IMG/VR virus record: IMGVR_UViG_3300042539_001740 | Length of the DNA stretch: 64,000 nucleotides | Source: a virus | Lineage: Duplodnaviria > Caudoviricetes | Reading direction: 5' to 3' (one strand) | Shown: one piece after another, positions 1 through 64,000 of the stretch | How positions within the stretch are numbered: position 1 is the stretch's first letter | Layout of the letters: the number at the start of each line of letters is the position of its first letter | The notes under the pieces: model-generated | Databases searched by the model: none | What the model saw: only the letters and a program-made list of their open reading frames with translations | What the model was told of the DNA's origin: nothing | Position numbers and translations under genes: made by a program

Positions 1-643
1 TACCCTTGATGTTTTGTTTTTCCCAATATTCTGAGTGAACTTTATCACCTTTTACCTCACCATCCTTTGGAGTTGGTATATCCATAGTAGAACATAATAA
101 ATCGAGTGACCCAATTGAAGAATATGCCCCATATTGCCAAATTTCTTTGGTATCAATTGCTTTGATTTCCCAAGGTTTTGTATCATATGATGGAAGAAGT
201 GCCGGAGGCATCAATCCATTAATAATCATACGTTTTGCCAACATTGGGATATCAAAGTTTTTCAAATTATGTCCACACAACCAAAAATCTAACTTTGCAC
301 ATTTGTTTAATAAACCTTGAACATCTTTCAACAATTGATGTTCATTATCATTTGAAAATGTTTGTTTTCTAACAGACCCATCATCTAAAACAAATGCAAA
401 ACTAACACAAATAATTTTTGCAAATTCAGGAACTAAACCAGCTCTACTTGAAAATACAATATTTTTTTGGTCTTCTTTAATTTCGTTATCTTCAGGAAAC
501 CTTTTCAAGAACCAATCAAAATATTTGTCAAATTGGTCAGCCACAGATGGGTTTAAATTAGAACACACATCATAGTTGGGACAACCCCCAACTGTTTCAA
601 TGTCCATAAATAAAATCTTAGTAATTGGTTGTTTGATTAACAT
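1..643 (-). CDS. 3'-5' exonuclease (DnaQ/PolB-exonuclease-like), 3' end runs off the window
   Basis: Manual translation from ATG at 643: MLIKQPITKILFMDIETVGG...LCGHNLKNFDIPMLAKR...IDTKEIW. ExoI (DIET) and ExoII (GHNxxxFD) motifs are present. Not in the supplied ORF track because it is truncated. Confidence 0.85.
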   Translation of the reverse strand, partial: MLIKQPITKILFMDIETVGGCPNYDVCSNLNPSVADQFDKYFDWFLKRFPEDNEIKEDQKNIVFSSRAGLVPEFAKIICVSFAFVLDDGSVRKQTFSNDNEHQLLKDVQGLLNKCAKLDFWLCGHNLKNFDIPMLAKRMIINGLMPPALLPSYDTKPWEIKAIDTKEIWQYGAYSSIGSLDLLCSTMDIPTPKDGEVKGDKVHSEYWEKQNIKG

Positions 644-649
644 ATATTT

Positions 650-1864
650 TTATTTAATTAGTGATTTGTACCATTGAGCTCTATCTCTTGTAACATTTCT
701 TAAATCATATTTGTCTTTGACTGACTCATATAATCTCTCACCCAAATCTACGATTAAATTCGGATTATTTACAAGAAATTTAATATTTTTTGCCCAATCA
801 CTATGATTTCTTTCTTCCTTAACTAACAAAGCATTTCCATCAGTAAAATTACCAAAACTTAAAGCGTGTTTGAGGTCAATTGTATAAGGTCCTACTTCAG
901 ATGCAATTAATGCTTTTTTATAAAAACCAGCCTCAATAACTTTCAGTTGAGATTTTACTCTATTGAATATATGGTTTTTGATTGGTGCCATTGATATATC
1001 AAACTTTGAATAGTTAGTTGCATAAGTATTGATTGGTTTAGTCCAAACTCGTCTATATGGTAAATCACTTATATTTGGGTATTCTTCTTCTTTAAACTGA
1101 AGTAAAAATTGTTTGTAGTTATCATCAATTGTACCATATTTATTCGTGAAAATTTCTTCATATCTCGCCCAAACTGTTTCGTCAGGGTTGATTGGTCTTT
1201 GTTTCTTTTCACCTGTTTGTTGGTTTATTTCAGTAATTGTACCTCTTGTATCAAAACCACACAACACATATTGTACCTTATCCTTCAAAGATATATTCTT
1301 TGAGACAAATCCCTCTAACAATTTCAAGTCATGTAAGTGAGATGAACCACCTAACCAACCAATTCTTATTCTATCTGATTTCTCAGTAGGTTGTTTAAAT
1401 TGACTTTCAGTTGGGTCGATTGCATTTGGGAAAATGACAACATTTCTATTTAATTTTTTGATTTCATCAGCAAAGATATTTGTAGTTGTAGTAACATAAC
1501 TTGCAACTTTTAAATTTGCCATAATTTTCTCATGGATTTTGTCTTGTACAATCAATGTATGAATTGGGTGCTCCTTTCCTGGTAACCAATAATCATCCAA
1601 ATCTACAATAACAACAATACCTATTGATTTCAAAAAATTAATAATACTTGGTGTATGTTCGTAACTATTACCAATATTCCTATGTATATGAACAATTTGA
1701 TATTGTTTCCAATAATTTACATCATTAATTCTAGGTTGATAATCAATATCCACGTGGAAGTCATCTGGATACATATTTTGTAACATTACATGGGGGTCTA
1801 CACTTCTGAATTTTCCAACTCCGGTCGTGTCTGAGGGGGTTACTAGAACTCTAATTTTTGACAT
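650..1864 (-). CDS. GT-B fold (GT4-like) glycosyltransferase
   Basis: DLDDYW, VTTTT, FPNAID, IGWLGGSSH and FDISMAPI..FNRVKSQLKVIEAG are motifs typical of phage and bacterial GT-B enzymes. Confidence 0.8.
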   Translation of the reverse strand: MSKIRVLVTPSDTTGVGKFRSVDPHVMLQNMYPDDFHVDIDYQPRINDVNYWKQYQIVHIHRNIGNSYEHTPSIINFLKSIGIVVIVDLDDYWLPGKEHPIHTLIVQDKIHEKIMANLKVASYVTTTTNIFADEIKKLNRNVVIFPNAIDPTESQFKQPTEKSDRIRIGWLGGSSHLHDLKLLEGFVSKNISLKDKVQYVLCGFDTRGTITEINQQTGEKKQRPINPDETVWARYEEIFTNKYGTIDDNYKQFLLQFKEEEYPNISDLPYRRVWTKPINTYATNYSKFDISMAPIKNHIFNRVKSQLKVIEAGFYKKALIASEVGPYTIDLKHALSFGNFTDGNALLVKEERNHSDWAKNIKFLVNNPNLIVDLGERLYESVKDKYDLRNVTRDRAQWYKSLIK

Positions 1865-2615
1865 ATTTTTTAATAATTTTGTTTAATTTTTTATCATCTG
1901 AGAATTCACGTTCCCAGATAACTTCTAAATTATAACCCATTTTTTTCAAATAATCAATTCTTAGTTTATCCTCGTCCCATATTTCTTTTGCTGTCTTTTT
2001 TTTGTGCGGGTGAAAATAATCAGATTTATATTTTTTGGGATTACAATGCCAATAATCACCATAAAATTCAATAATTAAATTGTATTTTTCAATAAAAATA
2101 TCACATATAAATCTATCAATAGACACAGTTCCTTTAGCATCTATTCCCCTATTTTTAATTTCACTCAACAATTTTTTTTCCAATTTAGACACACAACTTT
2201 GTTTTGGTGGATTTTCAGATATTTTTTTGGAAATTAAATCGAGTGTTTGTTTACTATGTTTTTTCCCATAAAAAGGATTTCCTTTACCTCTCTGTAATAA
2301 TAAACTACAAGATTTACAATTACTACTTTTTTTTATTGAGTTGTAATAATTACGACACAATACGGATTTATTTTTCGAGGTTTTTTGGAATTCGTTTTTA
2401 CACATCTTACACGTCCATGATAATGTAAATTTGTCACCAACTTCTTTTATTTTTAAACATTTACATCTATCTTTATACCTCGTTAGTTTGTGTTTTTTTA
2501 TTACAGCTAATATCGTAGGTTTAGATAACCCCACTTTACGTGAAATCATTACAGAACCCAACCCTTTTTTATATTCCTCTATTATAAATTTTTCAGTTTC
2601 AATGTCCATAATCAA
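1851..2615 (-). CDS. Free-standing putative homing endonuclease (HTH + Cys motifs + NUMOD3 + Vsr/DUF559-like nuclease)
   Basis: NUMOD3-like GKGNPFYGKKHSKQTLDLIS, and C-terminal FICDIFIEKYNLIIEFYGDYWHCNP...GYNLEVIWE (Vsr-like PD-(D/E)XK). Overlaps the GT start by 14 nt. Confidence 0.75.
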   Translation of the reverse strand: MIMDIETEKFIIEEYKKGLGSVMISRKVGLSKPTILAVIKKHKLTRYKDRCKCLKIKEVGDKFTLSWTCKMCKNEFQKTSKNKSVLCRNYYNSIKKSSNCKSCSLLLQRGKGNPFYGKKHSKQTLDLISKKISENPPKQSCVSKLEKKLLSEIKNRGIDAKGTVSIDRFICDIFIEKYNLIIEFYGDYWHCNPKKYKSDYFHPHKKKTAKEIWDEDKLRIDYLKKMGYNLEVIWEREFSDDKKLNKIIKKYVKN

Positions 2616-2671
2616 TATATTTTATATTATATAAATATAAACGTTATGTCAAAAGGAAAGTATTACCCTCT

Positions 2672-2718
2672 AAAAAAACGAAACCCCACAACTTGAATTT
2701 CTTCAGGGGATGTGGGGA
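2672..2718 (-). terminator. Rho-independent terminator
   Basis: ccccaca (2684-2690) / tgtgggg (2712-2718) stem followed by a U-tract on the minus strand, downstream of the 2742..3347 ORF. Confidence 0.65.
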
Positions 2719-2741
2719 ATAAGAATTATGAAAAAAATAAA

Positions 2742-3347
2742 TTATTTAACTTTTTTAATACGTGTTACTTTTCCTTCGAAAATGTGACTTCCAACTTTAA
2801 ATTGGAACATATCATTTGTTTTATTTGTACTTTCAACTAACAGACCATTTTCACCTAACACTTCTTCGATAGTTTCTCTAATTAAATCTTTTAGAACATT
2901 TTTATCCAAGTTGGATGTTACATTCTGTGATTTCGTTTCTTGTACAACTTTTTTTGGTTGGTATGGATTAACATTATTAGCAATGTCATTGTTCATTAAT
3001 CTTGCTGCTTTTTCAACCAATTCATTACTTAAAACTGAACCCCCACCACCCATATTGTTTGGTTGATTGATTGGATGTTCAATCATTAATCTTTTAATTT
3101 CATCAGGTAATTTAGATGATAGAATTCTATCCTTTGTATTTGTGTGTTGTGGTATTTGTTGTTTAGATTCATTAACACCCATAAATTCCTGAGGTATGTT
3201 GAATTTAGCTTGTGGTACGTCAAATTCTCTTACATTAGTATCAAAATTCATATTACCCCCACCATTTGTATTTCTAGGGGTCTGATTATGACGTTCCATA
3301 ATCTTTTTAGATATAGCTAATTTGTTCATTAAATCATTTTCGTTCAT
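2742..3347 (-). CDS. Hypothetical protein
   Basis: 201-aa ORF, co-oriented and tightly packed with neighbours, Asn/Gln-rich. Confidence 0.75.
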   Translation of the reverse strand: MNENDLMNKLAISKKIMERHNQTPRNTNGGGNMNFDTNVREFDVPQAKFNIPQEFMGVNESKQQIPQHTNTKDRILSSKLPDEIKRLMIEHPINQPNNMGGGGSVLSNELVEKAARLMNNDIANNVNPYQPKKVVQETKSQNVTSNLDKNVLKDLIRETIEEVLGENGLLVESTNKTNDMFQFKVGSHIFEGKVTRIKKVK

Positions 3348-3356
3348 ATAATATTT

Positions 3357-3740
3357 TTAATCAAATTTGGCATTTATTATAACTCTATTCATAGATTTGT
3401 CTCCACTTGGATTATAGTTGGGTCTAGGAGTTTCAAAATTATTTCCTGTTGGTGTTAATGACATAATCCTATCCAATCTAAAAAGTCGCCAACTTGGTAG
3501 TGGTTTTTCTCCTTTGAATCCTCTATGGGAAGCTCCCTCCAAATCCCAAGCTCTAAGAACTGGATTACCTTTTTTTGAATAACCAAAACATACGGGTTCG
3601 ATTTCTCTTAAACCACGTCCACCTGGTTCTTCTCCATCATAATAAATAATAACTCTATTTTTATTTCTAATTGAGTTAATTACGGATTCGATAGAAGCTA
3701 CTTCTAAAATAAGATTTTTGGTTATGTTGTAAAGTTTCAT
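3357..3740 (-). CDS. Stand-alone WYL-domain protein
   Basis: VIIYY...GLREIEPVCFG...LRAWD...WRLFRLDRIMSL is the WYL signature (R.I.P...(W/Y)L.A...R.FR.DRI). No HTH domain. Confidence 0.8.
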   Translation of the reverse strand: MKLYNITKNLILEVASIESVINSIRNKNRVIIYYDGEEPGGRGLREIEPVCFGYSKKGNPVLRAWDLEGASHRGFKGEKPLPSWRLFRLDRIMSLTPTGNNFETPRPNYNPSGDKSMNRVIINAKFD

Positions 3741-4033
3741 TACGCTGGTGGAGTTGTATAAGGTTTGTTTACTTGATACTCGTTCACTTTGATTTCATTT
3801 TTTCTTTCAACAATGTCAGTACGAGTTCCAATGTTTTGATTATAAACATCTAAGAAATTACCAGTACCTCTACCTTTTTCGTCACCATCAGATAAAGCAT
3901 TTGGATTAACTGAAGAATATTGATTATTCGTTGCATAATCATTTTTGGGAAAAAGTTTTTTTCTTTCAGCTTCAGCGATTCTTGACAACTCATTATCAGG
4001 TTGTGCAAAACTTAAAGGTTCTACTTGAGCCAT
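3740..4033 (-). CDS. Hypothetical protein
   Basis: 97-aa ORF, stop/start coupled to neighbours. Confidence 0.7.
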   Translation of the reverse strand: MAQVEPLSFAQPDNELSRIAEAERKKLFPKNDYATNNQYSSVNPNALSDGDEKGRGTGNFLDVYNQNIGTRTDIVERKNEIKVNEYQVNKPYTTPPA

Positions 4034-4034
4034 A

Positions 4035-4505
4035 TTAAATTAATTTTTTTATTAAATCATTTATCCTTTTAAGGTCTTCAGTTACTTGTAAATTATATTT
4101 TTCCAAGGTATTTGAATGACTTTTACTTGGTCTATTAGTTGTTGTGAGATTATTTTTTTGATGTGGTTGTATGTATTGATTTGGTAAAACAACTGATTTT
4201 ATTTCTTTTCCTAATGAAATATCATCTCTCATCGATTTCAACATATTATTTACCCAACCTTTAACATAGTGACCACCATTTAAAATAAAAGGTAAATCAT
4301 TCTGATGTCCGTTAAAATTATCAAAGAAGTTCTTCATTCTTTTGAGTTGTTGATATGTTACAAATCCGGTATCTCTGAGTTCTCTATTTCTTCTAAATCC
4401 TTCTGTACTTTCATCGGCACCAATAGCATTATCATTACATTGTTTAAGATAAACAATAACGTCTTCAGGTAATTCTATTTTTTTGCCGTATAAATCTTTA
4501 TTCAC
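4035..4505 (-). CDS. Hypothetical protein (possibly head-associated)
   Basis: 156-aa ORF in the operon. TYQQLKRMKNFF...NGG...W loosely resembles a helical domain I recall from phage head-associated proteins (weak). Confidence 0.65.
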   Translation of the reverse strand: MNKDLYGKKIELPEDVIVYLKQCNDNAIGADESTEGFRRNRELRDTGFVTYQQLKRMKNFFDNFNGHQNDLPFILNGGHYVKGWVNNMLKSMRDDISLGKEIKSVVLPNQYIQPHQKNNLTTTNRPSKSHSNTLEKYNLQVTEDLKRINDLIKKLI

Positions 4506-5298
4506 TTTTTTTCAAAACATTAATTAGTTTATTCAAACTTATACCTTCTTTTTTTGCTAATTTTTTGATACTTTCTAAGTTCTTAATTAAAATTTTAGAT
4601 AAACTATCAACTTTCTCAATAACTTCACCATCACTACCCCCCAACTTATTAGTTATAATATCTTCGACCATTTTAACCATTTTGTTTTTCTTTTCTTCTT
4701 CAATTTCTTTTTCGGTCAATCTTTGTTTTAATTTTCCTTTTCTTTTTTTTACATTTGGAATTTTACCTAGTTGTTTTGTTCTTTGAATTCTTTCTTCAGG
4801 GTCTTCCACACCCATCTTCTTAAAAGTTTTAAGTGTTTCTTTGAAATCCTTATTTTTAGTTTCTTCATATCCAAAAGCATCGGACATATTTTCTTCGTCA
4901 ATAACTTCACCATCTTTATTTTCACTTTCACCATAATAAACACGATATCCTCTTGTAACTGGGTCGTTTGATATTCTTGCAGCAACCACTGTTTGGTCCA
5001 TAGTTTTTTTAGGTGTAAGATACTGATTCAAAAAAGGAATCTTAGAACTTAAAAAAGTACCATCAGTGTCAATCAACTCATCTATTTCTTTTTTGGAATA
5101 TTTTTTTCTTGATTTGGTTATTTTTTCAACTTTACTGACAACATTTTTTAAGTTTTCTTTTTTAAATTTTTTCTTAGTTGGTTTTTTGTCTTCAGTTAAT
5201 AAATTGTAGGTTGTATAGGTCAACGAAAAGTTTTCCCCATCACCTTCGATAATGAAGTGATAATGGTCATTGAAATATTCTTTTCTGAATTTGTTCAT
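4498..5298 (-). CDS. Hypothetical Lys/Glu-rich protein
   Basis: 266-aa ORF preceded by the TATTTAT motif on the minus strand. Confidence 0.75.
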   Translation of the reverse strand: MNKFRKEYFNDHYHFIIEGDGENFSLTYTTYNLLTEDKKPTKKKFKKENLKNVVSKVEKITKSRKKYSKKEIDELIDTDGTFLSSKIPFLNQYLTPKKTMDQTVVAARISNDPVTRGYRVYYGESENKDGEVIDEENMSDAFGYEETKNKDFKETLKTFKKMGVEDPEERIQRTKQLGKIPNVKKRKGKLKQRLTEKEIEEEKKNKMVKMVEDIITNKLGGSDGEVIEKVDSLSKILIKNLESIKKLAKKEGISLNKLINVLKKSE

Positions 5299-5313
5299 TA
5301 GTAATTTTTCTTA

Positions 5314-5340
5314 ATAAATACTTCGTATCAAAGTATTTAT
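5314..5340. promoter_or_regulatory. Back-to-back TATTTAT motifs (ATAAATA-N13-TATTTAT) at a divergent junction; putative bidirectional late promoter
   Basis: ataaata 5314-5320 and tatttat 5334-5340 form a 10-bp inverted repeat (ataaatactt/aagtatttat) between divergent genes. Same geometry at 26388-26414. Confidence 0.6.
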
Positions 5341-5351
5341 TCTAAAAAAGA

Positions 5352-7502
5352 ATGTCATATCAAAACATAAATCAGTTTAACCCATCAAATTGGTTTTTGA
5401 AGCTATCATTGGAGACACAAGATATGTCTCTTACTTCTGATGAAGTAAATTTTAACCAAGAGGTTGTTTTTTCACCATATTTGATTGCTCAAACATATGG
5501 TAACAGATTACCTTTTTATTTTGATATTAATAGTACGGCATCCACTCAAAATTTAATTTTGACGTACAAAAATTATAATTTCAATAATGTTTTTATTTCT
5601 GAAAACTACTATAACCCAAAAAATGAAGTTTTAAGTTGTCAATTGTCAGGTTCATCTTGTGACATTGGTTTGACAGGAATTGACAATGGTTTGGTTACTG
5701 GTATGTCAGCACAAACTATTGTTTTCACAGATGGTCTATTGCCAAGTAATTTAGAATTCAACAGATTGTATTTTGATAGAAGATTGAAGTTACACCAAGT
5801 TACAGGATTTACATCTACCAACTTGAGATTTTCAGGTTTCGATAAAAATATTTTGTATGAAGTTGTAAGTAAGGAAAGTCCATATGTCGGAAGATACCAC
5901 GAATTATATGGTGGGTTTTATCAAGGTTTTTATAAGTTATTTGGTTACGACTACAATATTTTCCCTGAACGAATGAACAAGGGATGGGCTGTTGAATTAC
6001 TTTTGAAACCAAGATTAACAAATGAGTTTTCAGGTACAACTGGTGAAACAACCCTAAATGAAATATATCCAAACAATAAAAATATATTCTTTTACATAGG
6101 AACAAGAGCCGAAAACAAATTCTATCACCACGCAGATGGAAGTCCTATTTGTGATTCAGGTTATACAAGAGTAACATCAGGTTTAACTAAACTTCAAACT
6201 TGTGCTTGTTGTAATTACAACATTACAAATAGTAGATGTATATATGTTTATCCCCCTCGTTCAGTAAATGGTGTACACGACCCTCATGTCAATTACGGAT
6301 GTGATAAGTGTGGTGGTCACCCTGAAACAAAGATTAGTTGTGGTTGTGGATGTAATGAGTTGGCTTGTCAAACTTGTGGATGGGAATGTCAAACACATAC
6401 TTGTGATGTTACTATACCAGTAACTCCGACACCTACACCAACACCAAGTCCAACACCATCTTGTAATCCTTTCCCACCACAAACAACTTGTACACCTACT
6501 TGTACAAATTGTAATGATTGTTCGTCTTGTAATGATTGTACGACATCAGGGTTTACATCTATTGAGGACACTTGCGAGAAGAATCCATTGTTGGATACAA
6601 TGTCGAATGCTTTGGCCATAAAATTATGTGGTGACCCTAAGAATCCTGGTATTGGGATTAGATTTTTAAGATTTACAGGTGGATGTGAAACTACGGGTAC
6701 TTGTACAACTGGTATTACATATACAACTGGTTATACAATAACAGAAATATGTACACCACCGATATATCCAACTTGTTTACAAGTAAATCCTGCTTGGTTG
6801 GATTTGGAACATTGGTTTCAGGTTGATGTTGTTTGGGAAAGATATAATTTCTTGGATGAGTGTGATTTATATTGGAGAGGTGGATTGGGTGACATAACTA
6901 AAAAGTTATTTTTGGAGGGATTGGTAAATAATTCTGTATCGTTGATTGCTCCACCATACACAAGAAATGAAACTGCTTTACAAGTTGAGTTGATTAACTT
7001 GAATGAGAAGTGGTTACAAGAGGGTAAATATAGAAAAGGTAGGTTGAAGATTTATGTTAATGGTAAGATATTTTATACAATAGAGGACTTTGAGGAGATT
7101 ATACCTAGAGCTTTGAACACTGATAAAGAAAAACAAGTTGGTGTTCCATTTAATATATCTTGGGGTGGTGGTACACAAGGATTGAGGGAGAACTTAACAT
7201 TTACATCATTAAGTAATCCTGATGGTCCTTATCAACAAGACCCTGAATGTTTTCCAATTAATGATTTAAGTGGAACAACATTGAGTGGGTTAAATACAAA
7301 TATATTAATTGAACAAAACTTTGCTGGTACATTTGAGGGGGCAATATCTCAATTGAGAATGTATGTTACTCCATTATCAGCACCAGAAGTGAAACATAAC
7401 TTCAATTTGTTAAAAACTCAGTTTCAAATGTTTAATCCTGATTGTCCTGATTGTTCAACAATAGTTTGTGAACCTGATGATTTCACATTCACAATAAATT
7501 AA
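5352..7502 (+). CDS. Putative virion structural protein with Cys-rich segment, PT linker and possible LamG/ConA-like C-terminus
   Basis: 716 aa. Dense CxC/CxxC cluster, [12 protein letters not shown] linker, and C-terminal LKIYVNGKI...[20 protein letters not shown] resembling LamG. Confidence 0.6.
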
Positions 7503-7519
7503 AAATATGTAATTATAGT

Positions 7520-8485
7520 ATGAGTCAATCAATAACAATTAGTAGTATAAATTATAGTGGGGAACAAACAAGTATTGTGTTTACACCACAAGGGACTACT
7601 AATGTGTTTAACTTGGGGGTTCAAACTCTACCTTACACATTTTCATCAAATACATTGACACCTCCACAAGAGATTTATGGGACTTATAGTATTTTATCAT
7701 TGAGTGGTGATTGTTTGAGTATTTTGAATGTACCAAGGCCAACACCAACCCCAACACCTACTATTACACCTACAAGGACTCAAACTCCAACTCCGACATC
7801 TACTGTCACACCAACACCGAGTTATGACCCTTGTAAAGTACCAACTCCGACACCAACAACGACACAAACACTTACACCGACACCAACGATATCTGTTACA
7901 CCAACAGTTACACCAAGTAGAAATCCTTGTGTAACTCCAAGTAAGACACCAACTGCGACACCTACACCTACTAAAACACCACCAACAACGGCAACACCAA
8001 CAGTTACACCTACTATAACACCGACTAATACACCAACGAATACGGTGACACCAACGACTACACCTACTACAACACCAACGGTGACACCTACGATTACACC
8101 AACATCAACTGTGACACCAACACCTTCAGTGAGTCCTTTAGGACCTGAATCACCAAAAATATATTATGGTAAGTTCAGTGGTTCGTCAATTACTTCAGGT
8201 GAAACGAGTGGATTAACTAGTGGTTATACAAGTAATCCTGTTAATAGTGCTGTTGTACTGCCAAGTGGTTCAAGTGGTGATTATGGATATATTTTAATAC
8301 CAACTGGTTTAACACAACCAAGTGAGTTTAGAGATAGTAGTGCGGGATGTTTAGGTAGTTTAATACCATTTAATAACATAGGTACGATAATTATAGTAGA
8401 CGCTAATGGGTTTAGCATAACATACAATGTATATAGGACATTCTTCCCATTTGTTGCAAGTGTGAGTGTGTGGTTATGTCCTTAA
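7520..8485 (+). CDS. Mucin-like Pro/Thr-repeat virion protein
   Basis: About 130 aa of [13 protein letters not shown] repeats between small beta-rich N- and C-terminal domains. Confidence 0.7.
7736..8130 (+). repeat. Degenerate tandem repeats encoding Pro-Thr mucin-like tract
   Basis: Repeated acaccaac/acacctac units; protein [15 protein letters not shown]. Confidence 0.85.
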
Positions 8486-8498
8486 AAATTAAATAATA

Positions 8499-9629
8499 AT
8501 GGGTTCATTTAGTTTATCAGGGGGTGTTGAGGTTTTTGGTTTTATTTCTCCGAGTGATACAACGGATACATATCCGGTGATAGACCCCTTATATGGTATT
8601 GATGGATTAAGAAATGTTGATTTATTAAGTGATTTAAATAACATACCAACTTTGAGAAGAAGAGCTGGTATGGTTGTGGGTATAGGTGGAGGTACGACCT
8701 ATTATAAATTAAACTTACCACCTTGGACAAATACATTATCTGATTGGTCTATTTTTAATTCAGGTGGTGGTAGTGGAACATTTACTGGTGGTACTGTGTC
8801 AGGTGCGACTATTTTTTTGGATGGACTAACAGCAAATACAATAAGTGGAGGAACTTTTTTTGGGGATGGAAGTGGTTTAAGTGGATTGACTGATACATAT
8901 GTGACTGGTGCAACATTTAGTGGAACATCGTTAATCATTTCCCAAAATGAGAATCAACCCAACATAACAGCAACTTTATCATCAATATCATTATCTGGTG
9001 CATTATCTTCAATAACATTCAATATTGTTTCAACAGCAGGAATTTCGGCTTCAACAATATCTGCAACAACATATCAAAATTTACCACGAGATGTTTTTGT
9101 AACTGGCGGTACATTTAGTGGTGGAAGTATTGTTTTTACAAATAATACTGGGGGAACATTCAATGTTTCAGGTATTTCTTCTTTTGATACATTTGTTACT
9201 GGATTTACATATTCTAATAATACATTCACAATATCAAGGAATAGTGGTTCAACTCTAACCGCAAGTATTAATAGTGTCACAGGTTGGACAGTAAATGGTA
9301 ATACAAGTATTACTGGGAATTTAATTGTAACGGGAACATCCGCTTTGAATGGTACTATTTCTTCATCAGGATTGGCTGGTTCAACAGATAGAATGGTTCA
9401 AGTTAATTCAGGTGGTACTATTTCAGCAAGTGCCGATATTATACCAGCATATATAACTTCAGGTGGAACTATTGCCAATTTATTAGATGACACAAATAAT
9501 TGGGATATAAATGGAAATTACATTGGGTCAATTATAACGGGAACATTTCAAGGACAAAAACATTACAATAACAATTATTTTTTTGAAGCAGTTGCTGATA
9601 ATCTCTTTATTAGATTTATTAGAGGATAA
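8499..9629 (+). CDS. Putative tail-fibre/appendage protein
   Basis: Gly/Thr/Ser-rich. N-terminal IPTLRRRAGMVV motif is shared with 17899 (RRKQGMLV), and VTGGTF / TISATTYQNLP modules are shared with 11265 and 17899. Confidence 0.65.
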   Translation: MGSFSLSGGVEVFGFISPSDTTDTYPVIDPLYGIDGLRNVDLLSDLNNIPTLRRRAGMVVGIGGGTTYYKLNLPPWTNTLSDWSIFNSGGGSGTFTGGTVSGATIFLDGLTANTISGGTFFGDGSGLSGLTDTYVTGATFSGTSLIISQNENQPNITATLSSISLSGALSSITFNIVSTAGISASTISATTYQNLPRDVFVTGGTFSGGSIVFTNNTGGTFNVSGISSFDTFVTGFTYSNNTFTISRNSGSTLTASINSVTGWTVNGNTSITGNLIVTGTSALNGTISSSGLAGSTDRMVQVNSGGTISASADIIPAYITSGGTIANLLDDTNNWDINGNYIGSIITGTFQGQKHYNNNYFFEAVADNLFIRFIRG

Positions 9630-10465
9630 TGATTGTAAAATATGGAAATAATGTTACAAGTTTTAATAATAGGTTTCTTAATTTTCAAAGTGTAATTACC
9701 CAACCCTATTTGCAATTAAATACAATTGCCACTTATCTTCGTAATTATATGTCGGATTTTAGAAATCCAAGTTTTTATACATATAGATTGGATGGTACTG
9801 GATTTTACATATTAGATGGAGGTGGTGATATGTTTGACCAAGGAAATATTACAACACCTTGGTTATCAACCGGACTTTCTTATACAGGAAGTGCTGCTTA
9901 TTCACTTGCTGCTTATCCATCTGCAATTACTTATACAAATTCAGCAACAACAATAATTGACACTGATTTTTACTATATTTCATTAGGTTACACACAATAT
10001 ACCACAACTCAAGACCCAACCTATCTCCCTTTAACTATTATAGGTACTAGAAGTAATTCAGGAAAACCTATTGGGTGGCAAATCGGTGGAAATTCAGGTG
10101 CTGATGGTGGTGGTACATTAGCATCAGGATTAATTTATAACGGAACAATTTTAAGTGGATTCACAACATACGCATTTTTTAGGGAAACATATAACACCAC
10201 AGACCCTTCACATTGTAATTTATACATTTTATTGGGACATAGTAATTGGGGTTCCGTATTTGGTAATGCAATTAATTATGCGGCACAACCAGTTAATTTG
10301 GGTGGTTGTGGTGGATTTCTATATACATCAGGTGCAACGACATCAAACATATTATCAATACAAACTTTATTAAGTAAAAATAATGGGGTATTAGTTACAT
10401 CAGGAGAATGTCAAACTGTGGTTCAAAACTTTGTGATAAGAATAAAAGAAGCATTAAACTATTAA
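9629..10465 (+). CDS. Putative virion appendage protein
   Basis: 278 aa, beta-rich, translationally coupled within the fibre locus. Confidence 0.6.
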   Translation: MIVKYGNNVTSFNNRFLNFQSVITQPYLQLNTIATYLRNYMSDFRNPSFYTYRLDGTGFYILDGGGDMFDQGNITTPWLSTGLSYTGSAAYSLAAYPSAITYTNSATTIIDTDFYYISLGYTQYTTTQDPTYLPLTIIGTRSNSGKPIGWQIGGNSGADGGGTLASGLIYNGTILSGFTTYAFFRETYNTTDPSHCNLYILLGHSNWGSVFGNAINYAAQPVNLGGCGGFLYTSGATTSNILSIQTLLSKNNGVLVTSGECQTVVQNFVIRIKEALNY

Positions 10466-10466
10466 T

Positions 10467-11249
10467 ATGATTATTACACACGAAGGTAAAATTGTTGATT
10501 TGGGTGGAGTACCAGTCGTGTTAGGTGTTGATGTACCACCAACACCTTCGATTACTCCAACTATAACACCAACATTAACTATTACACCTACACCAACACC
10601 AACTAGTGGTGCAACATCAGCATTAAGGTTATTGATTTTAGGTGATGCTCAAGTATCAACAGTGTCAGGACAAGTTTCAAATGAAATTGTTTCCCTTGGT
10701 TATCCAACACCAACAATTTCAGCTGTAACAATTTCAACAACCTATAGTGGTACTGGTTTAAGTTCAAGTAGTTGGGATGTTGTGTTGTACTACACCAACT
10801 CTTCACAAACTGGTGCCGTTACCTTGAACACTTCTTTGAGGAACTATGTTGATAGTGGTGGTAATTTAGTTGTTGGAACATTTATTTGGAATCTTAGGCC
10901 AATAGGTTTTGATTTTACCTTAACACCTTATGTTGGTACTGTGAATCAAAGTAGTGACTCAACTGGTAATATGACAGTAACAATAGTACATCCAATAACA
11001 ACAGGTGTGGGGACTGGTTTAACAACTAATAGTACAGTACAAAATAATTTGGTAACAACTTTACAAAGTGGTGCAAATACAATTGCTACATATACAACAT
11101 CAGGATATCCAATAATTGGTATTAATACAGTTGGAACAGCAAGATTAGTTGGTATTAACCTTTATTTCCCATCATATATTGCAACTCGTGCTAATTTAAG
11201 AAGATTAGTTACAAATGCTGTACTATGGGCGGGTAAAGTTTTGAATTAA
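10467..11249 (+). CDS. PT-linker protein with class-I GATase/ThuA-like C-terminal fold
   Basis: PPTPSITPTITPT linker, then LLILGD...WDVVLYY...LRNYVDSGGNLVV...LVTNAVLWA. Confidence 0.55.
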   Translation: MIITHEGKIVDLGGVPVVLGVDVPPTPSITPTITPTLTITPTPTPTSGATSALRLLILGDAQVSTVSGQVSNEIVSLGYPTPTISAVTISTTYSGTGLSSSSWDVVLYYTNSSQTGAVTLNTSLRNYVDSGGNLVVGTFIWNLRPIGFDFTLTPYVGTVNQSSDSTGNMTVTIVHPITTGVGTGLTTNSTVQNNLVTTLQSGANTIATYTTSGYPIIGINTVGTARLVGINLYFPSYIATRANLRRLVTNAVLWAGKVLN

Positions 11250-11264
11250 CAATATTTATAAAGT

Positions 11265-13289
11265 ATGAGTGCAACACCTAATGTAAGAGGAGAAAAAATT
11301 TTTGGTTCAATAACTGGTATTACCTTATTTTCGGCAACGACAATAAGTGGTGGAACTTTATATGGTGATGGTAGTAACTTAACTGGAATTGTTGGTGGTT
11401 CAGGTACTTCAATAACTGGAGGTACATTTTCAAATGGAAATTTAACACTAAATAATAGTACTGGTGGTACAATTGTTATTTCAGGTTCTGCCCCATATAA
11501 TGCAGGTTTGATAACAAATGCAACAGGATGGACTGATAATAATAATGGAACTCTAACTTTACCTCAAGTTACCGTTGCATTATACAATAATTCAAATTTC
11601 ATTGAACCATTAAAAGTTTATATAGTTCCAAGTGGGACAACTGGAAGTGGTGGAATACCAAGTTTATTTGATGAAGACACAAGTTATGTGGTTATTGAAT
11701 ATAATGGAGGTAGTCCAAGATATTATGTTTATGATAATGATTCTGTAATCACCGATAGTGATGTTGTGTTATTTATGATAACCTACAGAAGTGGTAATTT
11801 TGTGCATGTTTTAGAATTTGATAACTATGGAGCAGGATTACCAAATAAGATAAATGATAGAATTTTATCAACTGATAGATTTGCAAGAGAATCAGGATTT
11901 TCATTGGGCTTGAGTGGTTCGACTGGTGTCGTTACATTATCTGCAGGTGTTGCATGGAATGGGGTCTATCGTCAAGCATTACCCCAACTTAATTCTCAAG
12001 ATGATATATTTTTTCAAAGTTTTCATAGTGGTGGAACTTGGGTTTATACAACAACTGCTAATACTCTGAATAACGAATATTATGACGATGGTACAGATAA
12101 GGTTTTGGCTACAGCTGGTAAGTATTTGGTGAATTGGTATTTCAGGGGGCAAGAAGTGAATGACCACTTATATGAAGTTTGGGGTAATGATGAATATGAT
12201 AGTGTTGCAGAAGCTCAATTATCAGTAGAACCAAGTTTACCCGAATTAGTTACATCTCATGCCTTCTTAACAGGAAGAATAATTGTACAAGTTAGTGCAA
12301 CAACTGGTTCAGTTGAGAGTGCTTTCGTTAGTGTATTTCAATCAACACAAGTTACCGCACATAACGATTTAAATGCAATTCAAGGAGGTAGTGCTGGAGA
12401 ATATTTTCACTTAACTTCAACACAATATTCAAACAATGCTTACACAAATGTTGATAATATTTTTTCAGTTGGTCAGACAATTAATGGTGGTGTAACCGCA
12501 ACAACCTACTATGGTAGTGGTGCAAACTTATCAGGTTTGACTGATGTATTTGTAACTGGGGGAACATATTCAAACGGAGATATTTTATTTAGAAATAATA
12601 CTGGTGGAACATTTAATGTAAGTGGACTTACTCAAGGTACTTTAACAGGTACTGGTGTTACGAATTATTTAGCTAAATGGAATGGTGTTAACGAATTAAT
12701 TGATAGTCAAATTATTGATGATGGTACTGATATAACTTTTGGTGGGAATAGTGTAACTTTTACGGCAGATGTTAATATCAGTGGTACTACAATTATTGAT
12801 GATGATGTTATCATTTACAACGGATTAACCGCAAGTACAATCTCTGCAACCACTTATCAGAATTTACCAACGGATGTTTTTGTTACAGGTGGAACTTATT
12901 CAAATGGTACAACAACATTCACAAATAACACAGGAGGTACATTCAATGTATCAGGATTTTTTACTGGTTATACTAATGTCGTTAATTCTTTAACAACTGG
13001 TGTAGGTCTGTCTGCAAATACAACATCAGGTAATGTAACAATTATTAATACAGCACCTGACCAAACTATAACATTAAGTGGTGGAACTGGTATTACAACA
13101 GGTGGGACTTATCCAAACTTTACCATTACCAATTCATTACCAGACCAAACTGTGACATTAAGTGGTGGTACAAATATATCTGTAACAGGTACTTATCCAA
13201 ATTTCGATATCAGTTTTACAGGTTCAACAACATCAACATTTGATTATGGAAAAACTTACGCAATATCAAATAGTTATCAATTAATATAA
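11265..13289 (+). CDS. Putative tail-fibre protein
   Basis: 674 aa Thr/Gly-rich. Contains two VFVTGGTYSNG..F.NNTGGTFNVSG modules and tandem PDQT.TLSGGT.I..TGTYPNF repeats. Confidence 0.65.
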   Translation: MSATPNVRGEKIFGSITGITLFSATTISGGTLYGDGSNLTGIVGGSGTSITGGTFSNGNLTLNNSTGGTIVISGSAPYNAGLITNATGWTDNNNGTLTLPQVTVALYNNSNFIEPLKVYIVPSGTTGSGGIPSLFDEDTSYVVIEYNGGSPRYYVYDNDSVITDSDVVLFMITYRSGNFVHVLEFDNYGAGLPNKINDRILSTDRFARESGFSLGLSGSTGVVTLSAGVAWNGVYRQALPQLNSQDDIFFQSFHSGGTWVYTTTANTLNNEYYDDGTDKVLATAGKYLVNWYFRGQEVNDHLYEVWGNDEYDSVAEAQLSVEPSLPELVTSHAFLTGRIIVQVSATTGSVESAFVSVFQSTQVTAHNDLNAIQGGSAGEYFHLTSTQYSNNAYTNVDNIFSVGQTINGGVTATTYYGSGANLSGLTDVFVTGGTYSNGDILFRNNTGGTFNVSGLTQGTLTGTGVTNYLAKWNGVNELIDSQIIDDGTDITFGGNSVTFTADVNISGTTIIDDDVIIYNGLTASTISATTYQNLPTDVFVTGGTYSNGTTTFTNNTGGTFNVSGFFTGYTNVVNSLTTGVGLSANTTSGNVTIINTAPDQTITLSGGTGITTGGTYPNFTITNSLPDQTVTLSGGTNISVTGTYPNFDISFTGSTTSTFDYGKTYAISNSYQLI

Positions 13290-13301
13290 AAATATAAAAA
13301 T

Positions 13302-13721
13302 ATGCCAGCAAATACATCACCAATTTTTACACTAACACCAAAAATACAATGGGCTGATGCAATGACATCAGCTAATACCACAAAAGATTTAACATCAGGC
13401 ACAATTTATCCTGTATTTACGGGTGGAACTAACGGAAGTTATGTTCAGAGAATAAGATTTAGAACTTTGGGTCAAAATCTTGCCGCAACAGTAGGTAGGG
13501 TATGGATTAACAATGGTGGAACAACCGGTACTGCAACAAACAATAATCTATGGGATGAAATAACATTACCAACAACAGCAGCATCTGAGGTTGCAGCACA
13601 ATCGACTTATGAATTACCTTTGAATTTTGCCTTACCCGCAAATTATGTAATTTATGTAACTTTGGGTACGGCACCTAATGCTGCAGGTTGGGATGCAACC
13701 ATAATCGGTGGTGATTACTAA
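13302..13721 (+). CDS. Small beta-rich virion protein (possible fibre adaptor)
   Basis: 139-aa ORF between the fibre gene and the Gly-rich genes. Confidence 0.6.
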   Translation: MPANTSPIFTLTPKIQWADAMTSANTTKDLTSGTIYPVFTGGTNGSYVQRIRFRTLGQNLAATVGRVWINNGGTTGTATNNNLWDEITLPTTAASEVAAQSTYELPLNFALPANYVIYVTLGTAPNAAGWDATIIGGDY

Positions 13722-13732
13722 AAAAATTAATT

Positions 13733-13906
13733 ATGTACATATACGCACTATGTGAGTTTAACTATGGTTATGAAGGTCAATTTTATCAAAGAAATGATGA
13801 GTTTGGTAATACCGCTTTCTTTAGTTTGGTTGGTGACCCTTTGGATTTAGTTTCACCTTATGGATACTTTATAGTTGAAACAAATGTAATTCCACCTTGG
13901 GCTTAA
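13733..13906 (+). CDS. Small hypothetical protein (57 aa), below the ORF-track cutoff
   Basis: Manual translation MYIYALCEFNYGYEGQFYQRNDEFGNTAFFSLVGDPLDLVSPYGYFIVETNVIPPWA*; fills the gap exactly, with an A-rich start context. Confidence 0.65.
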   Translation: MYIYALCEFNYGYEGQFYQRNDEFGNTAFFSLVGDPLDLVSPYGYFIVETNVIPPWA

Positions 13907-13916
13907 ATAATAATTT

Positions 13917-14816
13917 ATGATTGATTATAATAACCTCCCCAATTTAGACAATAGTGTTGCTATATTTTACGCTATTGGTTCGAGTACTTGGCAAACTTGG
14001 CAAAAACCAAGGGGTTGTAAGTTTGTATATATGCTCGTCATCGGTGGTGGGGCTGGAGGTGGTGGAGGTCAATCAGGTACTGGTGTCGGAAGAACTGGTG
14101 GTGGTGGAGGTGGGTCTTCGGGTATGAACAAAGGTATGTTTATGGCTAATACACTACCTGATATTGTATACATCAATGTTGGTTATGGTGGGGCTGGTGG
14201 AACACCAAATAGTAACGGAAGTGCTGGTAGTATTTCATATGTATCAGTTTTACCTGATACTACAAGTGTGAATGTTTTACTATATAGTAATTCCACCACA
14301 CCTGGTGGAGGTGCTGCTGCAGGTACTCTTGGAGGTACTGGTGGTGCACCTACAGCGGCAAATCAAATCTTGGGTTATTCAGGTGTCAATTTATTTGGTG
14401 CAGGTCAAAATGGTACAAGTGGTGGGTCTAATGCAGGAGGTAATGGTACGGCTTTAGCACCAACTTCTCCATTATGTGGTGGGTCTGGTGGAGGTGGGTC
14501 AAGTGCCGCAAACGCAAATGGAACTGGTGGTAATGTGAATACAGGTGGTGTTTTTCCTACATTATCAGGTGGAGCAGCGGGTGGCACAAATAGAGGAACT
14601 GATGGATTTACAGGTTCTTTTCCAAATAAATCAAATGTTTTAAGAAACGCCTTTATTTTTACTGGTGGTTCGGGTGGGGGAGCAAATGGTGCTGGTATAG
14701 GGGGTGATGGTGGTAATGGAGCTTTCGGTTGTGGAGGTGGTGGTGGAGGTGCTGGGACTACTGGTGGTTCAGGTGGAAGAGGTGGTGATGGTTTAGTAAT
14801 AATTATATCTTGGTAA
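13917..14816 (+). CDS. Glycine-rich domain protein (polyglycine-II bundle, putative adhesin), paralog 1
   Basis: WQTWQKPRGCKFVYMLVIGGGAGGGGG ... GGRGGDGLVIIISW, a Gly_rich_2/ALK-GR-like architecture. Confidence 0.7.
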   Translation: MIDYNNLPNLDNSVAIFYAIGSSTWQTWQKPRGCKFVYMLVIGGGAGGGGGQSGTGVGRTGGGGGGSSGMNKGMFMANTLPDIVYINVGYGGAGGTPNSNGSAGSISYVSVLPDTTSVNVLLYSNSTTPGGGAAAGTLGGTGGAPTAANQILGYSGVNLFGAGQNGTSGGSNAGGNGTALAPTSPLCGGSGGGGSSAANANGTGGNVNTGGVFPTLSGGAAGGTNRGTDGFTGSFPNKSNVLRNAFIFTGGSGGGANGAGIGGDGGNGAFGCGGGGGGAGTTGGSGGRGGDGLVIIISW

Positions 14817-14817
14817 T

Positions 14818-15708
14818 ATGTTAGATTTATTTCATTTAGCCGATACAACTTATAATACTCAAGTATTTTATAGAACAGGCCCTTGGGAAACTTGGATTAA
14901 ACCTAAAGGTTGTAAATTCATACACTTCTTTGTATTAGGAGGTGGTGCTGGTGGTGCTGGTGGATTGACAGGTATTGCCGGAACTAATAGAAATGGTGGT
15001 GGTGGAGGTGGTAGTAGTGCCCTAACAACACTATTAATTCCCGCTTTTTTTGTCCCTGAAAGATTACATATTTTAATAGGTCCAGGTGGTGCTGGTGGGG
15101 CTGCGTCATCGAATGGTACTGCGGGAACTGTTACTTATGTTGGAATAAATAATGTTACAACATTTGTCCAAAATCATCTAATTATTAGTAGCTCGAGTAA
15201 TAATACCGGTGGGAATTCAAATGCTGCTGCAGGTACTGGTAATAATCCTAATACCGTAGCTAATAGTGTATTGATGGGTATGGGTATTTTTAATTCTATC
15301 GGTGGTGTTAATGGTTCTGTTGGGGGTTCTTTTGGAGCAGGAACAAATATTACAATATCAAGACCAACAACTGGTGGTGCAGGTGGTGGGGGTTTAACTA
15401 CAGCTAATGTTCAAGCCGTTGGTGGTAATATAACTGGAGCAGGGTTTATCCCCACGATAAGTGGTGGAGCTGTTGGTGGATTTAATGGTGGTGCGGGATT
15501 TAATCAATTTAATCCCTCATCGATACTATCAAGTTCTTCACCTTTATTTTTTACAGGTGGTGCTGGTGGTGGTTCGAATGCAAGTGGTACTGGTGGTAAT
15601 GGTGGAGATGGTGGATGGGGTTGTGGCGGAGGTGGTGGAGGGGGTGGACTCACTGGTGGAAGAGGGGGTAGAGGTGGCGATGGTTTAGTAATAATAACTT
15701 GTTGGTAA
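14818..15708 (+). CDS. Glycine-rich domain protein, paralog 2
   Basis: WETWIKPKGCKFIHFFVLGGGAGG ... GGRGGDGLVIITCW. Confidence 0.7.
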   Translation: MLDLFHLADTTYNTQVFYRTGPWETWIKPKGCKFIHFFVLGGGAGGAGGLTGIAGTNRNGGGGGGSSALTTLLIPAFFVPERLHILIGPGGAGGAASSNGTAGTVTYVGINNVTTFVQNHLIISSSSNNTGGNSNAAAGTGNNPNTVANSVLMGMGIFNSIGGVNGSVGGSFGAGTNITISRPTTGGAGGGGLTTANVQAVGGNITGAGFIPTISGGAVGGFNGGAGFNQFNPSSILSSSSPLFFTGGAGGGSNASGTGGNGGDGGWGCGGGGGGGGLTGGRGGRGGDGLVIITCW

Positions 15709-15712
15709 TAAT

Positions 15713-16633
15713 ATGATAGATAATTTTAATTTACCTAATAATGATAAGAATGTTCAATCATTCTATGGGATAGGTTCGGCTGTTTGGCAAACTTGGCAAA
15801 AACCGAATGGTTGTAAGTTTATGCAAATGATTGTCATCGGTGGAGGTGGAGGAGGTGGTGCGGGTGCTACAAGTATTGCTGGTAGTGCTAGGTCAGGTGG
15901 TGCTGGTGGTGGTGCTTCGGCAATAAGTCGAGCTTTTGGTACACTTTCAACTATTCCTGATACACTTTATATTTTAGTTGGTATGGGGGGTACTGGTGGG
16001 TTACCTACGGCAGGAGCTGGAGGTAATGGTACTGTAGGTACTTTATCGTATGTTAGTGTACAACCAAATACAACAACATCAAATATAATTTTAGCAAGTG
16101 GAGCTGCCGCAGCAGGGGCAGGTAATGGTGGAGCTGTCGGTAGTTCTAATGCTACCGCAGGTAGTGCTGGTACAGTATTTCTTCAGACCGCAGGATTTCT
16201 TAGTTATAATTTTTTGGTATCTTTGATAGCTGGACAATTAGGGGGAAGTGGAGGTAACCAAAATCAATCAGGTACTGCAGTATCTTTGACTAATATCGTT
16301 TCAGGTGGTGCAGGTGGAGCTGGTGTATCAACAACTTCTCGTGTTGGTGCGAATGTAACAGGTTCAGGATTTGTCTCAACAATAAACGGAGGTAATCCAA
16401 CCAACCCATCTGAAGCTGATAGCGGATTCTCATCATATAATGAGCAATTAATCAATATGCCATATAATTTGTTTTTCACAGGTGGTGCTGGAGGATACGC
16501 TAATAATACTACCGCTGGAGGTATTGGAGGAAATGGTGCGTATGGTTCAGGTGGTGGAGGTGGTGGTGCTGGAACTACTGGAGGAAGAGGTGGAAATGGA
16601 GGGGATGGTTTAGTTATAATAACTTGTTGGTAA
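15713..16633 (+). CDS. Glycine-rich domain protein, paralog 3
   Basis: WQTWQKPNGCKFMQMIVIGGGGGGG ... GGNGGDGLVIITCW. Confidence 0.7.
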   Translation: MIDNFNLPNNDKNVQSFYGIGSAVWQTWQKPNGCKFMQMIVIGGGGGGGAGATSIAGSARSGGAGGGASAISRAFGTLSTIPDTLYILVGMGGTGGLPTAGAGGNGTVGTLSYVSVQPNTTTSNIILASGAAAAGAGNGGAVGSSNATAGSAGTVFLQTAGFLSYNFLVSLIAGQLGGSGGNQNQSGTAVSLTNIVSGGAGGAGVSTTSRVGANVTGSGFVSTINGGNPTNPSEADSGFSSYNEQLINMPYNLFFTGGAGGYANNTTAGGIGGNGAYGSGGGGGGAGTTGGRGGNGGDGLVIITCW

Positions 16634-16645
16634 TATTTATCCTAT

Positions 16646-17899
16646 ATGCCACATCAAATAAGTATATCAGCAACAACTGGGACACCCCCATATCAAGTCA
16701 TAGTTTGTGATGTAACATTAATCTATTGTTATACACTAACTGGCTCAACATCATTATCGGCAACAACAACTTTTGATATTCCATCACCTTTAGATGTTGC
16801 GGATAGTATAATTATTAAAGTTATTGATAGTAACGGATGTGAAACATTTTTACCATATAGTTGTCCTGTAACACCGACACCTACTCCAACAATTACACCT
16901 ACACCAAGTTCGACACCAACTGATTTATGTAGATGTATTCAAATAACGAATACTGGAACAACTGGTGGAACTTTTTATTATACACAATGTGATGGAACAA
17001 TTACAAGTGTATTACCAATCAACTCAGGTACAACATTATATTATTGTGGTAGTAATCCAATTGCTTTGACTGAATGTGATATTTTTATTGGTGATGTTTG
17101 TGTAAACAATAGTTGTGTTGCAATCACACCTACACCAACACCAACGATTTCATTAACCCCAAGTGTAACACCAAGTATAACACCAACAATAAGTGTAACA
17201 CCAACAATTTCAGTAACTCCGAGTATAACACCTACAATAAGTGTAACACCAACTATAACACCAACAATAACTCCAACAATAAGTGTAACACCAAGTATTA
17301 CACCATCTGTTACACCAACATCATCTCCATTACCTTCAACATTTGCTTATTTGTTTATTGAACCAATAAGTGCCGCAACAAGTATTGGTAACTATATGTT
17401 TGGTAATGGAGCTCCACAATTCTTTGGTTTCAGTAATACAAGTCAACCAAGTTCAAGTGCAACGACATTTAATACTGAGATGAACTTGTATGTTAATTAT
17501 AGTGGTTGGACAAATGGTGAATTACCAACGATTATAACATCCAATGTACCACAAACAACTGGTGGTGTAGATAGTTTCGGTAATACAAAAATAGCATACA
17601 ATTTTGAAACGACAGAAATACTTCAAAATACAATATTAGACCAAGCTTGGTACACTTGGATTATACCAATTGTTTTAACAAATAATCAATCTCAATTAGA
17701 TATTGATTTAAGTTTAGGTAATCCGAATGTATTTAGTAATGTGTTAACAGAATCAACAATTAGAACAAATACATTTACATATACTGGTTCAACAATACCA
17801 TCAGTAACTTATAGGGTATATACAACATATCCAGCTGGTGATTTCTTAATAGATAATCAAACGACAGATATATATTTTAAAGGAGGTAGTGTAGGCTAA
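16646..17899 (+). CDS. Mucin-like Pro/Thr/Ser-repeat virion protein with Cys-containing small domains
   Basis: Two PT tracts ([19 protein letters not shown]; [17 protein letters not shown] repeats) separating globular domains. Confidence 0.7.
   Translation: MPHQISISATTGTPPYQVIVCDVTLIYCYTLTGSTSLSATTTFDIPSPLDVADSIIIKVIDSNGCETFLPYSCPVTPTPTPTITPTPSSTPTDLCRCIQITNTGTTGGTFYYTQCDGTITSVLPINSGTTLYYCGSNPIALTECDIFIGDVCVNNSCVAITPTPTPTISLTPSVTPSITPTISVTPTISVTPSITPTISVTPTITPTITPTISVTPSITPSVTPTSSPLPSTFAYLFIEPISAATSIGNYMFGNGAPQFFGFSNTSQPSSSATTFNTEMNLYVNYSGWTNGELPTIITSNVPQTTGGVDSFGNTKIAYNFETTEILQNTILDQAWYTWIIPIVLTNNQSQLDIDLSLGNPNVFSNVLTESTIRTNTFTYTGSTIPSVTYRVYTTYPAGDFLIDNQTTDIYFKGGSVG
17122..17322 (+). repeat. 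Tandem repeats encoding TPS(V/I)TPTISV mucin-like tract
   Basis: Repeated aagtgtaacacc/aacacc units. Confidence 0.85.
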
Positions 17900-20800
17900 T
17901 GAGTTTTCCATATAAAAATCCAATAAGTCCTAATCAATTATTGGGACAACAAAGTTTAGAAAGAACAAAAACATTTGGGACTAGTTACTCAACTTTGTCC
18001 ACTGGTGGTTATATGGAAGTATATTCTTTAGACCAACTATATTACACAATCCCGCCATCCACATTCGGACCAATTGAGTTTAGTGGAAATAGTATTCCAA
18101 TCACATTTTCAAAAGGTAGTGGTACAACATTTTCCTATGATACATTAACTTTACAACCTGACAATATTTCTTCGGGTAGAAGAAAACAAGGTATGTTGGT
18201 TTATGTAAAAGAAGTTGACCAAGTTTATCAATATTCAATTAATAACTACGAAACCCTTTGGAACAATGCAACTGGTTCTACTGGTACAACAATAATATCA
18301 GACTTTGGTACGACCATAAGGGCTAACTCACCTGAAAATATAACTTTCATTAATAGTTGGACAGCAAATACTATTGATGGGGTTGGTGGTGTAACACGAG
18401 CTAATGCTGTATGGAAAAAATATCACGGAACTAATTTAGCTATAACTGGTGGTTCTTATAATTCTATCACGAACACATTGACATTAACAAACATAACTGG
18501 GGGCACTCAAAATATCACTGGTTTTGGAGGTGGAGGTGGTGGGGGTGCTACAATCACTGGTGGTACTTTTGACAAGAACACTGAGACATTAACTTTAAGT
18601 TCTTCAGGTGGTAGTATATTCATTACAGGTTTTACTGATGTTTATACAACTGGTGGTACTTTTGATAATGGTGCAAAATCTTTAGAGTTATATGATAATA
18701 GTGGAAATACTATTACTATAACTGGATTTACATCTGTAACAGGTTTAACAGGTGCTGGAGCTTATGGAAGTTTTTCAGATACAACTAACCAACCAGTTAG
18801 TGGTGCTAATATAGAAACAGTTTGGACATATAACACAACCGAGATTTCCAATGGTATATATATATCAGGTGGTTCAAAAATTAGGGTATCACAATATGGA
18901 ATTTATAGTATAGGATATTCGGGTCAAATTGAAAAAACACAAGGTGGTACTGCAACCGATGTTACAATATGGGCAAAAATAAATGGAAATAATGTGGACA
19001 GAAGTTCATCAACAACTACATTAGTTTCTAACTCCGCATATATACTCCCATTTGTTTCGTACATATTTGAACTATATCCTAATGACTATTTGGAATTTTA
19101 TTTTTCAGCTCCAAGTCAATATGTACAACTAACAACATTATCAGGATTAACTTCACCAACAAGACCAGATTCTCCTTCAGTAATTATTGTTGCACAATCT
19201 GTGTTAGGAACTACCGCAACATTTACTGGTAATACTTCAGCAACTTGTATTACTGACTTGTATGTTGAAAATCTATATGGTTGTTCACCAATTAATGTTA
19301 ATGATTTATTAATTGGAAATTCAGGAATAACAACATCAAGTTTAACAGGTACAACTATTAGAAATAACTTTATTGTTGATAGTGGGAACACAATCACGAT
19401 AAAAAACTCAAATAGACAATTGATGGATACTTCAGGTGTCGTGTCTGTTGATTGGTCAAATAGAACTATTAACGATAGTGGAAACAACATATCAATAGAT
19501 TGGGAAAATAGAAAAGCAAAAGATACTTTAGGTAATAATTCTATCGATTGGGAGAGTAAAGGTTTAATCGATTCTACAAATACAAACTCAGTCGGCTGGG
19601 ATTCAAGAAGAGCATATGATAGTTTGGGTGGAACTAGTTTAGATTGGGAATCTAAGGATTTATATGATTCATCTTCAGTAATTTCGTTAAACTATAACTC
19701 AAGAACTTTAACTGACTCAGGGTCAAATATACTTTTGGATTGGCAAAATGGTATTGCTGATTTAAGTAGTTTATATTCAACAAATATTTCTGCAAATACA
19801 ATATCAGCAACAACTTATCAGAATCTACCAACAGAAGTTTTTGTAACTGGTGCAACTTATTCTAATAATACAATTACTTTCACCAATAATACTGGAGGTA
19901 CTTTCAATGTTTTATTTAACACCTTTACTGGTGCTACGATTAATGGTAATTTAAGTGTAACTGGTTCAACTTCTTCATCTTCATTTAGTGGAAGTAGTGA
20001 TACAATAACTGGCAGTAAAGGTAGTGTAATCACAAGTGGTAGTTCTACAACCGCGTTTATTAATGTTTCAGGTAGTAATACAGTTGGGGGTACTGGATAT
20101 ACTGACTTCATAAGAGTTACAAATACCGCAGCAGGAGCTACAAATATAAACAAAACAATTCGTGTTAACAATAATGGTCGTTTAGAGTTTTTGAATAGTG
20201 CATATACCTTCCAAACATTAAACTTGTCAGATAATGGAATTCTTAGTGTTGGTGGGGATAATTTTGCAGGGACATCATCAAGTGATGGCGTATCAAATTA
20301 CTTACAATTTGGTAATAATGCCTCCCAAATCTATGATGATGGTAATTTTCACATTCATAGTAGGTCTGCTGGGCAATCAATGTGGATTAACACTAATGGT
20401 GGACAATTAAATCTATTAACTCAAGCACCACTTGCTGGTGCCAGTATAGGTTCAGGTATTGCTATTGCAACTACATCATTGAATGGTTATGTAACTATCA
20501 ACACTGGTAGAACTGTTACTACGGCCGCAGCTTATGGATTTTTGACCACGGGTGGTGCTGGTACTTACCCAGGTGGTTCTCAGTCAGTATCCATTTCATT
20601 ATATGCAAACAATCGTATTTGGGGTCAAGAAATAGATGCGTTCTCAGATGAGAGAATGAAGGACATACAAGGTGAAATAACTTTAGAAGAAGGAGTTAAA
20701 TTGGTGAATAATTTAATACCAATTAAATACACTTGGAAAGAAGGTGATGATAAAGATATAAAAGCTGGTTACTCGGCACAACAAGTGTCAAAGGCGGGAT

Positions 20801-20997
20801 TTGACCACCTAATCAGTTTAATACCAAAAGAAGGTTTAGAAGAAACAATAGATGAGGATGGATTTTTAAGTCCAAAAGATACACAATTTTCGATGAATTA
20901 TGACCAAGTAACACCATATCACGGAATTGTTATTAAACATTTATTGGAAGAAATTGAAAACCTTAAAAAAGAGATTGAGAGTTTAAAGAATAAATAA
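17899..20997 (+). CDS. Long tail fibre with C-terminal intramolecular chaperone (Peptidase_S74)
   Basis: FSDERMKDI cleavage motif, PIKYTWK, GYSAQQV, MNYDQVTP and a terminal coiled coil. Internal BclA-C/C1q-like segment (AYGSF...GIYSIGYSGQI) and VTGGT modules. Confidence 0.85.
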   Translation: MSFPYKNPISPNQLLGQQSLERTKTFGTSYSTLSTGGYMEVYSLDQLYYTIPPSTFGPIEFSGNSIPITFSKGSGTTFSYDTLTLQPDNISSGRRKQGMLVYVKEVDQVYQYSINNYETLWNNATGSTGTTIISDFGTTIRANSPENITFINSWTANTIDGVGGVTRANAVWKKYHGTNLAITGGSYNSITNTLTLTNITGGTQNITGFGGGGGGGATITGGTFDKNTETLTLSSSGGSIFITGFTDVYTTGGTFDNGAKSLELYDNSGNTITITGFTSVTGLTGAGAYGSFSDTTNQPVSGANIETVWTYNTTEISNGIYISGGSKIRVSQYGIYSIGYSGQIEKTQGGTATDVTIWAKINGNNVDRSSSTTTLVSNSAYILPFVSYIFELYPNDYLEFYFSAPSQYVQLTTLSGLTSPTRPDSPSVIIVAQSVLGTTATFTGNTSATCITDLYVENLYGCSPINVNDLLIGNSGITTSSLTGTTIRNNFIVDSGNTITIKNSNRQLMDTSGVVSVDWSNRTINDSGNNISIDWENRKAKDTLGNNSIDWESKGLIDSTNTNSVGWDSRRAYDSLGGTSLDWESKDLYDSSSVISLNYNSRTLTDSGSNILLDWQNGIADLSSLYSTNISANTISATTYQNLPTEVFVTGATYSNNTITFTNNTGGTFNVLFNTFTGATINGNLSVTGSTSSSSFSGSSDTITGSKGSVITSGSSTTAFINVSGSNTVGGTGYTDFIRVTNTAAGATNINKTIRVNNNGRLEFLNSAYTFQTLNLSDNGILSVGGDNFAGTSSSDGVSNYLQFGNNASQIYDDGNFHIHSRSAGQSMWINTNGGQLNLLTQAPLAGASIGSGIAIATTSLNGYVTINTGRTVTTAAAYGFLTTGGAGTYPGGSQSVSISLYANNRIWGQEIDAFSDERMKDIQGEITLEEGVKLVNNLIPIKYTWKEGDDKDIKAGYSAQQVSKAGFDHLISLIPKEGLEETIDEDGFLSPKDTQFSMNYDQVTPYHGIVIKHLLEEIENLKKEIESLKNK
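19426..19752 (+). repeat. Seven ~15-16-aa tandem repeats (D-S-x-G-x-x-S-(I/V/L)-D-W-x-x-R) in the fibre
   Basis: SVDWSNR, SIDWENR, SIDWESK, SVGWDSR, SLDWESK, SLNYNSR, LLDWQNG. Confidence 0.85.
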
Positions 20998-21052
20998 TTT
21001 AATTAAATCTATTCTTTCCATCCAATTTTTATATTTTTTGTATAAAAATTCA

Positions 21053-22303
21053 ATGTCAACTATATTCGTACAAATAGCGGCCTTTAGAGACCCCCAACTT
21101 AATCCCACCTTACAAGATATGATTTTCAAAGCCAAGTATCCTGAGAACTTGAGGGTTGGTATTTGTAATCAATATAATGAAGAAGATAATTTCAATTTAG
21201 ATGAATACAGAAATGATGATAGATTTAGAATCATTGATGTGTTAGATAAGGAATCATTGGGTGTATGTTGGGCAAGACATAGTGTGCAACAATTATATTC
21301 AGGTGAAACATATACATTACAGATTGATTCTCATATGAGATTTGAACAAGATTGGGATGTTACCTTAATTGATATGATTAATAGTTTACAGTTAAGTGGT
21401 TACAGTAAACCATTGTTAACTGGTTATGTATCTTCATTTGACCCAGATAATGACCCTGAAGGTAGAGTGAATGAACCTTGGAGAATGACCTTTGATAGAT
21501 TTATACCTGAAGGTGCTGTATTCTTTTTACCTGAAGTTATACCAGGATGGCAAGAACTAACAAGTCCAATTCCCGCAAGATTTTATTCAGCTCATTTCTG
21601 TTTTACATTAGGTGAGTTTAGTAATGAAGTTCAACATGACCCTGAATACTATTTCCACGGAGAAGAAATTAGTGTTGGTGTTAGAGCATTCACTCACGGA
21701 TATGATTTATTCCATCCACATAGAGTTGTTATTTGGCACGAGTATACCAGAAAAGGTAGAACGAAACAATGGGATGTTGATAAGGTTTGGTTTAAGAAGA
21801 ATGAAAAATCACACGCAAGAAATAGAAGATTGTTTGGTATGGATGGTGAAATATTTAACCCTGAAGAGTTTGGTAAATACGGATTTGGTACTGAAAGAAC
21901 TTTAGAAGATTATGAGAAATACGCAGGTATTAAGTTTAATAAAAGAGGAGTACAAAAATATACAACAGATAAATACTATCCACCAAATCCATATAATTTT
22001 GAGACAGAGGAAGATTATTTAAATAGTTTTGCGAGCGTGTTCAAACATTGTATTGATGTTGGATTTACATCTGTACCTGAAAAAGATTATGATTTTTGGG
22101 TTGTAGCATTCCACGACTCAAAAGATGAAACGATGTTTAGACAAGATGCTGACATTAATGAAATAAACAGAGTAATGCAAGACCCTGATGGATATTGTAA
22201 GATATGGAGAGAGTTTAATACGATTCAAAAACCAGCATATTGGGTTGTATGGCCACATTCAAAATCAAAAGGGTGGTGTGATAGATTAACTGGTAATTTG
22301 TAA
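21053..22303 (+). CDS. GT60/Gnt-like (Skp1-hydroxyproline / polypeptide) alpha-GlcNAc transferase with extra C-terminal domain
   Basis: IFVQIAAFRDP, LRVGIC.Q, GVCWARH..QQLY.GE.Y.LQIDSHMRF (DxH motif) and FHGEE match the GlcNAc-transferase family (PF11397-like). ATG at 21053 preferred over the TTG at 21038. Confidence 0.85.
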   Translation: MSTIFVQIAAFRDPQLNPTLQDMIFKAKYPENLRVGICNQYNEEDNFNLDEYRNDDRFRIIDVLDKESLGVCWARHSVQQLYSGETYTLQIDSHMRFEQDWDVTLIDMINSLQLSGYSKPLLTGYVSSFDPDNDPEGRVNEPWRMTFDRFIPEGAVFFLPEVIPGWQELTSPIPARFYSAHFCFTLGEFSNEVQHDPEYYFHGEEISVGVRAFTHGYDLFHPHRVVIWHEYTRKGRTKQWDVDKVWFKKNEKSHARNRRLFGMDGEIFNPEEFGKYGFGTERTLEDYEKYAGIKFNKRGVQKYTTDKYYPPNPYNFETEEDYLNSFASVFKHCIDVGFTSVPEKDYDFWVVAFHDSKDETMFRQDADINEINRVMQDPDGYCKIWREFNTIQKPAYWVVWPHSKSKGWCDRLTGNL

Positions 22304-22304
22304 A

Positions 22305-22997
22305 ATGTTTGATATTCGTAAGGTAAAAAAAATAGTAATAAACTTAGAAAGGAGACCCGATAGATTAAAGTTATTCAAAGACGAAATGGATTTTATTGGT
22401 TGGGAGTATGATATTTTTAAGGCGATTGATTATGGTAGTTATTTAGGTTGTGCTTACTCTCACTTAAAAATATTAGAGGACTTCTTAGCTACTGATGAGA
22501 AATACATTATGATATTTGAGGACGATTGTTATTTTATGCCTTATGTAAAAGAACAATTGGAAAAATCACTATTTGAGTTGAGTGAAGTAGATTGGGATTA
22601 TTTTCATTTAGGACCTAGTATAAATTGTCCTGTTAATAATTTCTCCAACCATTTACTAAATCTTAGTGAATTACCAAAACAAGAAGAACACCATAGGGGA
22701 ATCTATAATACTGTTTGTTATATTATTAATAGGAAGTTTGCTCAGATGGCTATAATATGGAATGAAAAAAATCAAAAAGCTATTGACCAATATTATTATG
22801 AAGACATTTTTAAAGAACTAAAGTGTTTCGCCCCATCTTTACCTTTAGTAACTCAAAGAGTGGGGTTCTCTGATATCAATAAAACCACCGATAACAATCA
22901 TTATTTAATAACTTACAACTGGAACTTGTATACTAAGAACAAATTAGATATACAATATTACGATATAAATTATTGTGAAAACCTGAAATACTCATAA
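22305..22997 (+). CDS. GT25-family glycosyltransferase
   Basis: VINLERRPDRL, GCAYSHL and IFEDD motifs. Confidence 0.8.
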   Translation: MFDIRKVKKIVINLERRPDRLKLFKDEMDFIGWEYDIFKAIDYGSYLGCAYSHLKILEDFLATDEKYIMIFEDDCYFMPYVKEQLEKSLFELSEVDWDYFHLGPSINCPVNNFSNHLLNLSELPKQEEHHRGIYNTVCYIINRKFAQMAIIWNEKNQKAIDQYYYEDIFKELKCFAPSLPLVTQRVGFSDINKTTDNNHYLITYNWNLYTKNKLDIQYYDINYCENLKYS

Positions 22998-22998
22998 T

Positions 22999-23877
22999 AT
23001 GAAAACATTATTCCTAACTTGTATATACAATAACTTATTTGGTACTGAGTTTGGTGGTAGACCTAGTAGAGAAGAACATTATAAATATAGCTTGTTATCA
23101 CTATTGAGAATGACAAGTGCCGATTTTATTTGTTATACAAATCCAAGTGATTTGTCAAATCTGGAACATTTTTTTCATAATCAAAATGGAATATCAAAAG
23201 ATAAATTAAAATTCATTCCTTTCAAACTAAAGGATACAAAACATCATCATATTTTTTCGAAGTACAAAGACATTGATACGATAAAGAATGGTGATAGATG
23301 TTTTGAAATTCAGTACAATAAGTTTTTTTGGTTTTTCAATGAAACGTTAAGTTACGACAACTATTATTGGATAGATGCAGGTCTAAGTCATTGTGGTATT
23401 ATTCCCGACAAGTATTTGGTGAACAATAACACTTATCAAAGATATTTTAATTCTTACTTTTTTGATGACACCTTTTTAGATAGGTTAATTGAAAAATCGA
23501 AGGACAAGATTTTAGTAATTGGTAAATCTAATACTGGCTCAAATTTTTGGTCGAATACTTTACCCAATGAATATTATATAGAATACGATAGTTCGTATCA
23601 TATAATTGGTGGTTTATTTGGTGGAACAAAAAAAGTTATGAAAAAATTTGTTGAGGAGTTTGAAAGGATTTTCTTGTGGGTTACTGAAAAAGAAAAAAAA
23701 CTATATTCTGAGGAACAAATTATGACCACAATCTTTATGAATAATAAAGAATGGTTTAATTTATTTTCATTCGATGTTTGGTGGCACGAAAACAATTTAA
23801 CACCTGATTGTCCATCAAATTATTTAACAATTAACAAAAGTTTTTATAAAAGTTTGGAGGATATAAAAGGTGAATAA
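22999..23877 (+). CDS. HtrL/WlaTC-like glycosyltransferase
   Basis: YYWIDAG, IIGGLFGG and SEEQIM motifs; paralogous to the N-terminal half of the next ORF. Confidence 0.65.
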   Translation: MKTLFLTCIYNNLFGTEFGGRPSREEHYKYSLLSLLRMTSADFICYTNPSDLSNLEHFFHNQNGISKDKLKFIPFKLKDTKHHHIFSKYKDIDTIKNGDRCFEIQYNKFFWFFNETLSYDNYYWIDAGLSHCGIIPDKYLVNNNTYQRYFNSYFFDDTFLDRLIEKSKDKILVIGKSNTGSNFWSNTLPNEYYIEYDSSYHIIGGLFGGTKKVMKKFVEEFERIFLWVTEKEKKLYSEEQIMTTIFMNNKEWFNLFSFDVWWHENNLTPDCPSNYLTINKSFYKSLEDIKGE

Positions 23878-25543
23878 TTTAACATTAGTAACAGGATTAT
23901 GGGATATAGGTAGAGACCAATTAACTGAAGGTTGGTCAAGAACATACCAACACTATTTAGATAAGTTTGAAAGTTTACTCAAATTAGATGTAAACTTAAT
24001 AATATTTGGTGATACCGACTTACAAAGATTTGTAGAACAAAGAAGAGATTCACATAACACACAATTCATAATAAGACCAAAAGATTGGTTCATTAATAAT
24101 GAGTTCTATCCAAAGATACAAAAGATTAGGCAAGACCCAAGTTGGTACAATCAAGTTGGTTGGTTAAAAGATTCAACCCAAGCAAAACTTGAAATGTATA
24201 ATCCTTTGGTTATGTCCAAAATGTTCTTACTAAATGATGCAAGAATATTGGATAAGTTTAACTCAGATTATATGTTTTGGATTGATGCTGGTATTACAAA
24301 CACAATTCATCCTGGTTATTTTACCCACGATAAAGTATTAGACAAATTACCCAAATATGTAGATAGATTCCATTTCGTTTGTTTCCCTTATGAAACAAGT
24401 ACAGAGATTCACGGATTTGAAATAAATGCGATGAATAATTACACCAAAACAAAAACAAACAGAGTTGCAAGGGGTGGTTTCTTTGGTGGAAAAAAAGAAA
24501 GAATCAATGATATGAACTCATTGTATTATATGTTACTTAATGATTCATTATCAAAAGGATTTATGGGCACTGAAGAATCCATATTCACAATAATGACTTA
24601 TCTATATCCCCAACATATCAACTATTCAATGATAGAGGGTAATGGATTGATGGGTAAGTTTTTTGAGGATTTGAAGAACGACACATTGGAAGTATTAAAT
24701 GAAACACCTGAACCAATCAAATATCAAAGTAATGATATATCTAAGGTGGGTTTATATGTTATCACATTCAACTCACCAAAACAATTTGAGACCTTAATAA
24801 AATCAATGTTAGAATATGATAGGGATTTTATAACCAAACCAAGAAAGTTTTTGTTGGATAACTCAACAGATTTATCAACAACACCAAGATATAAAGAATT
24901 GTGTGAACAATATGGATTTGAACATATAAAGAAAGATAATATTGGCATAATGGGGGGTAGGATATTTGTTGCCGAACATTTTAATGATACCGATTTAGAT
25001 TTCTACTGGTTTTGGGAAGATGATATGTTTTTCTATCCAAAGAATGAAACTTGTAAAAATGGATTTAATAGATATGTAATCAACTTATATCAAAAAAGTT
25101 TAGAGATTATTCAAAAAGAAAAGTTCGATTTTCTTAAACTAAATTATACGGAGTTTTATGGTGACAATGGAACACAGTGGGCGTGGTACAATGTACCCCA
25201 AGATTTTAGACAAAAACATTGGCCAAACAATCCAAAACTTCCACAGATGGGATTAGACCCAAATGCACCTAAAACAAAGTTTGAATTCATCAGTACTCAT
25301 AAAGGTGTACCATATGTAGGTGGAGAAATCTACCTATCAAATTGGCCAATCGTTTTAAGTAAAGAAGGTAATTATAAATGTTATTTGGAAACAAAATGGG
25401 CTCACCCATTCGAACAGACCCTCATGTCGTATTGTTACCAAGAAACAATAAAAGGGAAAATTAAACCTGGTTTATTGTTGTTAACCCCCACCGAGCACAA
25501 TAGGTTCGACCATTACGATTCAAAATTGAGAAAAGAAAATTAA
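23870..25543 (+). CDS. Bifunctional HtrL/WlaTC-like + GT-A (GT2-like) glycosyltransferase
   Basis: N-terminal TLVTGLWDIGR, YNPLVMSK, FWIDAG, GGFFGG, TEESIF; C-terminal LYVITFNS...FWEDDMFF. Confidence 0.7.
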   Translation: MNNLTLVTGLWDIGRDQLTEGWSRTYQHYLDKFESLLKLDVNLIIFGDTDLQRFVEQRRDSHNTQFIIRPKDWFINNEFYPKIQKIRQDPSWYNQVGWLKDSTQAKLEMYNPLVMSKMFLLNDARILDKFNSDYMFWIDAGITNTIHPGYFTHDKVLDKLPKYVDRFHFVCFPYETSTEIHGFEINAMNNYTKTKTNRVARGGFFGGKKERINDMNSLYYMLLNDSLSKGFMGTEESIFTIMTYLYPQHINYSMIEGNGLMGKFFEDLKNDTLEVLNETPEPIKYQSNDISKVGLYVITFNSPKQFETLIKSMLEYDRDFITKPRKFLLDNSTDLSTTPRYKELCEQYGFEHIKKDNIGIMGGRIFVAEHFNDTDLDFYWFWEDDMFFYPKNETCKNGFNRYVINLYQKSLEIIQKEKFDFLKLNYTEFYGDNGTQWAWYNVPQDFRQKHWPNNPKLPQMGLDPNAPKTKFEFISTHKGVPYVGGEIYLSNWPIVLSKEGNYKCYLETKWAHPFEQTLMSYCYQETIKGKIKPGLLLLTPTEHNRFDHYDSKLRKEN

Positions 25544-25561
25544 AAAAAAATCAATAAAAGT

Positions 25562-25592
25562 TTTGGATATTTATAAAGAGATTGTATCTTTG
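25562..25592 (+). promoter_or_regulatory. Bacteroidota-type sigma promoter TTTG-N19-TATCTTTG, with an embedded TATTTAT
   Basis: tttg 25562-25565, tatctttg 25585-25592, tatttat 25568-25574. Confidence 0.65.
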
Positions 25593-25597
25593 TAAAA

Positions 25598-25805
25598 CAA
25601 TAAAGGGTTAGAATAATGGTCTTGGTTGATGACTTTCCTTAAAGTTAGGGTGTGTGGGCAACTCCTGATAGTCGAAAATGATAGACAGCTTGATTACATC
25701 GAAAGATGGTGACTATTGGCTCTCTGGTATATAGCCAAACCAGCGTGTCTCCAAAGTACGAAAATTGGAAACTTGAAAAGGGTGAGAATTATTCTCACCT
25801 TTTTA
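25598..25805 (+). ncRNA. Candidate structured non-coding RNA (~200 nt)
   Basis: GC-enriched island with no plus-strand ATG ORF longer than about 18 codons, bounded by a promoter and a terminator. Nested helices include catc-GAAA-gatg, ttggct/agccaa, agaca-gc/gc-g-tgtct and aagtt/aactt. Confidence 0.5.
25781..25805. terminator. Probably bidirectional intrinsic terminator
   Basis: ggtgagaat/attctcacc inverted repeat flanked by A- and T-tracts, between the candidate RNA and a convergent ORF. Confidence 0.75.
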
Positions 25806-26381
25806 TATTGTATATTTACCGCAATACTCATAATTTTTATCACGCATTTCAACCCCTTTAATTTGAGTTTTCAATGTTATCCTATATCTTTTACTTTCAA
25901 AGATATTCTTATGGACAACGAATGCGACTGTATATGGTACTATTTTCCCATTCTTGGTTATAGAATCTGTTTTGATAGTAAAACAAAGTTCTTTCTTGTT
26001 ATCCCAATTATTATTAACAATCGTATCATAAATTGAGGGTATTGATTTAAAAACTAAATCGACACCTTCGGTGGTAAAAGGATTGTATATATCAGGGTTA
26101 TTTTTGTTTTCTGGTTCGTCCTTTCTTCTATATCTACTACAATAATGGTCAGTTTGTTCAACAGTAAATCTACTTCTTTTATATTTGTAACTTTTTAATT
26201 CATCGTAATAACTCTCTATTATTTTTTTAGCATAATTAAATAGACCATCATTACATTTTAGTGTTGTTGACCCTTCATTTAATAAAATGAGATGATTTAA
26301 TTCATTTATGGAAATTTCTTTCACATAGATTTTTTTAGGGTAAAATTCCTCAAATAATATTTTTCTTATCAATTTTTCCAT
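25803..26381 (-). CDS. Hypothetical protein
   Basis: ORF-track ORF; ATG at 26381 (MEKLIRKILFEE) is preferred because it lies just downstream of a minus-strand TATTTAT. Confidence 0.7.
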   Translation of the reverse strand: MEKLIRKILFEEFYPKKIYVKEISINELNHLILLNEGSTTLKCNDGLFNYAKKIIESYYDELKSYKYKRSRFTVEQTDHYCSRYRRKDEPENKNNPDIYNPFTTEGVDLVFKSIPSIYDTIVNNNWDNKKELCFTIKTDSITKNGKIVPYTVAFVVHKNIFESKRYRITLKTQIKGVEMRDKNYEYCGKYTI

Positions 26382-26387
26382 ACAAAT

Positions 26388-26414
26388 ATAAATACCATAC
26401 AAAAGAGTATTTAT
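26388..26414. promoter_or_regulatory. Back-to-back TATTTAT motifs (ATAAATA-N13-TATTTAT)
   Basis: ataaata 26388-26394 and tatttat 26408-26414 between divergent genes. Confidence 0.6.
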
Positions 26415-26427
26415 ATATAAAAACTAA

Positions 26428-27180
26428 ATGGAATTCTTTATTAAAAAGAACGCAACCCTACCCCTCCTTAAGCTTCAGGTGGTGAAGAATGGCAGATTGG
26501 ATTATGATAATTTTATGTCGTTAATCGAAGAATCGGCATTATTCTTTTCAATGATGGATGTGGAGACTGGTGTTCCAAAGATTACATCGAGACCTGCGGG
26601 ATTTGTTGAAAAAACAAATGTTGACCCTAATGCTGACCCTGAATATTATTTATACTATCAATTTCAAAATAGAGACACAAATAGAGTAGGAAGATTCGAG
26701 GGTCAATTTATGTTAAGAAGTTCTGATGGTGTATTAATTTTACCTATTAGAGAAAAGTTATATATTAATGTACAAGAATCTTATATTGCTGATGATTTGG
26801 AATATGATAGTTGTTATGTATCAGAGTTTCCTTGTTGTATAAATGGCCCTGCAACTGGACTAACAATTAATCTTAATTTAACAAGTATTGTAACATCAGG
26901 TTCAGTAAATGTTGATTATGTTATAACTTCATCACAACAATTAAACAATCAATTAGATTTAACTTTCACAAATACATTAGGTCAAATAACTGGTACAGGT
27001 ATTACAATTACATCAGCAATAACAATTAATTCAGGTACAACAATAGGATATGCTCAAGTTATAACTGGTGATGATTATACGGATTTAGATGGTACATCAG
27101 TATTCACTAATTTAGCTGTAACTTATCCTATTTCCTACACTTTCGACATAACCACTAATAGTATTTTTCCTGATTTGTAA
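26428..27180 (+). CDS. Putative structural protein (BppU-like/Ig-like N-terminal domain)
   Basis: MEFFIKKNATLPLLKLQV...GRFEGQF...LILP followed by a Thr-rich beta domain. Confidence 0.5.
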   Translation: MEFFIKKNATLPLLKLQVVKNGRLDYDNFMSLIEESALFFSMMDVETGVPKITSRPAGFVEKTNVDPNADPEYYLYYQFQNRDTNRVGRFEGQFMLRSSDGVLILPIREKLYINVQESYIADDLEYDSCYVSEFPCCINGPATGLTINLNLTSIVTSGSVNVDYVITSSQQLNNQLDLTFTNTLGQITGTGITITSAITINSGTTIGYAQVITGDDYTDLDGTSVFTNLAVTYPISYTFDITTNSIFPDL

Positions 27181-27213
27181 TTTGACTTAATTAGTTCTTC
27201 ATTTTATATTTAT
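27181..27213 (+). promoter_or_regulatory. polB promoter: TTTGACT-N17-TATATTTAT
   Basis: ttgact 27182-27187, tatatt 27205-27210, overlapping tatttat 27207-27213. Confidence 0.55.
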
Positions 27214-27227
27214 AAGGACAAGGTAAA

Positions 27228-27256
27228 TGTCATCCAGTATGACAGCTAATATACTG
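27228..27256 (+). promoter_or_regulatory. H-type RNA pseudoknot in the polB leader
   Basis: S1 tgtca(27228-32)/tgaca(27240-44); L1 tc; S2 cagta(27235-39)/tactg(27252-56); L3 7 nt; ends 19 nt before the ATG. Confidence 0.5.
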
Positions 27257-27275
27257 AACTTATAAAAATATAATA

Positions 27276-29993
27276 ATGATTACACCTGAAGAAATCGAAA
27301 GTTTCTTAAACGGAAACGACCCCGAAGAGCACATCGTTGCCATAGAATATGATTGGGCAACAGAAAACATTTTCAAAATCAAAGAAATCCCTGGAAAAGG
27401 GAAAGAAATTAGAAAAGATACATTCACCCCATTTGCTTGGGTTGGTGACCTCCACGGACTTAACTTTTACAAATCATCCAAAGGACTTCAAAAAGAAGCA
27501 ATGACCAAACACGGAATCCTAATTGAGAAATTGGATACTGGTGGAAATGAACGATTAGAAAAAGGTCTAAAGTTTTTGGTTAAATCTTTAAAAGGATATA
27601 GAAGTTTAATGCAATTCTTCAAAGAAGGAGGAATTGACCCATATGGAGATAATACTAAAGAATACTTCCTTATACCATCACCAGTAGAACAATACCTTAT
27701 CCAAAAGGAAAAAAGATTGTTTAAGGGTTATGAAGAATACAATGACATTACAAGATTAGGATTCGACTTAGAAACGACCTCTTTAGAACCTAAAGATGGT
27801 CGAATCTTTATGATTGGAATCAAAACAAATAAAGGACTACAAAAAGTAATCGAATGTGCCAATGAAGACCAAGAACGAGCTGGTATTGTTGAGTTCTTTA
27901 GAACAATAGATGAAGTTAAACCATCAATCATTGGTGGATACAATTCATTCAACTTCGACTGGTATTGGATTATGGAAAGATGTAAAGCTCTACATTTGGA
28001 TATCAAAAAGATATGCAAAACTTTACATCCAGAATATAATATGAAACAAACCAAGGGTATGTTAAAACTTGCTAATGAAGTTGAGGAATATACACAGATT
28101 GGAATGTGGGGATATAATGTTATTGATATTCTACACTCCGTTAGAAGAGCACAAGCAATCAACTCAAACATCAAATCCGCTGGTCTTAAATATATTACCC
28201 AATACATCAATGCTGAAGCTGAAGACCGAGTTTATATTGGACATACTGATATCGGTTCAATGTACGCCAAGAAAGAAGAGTATTGGTTAAATGTTAAGAA
28301 TGGTAAATACAAAAAGGCCGACAAACCTGAATACAACGACTTGGATAAAAAATATCCTGGTATCTATATCAAAACAACTGGTGATAATATTGTTGAACGA
28401 TACTTGGATGATGACTTGGAAGAAACCTTGAAGGTGGATGATGAGTTTAATCAAGGAACATTTATGTTGGCATCGATGATTCCAACAACATATGAAAGAG
28501 TTTCCACCATGGGGACAGCCACTTTGTGGAAGATGCTTATGATGGCTTGGTCTTATAAGTATAAATTGGCCATCCCCCAAAAAGAACAAAAGAAAGATTT
28601 TGTTGGTGGATTATCAAGATTGTTAAGAGTGGGTTATTCGAAGGATGTATTAAAACTTGACTACTCATCTCTTTATCCATCTATTCAATTAGTACACGAT
28701 GTTTTCCCTGATTGTGATATTATGGGGGCTATGAAAGGTATGTTGTCTTATTTTAGAAGTGCTCGTATCAAATACAAGAACTTAGCAGCTGAATGGTATG
28801 ACAAGGATAAGAAAAAATCATTGTCCTACGATAGAAAACAATTACCCATTAAGATTTTTATCAACTCAATGTTTGGTGCTTTATCAGCTCCACAAGTGTT
28901 TGCTTGGGGTGATATGTATATGGGTGAACAGATTACTTGTACAGGAAGACAATATCTTCGTCAAATGTTAAAGTTCTTTATGAAGAGGGGTTATACTGCG
29001 TTGGTATGTGATACGGATGGTATGAACTTCTCATTACCTGAAGGTGGTGTTGATGATAGAGTTTATATTGGTAAAGGTCTTAATTGGAAAGTTAAGAAAG
29101 GAAAAGAATATAAAGGTTATGATGCTGATGTTGCTGAGTTCAACGACACCTTTATGAAGGGTGAAATGGCATTAGATTGTGATGGAACTTGGAAATCTTG
29201 TATTAATCTTGCTCGTAAGAATTATGCAACGATGGAACATAATGGTAAAATCAAATTGACTGGTAACTCAATCAAATCCAAAAAACTTCCATTATACATT
29301 GAGGAATATTTGGATAAAGCAATTAGATTATTATTGGAAGGTGAGGGACAGAAGTTTGTTGAATGGTATTATGAATACTTAACTAAAATCTATAACAAAG
29401 AAATCCCCCTTCTTAAAATTGCACAAAGAGCAAAAGTTAAGTTGAGTATTAAGGATTATATTGAGAGGTCAAAACAAACAACCAAATCAGGTGGTGCCAT
29501 GTCTAGAATGGCGCATATGGAACTGGCTATTAAACACAATCTAAAGGTGAATCTTGGTGAGGTGATTTATTATGTTAATAATGGTGTCAAAGCAAGTCAC
29601 GGAGATGTTCAAAAGAAGAAAGATGAAGTGGTATTAAATTGTTATATGTTAAATCCAAATGACATTGAGAATAATCCTGATATGTTGGGTGATTATAATG
29701 TAGCAAGAGCAATAACAACTTTCAATAATCGTATTGAACCTTTATTAGTTGTATTCAAACAAGAAGTTAGAGATACTTTAATTATTGATAACCCTGAGAA
29801 AAGACAATTCTATACACAACAACAATGTGAACTAATTAATGGAGTACCATTTGAAGAAAAAGACCAAGATAGAATCAAAGAGGATTTGTTAGATTTAGAA
29901 CCAAAAGAAATAGAGTATTGGAACAAAAGAGGAATTGACCCCAACTATATTTACGATTTGGCTGAAGAAGGATGGGAACAATATATTGATTAA
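27276..29993 (+). CDS. polB: Family B DNA polymerase
   Basis: ExoI FDLETT, ExoII GYNSFNFD, motif A LDYSSLYPSI, motif B KIFINSMFG, motif C CDTDG. No intein-sized insertion. Confidence 0.97.
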   Translation: MITPEEIESFLNGNDPEEHIVAIEYDWATENIFKIKEIPGKGKEIRKDTFTPFAWVGDLHGLNFYKSSKGLQKEAMTKHGILIEKLDTGGNERLEKGLKFLVKSLKGYRSLMQFFKEGGIDPYGDNTKEYFLIPSPVEQYLIQKEKRLFKGYEEYNDITRLGFDLETTSLEPKDGRIFMIGIKTNKGLQKVIECANEDQERAGIVEFFRTIDEVKPSIIGGYNSFNFDWYWIMERCKALHLDIKKICKTLHPEYNMKQTKGMLKLANEVEEYTQIGMWGYNVIDILHSVRRAQAINSNIKSAGLKYITQYINAEAEDRVYIGHTDIGSMYAKKEEYWLNVKNGKYKKADKPEYNDLDKKYPGIYIKTTGDNIVERYLDDDLEETLKVDDEFNQGTFMLASMIPTTYERVSTMGTATLWKMLMMAWSYKYKLAIPQKEQKKDFVGGLSRLLRVGYSKDVLKLDYSSLYPSIQLVHDVFPDCDIMGAMKGMLSYFRSARIKYKNLAAEWYDKDKKKSLSYDRKQLPIKIFINSMFGALSAPQVFAWGDMYMGEQITCTGRQYLRQMLKFFMKRGYTALVCDTDGMNFSLPEGGVDDRVYIGKGLNWKVKKGKEYKGYDADVAEFNDTFMKGEMALDCDGTWKSCINLARKNYATMEHNGKIKLTGNSIKSKKLPLYIEEYLDKAIRLLLEGEGQKFVEWYYEYLTKIYNKEIPLLKIAQRAKVKLSIKDYIERSKQTTKSGGAMSRMAHMELAIKHNLKVNLGEVIYYVNNGVKASHGDVQKKKDEVVLNCYMLNPNDIENNPDMLGDYNVARAITTFNNRIEPLLVVFKQEVRDTLIIDNPEKRQFYTQQQCELINGVPFEEKDQDRIKEDLLDLEPKEIEYWNKRGIDPNYIYDLAEEGWEQYID

Positions 29994-30013
29994 ACTATTT
30001 ATAAAAAAAACTT

Positions 30014-30184
30014 ATGAAAAAACTTATCTTTTTAATTTTAGTAATTTTAACGATTGGGTTAACATCTTGTGGTAATCCAGTTTACAAAAAAAGAAAAAAA
30101 TGTACAGGAAATGGTAGTTGGTATGGAAATAGAAACTTGGGTGAAAAGACACCAACACAACAAAACACTTATGTAATGAAGTAA
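30014..30184 (+). CDS. Small lipoprotein (56 aa), below the ORF-track cutoff
   Basis: MKKLIFLILVILTIGLTS-C-GNPVYKKRKKCTGNGSWYGNRNLG...: basic N-terminus, hydrophobic core and LTSC lipobox. Own TATTTAT (29996-30002) and terminator. Confidence 0.7.
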   Translation: MKKLIFLILVILTIGLTSCGNPVYKKRKKCTGNGSWYGNRNLGEKTPTQQNTYVMK

Positions 30185-30185
30185 C

Positions 30186-30221
30186 AAAAAACCCCACTCT
30201 TAATAGGTGGGGATTTTTTTT
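30186..30221. terminator. Bidirectional intrinsic terminator
   Basis: ccccac/gtgggg stem flanked by A- and T-tracts between convergent genes. Confidence 0.8.
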
Positions 30222-30222
30222 A

Positions 30223-30501
30223 TTAAAACTTTGTCTCTAAGTACGATAATGCTCGGGATACTTTAACCCAATCTTTTTTTCTGATACCTTGTTCAAGCAA
30301 ATCTATAACGATATCAACCTTTTTTGTTATTTTACCTGACAACTCACCCGATGAATCATCCAATTGTACATCTTCATCATCACCAAGTCTTGAGTACAAT
30401 TTGTCTATTTCTGAATGACCATAAACTCGTTCAAGTTCAGTAACAACTTTCTTAGTTAGTTTTGATAAATCTTTTTCTGTTATTTTTACTACTTTTTTCA
30501 T
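30223..30501 (-). CDS. Hypothetical protein
   Basis: 92 aa, N-terminus MKKVVKITEKDLSKLTKKVVTE; upstream TATTTAT (30516-30522). Confidence 0.7.
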   Translation of the reverse strand: MKKVVKITEKDLSKLTKKVVTELERVYGHSEIDKLYSRLGDDEDVQLDDSSGELSGKITKKVDIVIDLLEQGIRKKDWVKVSRALSYLETKF

Positions 30502-30532
30502 AATCTTTTTATTTGATAAATATGTTAATAAT

Positions 30533-30560
30533 AAAAACCCCCATCCTTAAAGGTGGGGTT
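30533..30560 (-). terminator. Intrinsic terminator
   Basis: ccccat/gtgggg stem followed by a U-tract on the minus strand. Confidence 0.7.
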
Positions 30561-30566
30561 TAGTTT

Positions 30567-30926
30567 TTATTCTAACTTCATACCATCGGAGGATATTATG
30601 TACCAATTACCCTCAACATATTCTAATTCTACACAAGCCCCATTATCAATTTCGATTTCCTCATATTGGTCATCAATTAAAGAATATTTGGGTACAATAT
30701 TTGTTTTTGTAAGAACTTTTATTTTAATGGATTCTGTTGTATAACCATCTAAAGTAATTGTACAATTATCGACATCTTTTACAACTAAAAGATATTCCCC
30801 ATTTGTTGTATAGGTTGGGGTATTAACTACCTTTTTGATTTTGGTCGAAACTGATTGACCATAACGAATTGTTTTTGACACTTCCCCGAATTGTTTTCTG
30901 ACTAGTTCTGAATTTATTGTTGTCAT
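30567..30926 (-). CDS. Small beta-rich putative structural protein
   Basis: 119 aa ending GACVELEYVEGNWYII, co-transcribed with the neck gene. Confidence 0.6.
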   Translation of the reverse strand: MTTINSELVRKQFGEVSKTIRYGQSVSTKIKKVVNTPTYTTNGEYLLVVKDVDNCTITLDGYTTESIKIKVLTKTNIVPKYSLIDDQYEEIEIDNGACVELEYVEGNWYIISSDGMKLE

Positions 30927-30934
30927 AATTATAA

Positions 30935-32056
30935 TTAAATTACATAAATTTGTCTTGGTAAAGCAGTAAGTTTTTTTACTTTATTTAAGTTTTCAGCTAT
31001 TAATGCTTCTCTTTCCATAACCTTTTCAGGTTTTAATCTTGTTAATTTACCTTCAGCACCAATTAATTCCTCTCTCAATTTGTCTTTTTCGTCCTTAGCT
31101 TCAGTTTGTAAAGTTTGATATTCTAATGTAAGTTCGGCATCAGGTGTTTTGAGTGCACCACTAAACTTACCTCTAACTCTAGACAAGGCCTCTTTAGCAT
31201 AAGCAAAAAACCATTTACGAACCCATATTTGGGCAGGATTATTTAAATCAATCCAACTAATCTTTTCTAGTGGAACATCAGATGGTAATCTAATTATATC
31301 AGGATTTTTCTTTAAACAATCATCTCTGTCTGCACCATCAACTTCATAATACCAATACCAAACTTTACCTCTCATTAAAGTTGCATTACCGAAGTCAAAT
31401 TTACCACCTGGTGTTTGCATTAAATGGATTGCTTTTTTACCTTCAGGTAAAGCCGTTACTCTGTATGTTAAGTCACCTGCAATAATTCTTCTTTGAATAT
31501 TAATTTCTTGCATTCTTAATAACATATCGAATGCTGGCATCATAAAGTATGAACCTGAGTAACCCATTTGAGAATAACCCGCGGGGCCACCTAAACCAAC
31601 ACCACCCAAAGCACCAAATGTCCAAGGGTCAAATAGTAAGTTATTAAGTTCTGATGGTGTAAACCATAATAGCTCATTTAATTCACGACCTGCTGGTATC
31701 TCATAAATTTGTTGACCAGGTACAAGTTGTATATAGTCCTTTTTCATTACAGAATCTCCACCTGCTTGTAAACCAACAATTTTAGAATAAGCATAAGTAT
31801 ATCTTTCCTCGAACTTTAAATCTTTAGTTATGAATGCTTTGGTTAAAGATTCAGTATCTAAGTTTAAGTTATATAGTGAAGTCCATTGTGATTCAATTAA
31901 CCAATCTTGTACGTATTGAGCATAATCCTCAATAGATAGTTCTAATAAAGAATCTAACATTTCATCTTCCAATTCCACAGCCCTTAGTGGTGCACCTAAA
32001 AGATGTCTCAATTTAGTGTAAAGTTGGGTTCTATCTGGTTCAGGAATTATAGACAT
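30935..32056 (-). CDS. Neck/head-completion protein (T4 gp13-like)
   Basis: LRHLLGAPLRAVELEDEMLDSLLELSIEDY N-terminus and WVRKWFFAYAKEALSRVRGKF C-terminus are typical of gp13-like adaptors. Confidence 0.7.
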   Translation of the reverse strand: MSIIPEPDRTQLYTKLRHLLGAPLRAVELEDEMLDSLLELSIEDYAQYVQDWLIESQWTSLYNLNLDTESLTKAFITKDLKFEERYTYAYSKIVGLQAGGDSVMKKDYIQLVPGQQIYEIPAGRELNELLWFTPSELNNLLFDPWTFGALGGVGLGGPAGYSQMGYSGSYFMMPAFDMLLRMQEINIQRRIIAGDLTYRVTALPEGKKAIHLMQTPGGKFDFGNATLMRGKVWYWYYEVDGADRDDCLKKNPDIIRLPSDVPLEKISWIDLNNPAQIWVRKWFFAYAKEALSRVRGKFSGALKTPDAELTLEYQTLQTEAKDEKDKLREELIGAEGKLTRLKPEKVMEREALIAENLNKVKKLTALPRQIYVI

Positions 32057-32078
32057 AATTAGTTTTTATATATAAATA

Positions 32079-34697
32079 TCAATCCAACAAATTAAGTATG
32101 TCTTGTTTGAAGTTTTCGTTGTCAGACAAACTATGGATAATATCTTGTGGTATATTACCACCTAAGTTTCTTATGTTGTACTTACTCCCAAAACGATTAA
32201 GTAATGATAATGTTTCTTTTGTTTTTTCATTACCAACTAAAAAATCAATATATTCTTGTTCTGAGATTATTGGGAAATATATTTTTCCAACCAATCTATT
32301 TCCTTCACTTGGTGTTTTTTGGAAAACTGATTTTTTGAATCTAATCTGTTGTGACCCTTTGGTTTTTGGTGCACCTAAATTACCAGGTTCTAAAGCCAAC
32401 GATTTAATTCCCTCTCTGTCAAAATAAAATAAGTCGATGTTAAAATTCTCGTTGGGAACACCGATTAATAATCCATCAATGTCAGGTAGTATGAAATCAA
32501 CTAAATCCTCAGCAATATTTATATAATCGTTGTTACCCGAACTTATTAAAAAACTTAGAAGATTTTCATTTTTTGCTTGTGTAATCAACATTTGTTTGTT
32601 TTCATCAGAACCATTATAATTCTCGATAAAACTTTGTATATTTCCTTTTGCTGATTTCAATACAGGACTTTCACTTAAATTTCTTACTATTTTTATAGAT
32701 ATTTTTTTTCCATCTTTTGTAATCAAATCATATGGAGAATTAATGTCTTCAGAAATATCTCCATCAATTAAACCGGAAATTAAACCTTCAAAATCTAAAC
32801 CTCTCGTTCTACTTCTATAAAATCTATAATAGTAGTTATTGAACCTATATTTATTTCTGTCCGAAACTGTTGATAAGTTTAAATTAAATAAAGAATCAAT
32901 TGTTCTACTAAAATTTAACTTACCACGACTTATTTCAGCTGTTACAATATTATTAATTGCTTCTTTAGCCGCATTCATTTCAGTGGGAATAGGTCTTAAC
33001 TTTTGTAATTCTCTTTTAATGATACTATTAATATCTAACTGATTATTATTAATCTTAATGTCCTCGGATATTAAAAAATTCATTATTTGAGCTTGTTCTT
33101 TAGTTATTATTATTGTTGAGTTCATATTTTCAGTAATGTTAATTTTTTTTAATTTTAAAAATTGGGATTGGAATTTTTTATTTTTTGAATTAAAAACGTA
33201 AGAATATCTTTCTTTTGATTGTGTTCCACCATCCTCAATATCAACCTCATTAAAATCAAAAAATATATAGTTATTTTTATCATCAACAAATGCAAAAATT
33301 TGAATATTATTTGTATTATATACATTTTTACTTTTGAAGATATAGATAGTATTACCTTGTTTGTCCCTCGTTTCATATAAATCCGTAGTTGGTTTAACCT
33401 GAACGTATTTACTTACACCATCTTCGGTTACAAACATATCTTGTCCTTTATACTTGTCCCTTGTATCACCATCACAAAATTGTGTTATTTGTGAATTTTT
33501 GTTTTTAGTGTTGAATATTTCAATCGCAATTTTTTCCCTTTCAATACCTCTATCCAAAGTTCCTTTTTTTGTTTTTGGATTTAAAACTATATTTGCCAAA
33601 CTATTGGTAAACTTTCCCTCATCACCAAACAGAGTTTTTCCCATAATATTAAACCAAGTTTCCAAATCATAGTTTTTACTATTATATTTTTCATAAAACT
33701 CTAATATCTTATCACTAATTCGAGTGTTAGCATCAAACCAATTAACAACCGACCATTCACCAGTTCCACCCCTTTGACTTACAGCATATTTTCCACCAAT
33801 AACACCATAGTTTGTTTTACATAACTCAGTTTGGATTTTACCATAACAAGGTGATTCAATACGAGTATCAGGATTGTAATCCCTAATAATTTCAGGAGAA
33901 CATTTTGGATAAACTTTCTTCAATATTGTTTGAACAAAAATAGGATTTAGTCTTCCGTTTGGGTTTAATACCTCAACTTCTTCTTTGATTAATTTTTTAG
34001 TTTTAACTGATTCAGTTAACTTAGTTTTCTTTTTATCTGTATATAATTTATTAACAAACTCCCAATTGACAACATCCCAAAAATTTTCAATATATTCATC
34101 TCTTTTGTTTTGATATTTGAGATAATATGCGTGTTCCCATACATCAAGACCAAGAATAGGAAATCCACCCCCATCAACTATGTTCATTAGTGGATTGTCT
34201 TGGTTGGGTGTTGACATAATTTTAAGTCTGTTGTTTTTTGTCAATATTAACCAACACCAACCTGAACCAAATCTATCCTTTGCTATTTCGGTGAATTCTT
34301 TTTTGAATGTATTAATTGAACCGAAATCTTTAATAATTTTGTTTTTTATCTCAGTTGGTATTTCTTGTTTTTTTGGGGACAACATTTTCCAAAATAAAGC
34401 ATGATTAAAAGCACCACCAGCATTATTCCTTATTGTTTTATTATACTTCGAAATGGATTTAATAATGTTCTCCAATTCAACATCACCATAGTTCTTTTTA
34501 GATAAGGCTTTATTCAATTTATCAACATAACCTTTATAATGTTTGTTGTAATGTATATCCATCGTTTTTCCATCGATGAAACTACTAATTGAACGATATC
34601 CAAATGGTAATTTATCAATACCAATTTTTTTTGCTTCAGATAATATATCTTCTTTAGTTAATATTATTTCTTTAAGTAAATTTGCTGCTCTTTCCAT
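32079..34697 (-). CDS. sod: Fe/Mn superoxide dismutase fused to two C-terminal PD-(D/E)XK-like domains
   Basis: SOD ligands intact (IHYNKHY, NHALFW, DVWEHAYY), plus FGSGW and NQDNP. About 640 additional residues follow. ATG at 34697 is preferred because it follows TATTTAT at 34703-34709. Confidence 0.85.
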   Translation of the reverse strand: MERAANLLKEIILTKEDILSEAKKIGIDKLPFGYRSISSFIDGKTMDIHYNKHYKGYVDKLNKALSKKNYGDVELENIIKSISKYNKTIRNNAGGAFNHALFWKMLSPKKQEIPTEIKNKIIKDFGSINTFKKEFTEIAKDRFGSGWCWLILTKNNRLKIMSTPNQDNPLMNIVDGGGFPILGLDVWEHAYYLKYQNKRDEYIENFWDVVNWEFVNKLYTDKKKTKLTESVKTKKLIKEEVEVLNPNGRLNPIFVQTILKKVYPKCSPEIIRDYNPDTRIESPCYGKIQTELCKTNYGVIGGKYAVSQRGGTGEWSVVNWFDANTRISDKILEFYEKYNSKNYDLETWFNIMGKTLFGDEGKFTNSLANIVLNPKTKKGTLDRGIEREKIAIEIFNTKNKNSQITQFCDGDTRDKYKGQDMFVTEDGVSKYVQVKPTTDLYETRDKQGNTIYIFKSKNVYNTNNIQIFAFVDDKNNYIFFDFNEVDIEDGGTQSKERYSYVFNSKNKKFQSQFLKLKKINITENMNSTIIITKEQAQIMNFLISEDIKINNNQLDINSIIKRELQKLRPIPTEMNAAKEAINNIVTAEISRGKLNFSRTIDSLFNLNLSTVSDRNKYRFNNYYYRFYRSRTRGLDFEGLISGLIDGDISEDINSPYDLITKDGKKISIKIVRNLSESPVLKSAKGNIQSFIENYNGSDENKQMLITQAKNENLLSFLISSGNNDYINIAEDLVDFILPDIDGLLIGVPNENFNIDLFYFDREGIKSLALEPGNLGAPKTKGSQQIRFKKSVFQKTPSEGNRLVGKIYFPIISEQEYIDFLVGNEKTKETLSLLNRFGSKYNIRNLGGNIPQDIIHSLSDNENFKQDILNLLD

Positions 34698-34720
34698 AAG
34701 ATATAAATATCTCATAAATA

Positions 34721-36487
34721 TTAACGAACAGAATTAATCTTGTTCATAATTTGCTCAATGAACTCCGCTCTATCAATATTATCACCCATAACAGTATCAA
34801 TAACATTCTTTTTATTAATCAACATATCATAGATAACACCTTCAATCGTATTATCAAATAATGGATAATAGACTGAAACACAATTCTTTTGACCATATCT
34901 ATAGGCTCTATCCTCAGCTTGTTGGTGATGTGCGGGGACAAAAGATAAGTCATTAAATACAACAGCTTCACCTGCAGTTAATGTAATACCAACTCCTGCA
35001 GCTTGTAAGTTCCCAACAAAAACTTTAACCTTATCGTTATCTTGGAATTGGTCAACAGCGTATTGTCTTTGAACCTTTGAGCAAGTTCCATCCAAATAAA
35101 CAGCTTTCTTTCCAAAGTGAGAATGAATCTTATGTAGAGTATCTGTAAAGTTTGTGAATATGATAACTTTTTTACCAAGTTCCAAAATATTTTCAACAAC
35201 CTCAATTGTATTCAATATTTTTTCTTCAGCAATTACTTGTCTAACTTTCATCAACTTATTAAACTGAACTGTTAAAGACCTCGATTCATCAGGATGTTTA
35301 TTATACCATTCGTAATACTCACCCATTAACTCTTCATACATTTTAGATTTTAATCTAAGATAGATTGGGGTAATAATCTTTTCAGGTAAATCTAGTACAT
35401 CCTCTTTTAATCTTCTTAAAACTTGTCTTGATGTCCTATCTCTTAACTCTTCCAAGTTTGACGCCCCATTCACATTCCAAACCTTTCTATTACCCGCCTT
35501 AAATTGATATCCTTGACAATAACGGATAACATAAGCCATCCAATTTTGAGCAACAGGACTTTCAATTAGATTCAATAAATTATAATAGTTGATTGGCCTT
35601 GATGTCATCGGAGTACCAGTTAATAACCAAAGATATTCAACATCCTTAACAAAACTATTAATTAATTTTGTTCTTTGAGCTTGGGGATTGGATATGTAAT
35701 GAGCTTCGTCTATAATAACCAAATCAAAGTTACCTTTTGTGATTGGGGAGTTTTCTTTGTTTTTTAAATCATAAAAATTTTTAATGATATCATAATTTAC
35801 AATAACAAAGTCGTGTTCAGTTGAGAAGTTTTTACCTTCACAAATATATACACTTCTATCTGTGTAGTTTTTAATTTCCCTTTCCCAATTTATCTTAAGG
35901 GATGCAGGACAGATAATTAAAATCTTTTTAATATCAGTTTCTAATGCTGCGATTATAGTACTAGTCGTTTTACCAAGTCCCATATCGTCAGCTAAAATAA
36001 ATCTTTTACTACCCACCAATTTTTCTATTGCGGTTTTTTGGTGTTCAAGTGGTGGTCTGTGACTATATTTTGTATAATCAATTTTAACTTCTATTGTATT
36101 ATGGGTTTTTAATAATGCTGCCTTAGGTAACCACATATCTGTTAGAGTGTCACCAGTATTAAATTTACCCCAAATATGGTATGATTTATCTTTATCAACC
36201 AATAACTTTTCAACCCAAATATCAGTTGGTACTGATAACATATTTTTTTCATCAGCAATCTTGTTTGCAAAATATGGTTCCATATTAACCCACTTCTTTG
36301 CAACCTTTGGTTCAACAGAATGATAGTTGATAATATATTCAGCTTGGGAACGAGTGGGGTAAAACTTTTTATTGGATTCCTTTAGGTATTTTAATTTTTG
36401 AATATAGTTATTTGTTCCCGAATAATTATCTAATATGTCGAGTGCTTTTAATTCAATAAGATTAGAGGTGTTACCTGATATATTCAA
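34721..36487 (-). CDS. SNF2-family (SMARCAL1/ZRANB3-like) helicase
   Basis: ILADDMGLGKT, IIDEAH, LLTGTP, GVGITLT and QAEDRAYRYGQ. TTG start. Confidence 0.92.
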   Translation of the reverse strand: MNISGNTSNLIELKALDILDNYSGTNNYIQKLKYLKESNKKFYPTRSQAEYIINYHSVEPKVAKKWVNMEPYFANKIADEKNMLSVPTDIWVEKLLVDKDKSYHIWGKFNTGDTLTDMWLPKAALLKTHNTIEVKIDYTKYSHRPPLEHQKTAIEKLVGSKRFILADDMGLGKTTSTIIAALETDIKKILIICPASLKINWEREIKNYTDRSVYICEGKNFSTEHDFVIVNYDIIKNFYDLKNKENSPITKGNFDLVIIDEAHYISNPQAQRTKLINSFVKDVEYLWLLTGTPMTSRPINYYNLLNLIESPVAQNWMAYVIRYCQGYQFKAGNRKVWNVNGASNLEELRDRTSRQVLRRLKEDVLDLPEKIITPIYLRLKSKMYEELMGEYYEWYNKHPDESRSLTVQFNKLMKVRQVIAEEKILNTIEVVENILELGKKVIIFTNFTDTLHKIHSHFGKKAVYLDGTCSKVQRQYAVDQFQDNDKVKVFVGNLQAAGVGITLTAGEAVVFNDLSFVPAHHQQAEDRAYRYGQKNCVSVYYPLFDNTIEGVIYDMLINKKNVIDTVMGDNIDRAEFIEQIMNKINSVR

Positions 36488-36534
36488 AATCGTATTTTAA
36501 CATAAAAATAGTCAATAAGTTTATATTTATCAAT

Positions 36535-37047
36535 ATGAATAATAGAGTACCAATTACTAGACTCGGTAAGTTTTTCGACCAAAACGACTATGACCTTGAT
36601 ATTAATATGGGGTCAGAATGGTTACATGGTGATATGAATTTTACATTGGTGTTATACCGAATTGATAGGATGAAAACCAAGACAGATGACGTATATGGCG
36701 AAACTTTAAAGGATGGGGTTAAATTTTTACCACCAGTAGAATTTAAAGGATTAGTTCAAATTTCAGAACCTGAAAACAAAAACTATGGAAATAGTAGAAT
36801 TAATCAAACTGAACCAGGTAATCTTAAAGTTTCTGTATACCAAAGACAATTAGATGAATTGGGTGTTGATGTTAGTTTTGGTGATTACATTGGTTACTAC
36901 GAAACTGAAGATAGAATTAGATTCTATACAGTAACAGATGATGGAAGGGTAATATCAGATAATAAACATACATATGCTGGATATAAACCATTCTATCGTA
37001 CTATAATAGCATCAGCTGTTGTTGATGATGAATTTAGAGGATTATAA
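36535..37047 (+). CDS. Putative head-closure/neck protein (gp14-like)
   Basis: Located upstream of the tail terminator and sheath; FLPPVEFKGLV...GDYIGYY...YTVTD. Confidence 0.55.
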   Translation: MNNRVPITRLGKFFDQNDYDLDINMGSEWLHGDMNFTLVLYRIDRMKTKTDDVYGETLKDGVKFLPPVEFKGLVQISEPENKNYGNSRINQTEPGNLKVSVYQRQLDELGVDVSFGDYIGYYETEDRIRFYTVTDDGRVISDNKHTYAGYKPFYRTIIASAVVDDEFRGL

Positions 37048-37049
37048 AA

Positions 37050-38087
37050 ATGCCACTACCTAAAAAAATAAAAAAATATTTACCATTAACCGAATCCAAG
37101 GTAGGTTTGGGGAGAAGAGAGGAATTATTAGAAAAGATAAATAAGGATGGAACTTATTTGCCTAAATCAATTTTACATGCTGATTTGGATGGTGGATTTT
37201 TAGATTTTGTAAAAGAAGAATTGAAACTTATTGTAGATGGAAAATTAATACCAACAATTGATATTTTAGTTACAACACAAAATTGGACTCAGTTTGTTGA
37301 AACTTGGGAGATACAAAATATCGATAAAAATGTTGAGCCCCCTTTTGTAACAGTTGTAAGAAAACCTGAAGTCAAATTTGGAACCAACCCATCAACACTA
37401 TATAATATTCCAAATAGAAGGTTATTTTTTTATGCTCAAGTTCCAACGTGGGATGGACAAAGGATGGGTATGGATGTTTACAAAATACCACAACCAGTTC
37501 CTGTGGATATATCTTTTGATGTAAAAATAATTTGTAATAGAATGCGTGAACTAAACCAATTTAATAAAATTATTTTGGAGAAATTTGCATCTCGTCAAGC
37601 GTATCAAGTTATTAAAGGGCATTATATTCCAATTGTAATGGGTGATATTTCGGATGAAAGTGTCTTAGATTTGAACAAAAGAAAATATTATATCCAAAGT
37701 TATAGTTTTACTATGTTAGGTTTTCTAATTGATGAAAACGAGTTTGAGGTAAGTCCTGCAGTAAGTAGAGTTTTACAAGTTACCGAAGTTGATACTCGTA
37801 CAACAAGAAGAAGAAAAAAAATGGAATCTATTGAACAATCAAATAATTTCAATTTGATTTATAATGTGGGTAACGATACATTATCTCAAACATTCAATTA
37901 CACAACTAATCTTAGTATATTAGATATTGTTAATGTCAATACCTATGATGTTTATATTAATAATGATTATTATGGAACTAATGTTTCACAAGTACAAATT
38001 AACACTAATGATATTGTAAGGATTGAAGTAGTTAGATTAAATGTCTCTGAAGTATCTTCTATGGTTTTGAGTGGCTTCTTACTTTAA
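37050..38087 (+). CDS. Tail terminator/sheath stabiliser (T4 gp15-like)
   Basis: PVPVDISFDVKIIC.RMRELNQF...FTMLGFL, and position upstream of the sheath gene. Confidence 0.65.
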   Translation: MPLPKKIKKYLPLTESKVGLGRREELLEKINKDGTYLPKSILHADLDGGFLDFVKEELKLIVDGKLIPTIDILVTTQNWTQFVETWEIQNIDKNVEPPFVTVVRKPEVKFGTNPSTLYNIPNRRLFFYAQVPTWDGQRMGMDVYKIPQPVPVDISFDVKIICNRMRELNQFNKIILEKFASRQAYQVIKGHYIPIVMGDISDESVLDLNKRKYYIQSYSFTMLGFLIDENEFEVSPAVSRVLQVTEVDTRTTRRRKKMESIEQSNNFNLIYNVGNDTLSQTFNYTTNLSILDIVNVNTYDVYINNDYYGTNVSQVQINTNDIVRIEVVRLNVSEVSSMVLSGFLL

Positions 38088-38248
38088 GAATCACCATATA
38101 TATCTTTTTTTTCTTTACACTTTTCAACTATCAATCTTTCCAAAAAACGATACATTTTTATACCATTCTTATCACAATATGTTTTTAATATATCGTGTAC
38201 CTCAATAGATATCTTCAAATTCTTTATTTTTTTCTCTGTTTTAGACAT
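38084..38248 (-). CDS. Ribbon-helix-helix DNA-binding protein (54 aa), below the ORF-track cutoff
   Basis: MSKTEKKIKNLKISIEVHDILKTYCDKNGIKMYRFLERLIVEKCKEKKDIYGDS: alternating beta-strand KNLKIS then two helices (CopG/Arc pattern). Confidence 0.7.
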   Translation of the reverse strand: MSKTEKKIKNLKISIEVHDILKTYCDKNGIKMYRFLERLIVEKCKEKKDIYGDS

Positions 38249-38249
38249 A

Positions 38250-38276
38250 GTAGAAAAAAGGTAGAATTTATTCTAC
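38250..38276. promoter_or_regulatory. Candidate RHH operator: GTAGAA repeats
   Basis: gtagaa at 38250 and 38261, inverted ttctac at 38271; perfect gtagaat-tt-attctac palindrome directly upstream of the RHH start. Confidence 0.45.
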
Positions 38277-38365
38277 TCAATTTATCAATACATATAATGA
38301 AGTAAAGTTTTTTAGGGTTGATACTAATATTTATTTATAAAATAAATTATTAAACATCCTTATCA

Positions 38366-41300
38366 ATGTCAAACAGTAAAGTTTTCGTATCTCCTGGTGT
38401 CTATACTTCTGAGGTCGATTTAAGTTTTGTGTCACAAAGTGTGGGCGTAACAACTCTTGGTATTGTTGGTGAAACCTTGAAAGGTCCAGCCTTCGAACCT
38501 ATTTTTATTACAAACTTTGACGAATTCACAACGTATTTCGGTGGTACTTCCCCTGAGAAATTTATAAACACTCAAATACCAAAGTATGAAGCCGCTTATG
38601 TAGCCAAAGCATACTTACAACAATCTAACCAATTATTCGTAACAAGAATTCTTGGGTTATCAGGTTATGATGCAGGACCTTCTTGGTCTATATCTACGGT
38701 TGCTAATGTTGACCAATCAACTGTTGGGTTTGATTGTTCAAGTGCTTCAACTGTAAGTTGTATTACACAATGTGTTGAATTTAAAGTTAGTAGTTATACA
38801 ATCAATTTTACTGGTTGTACAAATAGTATTAACTCTATTTCATACACAACATCAATACCGGCACTTCTATCGGGTGACTTATATAGTACATATGAGTTAT
38901 TTAATGGGTCAACCTCAACGATTGATTCTGATATAAAAAATCAGTTATTCAATATTTTAAACACCCCATCAACATCAGCAACATCAATAAACTATTTTGG
39001 TACAGTATCAGGTGGAACTATTGATACATTATTATCAGGGTACACTTCTCAAAATAATGTGTTTGGTGTTGATAACATTAGTTCGGATTTGGCCGACTAT
39101 ACTGCAGCCGTTAATGATACTTGGTATTATGCAACTTTTGATAATATTGGAAATGGTCAATATTCGGGTTATTCTTTTTACGATTATGTTAATAGTTTAA
39201 CACTAACATCATCGTTATCAAATTGTGCATCATTTTATAGTTACTCAGTAAGTTCTCCAACTATCACTACAGTTACAGGTGCAATCAATTACAATACAAA
39301 TGTAATTAATGTTTGTCTTCCATCCACAGCAACTACAGCTGACGTAACTGCAATGACTATTAATTTCAGTGCTTGTACTAACCCAGCATTAAGTGGTATA
39401 ACAAGTGGTGGTGTGGTACAATCGGCAACAACAGTTGGTTATAATTTTAGTTCTTTGACTAAATCATATACAATAGTATCTGACGATTTGACAGCAACTT
39501 CAGCTTGGACTGTTAATTTACTTTTCACAGACCCATGTGGTGTTTGTACAACAGGTAATACAGGAACAATTCAAACAGGTACAATCACTAATTGTTATAG
39601 TGGTAGTATAACTGGTAACATATACATTTATAGTGGTACAGCATATACAGATTATGATGACTTGGTAATAGCAACACTACGTTCAAGAGGTATTGCAACT
39701 TATGGTACAGATAATGGTGCCGTATATGAGGTCAGTGGATTAACTGACGTTAGTATGGATTGTACTGGCACATATTCAGCGGTTACTAAAAATCCATATT
39801 CAACATTTGCACTTAATGTTACTAATAAAGATGGTGATAACTTTACTTTCGAAACATCATTTACTAATTCAGACCCTAAGTATATTGCTAAAGTATTCGG
39901 TTCAAGTAACTTTGCAAAACCAAGAGCAACAACACCATTGTTTGTAGAAGAAAGGTTCCAATCATTATTAAACTATGGTTATAGAAAAGGTTACATTAGA
40001 GGTTTGAATTGTGACTTGATTGCATTACCAAATGCAAGACAAGAGGTAGACGCAACTTCAATAGCTTTCTACTTAGAAAGATACCAATCACCAGTTTCTC
40101 CATGGGTTGTTTCTGAACTTAGAGGTAACAAAGTATTTAATCTATTCAGATTTACAACGATAGCTGATGGGGATGCTGCAAATACAGAAGTAAAAATTTC
40201 TATGGCAAATATGTCATTCAATAATGGTACTTTTGATGTTCAAATTAGAGATTTCTTTGATAGTGATTCAAATCCTGTTGTATTAGAGAAATTTACAAAT
40301 TGTTCAATGAATCCTAATGAAAATAATTTCATAGCTAAAAAAATTGGAACTAAAGATGGTGAATATGCTTTGAACTCCAAATTTGTAATGTTAGAGATTA
40401 ATGAAGATGCACCAATCGATGCTTTACCTTGTGGTTTCGTTGGTTACAATATGAGAGAATATGCTGGTGCAAAATCACCATTCCCAATTTACAAAACTAA
40501 ATATGATTTCCCTGGTGAAGTTGTATACAATCCACCTTTCGGGTTAGCTTCAGGTGCTGATGATGCTTTAAGAAGTGCTGGTGACAATGTTAGAAGAACA
40601 TATTTAGGTATTTCTGATACAGTTGGTTACGATGTTGATTTCTTCACTTACAAAGGAAAACGTTTACCAGGTTCAAGTATCTGTGATGCAACTACTGGGG
40701 CTGATTGGTCTTATAGAACAAAAGGTTTCCATATGGATAAAGACGCTTCAGGTATTACTATTGCTAACTCGTTTACTACAAGTGGTACTGCTGAGTTTTA
40801 TGTTGGTAGTGGTACATTCACAAGTGACCCTAGTGATGAAACAAATCCTTACTACAGAATATTTGCACGTAAATTTAGTTTCTTGTGCTCAGGTGGTTTC
40901 GATGGTTGGGACATCTACAGAGAACGTAGAACTAATGCCGATAACTTTATTTTGGGTAGAAGTGGTTATTTAAGAGGTGCATGTCCATCGTTCAGATATC
41001 CAACAGCAACAGGATGGGGTGCATTCAAAACAATAACAGTTGGGAATACAACTCAAGATTATGCTAATACTGACTATTACGCTTACTTGTTAGGTCAACA
41101 AACATTCCAAAATCCTGAAGCGGTTAATATAAATGTATTCGTAACAACAGGTATTGATTATGTAAACAATAGTAACCTTGTAGAAGCAGCAATAGAAATG
41201 ATAGAATTTGATAGAGCTGACTCAATTTACATCACAACAACACCTGACTACAATATGTTAGTACCAACAACGGGTGAACAAACTGATGTTATTTATCCAC

Positions 41301-41959
41301 AAGAAGCTGTTGATAACTTAGAAACTGCGGGTATAGATTCTAACTACACGGCAACTTACTATCCTTGGGTATTAACAAGAGATACTGTTAACAATACACA
41401 AATCTATATACCACCAACTGCTGAGGTTTGTAGAAACTTAGCTTTAACTGATAATATTGCTTTCCCTTGGTTTGCTGCGGCAGGTTATACAAGAGGTATT
41501 GTTAACGCAATCAAAGCGAGAAGAAAACTTACACAAGAAGAAAGAGATACTCTATACAAAGGTAGAATTAATCCAATCGCAACTTTCTCTGATGTAGGAA
41601 CAGTTATTTGGGGTAACAAAACTATGCAAATTAGAGAATCTGCTCTTGATAGAATCAACGTAAGAAGATTGTTATTACAAGCAAGAAAACTTATATCTGC
41701 AGTTTCAGTTAGATTGTTGTTCGAACAAAATGACGAAAAAGTAAGACAAGATTTCTTAGATGCTGTCAATCCAATATTAGATGCTATCAGAAGAGATAGA
41801 GGTTTGTATGATTTCCGTGTAACGGTTTCTTCAGACCCTGCAGATTTGGATAGAAACCAATTGACAGGTAAAATATATATTAAACCAACTCGTTCGTTAG
41901 AATTTATAGATATTACTTTCTATATCACCCCAACAGGTGCTTCGTTTGAGAATATTTAA
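38366..41959 (+). CDS. Contractile tail sheath protein with large inserted domains
   Basis: N-terminal SPGVYTSEVD; C-terminal WFAAAGYTRG, INPI, VIWGNKT, RINVRRLL and IKPTRSLEFI. Confidence 0.95.
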   Translation: MSNSKVFVSPGVYTSEVDLSFVSQSVGVTTLGIVGETLKGPAFEPIFITNFDEFTTYFGGTSPEKFINTQIPKYEAAYVAKAYLQQSNQLFVTRILGLSGYDAGPSWSISTVANVDQSTVGFDCSSASTVSCITQCVEFKVSSYTINFTGCTNSINSISYTTSIPALLSGDLYSTYELFNGSTSTIDSDIKNQLFNILNTPSTSATSINYFGTVSGGTIDTLLSGYTSQNNVFGVDNISSDLADYTAAVNDTWYYATFDNIGNGQYSGYSFYDYVNSLTLTSSLSNCASFYSYSVSSPTITTVTGAINYNTNVINVCLPSTATTADVTAMTINFSACTNPALSGITSGGVVQSATTVGYNFSSLTKSYTIVSDDLTATSAWTVNLLFTDPCGVCTTGNTGTIQTGTITNCYSGSITGNIYIYSGTAYTDYDDLVIATLRSRGIATYGTDNGAVYEVSGLTDVSMDCTGTYSAVTKNPYSTFALNVTNKDGDNFTFETSFTNSDPKYIAKVFGSSNFAKPRATTPLFVEERFQSLLNYGYRKGYIRGLNCDLIALPNARQEVDATSIAFYLERYQSPVSPWVVSELRGNKVFNLFRFTTIADGDAANTEVKISMANMSFNNGTFDVQIRDFFDSDSNPVVLEKFTNCSMNPNENNFIAKKIGTKDGEYALNSKFVMLEINEDAPIDALPCGFVGYNMREYAGAKSPFPIYKTKYDFPGEVVYNPPFGLASGADDALRSAGDNVRRTYLGISDTVGYDVDFFTYKGKRLPGSSICDATTGADWSYRTKGFHMDKDASGITIANSFTTSGTAEFYVGSGTFTSDPSDETNPYYRIFARKFSFLCSGGFDGWDIYRERRTNADNFILGRSGYLRGACPSFRYPTATGWGAFKTITVGNTTQDYANTDYYAYLLGQQTFQNPEAVNINVFVTTGIDYVNNSNLVEAAIEMIEFDRADSIYITTTPDYNMLVPTTGEQTDVIYPQEAVDNLETAGIDSNYTATYYPWVLTRDTVNNTQIYIPPTAEVCRNLALTDNIAFPWFAAAGYTRGIVNAIKARRKLTQEERDTLYKGRINPIATFSDVGTVIWGNKTMQIRESALDRINVRRLLLQARKLISAVSVRLLFEQNDEKVRQDFLDAVNPILDAIRRDRGLYDFRVTVSSDPADLDRNQLTGKIYIKPTRSLEFIDITFYITPTGASFENI

Positions 41960-41983
41960 TATATTTTAATACCACAAAAAATT

Positions 41984-42018
41984 AACCCTCCTTGATTTAA
42001 AGGAGGGTTTTTGTTTTT
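41984..42018 (+). terminator. Intrinsic terminator after the sheath gene
   Basis: aaccctcctt/aaggagggtt 10-bp stem followed by a T-tract. Confidence 0.85.
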
Positions 42019-42080
42019 TAATTAAATATCCTATATTTATATGTAGATTGGTGTTTGTTACATTAAAAAATAATTTACCT

Positions 42081-43604
42081 ATGAAAATTGAATTAAAATG
42101 TATGAATTGTACGAATATGTTTGTTACAGATTATAAACATAGAGATAAAAAATTCTGTGATAGAACTTGTTATTTTGAGTATGCTAAAAAAAATAAGATA
42201 CTTGGTAAGGAGAAAGATGAAAGCGTGAGGGAAAACAGAACTTGTATCCAATGTGGTAATAGTTTTACAGAAAGAAAAAAACACGAAAGAAAACTTTGTT
42301 CCAATGAATGTAGAACAATTTGGAATAAAAAAGAGGTCAATAAAGAAAATAGAATTAACAAGTCGAAACAAGTGTTATATGAAAAGTATGGTGAGGATTC
42401 TTTATTCAAATTAGATGAGTTTAAAAAAAATAGAGATAAACTTTTCATAGAGAAGTATGGAGTTAAGAGTCCTATGTATTTACAAGAATTTGTGGATAAA
42501 TTAAAAAACACAATTAAAATAAAACATTTAGACAAACTACTCCCCAAATTAGATGAACAAAATTTGAAGTTATTAGATGATTATAAACAAAATAAAAATG
42601 GTAATACCTCACAATCTTATACTTTCGAGTGTACTAAATGTGAAAACATTTTTAGTAGTACATTATTAGGTAGTGGTAAAATACCAATCTGTAGAAAATG
42701 TTACCCAATTACCAAAAATTCCAACTTAGAACAAAAAATTAAAGATTTTTTAAATACGAATAATATAAAACATATTGATGCCGACAGAAAAATATTAAAT
42801 GGTAAAGAAATTGATATTTTTTTACCCGATTTCAATCTTGGAATTGAGGTAAATGGTAATTATTTTCATTCTGAAATAAGTGGAGAAAAGACAAAATTAT
42901 ATCATATTGACAAAACGATTCTTTCGAATGATAAAAATATTAATTTGATTCAATTCTATGAAGATGAAATTATGTTAAAAACAGATATCGTATTATCTAA
43001 GTTATCGAGTAAATTGAATTTAAATAGTAAAATTTATGGTAGAAAATGTAATGCTCAAGAAATCACAAAAAAACAATCTATGGAATTTTTGAATGAAAAT
43101 CATTTACAAGGTTATACTATTGATAAATTTAGATATGGTCTTTTTTTTGAAAATGAATTAGTATCTGTAATGACTTTTGGAAAAAAAAGAAAATCGTTAG
43201 GTAATAAAGATATCATTTCTGACGAATATGAATTAATCCGATTTAGTAATAAAAAGTTCACTACAATTGTTGGAGGATTCTCTAAATTGTTAAAATATTT
43301 TATCAATAACATCAATCCACATAAAATAGAAACTTTTGCAGATATCAGATGGTCGGGTATTAATCCAAACAACACAGTTTATCACAAAAATGGTTTTCAA
43401 TATACATCAAAAACACCACCAAATTATTGGTATATTAAAACTGATAAATATCTAAATAGACATCATAGATTTGTGTTTAGAAAGGATGTACTTGTTAAGG
43501 AGGGTTATGATAAAAATATGACAGAGTGGGAAATTATGAAACTAAAAGGTTATGATAGAATTTGGGATTGTGGTTCGTTAAAATTTGAGCTATCATTACG
43601 ATAA
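42081..43604 (+). CDS. Hef-like free-standing homing endonuclease (Zn-finger repeats + EDxHD/Vsr-like nuclease + C-terminal GNAT-like domain)
   Basis: CxxC...KFCxxxC repeats, EIDIFLPDFNLGIEVNGNYFHS, and ENHLQG...YELIRF...GGFSKL...ADIRWS...WDCGSLKF. ATG at 42081 follows TATTTAT at 42034. Confidence 0.8.
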   Translation: MKIELKCMNCTNMFVTDYKHRDKKFCDRTCYFEYAKKNKILGKEKDESVRENRTCIQCGNSFTERKKHERKLCSNECRTIWNKKEVNKENRINKSKQVLYEKYGEDSLFKLDEFKKNRDKLFIEKYGVKSPMYLQEFVDKLKNTIKIKHLDKLLPKLDEQNLKLLDDYKQNKNGNTSQSYTFECTKCENIFSSTLLGSGKIPICRKCYPITKNSNLEQKIKDFLNTNNIKHIDADRKILNGKEIDIFLPDFNLGIEVNGNYFHSEISGEKTKLYHIDKTILSNDKNINLIQFYEDEIMLKTDIVLSKLSSKLNLNSKIYGRKCNAQEITKKQSMEFLNENHLQGYTIDKFRYGLFFENELVSVMTFGKKRKSLGNKDIISDEYELIRFSNKKFTTIVGGFSKLLKYFINNINPHKIETFADIRWSGINPNNTVYHKNGFQYTSKTPPNYWYIKTDKYLNRHHRFVFRKDVLVKEGYDKNMTEWEIMKLKGYDRIWDCGSLKFELSLR

Positions 43605-43611
43605 ATTGAAC

Positions 43612-43644
43612 AAAAGGAAGATAATAAACCATCTTCCTTTTTTT
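43612..43644 (+). terminator. Intrinsic terminator
   Basis: aaaaggaagat/atcttcctttt stem plus T-tract. Confidence 0.8.
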
Positions 43645-43665
43645 AATTAAGACATATTTATTAGT

Positions 43666-44547
43666 ATGAGAAATACAATTATTAAATTACTTAGAGAATT
43701 TGAAGAAAGAGAAATCCCAATGAAGTATTATGCTTTTGATTGGGATGATAACTTAATGTATATGCCAACAAAAATCTACTTATTAGATGATGATGGAGAA
43801 GAAGTTGGTATGGGAACTGAGGATTTTGCTGAATATAGAACTCAGATAGGAAAAGAACCTTTTGAATATGAGGGTTTTACTATCGTAAATTTTGCACCAG
43901 ACCCATTCAGAGATTTTAGAGTTACTGGGGATGGTAAATTCTTAAAGGATGTAATGAGTGCTGAATTAGCTAATGATGCTGCATGGCCTGATTTTGTAGA
44001 AGCAATTAATAATGGTTCGTTGTTTGCAATTATTACTGCAAGAGGACATAGACCATCAACACTAATGATGGGGGTTAAAAAACTTATAGATTCAAATAGA
44101 GGTGGAATTGATTCTGATTCTCTATATGATTCATTAAAAGAAATGAGAATTAACTCTGGTGAAAATCCAGCTGATAAAGAAACTGAAATAATGAAGTACC
44201 TAAAAATGAATAGGTATTATCCTGTTTCTTATGGGGAAGGGTCAGCAACAAATCCTGAAGTAGCTAAAATTACAACAATGAATAGATTCAAACAATATGT
44301 TCAAGGTCAAGCTGAAAAATTAAACTTAAGATTATCTAAAAAAATAGAAAACGAAATAAGAAATAAATTTGTTCCTATGATAGGATTTTCTGATGATGAC
44401 CCGAGAAATATTAAGGCTATGAGTAAGGGGGTAAAAGATGTTAAAATATTTTCAACACACGGAGGTATTAAAAAGGAATACAAACCAGATGAAGAAGAAT
44501 TACAACTAGAAACTAGAATAAAAAGAATATTATATAAATTAATATAA
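43666..44547 (+). CDS. HAD-superfamily hydrolase-like protein
   Basis: Motif I AFDWDDNL, motif II IITARG, motif IV GFSDDD. Confidence 0.7.
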   Translation: MRNTIIKLLREFEEREIPMKYYAFDWDDNLMYMPTKIYLLDDDGEEVGMGTEDFAEYRTQIGKEPFEYEGFTIVNFAPDPFRDFRVTGDGKFLKDVMSAELANDAAWPDFVEAINNGSLFAIITARGHRPSTLMMGVKKLIDSNRGGIDSDSLYDSLKEMRINSGENPADKETEIMKYLKMNRYYPVSYGEGSATNPEVAKITTMNRFKQYVQGQAEKLNLRLSKKIENEIRNKFVPMIGFSDDDPRNIKAMSKGVKDVKIFSTHGGIKKEYKPDEEELQLETRIKRILYKLI

Positions 44548-44679
44548 AATATTATATTAATAATATTTAACTAGTTCTAGTATAATAATACTTTTTTTAT
44601 TTTATAAAGTCAATAGAAAAAAAATAATAAGATATTTATATTTAAAATAAAAAAGAATAAAAATTTAAACTGAAATACG

Positions 44680-45168
44680 ATGGCTGATTTATTGATGAAA
44701 ATGCCCATACCTTATGAACCTAAAAGACAGAATAGGTTTATTATGAGATTTCCTTCTTCTTTAGGTATTAATGAATGGTTCGTGGAATCAACATCTAGAC
44801 CAAAAGTTAAGATAAACTCGGTTGAAATCCCATTTTTAAACACTTCAACATATGTTGCAGGTAGATTTAACTGGGAAGAAATTTCTGTTACTTTTAGAGA
44901 CCCTATCGGTCCATCTGCAGCACAAGCACTTATGGAATGGGTTCGTCTTCATGCTGAATCTGTAACAGGTCGTATGGGGTATGCTGCGGGATATAAGAAA
45001 AATGTTGATTTGGAGATGTTAGACCCAACTGGTGTAGTTGTTGAAAAATGGATACTTGAGGGTTGTTTTTTAACTAACGTTGATTTTCAAGGACTATCAT
45101 ATAGTGATGACAAAATAGCAACAATCCAAGCAAACCTTAGAATGGATAGATGTATATTAGTATACTAA
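44680..45168 (+). CDS. Tail tube protein (T4 gp19-like)
   Basis: 162 aa; NRFIMRF, SRPK...VEIPFLN..YVAGRFNWEEISVTFRD, KWILEGCF.TNVDF..LSY. Confidence 0.9.
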   Translation: MADLLMKMPIPYEPKRQNRFIMRFPSSLGINEWFVESTSRPKVKINSVEIPFLNTSTYVAGRFNWEEISVTFRDPIGPSAAQALMEWVRLHAESVTGRMGYAAGYKKNVDLEMLDPTGVVVEKWILEGCFLTNVDFQGLSYSDDKIATIQANLRMDRCILVY

Positions 45169-45221
45169 AAAAAAGTATTTAATTTTTTTATTATTAGTTT
45201 ATTTTAATAATAAAAAAAACA

Positions 45222-45980
45222 ATGGATGCTAATATATTAAAAGCCGGTACTGAAAATTTTAATTTACCACACGATGTAGTTCCTTTACCATCGGGTGGTA
45301 TTTTTTATAAGAACAAAAAGAAATCTGTAAAAGTTGGTTACCTTACAGCTAATGATGAAAACATAATTTTAGGGGGAATTTCTAATCCTAATGTAAATGT
45401 TGTTACTACTTTAATACGAAGTAAACTTTACGAAACAGATATCAGACCCGAAGAACTTTTAGAGGGTGATGTTGAAGCAATTCTAATTTATTTGAGAAAT
45501 ACATCTTTCGGTCCTGAATACACACTCACATTGACTGACCCATTAACAAACAAACCATTCGAAGCTACAATAGTTTTGGATGAATTAAATATTGTTAAAC
45601 CAAATTCAACACCTGATGAAAACGGACATTACAATGTAAAATTACCACGTAGTGAAGCGAATGTAAAACTTAAACCACTGACTTATGGTGAAATCATTGA
45701 AATAGATAAAATGGTTGAAAGTTATCCTACTAATATGACACCTCCAAGAGTTACTTGGAAATTAATGAAACATATTGTTGAAATTAATGGTGAGACAGAT
45801 AGAGAAAAAATTTCACAAATGGTAAATAATCTTCCAATTATGGATTCAAAATTTATTAAAAAATTCATAAAAGAAAATGAACCATCTTTGGATTTAAAAA
45901 GAGTTGTTAGAGCACCATCAGGTGAACAGGTGAATTTGGAGGTCACCTTTGGTGTTGAATTTTTTCGCCCTTTCTTCTAA
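45222..45980 (+). CDS. Tail assembly chaperone / baseplate hub assembly protein (gp26-like)
   Basis: Sits between tube and tape measure; VPLPSGG..Y, KLKPLTYGE, DSKFIKKFI...PSLDL. Confidence 0.75.
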   Translation: MDANILKAGTENFNLPHDVVPLPSGGIFYKNKKKSVKVGYLTANDENIILGGISNPNVNVVTTLIRSKLYETDIRPEELLEGDVEAILIYLRNTSFGPEYTLTLTDPLTNKPFEATIVLDELNIVKPNSTPDENGHYNVKLPRSEANVKLKPLTYGEIIEIDKMVESYPTNMTPPRVTWKLMKHIVEINGETDREKISQMVNNLPIMDSKFIKKFIKENEPSLDLKRVVRAPSGEQVNLEVTFGVEFFRPFF

Positions 45981-46122
45981 GTATAGAGAAGTATTATTAG
46001 ATGAGTATTTTTTATTGGGTAAATTTCTTCATACATCATATACCGATTTTTTAAATTTACCAACATACTCAAGAAAATATTTAGTCAATAAAATTATAGA
46101 ATACCACACATCTGAAAAATAA
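45934..46122 (+). CDS. Overlapping +1-frame ORF (gp51-like / 'T' part of the tail chaperone); probable frameshift product
   Basis: Open frame ...LNFFALSSKYREVLLDEYFLLGKFLHTSYTDFLNLPTYSRKYLVNKIIEYHTSEK* with no ATG; overlaps the end of the upstream ORF at GAA TTT TTT CGC. Confidence 0.6.
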   Translation: MWRSPLVLNFFALSSKYREVLLDEYFLLGKFLHTSYTDFLNLPTYSRKYLVNKIIEYHTSEK

Positions 46123-46161
46123 AAAAAGGTGTGTGGTATTTATTTATAAAACAATTTAAAT

Positions 46162-47973
46162 ATGGGTGGAGACGATGGTAAATCACTCTTAAGTGGTATA
46201 GAAAAACAATTTCAGGAAATTGGAGAAAACTTTGGTGACGCTGTATTATCAAATGTAAAACCTGCTAGTTTAAAAAAAGTTTTTGATGAAGTAGAGGGTG
46301 CTGCAATTGGTGTCGCAAAATCTTTTGGTGTTGGTAGAACTAATATATTGAGCATAAAAGCAGCAATGACAGATGTTGTTGGTGATGTTAAAGAATTGGG
46401 TGGAAAATTTTCTGATATATCAGCTATTCAAACATCAATATCCTCTGATTTGGGTAGGAATGTCATATTAAATAATCAAGCGTATAAAGGATTAATAGCA
46501 ACAGCTAAGGTTACTGGTTTGGAAGTTGATGATATGGCAAAAAAATTCAAAGATGTTGGTGTTTCATATATGGGTGTACAAGACCAAATGCAGAAAGTAG
46601 TTGACATCTCAAGAAAAATGGGAGTTAATGCTCAAGGTGTTTCAGATGAGGTAGCAAAAAATTTAACTAAACTTAATACATTTAATTTTAAAGGTGGTAT
46701 AGAAGGGTTAACTAAAATGGTAGCTCAGGCTAAAGTTTTAAGAATAAATATGGAAGAAGTTTTTACATTATCCGAAAGTTTATTCGAACCTGACAAAGCT
46801 ATAGAAATGTCGGCGGCATTACAAAGATTAGGTGTTACACAATCTGAATTATTAGACCCACTTCGATTGATGGATATGGCACAGAATGACCCTGGTGAAT
46901 TGATGAATCAAATGTCCAAAATGTCAGAAAAATTTGTTCAGCTTAATAAAGATGGTCGTTTCGAAATTATGCCTGGTGCAAAAAGACAACTAAGAGAGAT
47001 TGCCAAAGAAATGGGAATGAGTTATGATGAATTAGCAAAAATGGCAACTGGCTCAAAAGAACTCGATATGAAATTGAGTAAAATTAAATTTCCTGCAACA
47101 TTTACTGAAGAACAAAGAAACTTCATAGCTAATTTATCAGAAATAGGTCCTGGTGGTGAAATGACTTTAACCGTTGATGGTACTCAAATGGGAATAGATA
47201 AAGCTATGGAAACTTTTGCTAAAGACAAAGATGCTTTAGACAAATTTATGAAAGACCAAGAACCTAAAACGATGGAAGAGTTGGCAAAAGAACAACTTAC
47301 TGTCCAAGAAAACCAAGAAATATTGTTGGCTATGATTGCTGACACTATGGGTTATGGTTTAGCAGCATCCAAAGGTGGTGAAAGATTAAGTAGGGCTGAG
47401 ATAGAAATTTATAAAAATGGTATCGAAGTATTAAAGAGAACAACTAAGGATAAAGAAGGTAAAGAAAAAACAGAAACATTTTCAGAAAAGGGAATTAGAC
47501 AAGGTATTGGAACTCAGTCAGATGATTTGATTAAAAGTTTATTCAAAGGTGATTTCAAAGGAGCTGGTGAGGCTGGCAGTAATATGGCCAACGAGTTTTA
47601 CAATATGTTTAAGGAAAAAATGGAAAAAGCTAGTGTTGTGTATAAAGAATCTAAAGTTGGAAGTATTTTGACTGGTGAGGATGAAAAAACTAAAACTCAA
47701 GTAGCAACTACCACAACACCGAAAACAACTGAAATGAGTTATTTGGATAAATTACAAAAACAAGTACAAGCACCAACAACTCAAAACTTAAATTATAGTG
47801 GTAATTTAAATGTAACTTTTTCAGCCCCACCTGGTGTAAATACCACTGAGGTCGAAAGAGTGTTGAATGAACTTATGAAAAAACCTGAGTTTATTCAAAT
47901 GATTGCTCAAATGGCCAAAGACCCAACAGGTAAACAAACTCCATCACAACAAAATATGAATTTTGGTAGATGA
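46162..47973 (+). CDS. Tape measure protein
   Basis: Helical Ala/Lys/Met-rich 603-aa protein after the tube and chaperone genes and before the baseplate genes. Confidence 0.75.
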   Translation: MGGDDGKSLLSGIEKQFQEIGENFGDAVLSNVKPASLKKVFDEVEGAAIGVAKSFGVGRTNILSIKAAMTDVVGDVKELGGKFSDISAIQTSISSDLGRNVILNNQAYKGLIATAKVTGLEVDDMAKKFKDVGVSYMGVQDQMQKVVDISRKMGVNAQGVSDEVAKNLTKLNTFNFKGGIEGLTKMVAQAKVLRINMEEVFTLSESLFEPDKAIEMSAALQRLGVTQSELLDPLRLMDMAQNDPGELMNQMSKMSEKFVQLNKDGRFEIMPGAKRQLREIAKEMGMSYDELAKMATGSKELDMKLSKIKFPATFTEEQRNFIANLSEIGPGGEMTLTVDGTQMGIDKAMETFAKDKDALDKFMKDQEPKTMEELAKEQLTVQENQEILLAMIADTMGYGLAASKGGERLSRAEIEIYKNGIEVLKRTTKDKEGKEKTETFSEKGIRQGIGTQSDDLIKSLFKGDFKGAGEAGSNMANEFYNMFKEKMEKASVVYKESKVGSILTGEDEKTKTQVATTTTPKTTEMSYLDKLQKQVQAPTTQNLNYSGNLNVTFSAPPGVNTTEVERVLNELMKKPEFIQMIAQMAKDPTGKQTPSQQNMNFGR

Positions 47974-48011
47974 TAAAAAAAAAATTCATCTATTTATTTT
48001 AAAATAAGATT

Positions 48012-51000
48012 ATGTCCGAAAGTTCATTATCGTTTGCATCAACATCAAGTTTTAGAAATAGTTTACTGAATAGGAATTTACCCCCCTATGCAGTGACTGG
48101 TGTTTATACAGCACCTGTTGGTACTAGAACATATGAAACAAGTTTAAGTGATTACAATGTTATTAATTCACCTGATGATTTAATCTCACAGAATCCATTT
48201 GTAAGACAACTTTATCCGTTGAATGAGTATGGACCTGAAGGTGGATATAATTATACAATCACATACAATAACCCACCAATAATTAATAGTTCTAATCAAG
48301 GTGAATATAGTCCAAACGACACAGTACTAGATTTAGTTAATGAATTTTTTATTGACGCAGCATATATCGAAAACAGATATGGTCCTGTGGGAGGATTCAA
48401 TGATATGGTTATTATTGATAACATACAAAACAATAATAAGTTATATACACCATATTGGAATCCCCCAACTTTTGTACCCTCTTCCTATAGTCCATATCAG
48501 ATTCTAATTTCTCCTGACCCCGCTGGTGATAGTGGATTATTATCACAAGATTCATATTTAGCTAAGCTTGGGGCTCAAACTTTAAAAAAACTTTTTCAGG
48601 ACAGAGTTGATGCTGATACAAGAAGAAATACACAAGGCACTTTGACTCTTGATACAACAAGTGACCCTTTTGATATTTCTTTAATTATTGCGGGTAAAGA
48701 ACCCTTGAGGTCTAAAAATTGGACTATTACAGTACCAACAACACCAACTAATGAATCACCATTTATACAAAGTTTGGGGGGTGCATATTTTCCTGTATCA
48801 CCTATTGCTGGTGATTATTTTGACCCTGTACTTTTTAATGCTGGTTCATCCACACAAATATCATTAGCTCTTAACGTACCTAATTTAACAACTGGAGGTG
48901 GAGGTTTACCACTCACCTTAAATATTACAACGAATCCATCACAGAATTTCATTGATAACACTGGTACAGGTCAACAATCAGCTTTATTTGCTAATATTGA
49001 TTATAATAGATATAGAGCACAATATACAAGAACTTCACAATTTGCACAAACTGAAAGTACAATAAATCAAAATGGTACTTTGAATGGTGGTTACTATGTG
49101 GGTAGTAGAACATCTGAACCATCGACTATTACATCACCACCTTTACAAATACCTATTGACCCATTCGGAAGACAAGTACAAACACCGGTTTATGGACCTA
49201 GTGAGTTGGGTAGTTTATATGAAGGAAATATTGGTCGATTAAATTTTGGTTTGGCTGGTAAATCATCATCTGATGGTGGAGGTATTGATGGTCAATTTGT
49301 GTGGGTTTCACCTAAATATAAAAGTGATGCTGGTTTTAAAGCAACACCTGGTGGTGGTACTGGTTCACAAGATGAGGAATTTAATTTAATAAGTTCACAA
49401 TATACAAGTAACGAATCAACAAATTTACAATTCAAAGAAAGTTCTATTTTAGATGCAACTCAACGTCTTGTTAATTCGGCGGATTTAGTTAATGGTATTT
49501 CGAGATTAAAACACGTTGGAAATGCAATTAATCAAGTTAGTAAAGTTTTCAACGATGGATATAAAGAATTAACAAAAGGTTCAAGAGTTTTATCATATAG
49601 AGATAACACTACTGGTGCTGAAGCGGGTATTGAATATTGTAGGGTATTTGCAAAAGATACACCTTATTACACTTATGGTGATTTACAGAAATCAGATGGT
49701 ATTACTAAATCAGGTAGAAGATTTGACTATTCTGTATTGGACAACACTTATAATTTAAACATAGCACCACTCAAAAATCCTGGTTCAACAAATCTACAAC
49801 CAAATGCAAAAGGTCAAGTTGTTGCTAAAAAATATATGTTCTCAATTGAAAATCTTGCTTGGAGAACATCAAGTAAACCTGGGTTTACATATGATGATTT
49901 ACCTGCATGTGAAAGAGGACCTAATGGTGGTAGAATTATGTGGTTCCCACCCTATGATTTAACATTTGAAGATAGTGCTGATGTATCCTTCGATGCAACA
50001 ACTTTTATTGGTAGACCTGAACCTATATATACTTACTCAAAATCAAGTAGAAGTGGTTCAGTAAATTGGAAAATCATAGTCGACCATCCTTCTGTTATGA
50101 ACACAATTGTTCAAAAACAACTTAAGGGTCAAACTAAAGAAAAAATTGATTCAATAGTTGATTCATTTTTTGCAGGTTGTGTAAAATTTGACATTTACGA
50201 ATTAGCTAAAAAATTTAATACAATACCATTGTCTGAATTATATACATACCAAGAGGTTATTAATAATCCAAGATTAACCAAAGAAGAACTTGGTCAAGTT
50301 ATAACAGAAATATCAAAAGAAAATGTACCACTTGGAGGACAAGATGGAGGAAATGTTACTCCACCTCAGGGTGTCAAAAAAACTACACCAGACCCAGCTA
50401 AACAAGCTTTTGTTGATGCCTATTTAGGTATAGGTTTTTATTTTGACAATGATATTCCATCATCTGGTGATATTCCATATAATAGTACTTATGATGGTTA
50501 TATTTCAAAAAAAGAAACTTATAAAACGAATGCTGAATCAGCTTTTGCTTCAGGTGGAACTTATTGTAAACAAAATGTTGAATTTTGTAATAGAGCCAAA
50601 AATGTCAACGAGTTTTTCGATTCTGTTGTAAAAACAAATTATGAAAAAGTTTCAAGTGGACAAAAGAATTTTATTACTGATGCCTTTGATTTATTGAATA
50701 ATAAAAAAGGAACTATTACTATAGAAATGGAGGGTGCTGCCTCAGCGACTGCGTCAGTTGATTACAATAAAAAATTGTCACAAAGAAGAATAGATTCAGT
50801 TGAAAGTTTCTTAAAATCTTTTAAAATCGGAGATGCTAATTTACAAAAATTTATTGATGATAAAAAACTAATAATTAAAGAAATTGCAAGTGGTGAACAA
50901 GCTAAAAGTGTTGTTCCCAAATCGGCAGATGGTACACCAGGTTTTGAAGTAAATTGTACTGAGGATATTAAAAGTACAACTGGTGCTATCACTTTTCAAT

Positions 51001-53051
51001 CACAAGTATATTCTGTAAATGCAATGGCTTGTAGAAGAGTTATAATAAAATCAATTGTTGTTGATGTACCCGATATTGAAACTATTGAACAACCGAATGT
51101 TGAAGAACAAAAAGAAGTCAAAACACAACAAGTTGATGTTGTATCAAGTAGACCTGTAGATAGAGTTCAACCAACTGTAGATATTGTTAAAAAACTTAAA
51201 GATGGTATTGGTAAAAAAATATTGAGAAACTTATTTAGTGAATGTGATTATTTTGAAGTATTGAAGGAAGAAAATCCTATGGTATATACTTCAATTGTTG
51301 AAAAAATAAAGTATTTCAATCCGGCTTTCCATTCTATGACACCTGAAGGCTTAAATGCTCGTCTAACTTTCTTGAATCAATGTACAAAACCTGGTGAAAC
51401 GATACCAACAATAGGTCCTGATGGTAAACCAAGATACAATGATGCTCAAAATACTGCATTTGGTGCACCACCAGTTCTAATACTTAGAATAGGAGATTTT
51501 TACAATACAAAGATAATACCTAAAAGTGTTAGTTTTACATACGAAAAAGATGGTCAATTTGATATGAATCCTGAAGGTATTGGATTACAACCAATGATAG
51601 TTTCAGTAAAAATGGGATTTGACATTATTGGTGGTATGGGTCTTAAAGGTCCTGTAGAACAATTACAGAATGCTTTATCATTCAACTATTATGCTAACAC
51701 AGAAATATATGATGAAAGAGCAACACCTACTGATGAAAGTTATAAAGTTGTAGACCAAGAAATTATTACTTCTTTAACCGCAGGAGAAGAAGCTGCGACA
51801 ACTCAAAATTCAACACCACCACAGACAAATCCTGGTGGTTCAACTATAGGTGAAATTATTACAAATATACCAGTACCTAATGGTCAAAATGGTGAAATCT
51901 CATACGGAAAAGTAATGGACACATTAATAGACCAAAGTGTAGGTTATTTCAATAACACACTTAATACATTAGAAAAGATTACACTAAATTATAATTATGG
52001 AATTCTACAATTGGTGAATCAAAAAAGATTATATACGACTGGTTTAATGAAAGGAGCAACTTGGGCAAACCAAGATACACCAATCTGGGGTGCACCATCT
52101 AGTGTTGGTGAAACATTGGCCACTTTATTTAAAAATGTAACTGATGATATTGATGATGATGCTAACATAATTATTGAAGAATTAAATGCTAAAAAATTTG
52201 GATTAGATTCACCAGCAATTAAAGGAGTTAAACAAAATATGAAAGAGTATTTTAAAACACTTCAATCTGAATTTGAGAATGGTATTACAACTATAACACA
52301 AGAGTTTATAAAGTTTGAACAAGATTTTGTTTACTTAATACGACAAATAAATTTAATAAGTGAAAATACTGATGGAAAACTTTTGAATGGTAATAAACCG
52401 AGAGTTTATAACTTAACAGGTACTTCAGAAGTAACAGCATCAAGTTTGGAAAGTAGTCCAAAACCAACTAACACTACTGAGGAATTATCTTATGATTATG
52501 AGAAAGTTTACGAAGCATTGATTGACTATAATGATTATTTGTCAGGATTGGAAACTGAGGCAAAATATACAATTATAACAACAGAAGAAGGTTTAGATGA
52601 AATTTTTCCATTGAATGATTCTTTATTTAAAGATAATTCTGAACTTCTTTTCTTTATGGTTATATCAAGAATATTCTCTGATAAAAATAAAAGGGATGGT
52701 TTTATTAATAGTATAATTAAAGGGGAACTTCTTAAAATTTCAGACCCACTAAATTTAAAAAATCAATTTACACAGATAGTAAATAAGTTAGCTAATAAAT
52801 ATGATAAGGAATTAGCGGAAGAGGAAAAAATGTTCAAAGAACTAAGAAAAGATAAATATTTAAAAAATTTCTTAAGTAGTCCTGACGAAAAACTTTATCC
52901 TAAAGGTAAAACAAGAAAATTTAATTATACAACGATACCTAACCAAAATACTAATGCAACACAAGAAACAAATATAAAAAATGTTTTTAGTACCACTAAT
53001 ACTAATCAAGATACTCAAACATTTGATGGAAAAGTTTCATTCAATAGTTAA
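48012..53051 (+). CDS. Large baseplate/tail-tube-initiator protein with an OmpA-like peptidoglycan-binding domain
   Basis: 1679 aa. gp48/54-like segments (FIGRPEPIYTYS.SSRSGSV.WKI; LILRIGDFYN...SVSFTY) and OmpA-like IEMEGAAS...YNKKLSQRRIDSV...RRVII. Confidence 0.65.
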   Translation: MSESSLSFASTSSFRNSLLNRNLPPYAVTGVYTAPVGTRTYETSLSDYNVINSPDDLISQNPFVRQLYPLNEYGPEGGYNYTITYNNPPIINSSNQGEYSPNDTVLDLVNEFFIDAAYIENRYGPVGGFNDMVIIDNIQNNNKLYTPYWNPPTFVPSSYSPYQILISPDPAGDSGLLSQDSYLAKLGAQTLKKLFQDRVDADTRRNTQGTLTLDTTSDPFDISLIIAGKEPLRSKNWTITVPTTPTNESPFIQSLGGAYFPVSPIAGDYFDPVLFNAGSSTQISLALNVPNLTTGGGGLPLTLNITTNPSQNFIDNTGTGQQSALFANIDYNRYRAQYTRTSQFAQTESTINQNGTLNGGYYVGSRTSEPSTITSPPLQIPIDPFGRQVQTPVYGPSELGSLYEGNIGRLNFGLAGKSSSDGGGIDGQFVWVSPKYKSDAGFKATPGGGTGSQDEEFNLISSQYTSNESTNLQFKESSILDATQRLVNSADLVNGISRLKHVGNAINQVSKVFNDGYKELTKGSRVLSYRDNTTGAEAGIEYCRVFAKDTPYYTYGDLQKSDGITKSGRRFDYSVLDNTYNLNIAPLKNPGSTNLQPNAKGQVVAKKYMFSIENLAWRTSSKPGFTYDDLPACERGPNGGRIMWFPPYDLTFEDSADVSFDATTFIGRPEPIYTYSKSSRSGSVNWKIIVDHPSVMNTIVQKQLKGQTKEKIDSIVDSFFAGCVKFDIYELAKKFNTIPLSELYTYQEVINNPRLTKEELGQVITEISKENVPLGGQDGGNVTPPQGVKKTTPDPAKQAFVDAYLGIGFYFDNDIPSSGDIPYNSTYDGYISKKETYKTNAESAFASGGTYCKQNVEFCNRAKNVNEFFDSVVKTNYEKVSSGQKNFITDAFDLLNNKKGTITIEMEGAASATASVDYNKKLSQRRIDSVESFLKSFKIGDANLQKFIDDKKLIIKEIASGEQAKSVVPKSADGTPGFEVNCTEDIKSTTGAITFQSQVYSVNAMACRRVIIKSIVVDVPDIETIEQPNVEEQKEVKTQQVDVVSSRPVDRVQPTVDIVKKLKDGIGKKILRNLFSECDYFEVLKEENPMVYTSIVEKIKYFNPAFHSMTPEGLNARLTFLNQCTKPGETIPTIGPDGKPRYNDAQNTAFGAPPVLILRIGDFYNTKIIPKSVSFTYEKDGQFDMNPEGIGLQPMIVSVKMGFDIIGGMGLKGPVEQLQNALSFNYYANTEIYDERATPTDESYKVVDQEIITSLTAGEEAATTQNSTPPQTNPGGSTIGEIITNIPVPNGQNGEISYGKVMDTLIDQSVGYFNNTLNTLEKITLNYNYGILQLVNQKRLYTTGLMKGATWANQDTPIWGAPSSVGETLATLFKNVTDDIDDDANIIIEELNAKKFGLDSPAIKGVKQNMKEYFKTLQSEFENGITTITQEFIKFEQDFVYLIRQINLISENTDGKLLNGNKPRVYNLTGTSEVTASSLESSPKPTNTTEELSYDYEKVYEALIDYNDYLSGLETEAKYTIITTEEGLDEIFPLNDSLFKDNSELLFFMVISRIFSDKNKRDGFINSIIKGELLKISDPLNLKNQFTQIVNKLANKYDKELAEEEKMFKELRKDKYLKNFLSSPDEKLYPKGKTRKFNYTTIPNQNTNATQETNIKNVFSTTNTNQDTQTFDGKVSFNS

Positions 53052-53054
53052 ATT

Positions 53055-53378
53055 ATGGCAAGACAAACATATAACAGATACGCAGATTTTCTTTTAAACG
53101 GACAACAAACGATTGTTCCATATATTCAACTACCAAACAAAAGTAGTGATAAAAGATACATTTATAAAATTGGGATGTCCAGAATGGATAAAGTGTCACA
53201 ACAATATTATGGTTCTCCAACTTTCGGTTGGTTAATCTTGATGGCTAATCCACAATATGGTGGACAAGAATGGAACATACCTGATGGTTCTATATTGACA
53301 ATACCATATCCGTTAGTAACTTCTTTACAAGATTACAAATCCCAATTAAACAATCATTTCTTCTATTATGGTAGATAG
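53055..53378 (+). CDS. Baseplate wedge LysM/gpX (gp53-like) protein
   Basis: RMDKVSQQYYGSPTFGWLILMANP...IPDGSILTIP. Confidence 0.8.
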   Translation: MARQTYNRYADFLLNGQQTIVPYIQLPNKSSDKRYIYKIGMSRMDKVSQQYYGSPTFGWLILMANPQYGGQEWNIPDGSILTIPYPLVTSLQDYKSQLNNHFFYYGR

Positions 53379-56300
53379 ACCCGAAAATATATTAGTCGAT
53401 TTTGACTATAACAACATTATAGTAGTTGACCCAAACAAAATTATTGATGAGGATGGTCGTGCAAAAGACAGACACATCAGAATGGAGAATATGGTTTATT
53501 ATGCTAATTTGGAATGTAAAGTAGTTCCAAGAACTAAATTAGCCGTGGGTGTTGCAGCTAATGATGCAATTCAAACAGTATCTGTAGCATCTCTTAATTT
53601 TCTACAACCTGGTGGAGAAGATTATCTTAATACTAAATGGACTGATGAAATAACAGGGAAAGATTCTTTGAAAGGTCAAGGTATTAATCAACCAATAAAA
53701 AACCAATTTCAAAATCCGAATAAAAGTGATGACTACTATGTAAGACAAACAATTAATACTGGTGGTAAACCTGGTGCTACTGACACTGGATTATTAGGTA
53801 TAAAGTCAATTAGTGTCACAATTAACACAGCATTTGAACCAGTTATATCAATAAAAATGATTGATATAAGAGGTAAAGCTCTATTTGAATCAGGTGATAG
53901 TTCACCATATGCTGTTTTCTTCAACCTACCATATCCTTTATTCTATCTAACACTAAAGGGGTATCTAGGTAAAGCAATCAGGTTACCATTGATGTTGTAT
54001 AAATTTGGTGCTTCATTTAATACTGGTTCGGGTAACTTCGATGTGGACTTACAATTTTATACATACAAATATAATGTAATGACTGAAATTACAATGGCTG
54101 GTCTATTAGCTACACCTTATATGTATAAAACAAATCTTAGAATACAAGAAAGAAGTGGTGTCCCCAATCAGTCAGCAAACGTACAAGATAGAACAGTTAC
54201 TAGAGGGTATCAAAAGATTCAAGAAGTTTATAGTGAATATAAATCAAAAGGTATCATACCTGATGATTTTCCTGAACTAACGTTGATGGAAATGAAAGAT
54301 AGATTGGACATTTTTATTAAAAATAAAATGGACACTTTTGCAAAAGAAAACTTACAACCATTGAGTGATTGTGAAAGTTATAGAGTTAACTTAGCGGAAT
54401 ACTATGGTGATGTTTATTTTTATGCAGGAAATCAATCTTGGTTCAATAGAAATATGGACACACAAAATTTTATAGTTTTGACTGATAAAAAAACTAGGGT
54501 TTATACGTTCACTAAAGTTATAGATACACCTGATAAAAGAAACACTGCTGAAAGTGAATTAATTGGGAAAATTAATGATAATAATAAAAAATTAAAAACC
54601 AATCAAACTGTTGGTGAGGATGGAAAATATAAAATAGGAAAAAAACCTGAGGTTAAGAGTGCGATAAATTTTAGTATAAGTATAGATACCTTCAGAAAAG
54701 TTGTACAAATCAAAGATATTGATATCGCTGAAACCTTCCTACAACGTAAGAAAAAAGAACCCACACCAGCTGAATTGGAGACATTTCAAGCTGAGTTGGA
54801 ATTACAATTAGAGTTTCAAGCGGGTTCATTTAAAACAAAAAATGGGGACATAAAACAAGAAAAAAAATACTTTTTTTTCGAAGGTGATGGTTCATTTACT
54901 TCAATAGTACAACAAATGAACACAGACCTCAAAAGAATAAAAGAGGATATTGAAAATGCTTTGACTGAGACATTGGCCGACTTATTACAAAATAAAAACA
55001 ATGGTATTGGTTTTGTACCAAACATTAGAAATGTGTTAGCTGTGTTCTTTGCTAATGGTGAGGCATTTTTGAGATTGATGGATGATGTACATACTAAAGC
55101 TTGGAATGAAAGAAATAGTGATGTTAGGAAGAAAGCAATTTTTGACCCACAAGTTGCTGGTGCTTCACAAGATAATATAAATCCAGGTGATGACACTAAT
55201 ACACCAATTTATCCTTGGCCACAATTTATTGTCGCAACTAATGGTGAAAATGGACAAGAAAAATATGAAATTAGATATCCTGGTGACCAATCTTTAATAA
55301 GTCGTACTCAAGGTTATTTATATGATAAATGGCCTGAAATTGAATTTGTTGAAGAATTCATTAAAGGTTTGACTGAGAGAGACCCCGAAAGAAAAGAAAT
55401 CGGACCGACAACAAATGAGGTATTAGATATTAAACGTGCATCTATTAATGCTATTGAGTTTCCAATAACCAATCAAGTTTATAGTAATAAAGAGGAAGTT
55501 AAGTTCTTTTATGAGATTTACGAGAGATTAATTTATTTAGTTAATTTTTCAAAAATTACTCGAGCAAACAATACTAACTCTACTGCTGACGAAATATCAA
55601 ATGTTTTAGCCGAGTTTGAAAGTGGTAATCTTTTGGATAGTTTGGGTGTAAATAGTCCATTCATAATTATGAAACTTAAAAATTTGGGTTTCAATGCTCA
55701 AACTTTTCCTTTAATCCTTAGACAAATATCTAATGGTGGTATAGGAGAAAGTTGGCAAAATTATATCAGAGGAATTTTCAATACAAAATATATACGTAAT
55801 CAAATTTCTAATTCTAGTTTCGAATTTATTAAAAGTTCTGATTTTATTAGTAGAGCTACTGAACCTCAATTATCAATTGTTGACGAAGACAAACTACAAA
55901 ATTTTATTGATGATTCTACCGCAGGTAATAAAGTTGATTTTACTGACACTTTTCCATTTACAAATTTAAATTGGTGTAAAAATAATTTAGCTAATGGTGT
56001 TGGTGTATCCACAGTTAATCAAGCTATGGATACGAAAGATGTTATATTTTATAATAAAAATAAAAAAGTTATAACTAATTTTAACCAAGATACGACCTTT
56101 AACCAAATCAGACCAATTACACACTTTGTTTTTCAAAATGTTAGTGAACCATCAGTAACGGAAGATAATTTAAAGACATTTTTACAAAGTAGAACAACTG
56201 ATTATAAGTTACAACTTATAACTGAAGGTAATGTTGATTATTCAAATTATAATGGAAATTTAGGTTTGGCTAATCAAACATCTTCTATGTTTAATACACC

Positions 56301-59300
56301 ATACTTTACCAACTCAATACAAGAAGCAATACAGAAGTTTAGGAATGGTGACCCCTACCCTTTTACTGTTCCCGCTTACTTGTTTTTGAATAGTTTACCA
56401 TTAGCAACACCCAAAGAAAAATATAAAAGTTGGGACTTTGGTGAAGAAAAAACATTGAGTTATATTTTTGCAAGTTTAAAAAAATATTCGGGTGTTCACA
56501 AAGTACCATACGCATGGTTATTAAAATTAGGTTCTGTTTGGCATCGTTATAAAAAATATGTTGAAAGTACAAATAACTTTGATATATTGGATAACTCTTG
56601 GAAAAACTTTAATAGCTTAGTAAATTATGACCCAGTTACATCAGCAGCAACTAAAACATATAGTTTGACAATTAATAATGCAAACGTTGACATAGTATTA
56701 GAAGACATCAATACAATCGGTGTGGGGACTGGTACAACTACTTCCGTAATTATGAATGTTGGATTTTATCCAAAATTAATAAATGACTTTAACGTTTTTT
56801 ATCAAGGTTATGAAATAATTAAAAGTAACCAACAAATAAATGGTATTGCAAGAGTAACTGGTGGTACAATATTAACAATTTCATCAGTAAATTTAGACCA
56901 ACTCACAATCGGTAACATTTTAGGTGGGACAAGTTTTTTAGCTGGTACTACAATCTTATCACAAATAAATGGAACACCTGGTGGTATTGGTCAATATACT
57001 ATTAATTTACCACAATCAGTAACTGACTCAAACTTTTTTATAACCAATTCACAATCCGTTGGATATTCAGATACTTTAATACAACAAGCGTTAAGTTCTG
57101 GTTTAACAATGGAATATGTTGCTGAAGCAATTATAAATGAAACAAACTCAGCAAGAAATCTCAATACTAAAATCATACCTTGGTCGGTGAGTGTTAAAAC
57201 ACCAGCGGGTAAATTTTGGTATCAAATACCATCAAGTGGTAGTTTGTTTAATCAAACAAAATTGGAATGTTTTAAAAAGACATCAACAAATGGAATTTCA
57301 TCAGTTGTAATTCCAGTTACTGGTAATACTGCAATTCATAATGGTGCTGTTAGAACCTTTTGGACTGCCCCAAATTATGGATATTTTGATAACAATAAAT
57401 TAACTAAACCTTCATACGATTCGTATTTAAAATATATAAACCCATCAAGTGATGACCAAGAAAATTTTAGTTTCAGTCCAGTAACCCCATCAAAGATTGA
57501 GGAACTTTTATCAATATTCCCTAAAGATGTTTTGGATGGTTTCGAAACTGAGTTTTTAAAATTTTCACGTTCAGTTTATGACATTGAAAGTGATGGGTCA
57601 ACAAATATACCAGGAGGTATAAATGAAATACCATCTAAAGCTGCATTCAAAAATTTCCAAGCTTTGATGAGGGATATGATGAAAATACCTGTCATAACTG
57701 GTAATACAGGTGAGGAAATTGTATCAACTATTCAAACAAGTCAATTTGAAAAAATAAATTCTTATCTTTCAGATTTTCTTCTCTATGATATCTACTTTAA
57801 ATTTGGTAATCCATCAAATTATGATAGGAAGTTATTTTTAACTTTTTCAAATGAAGAAGTTGTTGACCCCATCGTTTGGGAAAAGTATCAAATCATAACA
57901 CCTAATAGTGTACCTGTAAATGGAAACCCAACTTTGTTATTTTCAGAGGTTAATTATCCTAATGTTTGGAAGGCTTTGAGAACCTATGTGGGATTTTCAA
58001 CAATACAAGATATAAGTTATAAAAATAGTGGTTCATATATCACTGATTTCTTTGTTGATTTTAATGTTGCGTTTACGGAAGATAATGTTAAATCTTTTGC
58101 TCAAATTATCAAAATTTACGCAACTCAGAAACTAAATCAGTTTCAAGTAAATCAAATTGAACCACCTCAGTCACCACCAACACAACCAACTCAGATTGTA
58201 GGTATAACTTATCTCAAAAACTTATTTACAATTAACATAGAATACTATGATGGTAAATATAGAACAATTTATAAGAACTCTGGTGGGACACCTCTATTTG
58301 AAAGTAAGTATGAAAGTATTCCACTTTCATTGAGAGCAGCAAACAATTTTAATGTGACTGCAACAACAAATGTTTATTATTCGGCAATAACTAATCAAGT
58401 TATTGAAACTGCATATAATTCATTATCTAATAATCCTAATGACCCGCAATATATTGTAAGACAAGAATTTGTTGAACCACAAACTTATACACCAACACCA
58501 AACACCACACAACAGAAAGGTAAAAATGCCTTTCAAACTGCTATGTCATCCTACTTGTCTCAAGTGGATAACTTTAGAGATAAGATTGTTAACAATTTGA
58601 TACCAAAATTACAAAAATCTTTGGCCAATGTTAATATGACAGTTGAAGAACAGAAACCATCGAAGTTGACTGGTGAACCACAACCTAAAGTTGAATTATG
58701 GGAATCATTTAAAGCACTAAATGATAAATGGATTTCTGGTAATGACTACAAAACTAAAACATTATTTGAGGATGTTTTATTATTGGATAGGGCAAATAAA
58801 AACATTGGGGAAGAAGTATTAATTGATATATTTTCAATAAGTGACCAAATTACAAACATAAATGCTTCGGCTAGTTTGTATTCTTACGTTACGGGTATAT
58901 TACAATTAAATCATTTTGTTGTACTTACAATACCTAACTACATCAATTTTTACAATGTACAAGATGCGATTAAAGACCCAAAACCAAGATTGGAAGGTAC
59001 TGCAGAATTTGCAAATACACTTTTTGGGACATTTTTAAATGTTGATTATAGAGAATCAACAGCTAAAATGGTTTGTACTTACGCAGGTAAAGCTAGTGAA
59101 CAACCTGATGTTAAAAGTGTTGACTTCAGATTTAGAAGTGATTCATTTGATTTGACTAGAGCAAGTGATAATCCCTTGGTTGAAAATCAAGTTGGTAAAA
59201 AAGATTGGGATAAATCAAATAGAGTAGTTGGATTTAATGTTGATATCGGTCCTCAAAATCAGGGTGTATTTAAAAACTTTAGTGTTGGTCAAAATTCATC

Positions 59301-60720
59301 TTTAGCAACATCAGAATCACTTCAGATTTTAAACCAAATGGCAAATCAAGGTGGAAACAGAGGTGGTGCAACACAAAGTGTATCCTTATATAATTTATAT
59401 AAGAACAGAAGTTATACTTGTAATATTGATATGTTGGGAAATGCTTTAATACAACCAACAATGTACTTTAATTTAAGAAACGTACCTATGTTTAGTGGTT
59501 CGTATTATATTACTTCAGTATCACACAACATCACAGATTCAAGTTTTGAAACTAGTTTTGAGGGAGTTAGACAACCAGTACCAAATTTACCAAAGATTGA
59601 TAATTACATACAAAATCTTAGAGCTAACTTGGTGAGTAAAATTACTGAATTGATTAAACAACAAAGTACAACAACTACAGTACAACAAAATACAAACGTT
59701 AATAGTGTTACAAATAATGTTACAAGTAATGCTGGTAATGGTGCTTCACAACAAGTTTCTCAAACAACAAATGAAGCTTGTAAACCAGTTGAACAATATA
59801 GTAAATTTGTTAACAATACTACACCTACTGAGGTTACAATTAATTATCAAGATTTGATTAAAGAAATAAAAGGTCAATCTAATGATGATAAACTACTTTA
59901 TACTATTTTCTTTTGGTCTTATACAAATTCATTCAATGGTAAAGATGGACTAAGAGTTATTGGAAATAATCCAGGTTATTTATCTATTGACCAATATTTT
60001 GGTACAATTGGAAATGAAAAATATTTCTGTACAACGAAAAATATTCCGTATGTTGAGTTTAGTTCGTTGTCAAATTATGTTGAGTTTCTTATTAAAAGAT
60101 GGCAATCAAGGGTTATTACTTTACAAAGTAATGGAGAACAAATCAATGTGGATGATTACGTTAAATTTGCTTATATAAATTCATTTGCTGATAGTGTTGG
60201 TAAAGGAACTGAGAGTTACAATAAAATGGTTGGAACTAATGACTTTCAAAAATATAAGGATGACTTTAATAAAGCACTACAAATATTAAAACCAGCAACT
60301 AATGTTGTAACTCAAATTACACCACCACCAGCACCGCCACAACCTTCGATTTTACAAGAAACAATTGTCACTGGTGGATTAGATGGTAGTTTCCAAAGAT
60401 TAACTATACAAATAAAACCAAATAGTGGTTTGTGGAAAATATTTGCAGTTAATTTGGATTGGACTTCATCAGCATTGTGTTCACGAAGTGGTAAAAATAA
60501 ATCTATACCAGAATATATTAGTACAGACCAACAATCAGTATTGATAAATAATACTGATTTAATATCACGAATTGGTTGTAGTGGTGTCTCTAGAAATGAT
60601 TTTATTGGAACATACAATTTTGTGATTTGGGTTTACGTTAATCCTGTTTTAGCTGATGGTAGAACAGACCAAAACAGACAACAAGAAATAGGAAAATATC
60701 CGATACAGATTGTATTGTAG
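53368..60720 (+). CDS. Very large baseplate hub protein (gp27/gpD-like core with large insertions)
   Basis: 2450 aa; N-terminal GIKSISVTI..FEPVISIKMIDIRG and C-terminal IDMLGNALIQPTMYF.L.NVPMFSGSYYITSVSHNI...FETSFEGVR hub motifs. Confidence 0.75.
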   Translation: MVDRPENILVDFDYNNIIVVDPNKIIDEDGRAKDRHIRMENMVYYANLECKVVPRTKLAVGVAANDAIQTVSVASLNFLQPGGEDYLNTKWTDEITGKDSLKGQGINQPIKNQFQNPNKSDDYYVRQTINTGGKPGATDTGLLGIKSISVTINTAFEPVISIKMIDIRGKALFESGDSSPYAVFFNLPYPLFYLTLKGYLGKAIRLPLMLYKFGASFNTGSGNFDVDLQFYTYKYNVMTEITMAGLLATPYMYKTNLRIQERSGVPNQSANVQDRTVTRGYQKIQEVYSEYKSKGIIPDDFPELTLMEMKDRLDIFIKNKMDTFAKENLQPLSDCESYRVNLAEYYGDVYFYAGNQSWFNRNMDTQNFIVLTDKKTRVYTFTKVIDTPDKRNTAESELIGKINDNNKKLKTNQTVGEDGKYKIGKKPEVKSAINFSISIDTFRKVVQIKDIDIAETFLQRKKKEPTPAELETFQAELELQLEFQAGSFKTKNGDIKQEKKYFFFEGDGSFTSIVQQMNTDLKRIKEDIENALTETLADLLQNKNNGIGFVPNIRNVLAVFFANGEAFLRLMDDVHTKAWNERNSDVRKKAIFDPQVAGASQDNINPGDDTNTPIYPWPQFIVATNGENGQEKYEIRYPGDQSLISRTQGYLYDKWPEIEFVEEFIKGLTERDPERKEIGPTTNEVLDIKRASINAIEFPITNQVYSNKEEVKFFYEIYERLIYLVNFSKITRANNTNSTADEISNVLAEFESGNLLDSLGVNSPFIIMKLKNLGFNAQTFPLILRQISNGGIGESWQNYIRGIFNTKYIRNQISNSSFEFIKSSDFISRATEPQLSIVDEDKLQNFIDDSTAGNKVDFTDTFPFTNLNWCKNNLANGVGVSTVNQAMDTKDVIFYNKNKKVITNFNQDTTFNQIRPITHFVFQNVSEPSVTEDNLKTFLQSRTTDYKLQLITEGNVDYSNYNGNLGLANQTSSMFNTPYFTNSIQEAIQKFRNGDPYPFTVPAYLFLNSLPLATPKEKYKSWDFGEEKTLSYIFASLKKYSGVHKVPYAWLLKLGSVWHRYKKYVESTNNFDILDNSWKNFNSLVNYDPVTSAATKTYSLTINNANVDIVLEDINTIGVGTGTTTSVIMNVGFYPKLINDFNVFYQGYEIIKSNQQINGIARVTGGTILTISSVNLDQLTIGNILGGTSFLAGTTILSQINGTPGGIGQYTINLPQSVTDSNFFITNSQSVGYSDTLIQQALSSGLTMEYVAEAIINETNSARNLNTKIIPWSVSVKTPAGKFWYQIPSSGSLFNQTKLECFKKTSTNGISSVVIPVTGNTAIHNGAVRTFWTAPNYGYFDNNKLTKPSYDSYLKYINPSSDDQENFSFSPVTPSKIEELLSIFPKDVLDGFETEFLKFSRSVYDIESDGSTNIPGGINEIPSKAAFKNFQALMRDMMKIPVITGNTGEEIVSTIQTSQFEKINSYLSDFLLYDIYFKFGNPSNYDRKLFLTFSNEEVVDPIVWEKYQIITPNSVPVNGNPTLLFSEVNYPNVWKALRTYVGFSTIQDISYKNSGSYITDFFVDFNVAFTEDNVKSFAQIIKIYATQKLNQFQVNQIEPPQSPPTQPTQIVGITYLKNLFTINIEYYDGKYRTIYKNSGGTPLFESKYESIPLSLRAANNFNVTATTNVYYSAITNQVIETAYNSLSNNPNDPQYIVRQEFVEPQTYTPTPNTTQQKGKNAFQTAMSSYLSQVDNFRDKIVNNLIPKLQKSLANVNMTVEEQKPSKLTGEPQPKVELWESFKALNDKWISGNDYKTKTLFEDVLLLDRANKNIGEEVLIDIFSISDQITNINASASLYSYVTGILQLNHFVVLTIPNYINFYNVQDAIKDPKPRLEGTAEFANTLFGTFLNVDYRESTAKMVCTYAGKASEQPDVKSVDFRFRSDSFDLTRASDNPLVENQVGKKDWDKSNRVVGFNVDIGPQNQGVFKNFSVGQNSSLATSESLQILNQMANQGGNRGGATQSVSLYNLYKNRSYTCNIDMLGNALIQPTMYFNLRNVPMFSGSYYITSVSHNITDSSFETSFEGVRQPVPNLPKIDNYIQNLRANLVSKITELIKQQSTTTTVQQNTNVNSVTNNVTSNAGNGASQQVSQTTNEACKPVEQYSKFVNNTTPTEVTINYQDLIKEIKGQSNDDKLLYTIFFWSYTNSFNGKDGLRVIGNNPGYLSIDQYFGTIGNEKYFCTTKNIPYVEFSSLSNYVEFLIKRWQSRVITLQSNGEQINVDDYVKFAYINSFADSVGKGTESYNKMVGTNDFQKYKDDFNKALQILKPATNVVTQITPPPAPPQPSILQETIVTGGLDGSFQRLTIQIKPNSGLWKIFAVNLDWTSSALCSRSGKNKSIPEYISTDQQSVLINNTDLISRIGCSGVSRNDFIGTYNFVIWVYVNPVLADGRTDQNRQQEIGKYPIQIVL

Positions 60721-60765
60721 TTTTTTTTTTCAGTTACAACAGATATTTATATAAAAACTAAAAAT

Positions 60766-60990
60766 ATGAGTGTAAAATTAATTTTAGATAATTACTTAGG
60801 TAAAAATACTAGAACCTCTGAAAAAGATATGGGGGATGGTACTAAACAAGTTTGTGATTTAGACACTGGTGAATGTTACACAGTGAGAATGAAAGATGGT
60901 CTTATTGAAAGAGTTGATAATACAATGAGAACTCATAAAAAAATTCAAGTTGAAACAACAACAGGAATAAAACAACTATTAAATGGTTAA
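60766..60990 (+). CDS. Hypothetical protein
   Basis: 74-aa ORF preceded by TATTTAT (60744-60750). Confidence 0.7.
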   Translation: MSVKLILDNYLGKNTRTSEKDMGDGTKQVCDLDTGECYTVRMKDGLIERVDNTMRTHKKIQVETTTGIKQLLNG

Positions 60991-60992
60991 TA

Positions 60993-61709
60993 ATGAAAAC
61001 TGACTTAAGAATTTTAGAAGAACTAAAGAGATATAATCAAATTAATAAATACATAAACGAACAAGAACTACCACCAGCACCAGGGGGAGAAGTTCCACCA
61101 GTACCTGGAGGGGAAATACCACCAGCACCAGGGGGAGAAGTTCCACCAGCAGGTGATGTTCCAGCTCCAGCTCCTGATACTGCAGCAGGAGCACCTGCAC
61201 CACCAACAGCACCACTACCTGAACCAATTGACACAGAGTCCGACCCTGATGTTGAAAAATTAGGAGACGAAAAGAAAAAAGGTGATAAGGAAGAAATTGA
61301 AGTCACTGATTTAGTTAAAGGACAAAAATCTGTTGAAGAAAAACAAGATGAATATTTCGAAAGTTTATTCAACCATCTCAATGATTTGGAATCCAAATTA
61401 AATGCTATGGATGGTATATTAGATAGATTAAATTCTATTGAAACTAAAATTGAAAAATACAGAGTTAAAACACCTGAAGAAAAATTAGAACTTAGAACTT
61501 TAGATTCAGGTCCTTTTAACCAAAAATTAAGTAAGTTTTTTGAAGACAAGGAGGAGGAAATGGAAGCGAGTGGAAAAAATGAATATGTTTTAACCACAGA
61601 CGAAGTTGAAAGTTATTCACCTAATGAAATTAAAAGAAGTTTCAGAGATTTTGGTGATACTGAGATGACTCCTGAAAATGACGTAAGTAAATTCAAAAAA
61701 ATATATTAG
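60993..61709 (+). CDS. Hypothetical protein with Pro/Gly/acidic low-complexity region and coiled coil
   Basis: PPAPGGEV repeats followed by a predicted coiled coil. Confidence 0.75.
   Translation: MKTDLRILEELKRYNQINKYINEQELPPAPGGEVPPVPGGEIPPAPGGEVPPAGDVPAPAPDTAAGAPAPPTAPLPEPIDTESDPDVEKLGDEKKKGDKEEIEVTDLVKGQKSVEEKQDEYFESLFNHLNDLESKLNAMDGILDRLNSIETKIEKYRVKTPEEKLELRTLDSGPFNQKLSKFFEDKEEEMEASGKNEYVLTTDEVESYSPNEIKRSFRDFGDTEMTPENDVSKFKKIY
61071..61160 (+). repeat. 24-nt tandem repeat (ccaccagcaccagggggagaagtt), about 3.5 copies, in-frame
   Basis: Units at 61071, 61095, 61119 and a partial unit at 61143, encoding PPAPGGEV. Confidence 0.85.
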
Positions 61710-61716
61710 AACTTAA

Positions 61717-61748
61717 TTTGACAAACCCACGGCTGACACTTACTATTG
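61717..61748 (+). promoter_or_regulatory. Early/middle-type promoter TTTGACA-N17-TACTATTG upstream of ssb
   Basis: ttgaca 61718-61723 and tactat 61741-61746; also fits TTTG-N20-TAnn(A)TTG. No TATTTAT motif here. Confidence 0.65.
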
Positions 61749-61785
61749 TGTATAATATTTCTTAACAAAAAACTTTTTAAACATT

Positions 61786-62637
61786 ATGGCGACAAATCCA
61801 TTAGATGCTATTTTAGCTCAGTACGAACAATCACAAAAATCAGGTAGTAATACCAACAAAATGTCTCAAGATGAGAGAATGAAGAAATACTTCGCAGCTC
61901 TTCTTAAGGACAATGAAAAACAAGGACAAAAAAGATTAAGAATCCTTCCAACTACAGATGGAAGTTCACCTTTCAAAGAGGTGTGGTTTCACGAAATCCA
62001 AGTAGATGGTAAATGGCAAAAGTTCTATGACCCAGGTAAAAATGATAATGAGCGTTCTCCACTTACAGAAGTATATGAAGAACTTATGTCAACTGGTAGA
62101 GATGCCGACAAAGAACTTGCAAAACAATACAAACCTCGTAAATTTTACATTGTTAAACTTATCGACAGAGATAATGAAAACGATGGAGTTAAGTTTTGGA
62201 GATTCAAACACAACTACAAAAACGAAGGTATCTTAGATAAACTTATTCCTATCTTTAGAGCAAAAGGTGATGTAACCGATTCTCAAAAAGGTAGAGATAT
62301 TATCTTAGAGATGACCAAAGCAAAAACCCCAAAGGGTGCAACATATACAGTTATTCAAACTATTATGTATGATGACCCAGCTCCACTCCACGAAAACAAA
62401 GAAACAGCTGAAGGTTGGTTGAATGATGAACTATCTTGGGCTGATGTTTACTCTAAAAAACCAGTAGAATACTTGGAAGCTATTGCCAAAGGTGAAACAC
62501 CAAGATGGGATAGTGAAAAGGGTGGTTATGTTTATAGTAACTCAGATTCAGGTGAAGTTGTATTAGGTGGTAAATCCACACCAACTTATTTGGACGATTC
62601 TGATGATTTCGAACCAAGTGGTGACCTTCCGTTCTAA
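61786..62637 (+). CDS. Single-stranded DNA-binding protein (T4 gp32-like)
   Basis: RLRILP...PFKEVWFH, YIVKLIDR...GVKFWRF, GRDIIL, and acidic C-terminal tail DDSDDFEPSGDLPF. Confidence 0.85.
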   Translation: MATNPLDAILAQYEQSQKSGSNTNKMSQDERMKKYFAALLKDNEKQGQKRLRILPTTDGSSPFKEVWFHEIQVDGKWQKFYDPGKNDNERSPLTEVYEELMSTGRDADKELAKQYKPRKFYIVKLIDRDNENDGVKFWRFKHNYKNEGILDKLIPIFRAKGDVTDSQKGRDIILEMTKAKTPKGATYTVIQTIMYDDPAPLHENKETAEGWLNDELSWADVYSKKPVEYLEAIAKGETPRWDSEKGGYVYSNSDSGEVVLGGKSTPTYLDDSDDFEPSGDLPF

Positions 62638-62653
62638 AAATATTTTTTAACCC

Positions 62654-62684
62654 GAACCCCATTAACAAAGTGGGGTTCATTTTT
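62654..62684 (+). terminator. Intrinsic terminator/attenuator after ssb
   Basis: gaaccccat/gtggggttc stem plus T-tract. Confidence 0.7.
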
Positions 62685-62693
62685 AAATCCTAA

Positions 62694-62921
62694 ATGAAAA
62701 TTCAAATTAAAATGATTGATGCTCTTGCTCTTAAATACGAGAGTGAGATAGCAGAGGCTGAGGCCACTTTATTGGTTTATTTCTCTAACTCAGTTGGTAT
62801 TGGTGAACATCCACAACATTTAGAAGAAATGGACAAGTATGTTGAGAAAATGGCTAATGCTAAAGACAAGTTGGAAACACTAAAAGAATTTGTAAAATAT
62901 AATTTAAACGATGGCAATTAA
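62694..62921 (+). CDS. Hypothetical coiled-coil protein
   Basis: 75 aa, GIGEHPQ motif, overlaps the recA start. Confidence 0.7.
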   Translation: MKIQIKMIDALALKYESEIAEAEATLLVYFSNSVGIGEHPQHLEEMDKYVEKMANAKDKLETLKEFVKYNLNDGN

Positions 62922-63915
62922 GAAAACGGATTTCAGTAGTATTAAAAAGAAGTTCTCCACCTCAGCAAAGTACAAACAACAAAGATACTTTGACTTGGGT
63001 ACTGAGTTCTTGGATGCTGTTGGATTACCAGGTCCTGCTGTAGGTCACCTAAATATGTTTTTAGGTCACTCTGATACTGGTAAAACAACTGCTTTAGTAA
63101 AAACTGCAGTAGATGCTCAAAGAAAGGGTATTCTACCTGTGTTCATAATCACAGAACAAAAATGGAGTTTTGAGCACGCAAAATTGATGGGACTACAATG
63201 TGAAGAAGTTGTGGACGAAGAAACGGGTGAAGTTGATTGGGATGGTTTTTATATCTTCAACAATAACTTCGAATACATTGAACAAATCACAGATTATATC
63301 AACGACTTACTTGATGCACAAGAAAAAGGTGACCTTGAATATAGTTTATGTTTTATGTGGGACTCAGTTGGGTCAATTCCTTGTAAAATGACATTTGAAG
63401 GTAAAGGTGGTAAACAACATAACGCCTCAGTTCTTGCCGATAAAATTGGTATGGGTATCAACCAAAGAATCTCAGGTTCTAGAAAAGCGGATTCAAAGTT
63501 TGAAAATACTTTGATTATCGTTAACCAACCTTGGGTTGAATTACCTGATAACCCATTTGGACAACCAAAGATTAAAGCTAAAGGTGGTGAAGCAATATGG
63601 TTGAACTCTTCTTTGGTATTTTTGTTTGGTAATCAAAAAGGTGCTGGAACAACCAAGATTACGGCAACTAAAGATAAGAGAAGTGTTAAGTTCGCTTCAA
63701 GAACAAAAGTATCTGTATTAAAGAACCACATTAATGGTTTGGGATATGATGATGGTAAGATAATTGTAACTCCCCACGGATTCTTATCAGGTAAAGATAC
63801 AACAGAAGAAAAAGTTTCTATTGAAAAATATAAGAAAGAATACGCAGATTATTGGAAAGATTTATTAGGTTTGGAGGGAGATTTTGATTTGAAAGAAGAA
63901 AAAGAATATGAATAA
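62911..63915 (+). CDS. recA: RecA/UvsX-like recombinase
   Basis: Walker A GHSDTGKTT, Walker B FMWDSVG, IIVNQ and KGGEA motifs. Confidence 0.9.
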   Translation: MAIKKTDFSSIKKKFSTSAKYKQQRYFDLGTEFLDAVGLPGPAVGHLNMFLGHSDTGKTTALVKTAVDAQRKGILPVFIITEQKWSFEHAKLMGLQCEEVVDEETGEVDWDGFYIFNNNFEYIEQITDYINDLLDAQEKGDLEYSLCFMWDSVGSIPCKMTFEGKGGKQHNASVLADKIGMGINQRISGSRKADSKFENTLIIVNQPWVELPDNPFGQPKIKAKGGEAIWLNSSLVFLFGNQKGAGTTKITATKDKRSVKFASRTKVSVLKNHINGLGYDDGKIIVTPHGFLSGKDTTEEKVSIEKYKKEYADYWKDLLGLEGDFDLKEEKEYE

Positions 63916-64000
63916 ACTAAAAGTAATATCACTATTTTCTGGTTATGGTACACAAGAGTTGGCACTGAAATACATTGGTGCTAACTATGAAGATGTTGCA
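63908..64000 (+). CDS. DNA cytosine-5 methyltransferase, N-terminal fragment (runs off the window)
   Basis: MNKLKVISLFSGYGTQELAL = motif I (SAM-binding FxGxG). Confidence 0.75.
   Translation, partial: MNKLKVISLFSGYGTQELALKYIGANYEDVA

Follow-up and report, generated by a model that had tools for sequence, protein, structure and literature searches.

A GT60 glycosyltransferase gene beside Pro/Thr-rich tail fiber genes suggests that a phage may coat its own fibers with sugars

The viral DNA that we analyzed (IMGVR_UViG_3300042539_001740; a stretch of 64,000 nucleotides, hereafter the window) belongs to an abundant family of uncultured myophages with genomes of roughly 300 kb, and the host of this phage is likely one of the Bacteroidota. 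On the plus strand, a block of appendage genes runs into a cassette of four glycosyltransferase (GT) genes. The features of the locus are as follows.

650-1864, minus strand: further glycosyltransferase (phrog_7162, weak GT-B signal)
5352-7502, plus strand: 716-aa Cys-rich appendage-locus protein with a Pro/Thr (PT) tract at residues 347-386 (weak match to phrog_8510, virion structural protein)
7520-8485, plus strand: 321-aa protein with a 149-residue PT tract (residues 66-214) rich in TPT(V/I)TPT
8499-9629, 9629-10465, 11265-13289, and 13302-13721, plus strand: fiber-repeat proteins (repeat read directly from the sequence)
10467-11249, plus strand: 260-aa protein with an N-terminal PT tract at residues 21-50
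13917-16633, plus strand: three tandem glycine-rich paralogs (Gly_rich_2; PF21722, E 2.8e-07)
16646-17899, plus strand: 417-aa protein with three PT tracts (residues 66-98, 157-183, and 191-235)
17899-20997, plus strand: 1032-aa tail fiber or spike with a C-terminal S74 intramolecular chaperone domain (PF13884, E 2.6e-06)
21053-22303, plus strand: 416-aa GT60 polypeptide-HexNAc-transferase-like enzyme, the proposed initiating enzyme (PF11397, E 1.1e-70)
22305-22997, plus strand: GT25 glycosyltransferase (PF01755, 56.4 bits against a threshold of 24, E 4.7e-15)
22999-23877, plus strand: HtrL-like putative glycosyltransferase, homologous to XacN1 ORF332 (motif, structural neighbors, homology)
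23870-25543, plus strand: double GT-A enzyme, HtrL_YibB at residues 3-257 and a second GT-A domain at about 293-545 (PF09612 and fold of the C-terminal half)
26428-27180, plus strand: 250-aa appendage-like protein on the far side of the cassette (N-terminal ~140 aa conserved across the family)

The original prediction, made from the window alone, placed Pro/Thr tracts, including PTVT and PTIT repeats, in at least four appendage-locus proteins. Four such proteins were confirmed. We mapped these tracts, which span 27 to 149 residues and together hold 11 PT[IVL]T motifs. Pooled, they are 35% Thr and 25% Pro, compared with 8.7% and 4.3% across the window's proteins, and so dense a Thr/Ser/Pro composition makes them candidate acceptor domains of the mucin type. 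The best candidate acceptor is the 7520-8485 protein, whose homologs in relatives have tracts of 50 to 155 aa. Homologs of the 5352-7502 protein lie upstream of GT60 at 24 related loci, and those of the 16646-17899 protein lie immediately 5' of GT60 at 41. By direct reading, the repeat ATTYQNLP..VFVTGGT.S.....FTNNTGGTFNVSG of the fiber-repeat proteins is common to the fiber that starts at 17899. Two further PT or poly-Thr ORFs lie outside the window.

The first gene after the appendage block had been described as GT60/Gnt-like with a DxH motif, and a profile and structure search, which the same prediction had called for, confirmed a GT60 polypeptide-HexNAc-transferase-like enzyme together with further GT-A enzymes. 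The ORF (21038-22303) scored 239 bits against PF11397, passing the curated threshold of 21 (E 1.1e-70), and 197.6 bits in a six-frame search of the genome. Because homologs are 414 to 416 aa long, the most probable start codon is the ATG at 21053, which the prediction had implied, rather than the TTG at 21038. Residues 1 to ~320 form the GT-A catalytic domain and residues ~325 to 416 an extra beta domain. Among 45 homologs, the DSH motif (D92-S93-H94) is nearly invariant and H229 is invariant, so that alignment and model together give a GT-A fold with a DxH motif and a downstream His for Mn2+. The AF2 model (pLDDT 96) has as its best match among reviewed proteins the Dictyostelium Skp1-hydroxyproline GlcNAc-transferase Gnt1 (E 5e-26), followed only by polypeptide GalNAc-transferases; the latter also make up 49 of the best 50 Foldseek matches in the PDB, including the first 36 (E about 1e-10). 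Characterized GT60 enzymes are polypeptide alpha-GlcNAc-transferases that initiate mucin-type glycans on Thr-rich tracts (PMC8724618, PMC3769586). From its family, the phage enzyme is predicted to transfer GlcNAc from UDP-GlcNAc to Thr, Ser, or Hyp of a polypeptide. We found no prolyl hydroxylase gene, and a Skp1-type Hyp acceptor is therefore unlikely.

Three more GT genes follow in the tightly coupled run that had been foreseen, with successive junctions of 2 nt, 2 nt, and an 8-nt overlap. The GT25 and HtrL+GT-A assignments stood: residues 3-257 of the 23870-25543 protein score 58.5 bits against HtrL_YibB (PF09612; threshold, 24.1; E 1.1e-15), and its C-terminal half is modeled as a second GT-A domain. 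For the 22999-23877 protein, also called HtrL-like beforehand, a Pfam search gave no match, and the putative assignment comes from three weaker lines, namely, a match with the next gene at a WIDAG...GGxFGG motif (E 0.055), ESM-Atlas neighbors that carry PF09612 (score 0.97), and 28% identity to XacN1 ORF332 (E 8e-27). No 19-residue window in the four GT proteins has a Kyte-Doolittle mean above 0.9; therefore, they have no transmembrane helix or signal peptide, in agreement with the prediction. The fiber genes and the cassette are on the same strand, separated by a 55-nt gap, and we found no terminator-like site on the plus strand between them.

Next, we compared the gene order at 80 related loci. 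The order runs from PT-tract appendage genes through GT60, a hypervariable glycan-gene island, HtrL+GT-A, and an appendage-like gene to PolB. The HtrL+GT-A enzyme is a conserved partner of GT60 (76 of the 80 loci); only 25 have GT25, a member of the variable part. In relatives, the island contains GT34, GT10, PLOD-type GT, GT2, O-methyltransferase, and carbamoyltransferase genes. Because this variable island encodes solely glycan-building and tailoring enzymes, it fits a glycan with a diversifying outer part. A PT-tract ORF precedes GT60 at 47 of the 59 loci whose upstream sequence extends for 5 kb or more, and the density of PT ORFs is about fourfold higher upstream of GT60 than downstream. 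The first gene 3' of the cassette also often bears such tracts; relatives of the 26428-27180 protein have variable C termini (125 to 1231 aa in total) in which PT tracts are frequent, and we therefore call it appendage-like. In some close PolB relatives, PT genes adjoin PolB and no GT cassette lies within the 24- to 91-kb fragments (contigs 8 to 31% complete).

These observations give about an even chance that the four genes form a phage-encoded cytoplasmic pathway for protein O-glycosylation, which would decorate the phage's own virion appendages during assembly. The soluble GT60 would use UDP-HexNAc, by family precedent UDP-GlcNAc, with Mn2+ held by D92, H94, and H229, and would place the first sugar on Thr (or Ser) of extended Thr-Pro tracts in the neighboring fiber-locus proteins. 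The HtrL-like and double GT-A enzymes would lengthen this sugar into a core, which lineage-specific enzymes (GT25 here and the island enzymes named above in relatives) would then complete. PT tracts as acceptors, GlcNAc as the first sugar, and this order of the enzymes are what we infer. The phage might gain shielding from proteases or adsorption, stiff extended linkers, or adhesion; as to the glycan itself, stiffening, protection, and adhesion are speculative roles.

The three-gene core of GT60, HtrL-like, and HtrL+GT-A genes also occurs in the XacN1 group of Xanthomonas and Stenotrophomonas jumbo phages (XacN1, Xoo-sp13, CM1, and RAS14). The order is kept, with identities to the window's genes of 45 to 50% for GT60, 28% for HtrL-like, and 41 to 44% for HtrL+GT-A (48, 28, and 44% in the XacN1 ORF330-334 cassette), whereas the PolB proteins are only about 21 to 24% identical, indicating an unrelated backbone, and XacN1 has a carbamoyltransferase where the window has GT25. 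Neighbors of the core are baseplate wedge genes and ORF325, a protein of 3313 aa with a PT tract, and XacN1 ORF384 and ORF232-237 have long tracts of PT style. At least two glycoprotein bands of XacN1 virions stain with Schiff reagent; the authors suggested ORF334 as their maker and recognized neither the GT60 family, the other cassette genes, nor the PT tracts (PMC5852040). The third lineage is a phage contig of 49% GC, on which the gene for a PT protein follows tail genes and lies two genes 5' of GT60. Linkage of GTs to structural genes, as in virion glycosylation of the mycobacteriophage type, is thus present at the 80 loci and in the XacN1 group.

A (PT)4 DNA pattern had 2 to 12 matches in each of the seven long-type-GT60 genomes tested and none in the five GT60-less phages closest to XacN1 by PolB (1.9 Mb in total), a contrast that overstates independence because the lineages are few (three). 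On the other hand, GT60 was absent from 38 of 43 PT-bearing IMG/VR records sampled, including 5 of 6 nearly complete ones; PT tracts, as generic linkers, are common in phages without GT60. This feeds an unlikely alternative in which the cassette glycosylates virion proteins off the tracts (capsid, tail tube, sheath, or glycine-rich proteins), on the model of the mycobacteriophages, and the tracts are plain linkers. The XacN1 bands, carrying no protein assignment, are compatible with it; Gnt1, the closest characterized relative, modifies one hydroxyproline of a folded protein rather than Thr tracts, and the modeled C-terminal beta domain could dock onto a folded target. It sits poorly with the presence of PT tracts in all long-type genomes tested and none in the matched GT60-less relatives, as well as with the direct juxtaposition of the cassette and PT-tract genes in three lineages.

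GT60 also occurs as a short subtype (~350 aa, 27 to 30% identical) among early-type genes of 70- to 106-kb phages, with no PT tracts nearby; therefore, the family as a whole is not bound to such tracts. The test of GT60 co-occurrence and synteny that the original prediction had asked for supported it, as did the profile and structure search: the gene adjoins PT-tract structural genes in three lineages, and PolB-matched XacN1 relatives without GT60 have no PT tracts. The early position of the short-type genes, and the fact that Gnt1 is a cytoplasmic enzyme that modifies a regulator, would also suit a GT60 that modifies a host cytoplasmic protein for takeover or anti-defense, with the other transferases extending that glycan. 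We give this little credence, since the long-type gene lies co-oriented within a late structural block and a single regulatory target would hardly call for a glycan island that is hypervariable and encodes many enzymes.

GT25 and HtrL_YibB are named after lipopolysaccharide (LPS) loci, a GT9 heptosyltransferase-like gene lies near the XacN1 cassette, and the double GT-A enzyme resembles the bifunctional polymerases K4CP, heparosan synthase 2, and LARGE1. At the inner membrane face, the enzymes might accordingly modify intermediates of the host's envelope glycoconjugates (LPS core, O-antigen, or capsule), or they might make free polysaccharide; either could block superinfection or prevent progeny from sticking to debris. 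We consider this improbable. Characterized members of the conserved first enzyme's family use polypeptide acceptors only, and collagen-glycosylating LH3 and mimivirus R699 match the double GT-A enzyme at least as well as the polymerases do. Furthermore, the locus encodes neither a membrane protein nor a flippase, polymerase, or lipid-carrier initiating transferase, and the same core is present in phages whose hosts differ greatly in their envelopes (likely Bacteroidota here and gammaproteobacteria for XacN1).

Here the cassette also adjoins PolB, and in XacN1 genes for PolB, RNase H, and Nudix proteins lie nearby; glycan hypermodification of DNA is known from phages (work cited in PMC12619734). 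Glycosylation of hydroxymethylated bases in phage DNA against restriction is nevertheless very improbable. Three complete relatives each have a single gene of the thymidylate synthase family (PF00303), whose score reaches or approaches the curated equivalog cutoffs for true ThyA; no Tet/JBP (PF12851) match was obtained in genomes G000-G003, and neither a hydroxymethylase nor a TET route to DNA glycosylation of the T4/TET type was found (the window's own genome being 66% complete). In addition, the fold is nearest to peptide-modifying GT-A enzymes, not T4-type DNA glucosyltransferases.

Taken together, phage-encoded O-glycosylation of virion proteins is plausible, with the balance close to even, and the earlier O-glycosylation reading is partly upheld: the enzyme families, the synteny, and the glycoprotein-positive XacN1 virions speak for it, and the frequency of PT tracts without GT60 speaks against it. 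As virion glycosylation, the cassette would be a variant of what is already known. The mycobacteriophages Che8, Corndog, and Myrna likewise have GTs beside structural genes and O-glycosylate their own virion proteins in the cytoplasm (Freeman et al. 2023, via PMC12619734), whereas their glycans, by the description there, are on C termini of capsid and tail-tube subunits and their hosts are actinobacteria; no link to GT60 or PT tracts is reported for them. Giant viruses (chlorovirus capsid glycans; mimivirus fibril glycans with collagen-type R699) similarly encode ER/Golgi-independent, multi-enzyme surface glycosylation with "eukaryote-like" GT families, and R699 and human LH3 are matched by the phage double GT-A enzyme; here, however, the virus is a tailed phage of bacteria and the initiating enzyme is another one.

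With the protist GT60 enzymes (Dictyostelium Gnt2, Trypanosoma cruzi OGNT2, and the cytoplasmic Skp1 enzyme Gnt1), the phage protein shares the Pfam/CAZy family, the GT-A fold, and DxH...H. Like Gnt1, it is predicted to be soluble and cytoplasmic, and its candidate acceptors are Thr/Pro-rich tracts, as in protist mucins. It differs in being bacteriophage encoded, 24% identical to Gnt1, and known from sequence and model, and Gnt1 has no counterpart of its extra C-terminal domain of about 90 residues. Animal polypeptide GalNAc-transferases (GT27) are the nearest solved structures and follow the same metal-binding motif logic, at 10 to 16% identity; unlike them, the phage enzyme has no ricin-type lectin domain and is neither membrane anchored nor lumenal. 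More tentatively, and with the weight of probability somewhat against it, three distant phage lineages, among them an abundant family of uncultured jumbo phages, would use the cytoplasm of bacteria for a mucin-type pathway like that of protists, consisting of a GT60 with a phage-specific C-terminal targeting domain that initiates O-glycans on fiber Thr-Pro tracts, a conserved double GT-A builder of a core or repeating polymer, and a hypervariable outer-glycan island. For another set of poly-Thr fibers encoded by this genome, the transferase may be a second, HPAT-like one. If so, the virions would wear mucin-like, strain-variable glycan coats.

The window is minus-strand sequence of a 194.5-kb IMG/VR virus record with a CheckV completeness of 66% and has a GC content of about 31%. 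Because it encodes a tail sheath gene, the phage is a myovirus. Positions 5352 to 25543 hold sixteen plus-strand genes in a nearly gapless run, the first twelve of which form an appendage block in which fibre repeats are common to several proteins. As the original prediction had stated, four proteins of this block (5352-7502, 7520-8485, 10467-11249, and 16646-17899) carry Pro/Thr-rich (PT) tracts. The tracts are 27 to 149 residues long and, when pooled, contain 35% Thr (background, 8.7%) and 25% Pro (background, 4.3%), with TPT(V/I/L)(T/S)P as the predominant motif. The block and the four-gene cassette that follows it include these features:

Within the appendage block, + strand: 1032-aa fibre with a C-terminal S74 chaperone domain
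13917-16633, + strand: three tandem glycine-rich paralogues (Gly_rich_2) of the appendage block
21053-22303, + strand: GT60
22305-22997, + strand: GT25 glycosyltransferase
22999-23877, + strand: HtrL-like protein
23870-25543, + strand: HtrL+GT-A, whose N-terminal half is HtrL_YibB

The first cassette enzyme had been described as GT60/Gnt-like with a DxH motif, and our analysis agrees. GT60 matches PF11397 (E = 1.1e-70), and its AlphaFold2 model reached a pLDDT of 96 with an alignment of 45 homologues, among which D92-S93-H94 is almost invariant and E204, E205, and H229 show no variation. The best structural match among reviewed proteins is the Dictyostelium Skp1-hydroxyproline GlcNAc-transferase Gnt1 (E = 5e-26, residues 3 to 323), and polypeptide GalNAc-transferases account for 49 of the top 50 PDB structural matches, the first 36 included. 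Beyond the Gnt1-aligned region, residues from about 325 to 416 form an additional beta domain, the mark of what we call long-type GT60. In Dictyostelium and Trypanosoma cruzi, GT60 enzymes are polypeptide alpha-GlcNAc-transferases that initiate mucin-type O-glycans on Thr-rich tracts (PMC8724618, PMC3769586). A hydroxyproline acceptor of the Gnt1 type is unlikely here, and Thr/Ser is preferred, because the PF13640 oxygenase is absent from the window's own genome (G000), from genomes G001 to G003, and from the cultured Xanthomonas jumbo phage XacN1. PDB sequence searches with GT60 and with HtrL+GT-A returned zero solved homologues, and a complex prediction for GT60 with residues 140 to 199 of the protein encoded at 7520 scored 0.00 in a run that had no control predictions, which weighs neither for nor against the pairing.

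GT25 was recognized by family match and has no counterpart in XacN1 ORF331. The HtrL-like label draws on a motif, on the protein's ESM-Atlas neighbours, and on its homology with XacN1 ORF332; a Pfam search with this protein gave no match. HtrL+GT-A was modeled (pLDDT 90) as two GT-A domains with a disordered linker between them, and its closest structural matches are two-domain enzymes, namely, human collagen LH3, mimivirus R699, LARGE1, chondroitin polymerase K4CP, and heparosan synthase 2. The four genes adjoin one another in a single tightly coupled run after the appendage locus, and a hydrophobic segment is present in none of their products, in line with the predicted lack of signal peptides and transmembrane helices. 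It is possible that the cassette instead modifies the host envelope, as the names GT25 and HtrL and the resemblance of the double GT-A enzyme to polymerases would suggest. However, that explanation accounts neither for a conserved polypeptide-type initiator, nor for the lack of a membrane component at the locus, nor for the presence of the same core in phages of very different hosts, likely Bacteroidota here and gammaproteobacteria for XacN1.

Homologues of this type of GT60 abound in metagenomes: they fall into more than 7000 clusters at 90% identity and, with E ≤ 0.001, into 4682 at 50% identity. Across 80 related IMG/VR loci, the order is conserved: variable appendage genes, GT60, a variable insert, HtrL+GT-A (found in 76 of them), a gene with a conserved N terminus, and PolB. 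The insert comprises 49 gene clusters on a single strand, and all of the families detected among them are glycan related, namely, glycosyltransferases (GT25, GT34, GT10, PLOD-type GT, GT2, and GT77-like), several O-methyltransferases, a carbamoyltransferase, a nucleotidyltransferase, and HAD phosphatases. Some relatives have a fusion of the double GT-A enzyme with a TylF or FkbM methyltransferase. From gene content, the glycan looks like one with a conserved start and core and a diversifying outer part. The gene preceding PolB (26428-27180 in the window) retains its N-terminal ~140 aa in about 69 of the 80 loci, and the C terminus varies from absent to over 1000 aa, frequently with PT tracts; by sequence, this family resembles an anchor domain to which interchangeable distal parts are attached.

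The co-occurrence and synteny of GT60 with PT-repeat genes, proposed as a check, were found in several settings. A PT-tract open reading frame (ORF) lies upstream of GT60 in 47 of the 59 loci having at least 5 kb of upstream sequence, and the complete relatives G001 (322 kb) and G003 (291 kb) encode many PT proteins, some of which are giants (3700 aa) that carry as many as 16 tracts. A second lineage with the same core comprises the jumbo phages XacN1, Xoo-sp13, CM1, and RAS14, whose PolB is ~21 to 24% identical to that of the window. Here the order is GT60, a carbamoyltransferase, an HtrL-like gene, one more gene, and HtrL+GT-A, and the cassette adjoins baseplate wedge genes as well as ORF325, whose 3313-aa product includes a PT tract; XacN1 ORF384 and ORF232-237 hold long in-frame [11 protein letters not shown]-style tracts. 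In a third lineage, a phage contig of 49% GC, a PT protein is encoded two genes upstream of GT60, following tail genes. As a matched control, we used the five nearest GT60-less PolB relatives of XacN1 (RsoM2USA, XbC2, Phosso, Vibrio 2.275.O, and pEa_SNUABM_47; 1.9 Mb in total), from which the (PT)4 pattern is absent. Each of seven long-type GT60 genomes has 2 to 12 matches, and the reversed-pattern control gave 0. The resulting Fisher p of ~0.001 (7/7 versus 0/5) overstates the evidence because no more than two or three independent lineages stand behind the GT60 genomes. Purified XacN1 virions showed at least two Schiff-positive glycoprotein bands, with the band proteins unassigned; the authors already suspected virion self-glycosylation and suggested phage transferases (PMC5852040).

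Other observations weigh against a general link. Among the IMG/VR matches listed for the (PT)4 pattern, a sample that is not a base rate, GT60 occurs in just 5 of 43 PT-bearing records and in one of the six near-complete ones. Judging from these sequences, PT tracts do not depend on GT60. A short GT60 subtype (~350 aa, 27 to 30% identical, without the C-terminal domain) sits among small early-type genes of 70- to 106-kb phages with no PT tracts nearby, and one complete genome of this kind has a single (PT)3 only; its target probably differs from that of the long type. Five PolB relatives lack the cassette beside PolB, which is uninformative because they are fragments that are 8 to 31% complete. 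The predicted self-glycosylation is supported in part: the enzymes and their synteny with PT genes favor it, and the common PT tracts without GT60 and the short GT60 without tracts count against it.

Taken together, the support for PT-tract glycosylation is circumstantial but convergent. We consider the chances about even that these phages O-glycosylate PT tracts on their virion appendages, and virion protein glycosylation of some kind appears fairly probable. Modification of virion proteins outside the PT tracts is improbable, and a host protein as the GT60 target is more doubtful still. Glycosylation of phage DNA is unlikely, given that each complete relative has one thymidylate-synthase-family gene, scoring at or near curated ThyA equivalog cutoffs, and Tet/JBP was not found in these genomes. 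The PT-tract reading is already open to testing, as XacN1 is available in culture and proteomics data for its virions have been released under PXD008065 and JPST000339.

Virion self-glycosylation is known from mycobacteriophages and giant viruses; in tailed phages, to our knowledge, demonstrations are confined to a few actinobacteriophages. What would be new here is the initiator's GT60 identity, the conserved three-gene core around it, and, in a very abundant phage family, its apparent link to mucin-like PT tracts together with a hypervariable glycan island. If this is true, self-glycosylated mucin-like fibres would be common in these jumbo phages, which are highly abundant in metagenomes. 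Adsorption, host range, particle stability, and resistance to antibodies or proteases might be affected, and the cassette would be a soluble system of the bacterial cytoplasm for O-glycosylating Thr-Pro tracts. It also bears on the origin of GT60/GT27 polypeptide glycosyltransferases, so far treated as eukaryotic.

A megablast of 5000 to 29000 against isolated phages gave zero matches. The phage family may overlap the "moraphage" lineage (PMC12619734), whose set of four core GT groups would fit, as would the Bacteroidota hosts predicted for it; against this identity, DnaK is present in just one of three complete relatives. A 715-aa SprB-repeat protein (G000:C1:32234-34384, minus strand, equal to L252:12234-14381; PF13573, E = 5.5e-21), with weak matches under Pfam cutoffs to Ig-like domains and a Por secretion tail, is a hint that the host is one of the Bacteroidota (gliding bacteria).

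Elsewhere in the same genome, outside the window, a 325-aa protein (G000:C1:25224-26201, plus strand, equal to L252:5224-6198) is flanked by PT/poly-Thr fibre-like ORFs (20840-22801, 26228-28423, and 29177-31597). Neither Pfam nor 120 close homologues gave it a family. Part of its ESM-Atlas neighbour clusters carry PF23452 (HPAT, hydroxyproline O-arabinosyltransferase), the sole and weak basis for regarding it as a possible second protein O-glycosyltransferase in a region of poly-Thr fibre genes.

GT60 also occurs in other contexts. The IMG/VR contigs L255 to L263 (7 to 106 kb) have a short-type GT60 followed by another putative glycosyltransferase. On a JGI 3300044655 contig (L130, 14-3117), a bacterial-looking GT60 is adjacent to a second GT60 and accompanied by PqqD (a RiPP recognition element), ScmC, and an FkbM methyltransferase, which hints at peptide (RiPP-like) substrates instead of fibres and counts against the PT-tract reading; the locus may direct GT60-dependent glycosylation of a peptide natural product. 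Giant proteins of 1000 to 2461 aa in the 50%-cluster library (P0122 to P0134) contain two to four tandem GT60 domains.

In the window, the Gly_rich_2 paralogues bring the local GC content to 43% and the GC skew to 0.39, and the antisense Pro-rich ORF at 14405-14848 is most likely a by-product of their Gly codons. The thymidylate synthases of the complete relatives G003 and G001 (L093 and L095) are 372 and 411 aa long, and each aligns with the ThyA profile in two separate pieces, which suggests an insertion (intein or extra domain). Homing/HNH endonuclease genes lie at 42048-43604 and 1851-2615 (phrog_3339 and phrog_559), the former inserted directly after the tail sheath gene.

What the first reader, a model, noticed from the sequence alone, without database searches (positions are those of the whole stretch)
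25562..25805. Candidate novel ~200-nt structured ncRNA with its own promoter(s) and terminator
Seen: the interval between convergent genes is a GC-richer island with no credible ORF. It follows a perfect Bacteroidota-type promoter (TTTG-N19-TATCTTTG) that also contains the phage TATTTAT motif, and it ends in a strong terminator. Nested helices: aagtt(25642-46)/aactt(25770-74) closing stem; agaca-gc(25683-89)/gc-g-tgtct(25743-50); catc-GAAA-gatg tetraloop hairpin (25697-708); ttggct/agccaa (25716-38), whose loop ctggt can alternatively pair with accag just downstream; ccaa/ttgg; and a gg-GCAA-ct tetraloop. It does not resemble tRNA, tmRNA, group I/II introns or ribozymes that I can recognise. 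Inference: a phage trans-acting RNA expressed both early and late.
Basis: partly seen in the sequence, partly recalled or inferred. Interest (0 to 1): 0.65.

Follow-up and report, generated by a model that had tools for sequence, protein, structure and literature searches.

The report
Phage pseudoknotted RNA paired with nuclease-like gene
An uncultured lake phage encodes a roughly 205-base RNA whose folded shape is preserved by matching mutations across about 27 relatives, matches no catalogued RNA family, and always sits tail-to-tail with a gene for an uncharacterised protein that weakly resembles RNA-cutting toxins, so the two probably work as a pair.

Summary
The stretch 25544-25802 is a non-coding gap between convergent genes, richer in G+C than its surroundings. 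It has an exact Bacteroidota-type promoter and a hairpin-plus-T terminator.

Homologues from 27 distinct sequences support a core made of a three-way junction (P1, P2, P3) followed by an H-type pseudoknot (P4, PK). 93.6% of cells pair, against 30-49% for slid controls. 21 of 22 pairs change on both sides.

The closing stem, agaca/tgtct and ccaa/ttgg are not conserved.

Rfam 15 has no match, and no tRNA or tmRNA is found.

New here: the RNA is the fixed neighbour of a convergent protein of about 190 aa with no known family.
- All seven family members sampled through the protein carry the RNA 45-110 nt past the stop codon.
- 50 related phage records lack both.
- Two AlphaFold models give T4 RegB and RelE-type toxins as top matches, but weakly (Z 4.5-4.9).
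- The RNA uses a host-type promoter. The protein gene has a phage motif, TATTTATA, just before its ATG.

Best reading: an RNA-protein module in which the RNA binds and restrains a nuclease-like protein. The RNA and the linkage are shown. Binding, nuclease activity and expression are inferred.

The parts
25562..25592 (+). Bacteroidota-type promoter: -33 TTTG (25562-65), 19-nt spacer, -7 TATCTTTG (25585-92)
   Evidence: Exact in the window. TTTG-N19/20-TAnnTTT[GA] is found upstream of the RNA in most loci that hold upstream DNA, across all subgroups. Function not tested.
25568..25575 (+). TATTTATA, the phage's own upstream motif, inside the promoter spacer
   Evidence: 10 of 18 sense occurrences lie within 80 nt upstream of gene starts. 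Here it is kept only in the nearest subgroup.
25598..25805 (+). Predicted transcript, about 205 nt. Both ends are inferred from the promoter and terminator, not measured.
   Evidence: Promoter and terminator positions. The strand is fixed by many G-U pairs, which would be A-C mismatches on the other strand.
25630..25647 (+). Pa hairpin tgactt/aagtta (optional 5' domain)
   Evidence: RNAalifold: conserved in the near subgroup. It is absent in subgroups whose promoter lies 12-24 nt from the core.
25649..25666 (+). Pb variable hairpin (optional 5' domain).
   Evidence: pairs 64-81 to 70-76, some with changes on both sides. Imperfect in the window itself.
25668..25716 (+). Three-way junction. P1 is atagtc 25668-73 with gactat 25711-16. 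J1/2 is gaaaatga 25674-81. P2 is ag/ct, 25683-84 with 25689-90. J2/3 is 25691-96. P3 is catc-gaaa-gatg 25697-25708. J3/1 is gt 25709-10.
   Evidence: in P1 all 6 pairs, in P2 all 3 and in P3 3 of 4 change on both sides. Junction bases A25675, A25677, A25678, A25693, T25695, A25696, G25709 and T25710 are at least 90% conserved in 27 sequences.
25718..25743 (+). H-type pseudoknot. P4 is ggct 25718-21 with agcc 25733-36. PK is ctggt 25724-28 with accag 25739-43.
   Evidence: in P4 all 4 pairs and in PK all 5 pairs change on both sides. PK cells are 97.7% paired.
25776..25804 (.). Hairpin plus T run. It is the terminator of the RNA and, read on the other strand (followed by TTTT), of the convergent gene.
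   Evidence: A run of at least 5 T follows the core by 31-90 nt in 26 of 27 distinct homologues; L157 has none within the 170 nt scanned.
25803..26381 (-). Partner gene, 192 aa, with no Pfam, PHROG, NCBIfam or PADLOC family. The likely start is the ATG at 26381.
   Evidence: Family of 96 clusters. AF2 pLDDT 89.9. Top VIA matches are T4 RegB and RelE-type toxins at Z 4.5-4.9.
26387..26394 (-). TATTTATA 5 nt before the partner gene's ATG
   Evidence: The same motif (0-1 mismatch) lies 3-9 nt before the ATG in every locus where the gene start was found.

Best explanation
This is the RNA half of a two-part phage module. A roughly 205-nt non-coding RNA is transcribed by the host polymerase from a Bacteroidota-type promoter and ends at a hairpin terminator. 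Its conserved core is a three-way junction with near-invariant junction bases, stacked next to an H-type pseudoknot. The convergent gene that shares the terminator encodes a protein of about 190 aa that is probably a RegB/RelE-like metal-independent endoribonuclease. That gene is driven by the phage's own TATTTATA motif.

I propose that the RNA is made first, binds the protein through the junction-pseudoknot core, and holds it inactive or confines its activity. It would then be an RNA antidote or regulator of a nuclease, working like a type III toxin-antitoxin pair without being a member of the known families.

Shown: the structure, its conservation, the promoter and terminator motifs, and the genomic linkage. 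Inferred: transcription, nuclease activity, binding, and the direction of control.

My odds: real structured RNA 0.95; functional partner of the neighbouring protein 0.7; specifically an inhibitor 0.35-0.4.
For: Structure:
- 27 distinct sequences, 93.6% of cells paired against 30-49% slid. 21 of 22 pairs change on both sides. No shuffle of 500 reaches the observed value on four of the five measures; for further pair types, 7 of 500 do (earlier rounds).
- P2 and PK covaried on an alignment fitted only to P1, P3 and P4. P4 covaried on alignments not fitted to it.
- Invariant bases cluster in the junction.

Linkage:
- Every RNA locus found through synteny has a homologous convergent ORF.
- Sampling through the protein alone (P0002, P0004, P0014, P0017, P0026, P0036, P0058) gave the RNA 45-110 nt past the stop on the opposite strand every time.
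- 50 related phage records, four of them at least 90% complete, have neither the RNA nor the protein.

Protein:
- Two independent AF2 models (pLDDT 82.6 and 89.9) both rank T4 RegB first, followed by RelE, HigB, YoeB, ParE and CdiA-CT toxins.
- Near-invariant residues are E36, H79, R83, R86, E105 and K175.
- hhalign puts H79 and R83 on RegB residues 48 and 52. His48 is a catalytic residue according to PMC3014915.

Timing:
- The RNA has a host-type promoter. The protein gene has TATTTATA 3-9 nt before its ATG in all loci.

Precedent: PMC3014915 raises the possibility of an anti-RegB partner.
Against: - The fold match is weak. Z under 5 is below what the tool calls meaningful, Foldseek finds nothing, and the hhalign match is not significant (E 0.13).
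- No sequence model of RegB, RelE or any defence family hits the protein.
- A few RNA copies have no adjacent protein: L157/L207, and the second copy in L248/249.
- Nothing shows that the RNA is transcribed or binds the protein. The RNA runs were contigs and uninformative.
- The layout is convergent and usually single-copy, unlike known RNA-antitoxin systems.
- The alignment used for the final count was fitted by a model holding P1, P2, P3 and PK, which leans towards those helices.
Confidence: 0.4

Rival explanations
1. The RNA is a cofactor, guide or preferred substrate of the neighbouring protein rather than its inhibitor. The two form an active ribonucleoprotein, or the protein processes the RNA into its working form.
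For: The same linkage evidence applies as for the best explanation. The tandem RNA units behind one promoter in L114-L116 would need processing. The near-invariant junction bases fit a binding site as well as they fit an inhibitory site.
Against: No guide-like variable segment was seen. The variable parts are helices that covary, not free single strands. Different promoter classes for the RNA and the protein are not expected for an obligate holoenzyme.
Confidence: 0.2
2. The RNA acts on the host on its own. It could be a decoy or mimic of a host RNA, for instance a mimic of an RNA antitoxin that disarms a host abortive-infection system. The neighbouring gene would then travel with it only as part of an accessory cassette.
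For: Phage pseudo-ToxI RNAs that mimic antitoxins are known (PMC3594212, listed; not read here). Some RNA copies lie away from the protein. The early, host-type promoter fits a takeover function.
Against: Strict co-occurrence and co-absence, with the same relative position, hold down to 17-25% protein identity. That is hard to explain without a functional tie. No host counterpart of the RNA is known, and Rfam has none.
Confidence: 0.17
3. It is a small-molecule-sensing RNA or a self-cleaving ribozyme.
For: A three-way junction with invariant junction bases next to a pseudoknot is typical of ligand pockets and catalytic cores.
Against: No gene lies downstream on the same strand for it to regulate, because the next gene is convergent. 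No riboswitch or ribozyme model matches, even at E up to 10. The junction strands (GAAAAnGA / nAAUA / GU) lack the hammerhead core CUGANGA / GAA / H.
Confidence: 0.08
4. It is only an antisense or terminator-level regulator of the convergent gene, and the upstream structure is incidental.
For: The two transcripts would share the terminator hairpin and so be complementary over about 25-30 nt. Convergent type I toxin-antitoxin pairs use such 3' overlaps (my own knowledge).
Against: Selection clearly acts on the junction and pseudoknot, which lie outside the overlap. The overlap is no more than any bidirectional terminator gives.
Confidence: 0.05

Closest known systems
Type III toxin-antitoxin systems (ToxIN, CptIN, TenpIN; also AvcID)
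   Same: A protein, here a candidate endoribonuclease, is paired with a pseudoknotted non-coding RNA encoded beside it. They are separated by a terminator and carried on a mobile element. The likely working principle is that the RNA binds and restrains the protein.
   Different: The known systems place short tandem RNA repeats (about 36-50 nt) upstream of the toxin on the same strand, and the toxin cuts them into units. Here there is one unit of about 200 nt (two in one subgroup). It is convergent with the gene and has its own promoter of a different class. The protein does not match ToxN, CptN or TenpN models (PADLOC and Pfam).
Phage T4 RegB and the RelE/YoeB/HigB family of mRNA endoribonucleases
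   Same: They are the top structural matches of the partner protein in two models. The protein is basic with a conserved His/Arg/Glu/Lys set and is phage-encoded. The aligned His corresponds to RegB His48.
   Different: There is no significant sequence similarity, and PF10715 (REGB_T4) does not hit. The protein has an extra N-terminal region of about 65 residues. RegB has no known RNA partner, and RelE-type toxins have protein antitoxins.
Orphan structured phage or metagenome RNA motifs in Rfam
   Same: It is a conserved, covariation-supported structured RNA of unknown function from uncultured phages.
   Different: None of the 4227 Rfam 15 models matches. This RNA also has a fixed protein partner, which most orphan motifs lack.
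T4 stable RNAs rnaC and rnaD
   Same: They are small stable phage RNAs of unknown function.
   Different: The model R2 finds nothing in the T4 region that holds them. They lie in a tRNA cluster, whereas this window has no tRNA gene.

Membership tests
Any Rfam 15 family | Score at or above the family's gathering threshold | tested here: not met
   0 hits in the whole window. At E up to 10 only terminator-like chance hits appear, at 13-23 bits against thresholds of 38-106.
tRNA / tmRNA | Cloverleaf or tRNA-like domain with tag reading frame | tested here: not met
   ARAGORN finds none in the window.
Type III toxin-antitoxin (ToxIN-like) | The antitoxin is an array of short tandem RNA repeats | tested here: not met
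   One unit in most loci. There are two units of about 195 nt in L114-L116.
Type III toxin-antitoxin (ToxIN-like) | The RNA gene lies upstream of the toxin on the same strand, with a terminator between | tested here: not met
   Convergent in all loci. A terminator is shared.
Type III toxin-antitoxin (ToxIN-like) | The antitoxin RNA folds as a pseudoknot | tested here: met
   All PK and P4 pairs change on both sides.
Type III toxin-antitoxin (ToxIN-like) | The RNA binds and neutralises a toxic endoribonuclease | not testable with these tools
   This needs co-expression and binding assays.
RegB / RelE-superfamily endoribonuclease (partner protein) | Sequence model match (PF10715 REGB_T4; RelE/ParE Pfam families) | tested here: not met
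   No Pfam hit at E up to 1. PF10715 finds nothing in the whole record. hhalign against T4 RegB gives E 0.13.
RegB / RelE-superfamily endoribonuclease (partner protein) | Two helices packed on an antiparallel sheet, as in RelE/YoeB/RegB | tested here: inconclusive
   RegB ranks first at Z 4.9 and 4.5 with 111-112 residues aligned. About 30 of the top 50 rows are RelE-type toxins. All Z values are under 5, and Foldseek finds nothing.
RegB / RelE-superfamily endoribonuclease (partner protein) | Conserved acid-base residues (His/Glu/Arg/Lys) at the active site | tested here: inconclusive
   E36, H79, R83, R86, E105 and K175 are at least 90% conserved in 65 sequences. Their spatial clustering and their activity were not tested.
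Hammerhead ribozyme | Junction strands CUGANGA, GAA and a single H at the cleavage site | tested here: not met
   The junction strands are GAAAAnGA, nAAUA and GU. No Rfam hammerhead model hits.
Bacteroidota sigma-A promoter | -33 TTTG and -7 TAnnTTTG about 19-21 nt apart | tested here: met
   Exact at 25562-25592 and conserved upstream of the RNA across subgroups. Activity not tested.

The most novel reading that the evidence does not exclude
A new class of RNA-protein pair: a RelE/RegB-fold nuclease whose antidote or regulator is a single, large, pseudoknotted RNA rather than a protein. It is carried by phages, with the RNA under host-polymerase control and the nuclease under phage control. 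This would be the first RNA partner for this nuclease superfamily. It would also be a concrete answer to the old question of whether RegB-like phage nucleases have an antagonist.
Probability: 0.3. Interest if true: 0.8.

Novelty: new variant of a known kind. Interest (0 to 1): 0.62.

Why it matters
- It adds a well-supported structured RNA family that no catalogue holds, from phages that recur in many lake metagenomes. The stretch was found whole in 18 runs from 18 studies, 2016-2025.
- It links that RNA to a protein family of 96 clusters with no annotation.
- If the protein is a RegB/RelE-type nuclease controlled by the RNA, this widens the idea of RNA antitoxins beyond ToxN-like proteins. 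It would also show a phage timing a dangerous enzyme by splitting antidote and enzyme between host and phage promoters.
- Even if the mechanism differs, the pair can be tested directly by cloning two small genes.

Tried and rejected
- Thermodynamic stability of the single sequence is not significant on either strand (z -1.25 and -1.78).
- Neither blastn of the element nor blastn of 5 kb around it matched the cultured-phage collection. tblastn of the partner protein against it also found nothing.
- The search for related loci with the partner protein alone found nothing.
- RNA-seq:
  - One run labelled RNA by guess covers the region with an 889-nt contig, but it may be DNA.
  - A marine metatranscriptome has no cover over 25610-26176.
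  - Only contigs were available, so nothing can be said about transcription.
- The model R2 found no RNA in 50 related phage records. I take that as absence only together with the absence of the protein.
- Three look-ups of partner-family proteins gave nothing usable: P0010 returned too little DNA, and P0013 and P0045 returned none. P0020 gave only a marginal RNA hit (E 0.048).
- The ESM Atlas feature search gave only sub-threshold rows (0.78). The Atlas fold search gave TM below 0.5.
Whether the module occurs in bacterial genomes was therefore not tested.
- The small-ORF explanation is rejected.
- A reading on the opposite strand is rejected, because of the many G-U pairs.

Full report
**What is at the coordinates**

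The window is part of a 194.5-kb uncultured virus record. The record recurs in many lake metagenomes. The stretch 25544-25802 lies between the stop of a + strand HtrL/YibB-like glycosyltransferase gene (23870-25543) and the stop of a - strand gene (25803-26381).

G+C rises to 0.37-0.42 against about 0.25-0.33 around it. TTTG-N19-TATCTTTG stands at 25562-25592 and TATTTATA at 25568-25575. A hairpin followed by a T run is at 25776-25804.

Rfam 15 gives no hit at gathering thresholds in the whole window. At E up to 10 it gives only terminator-like noise. ARAGORN finds no tRNA or tmRNA. The minimum-free-energy fold of the single sequence is not unusual (z -1.25), so the case rests on comparison with relatives.

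**Homologues**

The upstream glycosyltransferase has over 500 relatives in IMG/VR, and 80 loci were fetched. nhmmer found the intergenic element only in the closest of them.

The alignment showed three things:
- a conserved promoter;
- an invariant stretch AUACAUC-GAAA-GAUGGUG;
- visible compensatory changes.

More examples came from two exact-pattern scans, from two covariance models (R1 and R2), and above all from the neighbouring protein. Together they gave 27 distinct sequences in about six subgroups.

**Structure**

The conserved core in the window spans 25668-25743. It has these parts:
- P1: atagtc 25668-73 with gactat 25711-16.
- J1/2: a junction strand, GAAAAnGA.
- P2: a short variable hairpin, only 2 bp in this member.
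- J2/3: nAAUA.
- P3: catc-GAAA-gatg, 25697-25708.
- J3/1: GU.
- P4: ggct 25718-21 with agcc 25733-36. Its loop, ctggt 25724-28, pairs with accag 25739-43 to form an H-type pseudoknot (PK).

On the final alignment (A9):
- 93.6% of 564 cells form standard pairs, against 30-49% when partners are slid by 1-3 columns.
- 21 of 22 pairs have changes on both sides.
- No shuffle of 500 reaches the observed value for percent paired, pairs or cells with changes on both sides, or the covariation score; for further pair types 7 of 500 do.

The alignment was fitted by a model that holds P1, P2, P3 and PK, which biases towards those helices. Two checks limit that concern:
- P2 and PK already covaried on an alignment fitted only to P1, P3 and P4.
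- P4 covaries on alignments not fitted to it.

Many G-U pairs fix the strand as +. Bases conserved at 90% or more are concentrated in the three junction strands.

The 5' domain consists of hairpins Pa and Pb. It is missing in subgroups whose promoter lies 12-24 nt from the core, so it is optional. The 3' tail carries a variable hairpin before the terminator in at least two subgroups, seen by eye in the sequences.

Confirmed: the tetraloop hairpin, ttggct/agccaa, and the loop-to-downstream pairing.

Not conserved: the closing stem aagtt/aactt, agaca-gc/gc-g-tgtct and ccaa/ttgg. They pair in 51.5% of cells, against 50.5% for shuffles. aagtt pairs locally with tgactt instead.

A small ORF does not explain the conservation. 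Stop-free stretches are short and lie in different frames and strands among homologues.

**The neighbour**

In every locus found through synteny, a gene of 160-217 aa on the opposite strand ends at the RNA's terminator. These proteins are homologous (A3). They share an N-terminal M[RK]xLI[RK][KQ]IL motif. The window gene therefore probably starts at the ATG at 26381.

An exhaustive profile search found 96 clusters. All members that were examined are unnamed metagenome proteins.

To test the linkage without using the RNA, I fetched contigs for family members across the whole range of similarity. P0002, P0004, P0014, P0017, P0026, P0036 and P0058 all carry the RNA core 45-110 nt past the stop codon on the opposite strand.

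Conversely, 50 related phage records, including four at least 90% complete, have neither the RNA nor the protein.

There are exceptions:
- L157/L207 hold a copy with no adjacent protein, although that genome also has a full module elsewhere.
- L248/L249 hold a second, weaker copy upstream of the gene.
- L114-L116 carry two tandem units behind one promoter.

**What the protein may be**

Pfam, PHROGs, NCBIfam and PADLOC have no match.

Two AlphaFold models were made, with pLDDT 82.6 from 12 sequences and 89.9 from 65. Foldseek gives no hit for either.

An exhaustive structural alignment ranks T4 endoribonuclease RegB first both times:
- first model: Z 4.9, rmsd 4.0, 111 residues aligned;
- second model: Z 4.5, rmsd 4.2, 112 residues aligned.

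RegB is followed mostly by RelE, HigB, YoeB, ParE, YafQ and CdiA-CT toxins. By the tool's own guidance these Z values are too low to prove a shared fold. What is suggestive is the consistency of the list.

The family keeps E36, H79, R83, R86, P101, E105, K175 and G176. hhalign, without significance (E 0.13), lays H79 and R83 on RegB positions 48 and 52. The T4 review PMC3014915 says three relevant things:
- His48 and His68 are RegB's catalytic residues.
- RegB resembles RelE and YoeB.
- An anti-RegB partner might exist.

I treat 'RegB/RelE-like nuclease' as about even odds.

**Promoters**

TTTG-N19/20-TAnnTTT[GA] precedes the RNA in all subgroups where upstream DNA exists.

TATTTATA in the sense orientation lies within 80 nt upstream of 10 gene starts out of its 18 occurrences in the window. 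Only 2.6% of positions would qualify by chance. The same motif sits 3-9 nt before the ATG of the partner gene in every locus where the gene start was found.

So the RNA and the protein use different promoter classes. That the first is early and the second late is inference.

The TATTTATA inside the RNA's promoter is kept only in the nearest subgroup. The claim of 'early and late' expression is therefore weak.

**Mechanism**

The most economical reading is an RNA-protein module. The RNA is made by host polymerase, binds the nuclease-like protein through the junction-pseudoknot core, and restrains it. It would work like a type III toxin-antitoxin pair.

It is not a member of the known type III families. 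There is no repeat array, the orientation is convergent, and the protein does not match their toxins.

The rivals, listed with odds in their own section, are:
- an activating or guiding RNA, or a substrate;
- an independent host-directed decoy;
- a ligand sensor or ribozyme;
- simple antisense control through the shared terminator.

**Limits**

- There is no transcript evidence, because the RNA runs were contigs only.
- There is no cultured relative. The DNA polymerase is about 24% identical to those of Salinibacter and Nostoc phages, so the host is unknown. 'Bacteroidota' rests on the promoter type alone.
- Bacterial genomes could not be scanned for the module.

Noticed in passing
window, e.g. 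11253, 26408, 27207, 38332, 42034, 44633, 46141 (+); 2630, 26387, 32071 (-): TATTTATA in the sense orientation lies within 80 nt upstream of 10 gene starts out of its 18 occurrences, often only 5-15 nt before the start codon. It looks like the phage's own promoter or initiation motif. Its reverse complement is T4's late TATAAATA, which in the sense orientation precedes only 2 starts.
   Followed up: partly
L012:7363-7590: The promoter and 5' hairpin are the same as in the window RNA, but the 3' body is different and the model R2 does not recognise it. A co-directional 172-aa gene follows instead of the convergent partner. This may be a swapped RNA-protein cassette.
   Followed up: partly
L114:2100-2600 (- strand); also L115, L116: There are two tandem RNA units of about 195 nt, each with a terminator. 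Only the first is behind a promoter. Upstream lies a duplicated promoter-plus-leader, as also seen in L052:6860-7000.
   Followed up: partly
L207 and L115 (both in record G054); L248:946-1029: One phage genome can hold several diverged copies of the RNA. Some lie away from the partner gene, and one lies upstream of it and is transcribed divergently.
   Followed up: partly
L123 (G002:C1:63146-63223): The partner protein's N-terminal motif M[RK]xLI[RK][KQ]IL also begins an unrelated 327-aa ORF in a related phage that lacks the module. It may be a shared N-terminal tag or helix.
   Followed up: no
window 24800-27200 against run X20: One metatranscriptome contig joins 25237 to 26734 and skips 1496 nt that include the RNA and its partner. 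This is as expected from a relative without the cassette. The likeness is low and the flank is short, so it is only a hint that the module is an insertion.
   Followed up: no
window 27276-29993: The family B DNA polymerase is only about 24% identical to its nearest cultured relatives (Salinibacter and Nostoc phages). It gives little support for calling this phage a close T4 relative.
   Followed up: partly

Follow-up and report, generated by a model that had tools for sequence, protein, structure and literature searches.

A phage gene joining a superoxide dismutase to two restriction-enzyme-like modules, and its possible role as head cargo

RESULTS

The fused gene and its genomic setting

The window analysed here is a stretch of 64,000 nucleotides from an IMG/VR record (194.5 kb, ~66% complete) of a large T4-like (jumbo) phage, an uncultured lake virus. 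One long reading frame on its minus strand encodes a superoxide dismutase (SOD) followed by two further modules, D2 and D3, with a leader in front and linkers in between (Table 1). The probable start is the Met at 34697, which yields a protein of 872 aa and is favoured both by gene callers and by the N-termini of homologues; a preliminary description of the locus, made from the sequence alone, had ended the gene at the same position. Residue numbers are counted along the 878-aa ORF, which places the leader at residues 7-27.

Table 1. Features of the SOD-D2-D3 locus and its immediate neighbours (an arrow marks a known or candidate cut site)
Feature	Coordinates	Strand	Remarks
SOD-D2-D3 ORF (whole)	32079..34715	minus	878 aa, uninterrupted; stop codon 32079-32081
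Leader	34635..34697	minus	residues 7-27; ends I-L-S-E27↓A; another conserved (L/I)xE at E16
Mn-type Fe/Mn superoxide dismutase (by signature)	34026..34634	minus	residues 28-230; Pfam PF00081 + PF02777, ligands
Linker 1	33969..34025	minus	residues 231-249; K-L-T-E235↓S, L-I-K-E245↓E
Module D2	33156..33968	minus	residues 250-520; N-terminal subdomain 250-386 + PD-(D/E)xK-like core
PD-(D/E)xK-like core of D2	about 33156-33557	minus	residues 387-520; E394, D426, Q439-x-K441
Linker 2	32997..33155	minus	residues 521-573; N-I-T-E529↓N, degenerate tag I-I-I-T-K-E-Q (535-541), L-I-S-E551↓D
Module D3	32082..32996	minus	residues 574-878; restriction-endonuclease-like core about 604-817; E643, D663, S673-x-K675, E682
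T4 gp13-like neck (head-completion) protein gene, downstream	30935..32056	minus	22-nt gap; PHROG 211 head-tail adaptor
SNF2-family helicase gene, upstream	34721..36487	minus	abuts ORF; PF00176 + PF00271; neighbour also in L005, L007

In 3/3 genomes examined the gp13-like neck gene is the next gene downstream of the fused gene, and this neighbour is orthologous to the gp13-like gene (PF26809, Phage_T4_gp13) of loci L005 and L007, with synteny kept. A gene for a family B DNA polymerase is also among the neighbours. The distance to the head-gene module is ~70 kb, which counts against a role as head cargo. The T4 late-promoter word TATAAATA was absent from the coding strand ahead of the gene; across the window it occurs 18 times against 14 expected, which is no enrichment and is not informative.

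The source phage encodes a gp21-type protease (Peptidase_S77, PF03420; E 1e-23, 80.6 bits against a cut-off of 27), which can be aligned to T4 gp21 across the LNHP and SSRG active-site stretches and whose gene is at positions 160136-160858 of the genome record, on the minus strand. Its gp23-type capsid protein carries S-F-L-I-N-E↓A aligned to S-F-L-T-E↓A of T4 gp23, the stretch of the known gp23 cleavage site, after Glu65. T4 gp21 cleaves after L/I-X-E (PMC9026906). In one near-complete genome with a D3 homologue, neither a gp21-type nor a gp23-type gene was detectable. The nearest cultured capsid gene is that of Flavobacterium phage immuto.

The superoxide dismutase unit

The preliminary description of a complete Fe/Mn SOD with all four ligands is borne out. 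Both Pfam domains score above their curated cut-offs, Sod_Fe_N (PF00081) at residues 34-113 (E 1e-19, 70.9 bits against 27) and Sod_Fe_C (PF02777) at residues 122-223 (E 5e-40, 136.1 bits against 20.9), and all 17 aligned relatives keep the metal ligands H55, H105, D191 and H195. Mn-type enzymes are distinguished from Fe-type ones by the stretch G-G-x-x-N-H-x-x-F-W and by the Gln of an N-Q-D stretch in the C-terminal domain; both are found here and are invariant in the SOD alignment. By signature the unit is of Mn type, with cambialistic use possible, and is predicted to be an active dismutase. It is ~45% identical to bacterial SodA-type genes (tblastn). Among 50,697 phage records, tblastn found only plain SODs in other large phages (for example in the PA5oct group and in one Vibrio phage) as well as a single D3-like stretch, which belongs to an uncultured phage of 635 kb; no cultured relative with a virion proteome was among these records.

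Two modules with PD-(D/E)xK-like cores

Behind the SOD, two PD-(D/E)xK-like motif stretches had been noticed earlier, and they lie where they had been placed, with their key residues invariant in alignments that reach down to 22-30% identity (D2, n=36; D3, n=29). In D2 the stretch reads E394...G-Q-D426...Q439-V-K441 (about 33395-33536), all of these residues being invariant, and in D3 F-E643-G...Y-D663...S673-I-K675 (about 32693-32789), where E643, D663 and K675 are invariant and S673 and E682 nearly so. The D3 residues occupy canonical catalytic positions.

AF2 models of D2 and D3 have a pLDDT of 92 and 90, respectively. With VIA-align, the best match of the D2 core was I-Ssp6803I (Z 7.4, rmsd 3.0, 101 aligned), with Hjc (Z 7.0) and NhoI (Z 6.5) as further matches, all across model residues 148-282; PD-(D/E)xK enzymes fill the top 6 rows and make up most of the remainder, accompanied by some tRNA-splicing endonuclease subunits and a few unrelated proteins. 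For the D3 core the best match was MspI (Z 7.7, rmsd 3.7, 162 aligned), other matches being ThaI (Z 7.6), HinP1I (Z 7.4) and NhoI (Z 7.1), and nearly all of the top 22 rows are restriction enzymes or other proteins of the PD-(D/E)xK fold. An alpha-beta-beta-beta core whose first helix carries Glu, with Asp ahead of strand 2 and x-K in strand 3, is common to D2, I-Ssp6803I and archaeal Hjc, as it is to D3, ThaI, MspI and HinP1I. In the D2 model E394 falls in helix 149-165, D426 just before strand 188-192 and K441 at the end of strand 195-202, while the (D/E) position is taken by the invariant Gln439; HinP1I is presumably a precedent for such a Q-x-K. In D3, Ser stands for the second acidic residue, as in ThaI and NgoMIV/Ecl18kI; ThaI, an active enzyme, has the same E/D/S-x-K arrangement, and S-x-K is also present in NgoMIV/Ecl18kI and EcoO109I (PMC3025569).

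Both C-terminal segments, in other words, model as PD-(D/E)xK-type cores with conserved catalytic-type residues, as had been suspected. Since the Z scores of D2 are middling, they support its fold and not thereby its function, and the replacement of the second acidic motif residue (Q in D2, S in D3), together with Z values of 7-8, counts against taking D2 and D3 as more than predicted nucleases. Foldseek searches of the PDB stayed below threshold (E ~0.02), with nucleases nonetheless in the top rows. By sequence there was no usable match to either module in Pfam, PHROGs or PDB sequence profiles; rows for Get1 and a methyltransferase in the profile search were weak and at chance level. The N-terminal half of D2 (250-386) had no match in the atlas feature search, and no PDB row extended across it. 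Compared with type II restriction enzymes, the homing endonuclease and Hjc, D2 and D3 show no detectable sequence relationship, are virus-only and carry extra subdomains, and their gene, unlike those of restriction enzymes, is not adjacent to a methyltransferase. D2 and D3 are two virus-only restriction-enzyme-like families without a Pfam model.

Leader, linkers and (L/I)xE sites

The (L/I)xE motif is a weak one and is to be expected anyway in helical linkers rich in Lys, Glu and Leu.

Three (I/L)xE ends had been named in the preliminary description. All three are present; LSE27↓A is universal and IKE245↓E is kept in 28/33 relatives, whereas ISE551↓D occurs in fewer than half. The best-conserved junction sites are not ISE551 but LTE235↓S and ITE529↓N, both of which had been overlooked: E235 is found in 40/40 relatives, with S236 invariant, and E529 in 24/37, the module-tag column of linker 2 being kept in 20/36. 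At the front of the protein, the leader extends past the N-terminus of a normal bacterial SOD. E27 is kept in 36/36 close family members, and (I/L/V)xE stands directly before (M/A/T)KKIGI in 158/158 members of the wider phage SOD family. Within that wider family, [LI]xE occurs at most 22 residues after the SOD in 111/118 proteins with a C-terminal extension (Ser at P1' in 81), and 91 of those 111 have a second nearby site; these, like the other homologue counts given here, were taken over sequences related to one another and do not represent independent events. SOD-only forms (n=40) mostly end before the junction cassette.

The SOD-D2-D3 protein has 13 (I/L)xE motifs against 10.6 expected from its composition. 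As the raw count in the single protein is at chance, the motif signal rests on conservation and position: seven conserved sites (the columns E16, E22, E27, E235, E245, E529 and the tag) fall within ~90 leader and linker residues, against three within ~780 domain residues. Model confidence drops only in the linkers (pLDDT 73 at the start of D2, 47-55 at its end and 38-60 at the start of D3), which should therefore be accessible. A leader profile had no match among all ORFs of the genome and, being built from three sequences only, is uninformative.

Relatives: fusion, shuffling and tags

The same fusion is present in ~40 clusters of independent contigs (JGI, ENA, Logan, NCBI) at 56-100% identity, so a chimeric assembly is ruled out. 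The frame is kept open across the junctions down to ~56% identity, which argues for the fused chain as the selected product. A check for swapped C-terminal cargo, proposed in the preliminary description, showed that the cargo behind the SOD is indeed shuffled: the architectures are SOD+D2+D3, SOD+D2+other, SOD+D2+D2', zincin+SOD+D3, SOD+D2 and SOD+D4, and both D2 and D3 also stand alone.

Stand-alone D2 and D3 homologues have [LI]xE in residues 2-20 in 34/44 cases, compared with a mean of 7.2 and a maximum of 17 in 2000 resamplings of interior windows. Their leaders are interchangeable and end in (L/I)xE. One type is MKIIITESQ (M-K-h-h-h-T-E-S-Q); others (MKTYLQF..ILE, MKTYFNFLNE, MKYLKSFRIFE↓S) are near the IPII/IPIII tag MKTYQEFIAE↓A of the T4 record. 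At locus L010, a D3 gene sits amid five genes starting MK(I/V)IITE(S/E/A)Q, one of which encodes a cell-wall hydrolase.

At ~45 IMG/VR loci the order is HExxH-leader-SOD-D3, in proteins of ~698 aa, and a different HExxH domain also occurs joined to D2. The most frequent relatives have a zincin-like HExxH domain in front of the 'leader', which is an internal stretch there. Its function may thus be that of a cleavable linker and not of an address tag, and N-terminal addressing is not a conserved property of it. Processing by a metallopeptidase is a live alternative in the zincin-bearing relatives. The HExxH domain reaches only sub-threshold Pfam scores (DUF6055, 18 bits; Tox-MPTase2, 13.7 bits), and it was found neither in the source genome (~66% complete) nor in the SOD-D2-D3 protein.

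DISCUSSION

We put at about even the chance that in this T4-like jumbo phage SOD-D2-D3 is a cargo polyprotein, targeted to the head and jointed by protease sites, its packaging, cleavage and nuclease activity all being presumed. The protein would be made late, along with the neighbouring neck gene, and its helical N-terminal leader would take it into the prohead core. There the gp21-type protease would cut after Glu, at E27 in the leader and at E235/E245 and E529, possibly also E551, in the flexible linkers, releasing three products: a Mn-SOD of ~24 kDa, D2 of ~33 kDa and D3 of ~38 kDa. The pieces would exit the capsid together with the DNA. In the newly infected cell the SOD would then quench superoxide, and host or competitor DNA would be the target that the restriction-enzyme-like modules cut or bind. 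We infer the time of expression, the ejection, the enzyme activities and their targets.

Such a scheme invites comparison with the internal proteins IPI-III and Alt of T4, which bear a capsid targeting sequence and are processed by gp21. T4 and the source phage share a gp21-type protease and a gp23-type cut site, the SOD-D2-D3 leader, like the T4 tag, closes with (L/I)xE before an Ala, and Alt is an enzyme delivered with the DNA, as is proposed for the SOD-D2-D3 cargo. However, T4 cargo consists of single units with one N-terminal trim, whereas SOD-D2-D3 is a chain of three enzymes with internal junction cassettes. Its leader (21-27 residues) is unlike the T4 tag MKTYQEFIAE, near-copies of which lead D3 homologues; tags of that kind are found only on homologues of D3 and D2 in other phages. 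The leader is internal in many relatives. To our knowledge, no SOD has been found among T4-type head cargo. The same two activities, removal of superoxide and cutting of DNA, are found in the chlorovirus PBCV-1, whose virions contain a Cu/Zn SOD (A245R) and two restriction endonucleases, acting early, within the first minutes of infection (PMC7019647). PBCV-1 is a eukaryotic giant virus with separate proteins and an unrelated Cu/Zn SOD, whereas SOD-D2-D3 is one chain with an SOD of Mn type; packaging is experimental in PBCV-1 and inferred here.

A simpler explanation, which we consider unlikely though it deserves to be taken seriously, is that the protein acts uncleaved in the cytoplasm as an SOD-nuclease-nuclease enzyme. 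The SOD would be an auxiliary metabolic gene, the nuclease-like modules would serve host DNA breakdown or phage DNA metabolism, and the linkers would be flexible helical spacers in which (L/I)xE is a by-product of an amphipathic Lys/Glu/Leu composition. The SNF2 helicase and DNA polymerase genes nearby agree with this, as do the chance-level motif count of the protein, the lack of a recognised late promoter upstream and the plain SOD genes of other large phages, such as the PA5oct group and the Vibrio phage. Yet it leaves unexplained the invariant E27, E235 and S236 in otherwise variable linkers, the fact that the linker cassette mainly accompanies something behind the SOD, and the interchangeable, T4-tag-like leaders of stand-alone modules; nor does it offer an obvious reason for tying SOD and nucleases covalently in many shuffled combinations.

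We regard as distinctly improbable that the protein is an effector of the polyvalent type, delivered or processed by a route other than gp21. Its relatives would rely on HExxH autoproteolysis or encapsidation, as proposed for P1 DdrB and N4 vRNAP, and SOD-D2-D3 itself would be a derivative that has lost the HExxH domain and may be either cut by another peptidase or left uncut. Polyvalent proteins (Iyer et al. 2017, PMC5512222) likewise combine unrelated enzymatic domains in one phage polypeptide, shuffled between relatives; this multi-enzyme shuffling is the defining trait of the class, and delivery with the DNA is proposed for both. Their hub is a zincin-like HExxH domain. A domain of this kind is found at the ~45 loci with HExxH-leader-SOD-D3 proteins, and another HExxH domain next to D2; a conserved helix with Glu comes after the HExxH helix, in agreement with the MPTase description (PMC5512222). 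Superoxide dismutase has 0 occurrences in that paper. Against this explanation, the HExxH domain is only sub-threshold in Pfam and was not found in the source genome as far as it is complete, SOD-D2-D3 is without a peptidase domain of its own, and its junctions show a motif proper to a head protease acting in trans, matching the specificity of gp21, which the phage encodes.

Finally, it is very improbable indeed that separate tagged genes have recently run together and that internal Mets (e.g. M531 before I-I-I-T-K-E-Q) still start D3 alone: the SOD+D2+D3 group keeps a Met immediately before the module tag, and most relatives have one right behind the leader (E↓M-K-K-I-G-I), but position 28 of SOD-D2-D3 is Ala and not Met, junctions between D2 and alternative modules are without Met, and the frame is open across the junctions throughout the identity range given above.

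A broader picture can be drawn, which we offer as tentative and somewhat short of an even call. In it, freshwater T4-like jumbo phages of a widespread clade would share a constant front unit, a leader-tagged Mn-SOD, and attach behind it, via protease-cut cassettes, swappable virus-only nuclease modules (D2, D3 and others), giving a capsid-delivered antioxidant and DNA-cutting kit for the start of infection. With K-L-x-E↓S and a second (L/I)xE behind it, the junction cassette is a concrete and cheap test substrate for the specificity of a non-T4 gp21-type protease, and D2 and D3 could be new DNA-cutting specificities. If true, the system would be the bacterial-virus counterpart of the SOD and restriction enzymes in chlorovirus particles, with the first SOD known among phage head cargo. 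In T4 an address tag and a protease cut serve three small internal proteins; here the scheme would be widened to enzymes that are chained and exchangeable, and superoxide removal would join the activities that phages inject. Such an activity would point to an oxidative burst, or a ROS-linked defence, that freshwater hosts (probably Flavobacterium-like) raise against infection at an early stage.

Architecture of the SOD fusion and its relatives

The SOD fusion is a single open frame of 878 aa, for which gene callers and homologues favour an internal start giving 872 aa (Table). Its SOD is complete, as the preliminary description had stated: both Pfam halves of Fe/Mn SOD score above the cut-off, and the metal ligands H55, H105, D191 and H195 are invariant among relatives. 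By the established rule for metal-specificity signatures, the signature stretches are those of Mn-type SOD. An extra N-terminal helical stretch of 21-27 residues, the leader, is absent from bacterial SOD.

We gathered about 80 relatives by exhaustive HMMER search and word-index search. The same fusion occurs in some 40 sequence clusters from independent assemblies, which rules out an assembly artefact, the chimeric origin raised earlier. On the question also raised there, C-terminal cargo is swapped among relatives, and SOD-only forms exist too. Besides SOD + D2 + D3, there are SOD + D2 with a Cys-rich alternative module or with a second D2, SOD + D2, SOD + D4 (130-170 aa), SOD alone, HExxH domain + SOD + D3 (~698 aa; ~45 of 58 loci, the commonest form in IMG/VR), HExxH domain + SOD + D2, a different HExxH domain + D2, and D2 alone or D3 alone (~300-350 aa).

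The majority of IMG/VR proteins with D3 are ~698 aa long, an N-terminal zincin-like HExxH domain being followed by leader, SOD and D3; D2 also occurs downstream of an unrelated HExxH domain. In this set (IMG/VR loci L014-L067; P0038, P0039, P0041, P0044, P0056 and P0070), the peptidase-like domains have sub-threshold Pfam matches only. D4 is a further cargo module, found after SOD and the K-L-x-E/S cassette (slash, known or putative cleavage point) in many relatives (394-aa SOD proteins P0136-P0159 and similar), with the conserved stretches K-S-E-x-C and G-R-S-V-x-N-K-L-N-T-N-Y.

Genomic setting

The source record in IMG/VR has 194,498 bases and is ~66% complete according to CheckV. The order of neighbours around the SOD fusion is retained in two related contigs; the head module lies ~70 kb away, and no late-promoter word was found upstream of the fusion. 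The C5 DNA methyltransferase gene is ~29 kb from the fusion, not adjacent to it.

Features of the window and its source record
Feature	Position	Strand	Remarks
Family B DNA polymerase	window 27276-29993	+	nearby
92-aa ORF	window 30223-30501	-	starts M-K-K-V-V-K-I-T-E-K-D-L, MKIIITESQ-type variant; two genes downstream of SOD fusion
T4 gp13-like neck protein	window 30935-32056	-	neighbour
SOD fusion	window 32079-34715	-	favoured start, Met at 34697
D2 N-terminal half	window 33558-33968	-	residues 250-386
SNF2 helicase	window 34721-36487	-	neighbour, directly precedes SOD fusion
Tail sheath gene	window 38366-41959	+	nearby
518-aa ORF after tail sheath gene	window 42048-43604	+	strong PHROG homing/HNH endonuclease matches; sub-cut-off matches to Mom family, DUF7487
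C5 DNA methyltransferase	window 63917 onward (continuing past window end); record 56676-57608		PF00145, E 3e-58
ORF starting MKIIITEQQL	record 10824-11282		outside window
ORF starting MRITESQL	record 152405-152869		outside window, adjoins head module
Region beside capsid gene	record 154570-156176	-	outside window; N-terminal pattern R-I-L-x-L-H-x-N common to three small ORFs

Fold and putative active sites of D2 and D3

By pairwise comparison, the 640 C-terminal residues fall into two units that are independent of each other, D2 (~250-520) and D3 (~574-878), neither of which has a sequence match in Pfam, PHROG or PDB. Their AlphaFold2 models are confident (pLDDT 92 for D2 from a 36-sequence alignment, 90 for D3 from 29 sequences); the low-confidence parts are linkers only. 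The C-terminal half of D2 resembles I-Ssp6803I (Z 7.4, rmsd 3.0, 101 aligned residues), Hjc resolvases (Z 6-7) and NhoI, HhaI and DpnI (Z 5.7-6.5), with weaker matches in Foldseek, and its list also contains several tRNA-splicing endonuclease subunits. D3, likewise searched with Foldseek, resembles MspI (Z 7.7, 162 aligned residues), ThaI (Z 7.6) and HinP1I (Z 7.4), with NhoI, PvuII, NaeI and EcoRV lower down. Although Z is middling throughout, nearly all of the top rows are PD-(D/E)xK enzymes, and a few unrelated structures appear in the lower rows of both lists.

Down to 22-30% identity, D2 keeps E394 (first helix), D426 (immediately ahead of strand 2) and Q439-x-K441 (strand 3), and D3 keeps E643, D663, S673-x-K675 and E682. 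In the models, these residues fall exactly on predicted PD-(D/E)xK active-site positions, in line with the patterns originally noticed in both segments. For the Gln variant in D2, HinP1I offers a precedent. The Ser variant of D3 is that of the active enzymes ThaI, NgoMIV/Ecl18kI and EcoO109I (PMC3025569). The structure clusters containing D2 and D3 are virus-only.

Conserved motifs in the N-terminal half of D2, also modelled confidently, are G-V-I-G-G and W-S-x-x-N-x-F-D-x-N; this half has no match among solved structures or named atlas clusters. D2 also has a near-invariant Cys299/Cys414 pair.

Candidate cleavage junctions

T4 gp21 cleaves after the Glu of L/I-X-E (PMC9026906). The phage has a gp21-type protease (PF03420, 80.6 bits), whose active-site stretches can be aligned with T4 gp21. 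Its gp23-type capsid protein, for which Flavobacterium phage immuto has the closest cultured gene, has S-F-L-I-N-E/A aligned to S-F-L-T-E/A of T4 gp23, the stretch where gp23 is known to be cut, after Glu65. Given this protease and this capsid site, the T4 rule seems reasonably transferable to the phage.

The evidence for a protease-jointed polyprotein is comparative. The number of (L/I)xE motifs in the SOD fusion alone is that expected by chance (13 vs 10.6). Across 40 family members, the motif is kept in the leader (E16, E22, E27), in linker 1 (E235, E245) and in linker 2 (E529 and the tag column); the ~780 domain residues hold only three such columns. In the wider phage SOD family, (I/L/V)xE stands directly before the SOD core in 158/158 N-terminally extended proteins, and the motif follows within 22 residues after SOD in 111 of 118 C-terminally extended ones (Ser at P1' of the post-SOD site in 81, a second site nearby in 91), all our homologue counts being drawn from related sequences, not independent events. 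SOD-only forms (n=40) mostly stop before the cassette.

The preliminary description had proposed a head-packaged polyprotein with three (I/L)xE sites, an interpretation that is partly supported. Of these sites, LSE27 is universal and IKE245 common, and ISE551 is not conserved. LTE235/S (40/40) and ITE529/N had been overlooked.

Leaders of stand-alone modules

Among 44 stand-alone D2/D3 homologues, 34 have [LI]xE within residues 2-20; in 2000 resamplings, windows from the interior of these proteins gave a mean of 7.2 and never more than 17. Several leader types occur among them and are interchangeable. One, M-K-I-I-I-T-E-S-Q, has a degenerate copy within linker 2 of the SOD fusion; another (MKTYLQF..ILE, MKTYFNFLNE, MKYLKSFRIFE/S) is close to MKTYQEFIAE/A, the capsid targeting sequence of T4 IPII/IPIII (from the T4 record). 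On a 5.6-kb metagenome contig (L010, 30-5595), a stand-alone D3 gene lies within a series of genes, five of them starting MK(I/V)IITE(S/E/A)Q; one encodes a Hydrolase_2 cell-wall hydrolase and another a 48-aa peptide with a PKGFSQRAHC motif. Three small ORFs of the phage genome have similar starts (Table).

An S77 protease occurs in two out of three near-complete genomes that have D3 homologues; in the third, of 281 kb (L071/G004), no Peptidase_S77, Gp23 or window-phage protease was detected. This third genome, an IMG/VR record classed as provirus and 94% complete, has a distant D3 homologue with the T4-tag-like leader MKYLKSFRIFE/SA.

Possible role of the SOD fusion

In the papers searched, neither an SOD fused to a nuclease nor an SOD carried in phage heads is described. 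Processing by a metallopeptidase has been proposed for polyvalent proteins, in a paper that never mentions superoxide dismutase (PMC5512222). This route is a real alternative. Among relatives of the commonest form, the 'leader' lies inside the chain, as a linker that follows the HExxH domain; its role may therefore be that of a linker to be cut, not of an address tag.

Our preferred explanation, which we regard as evenly balanced between right and wrong, is that the SOD fusion is a head-targeted cargo polyprotein. Under the mechanism that we favour, the known T4 scheme, in which a targeting leader is followed by gp21 trimming, would here apply to several exchangeable enzymes joined in one chain, with junction cassettes inside it and SOD as its constant unit. 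The particle of chlorovirus PBCV-1, which contains a Cu/Zn SOD along with two restriction endonucleases active within minutes of infection (PMC7019647), would be a functional parallel to such SOD and nuclease cargo, for which we infer packaging in the phage head.
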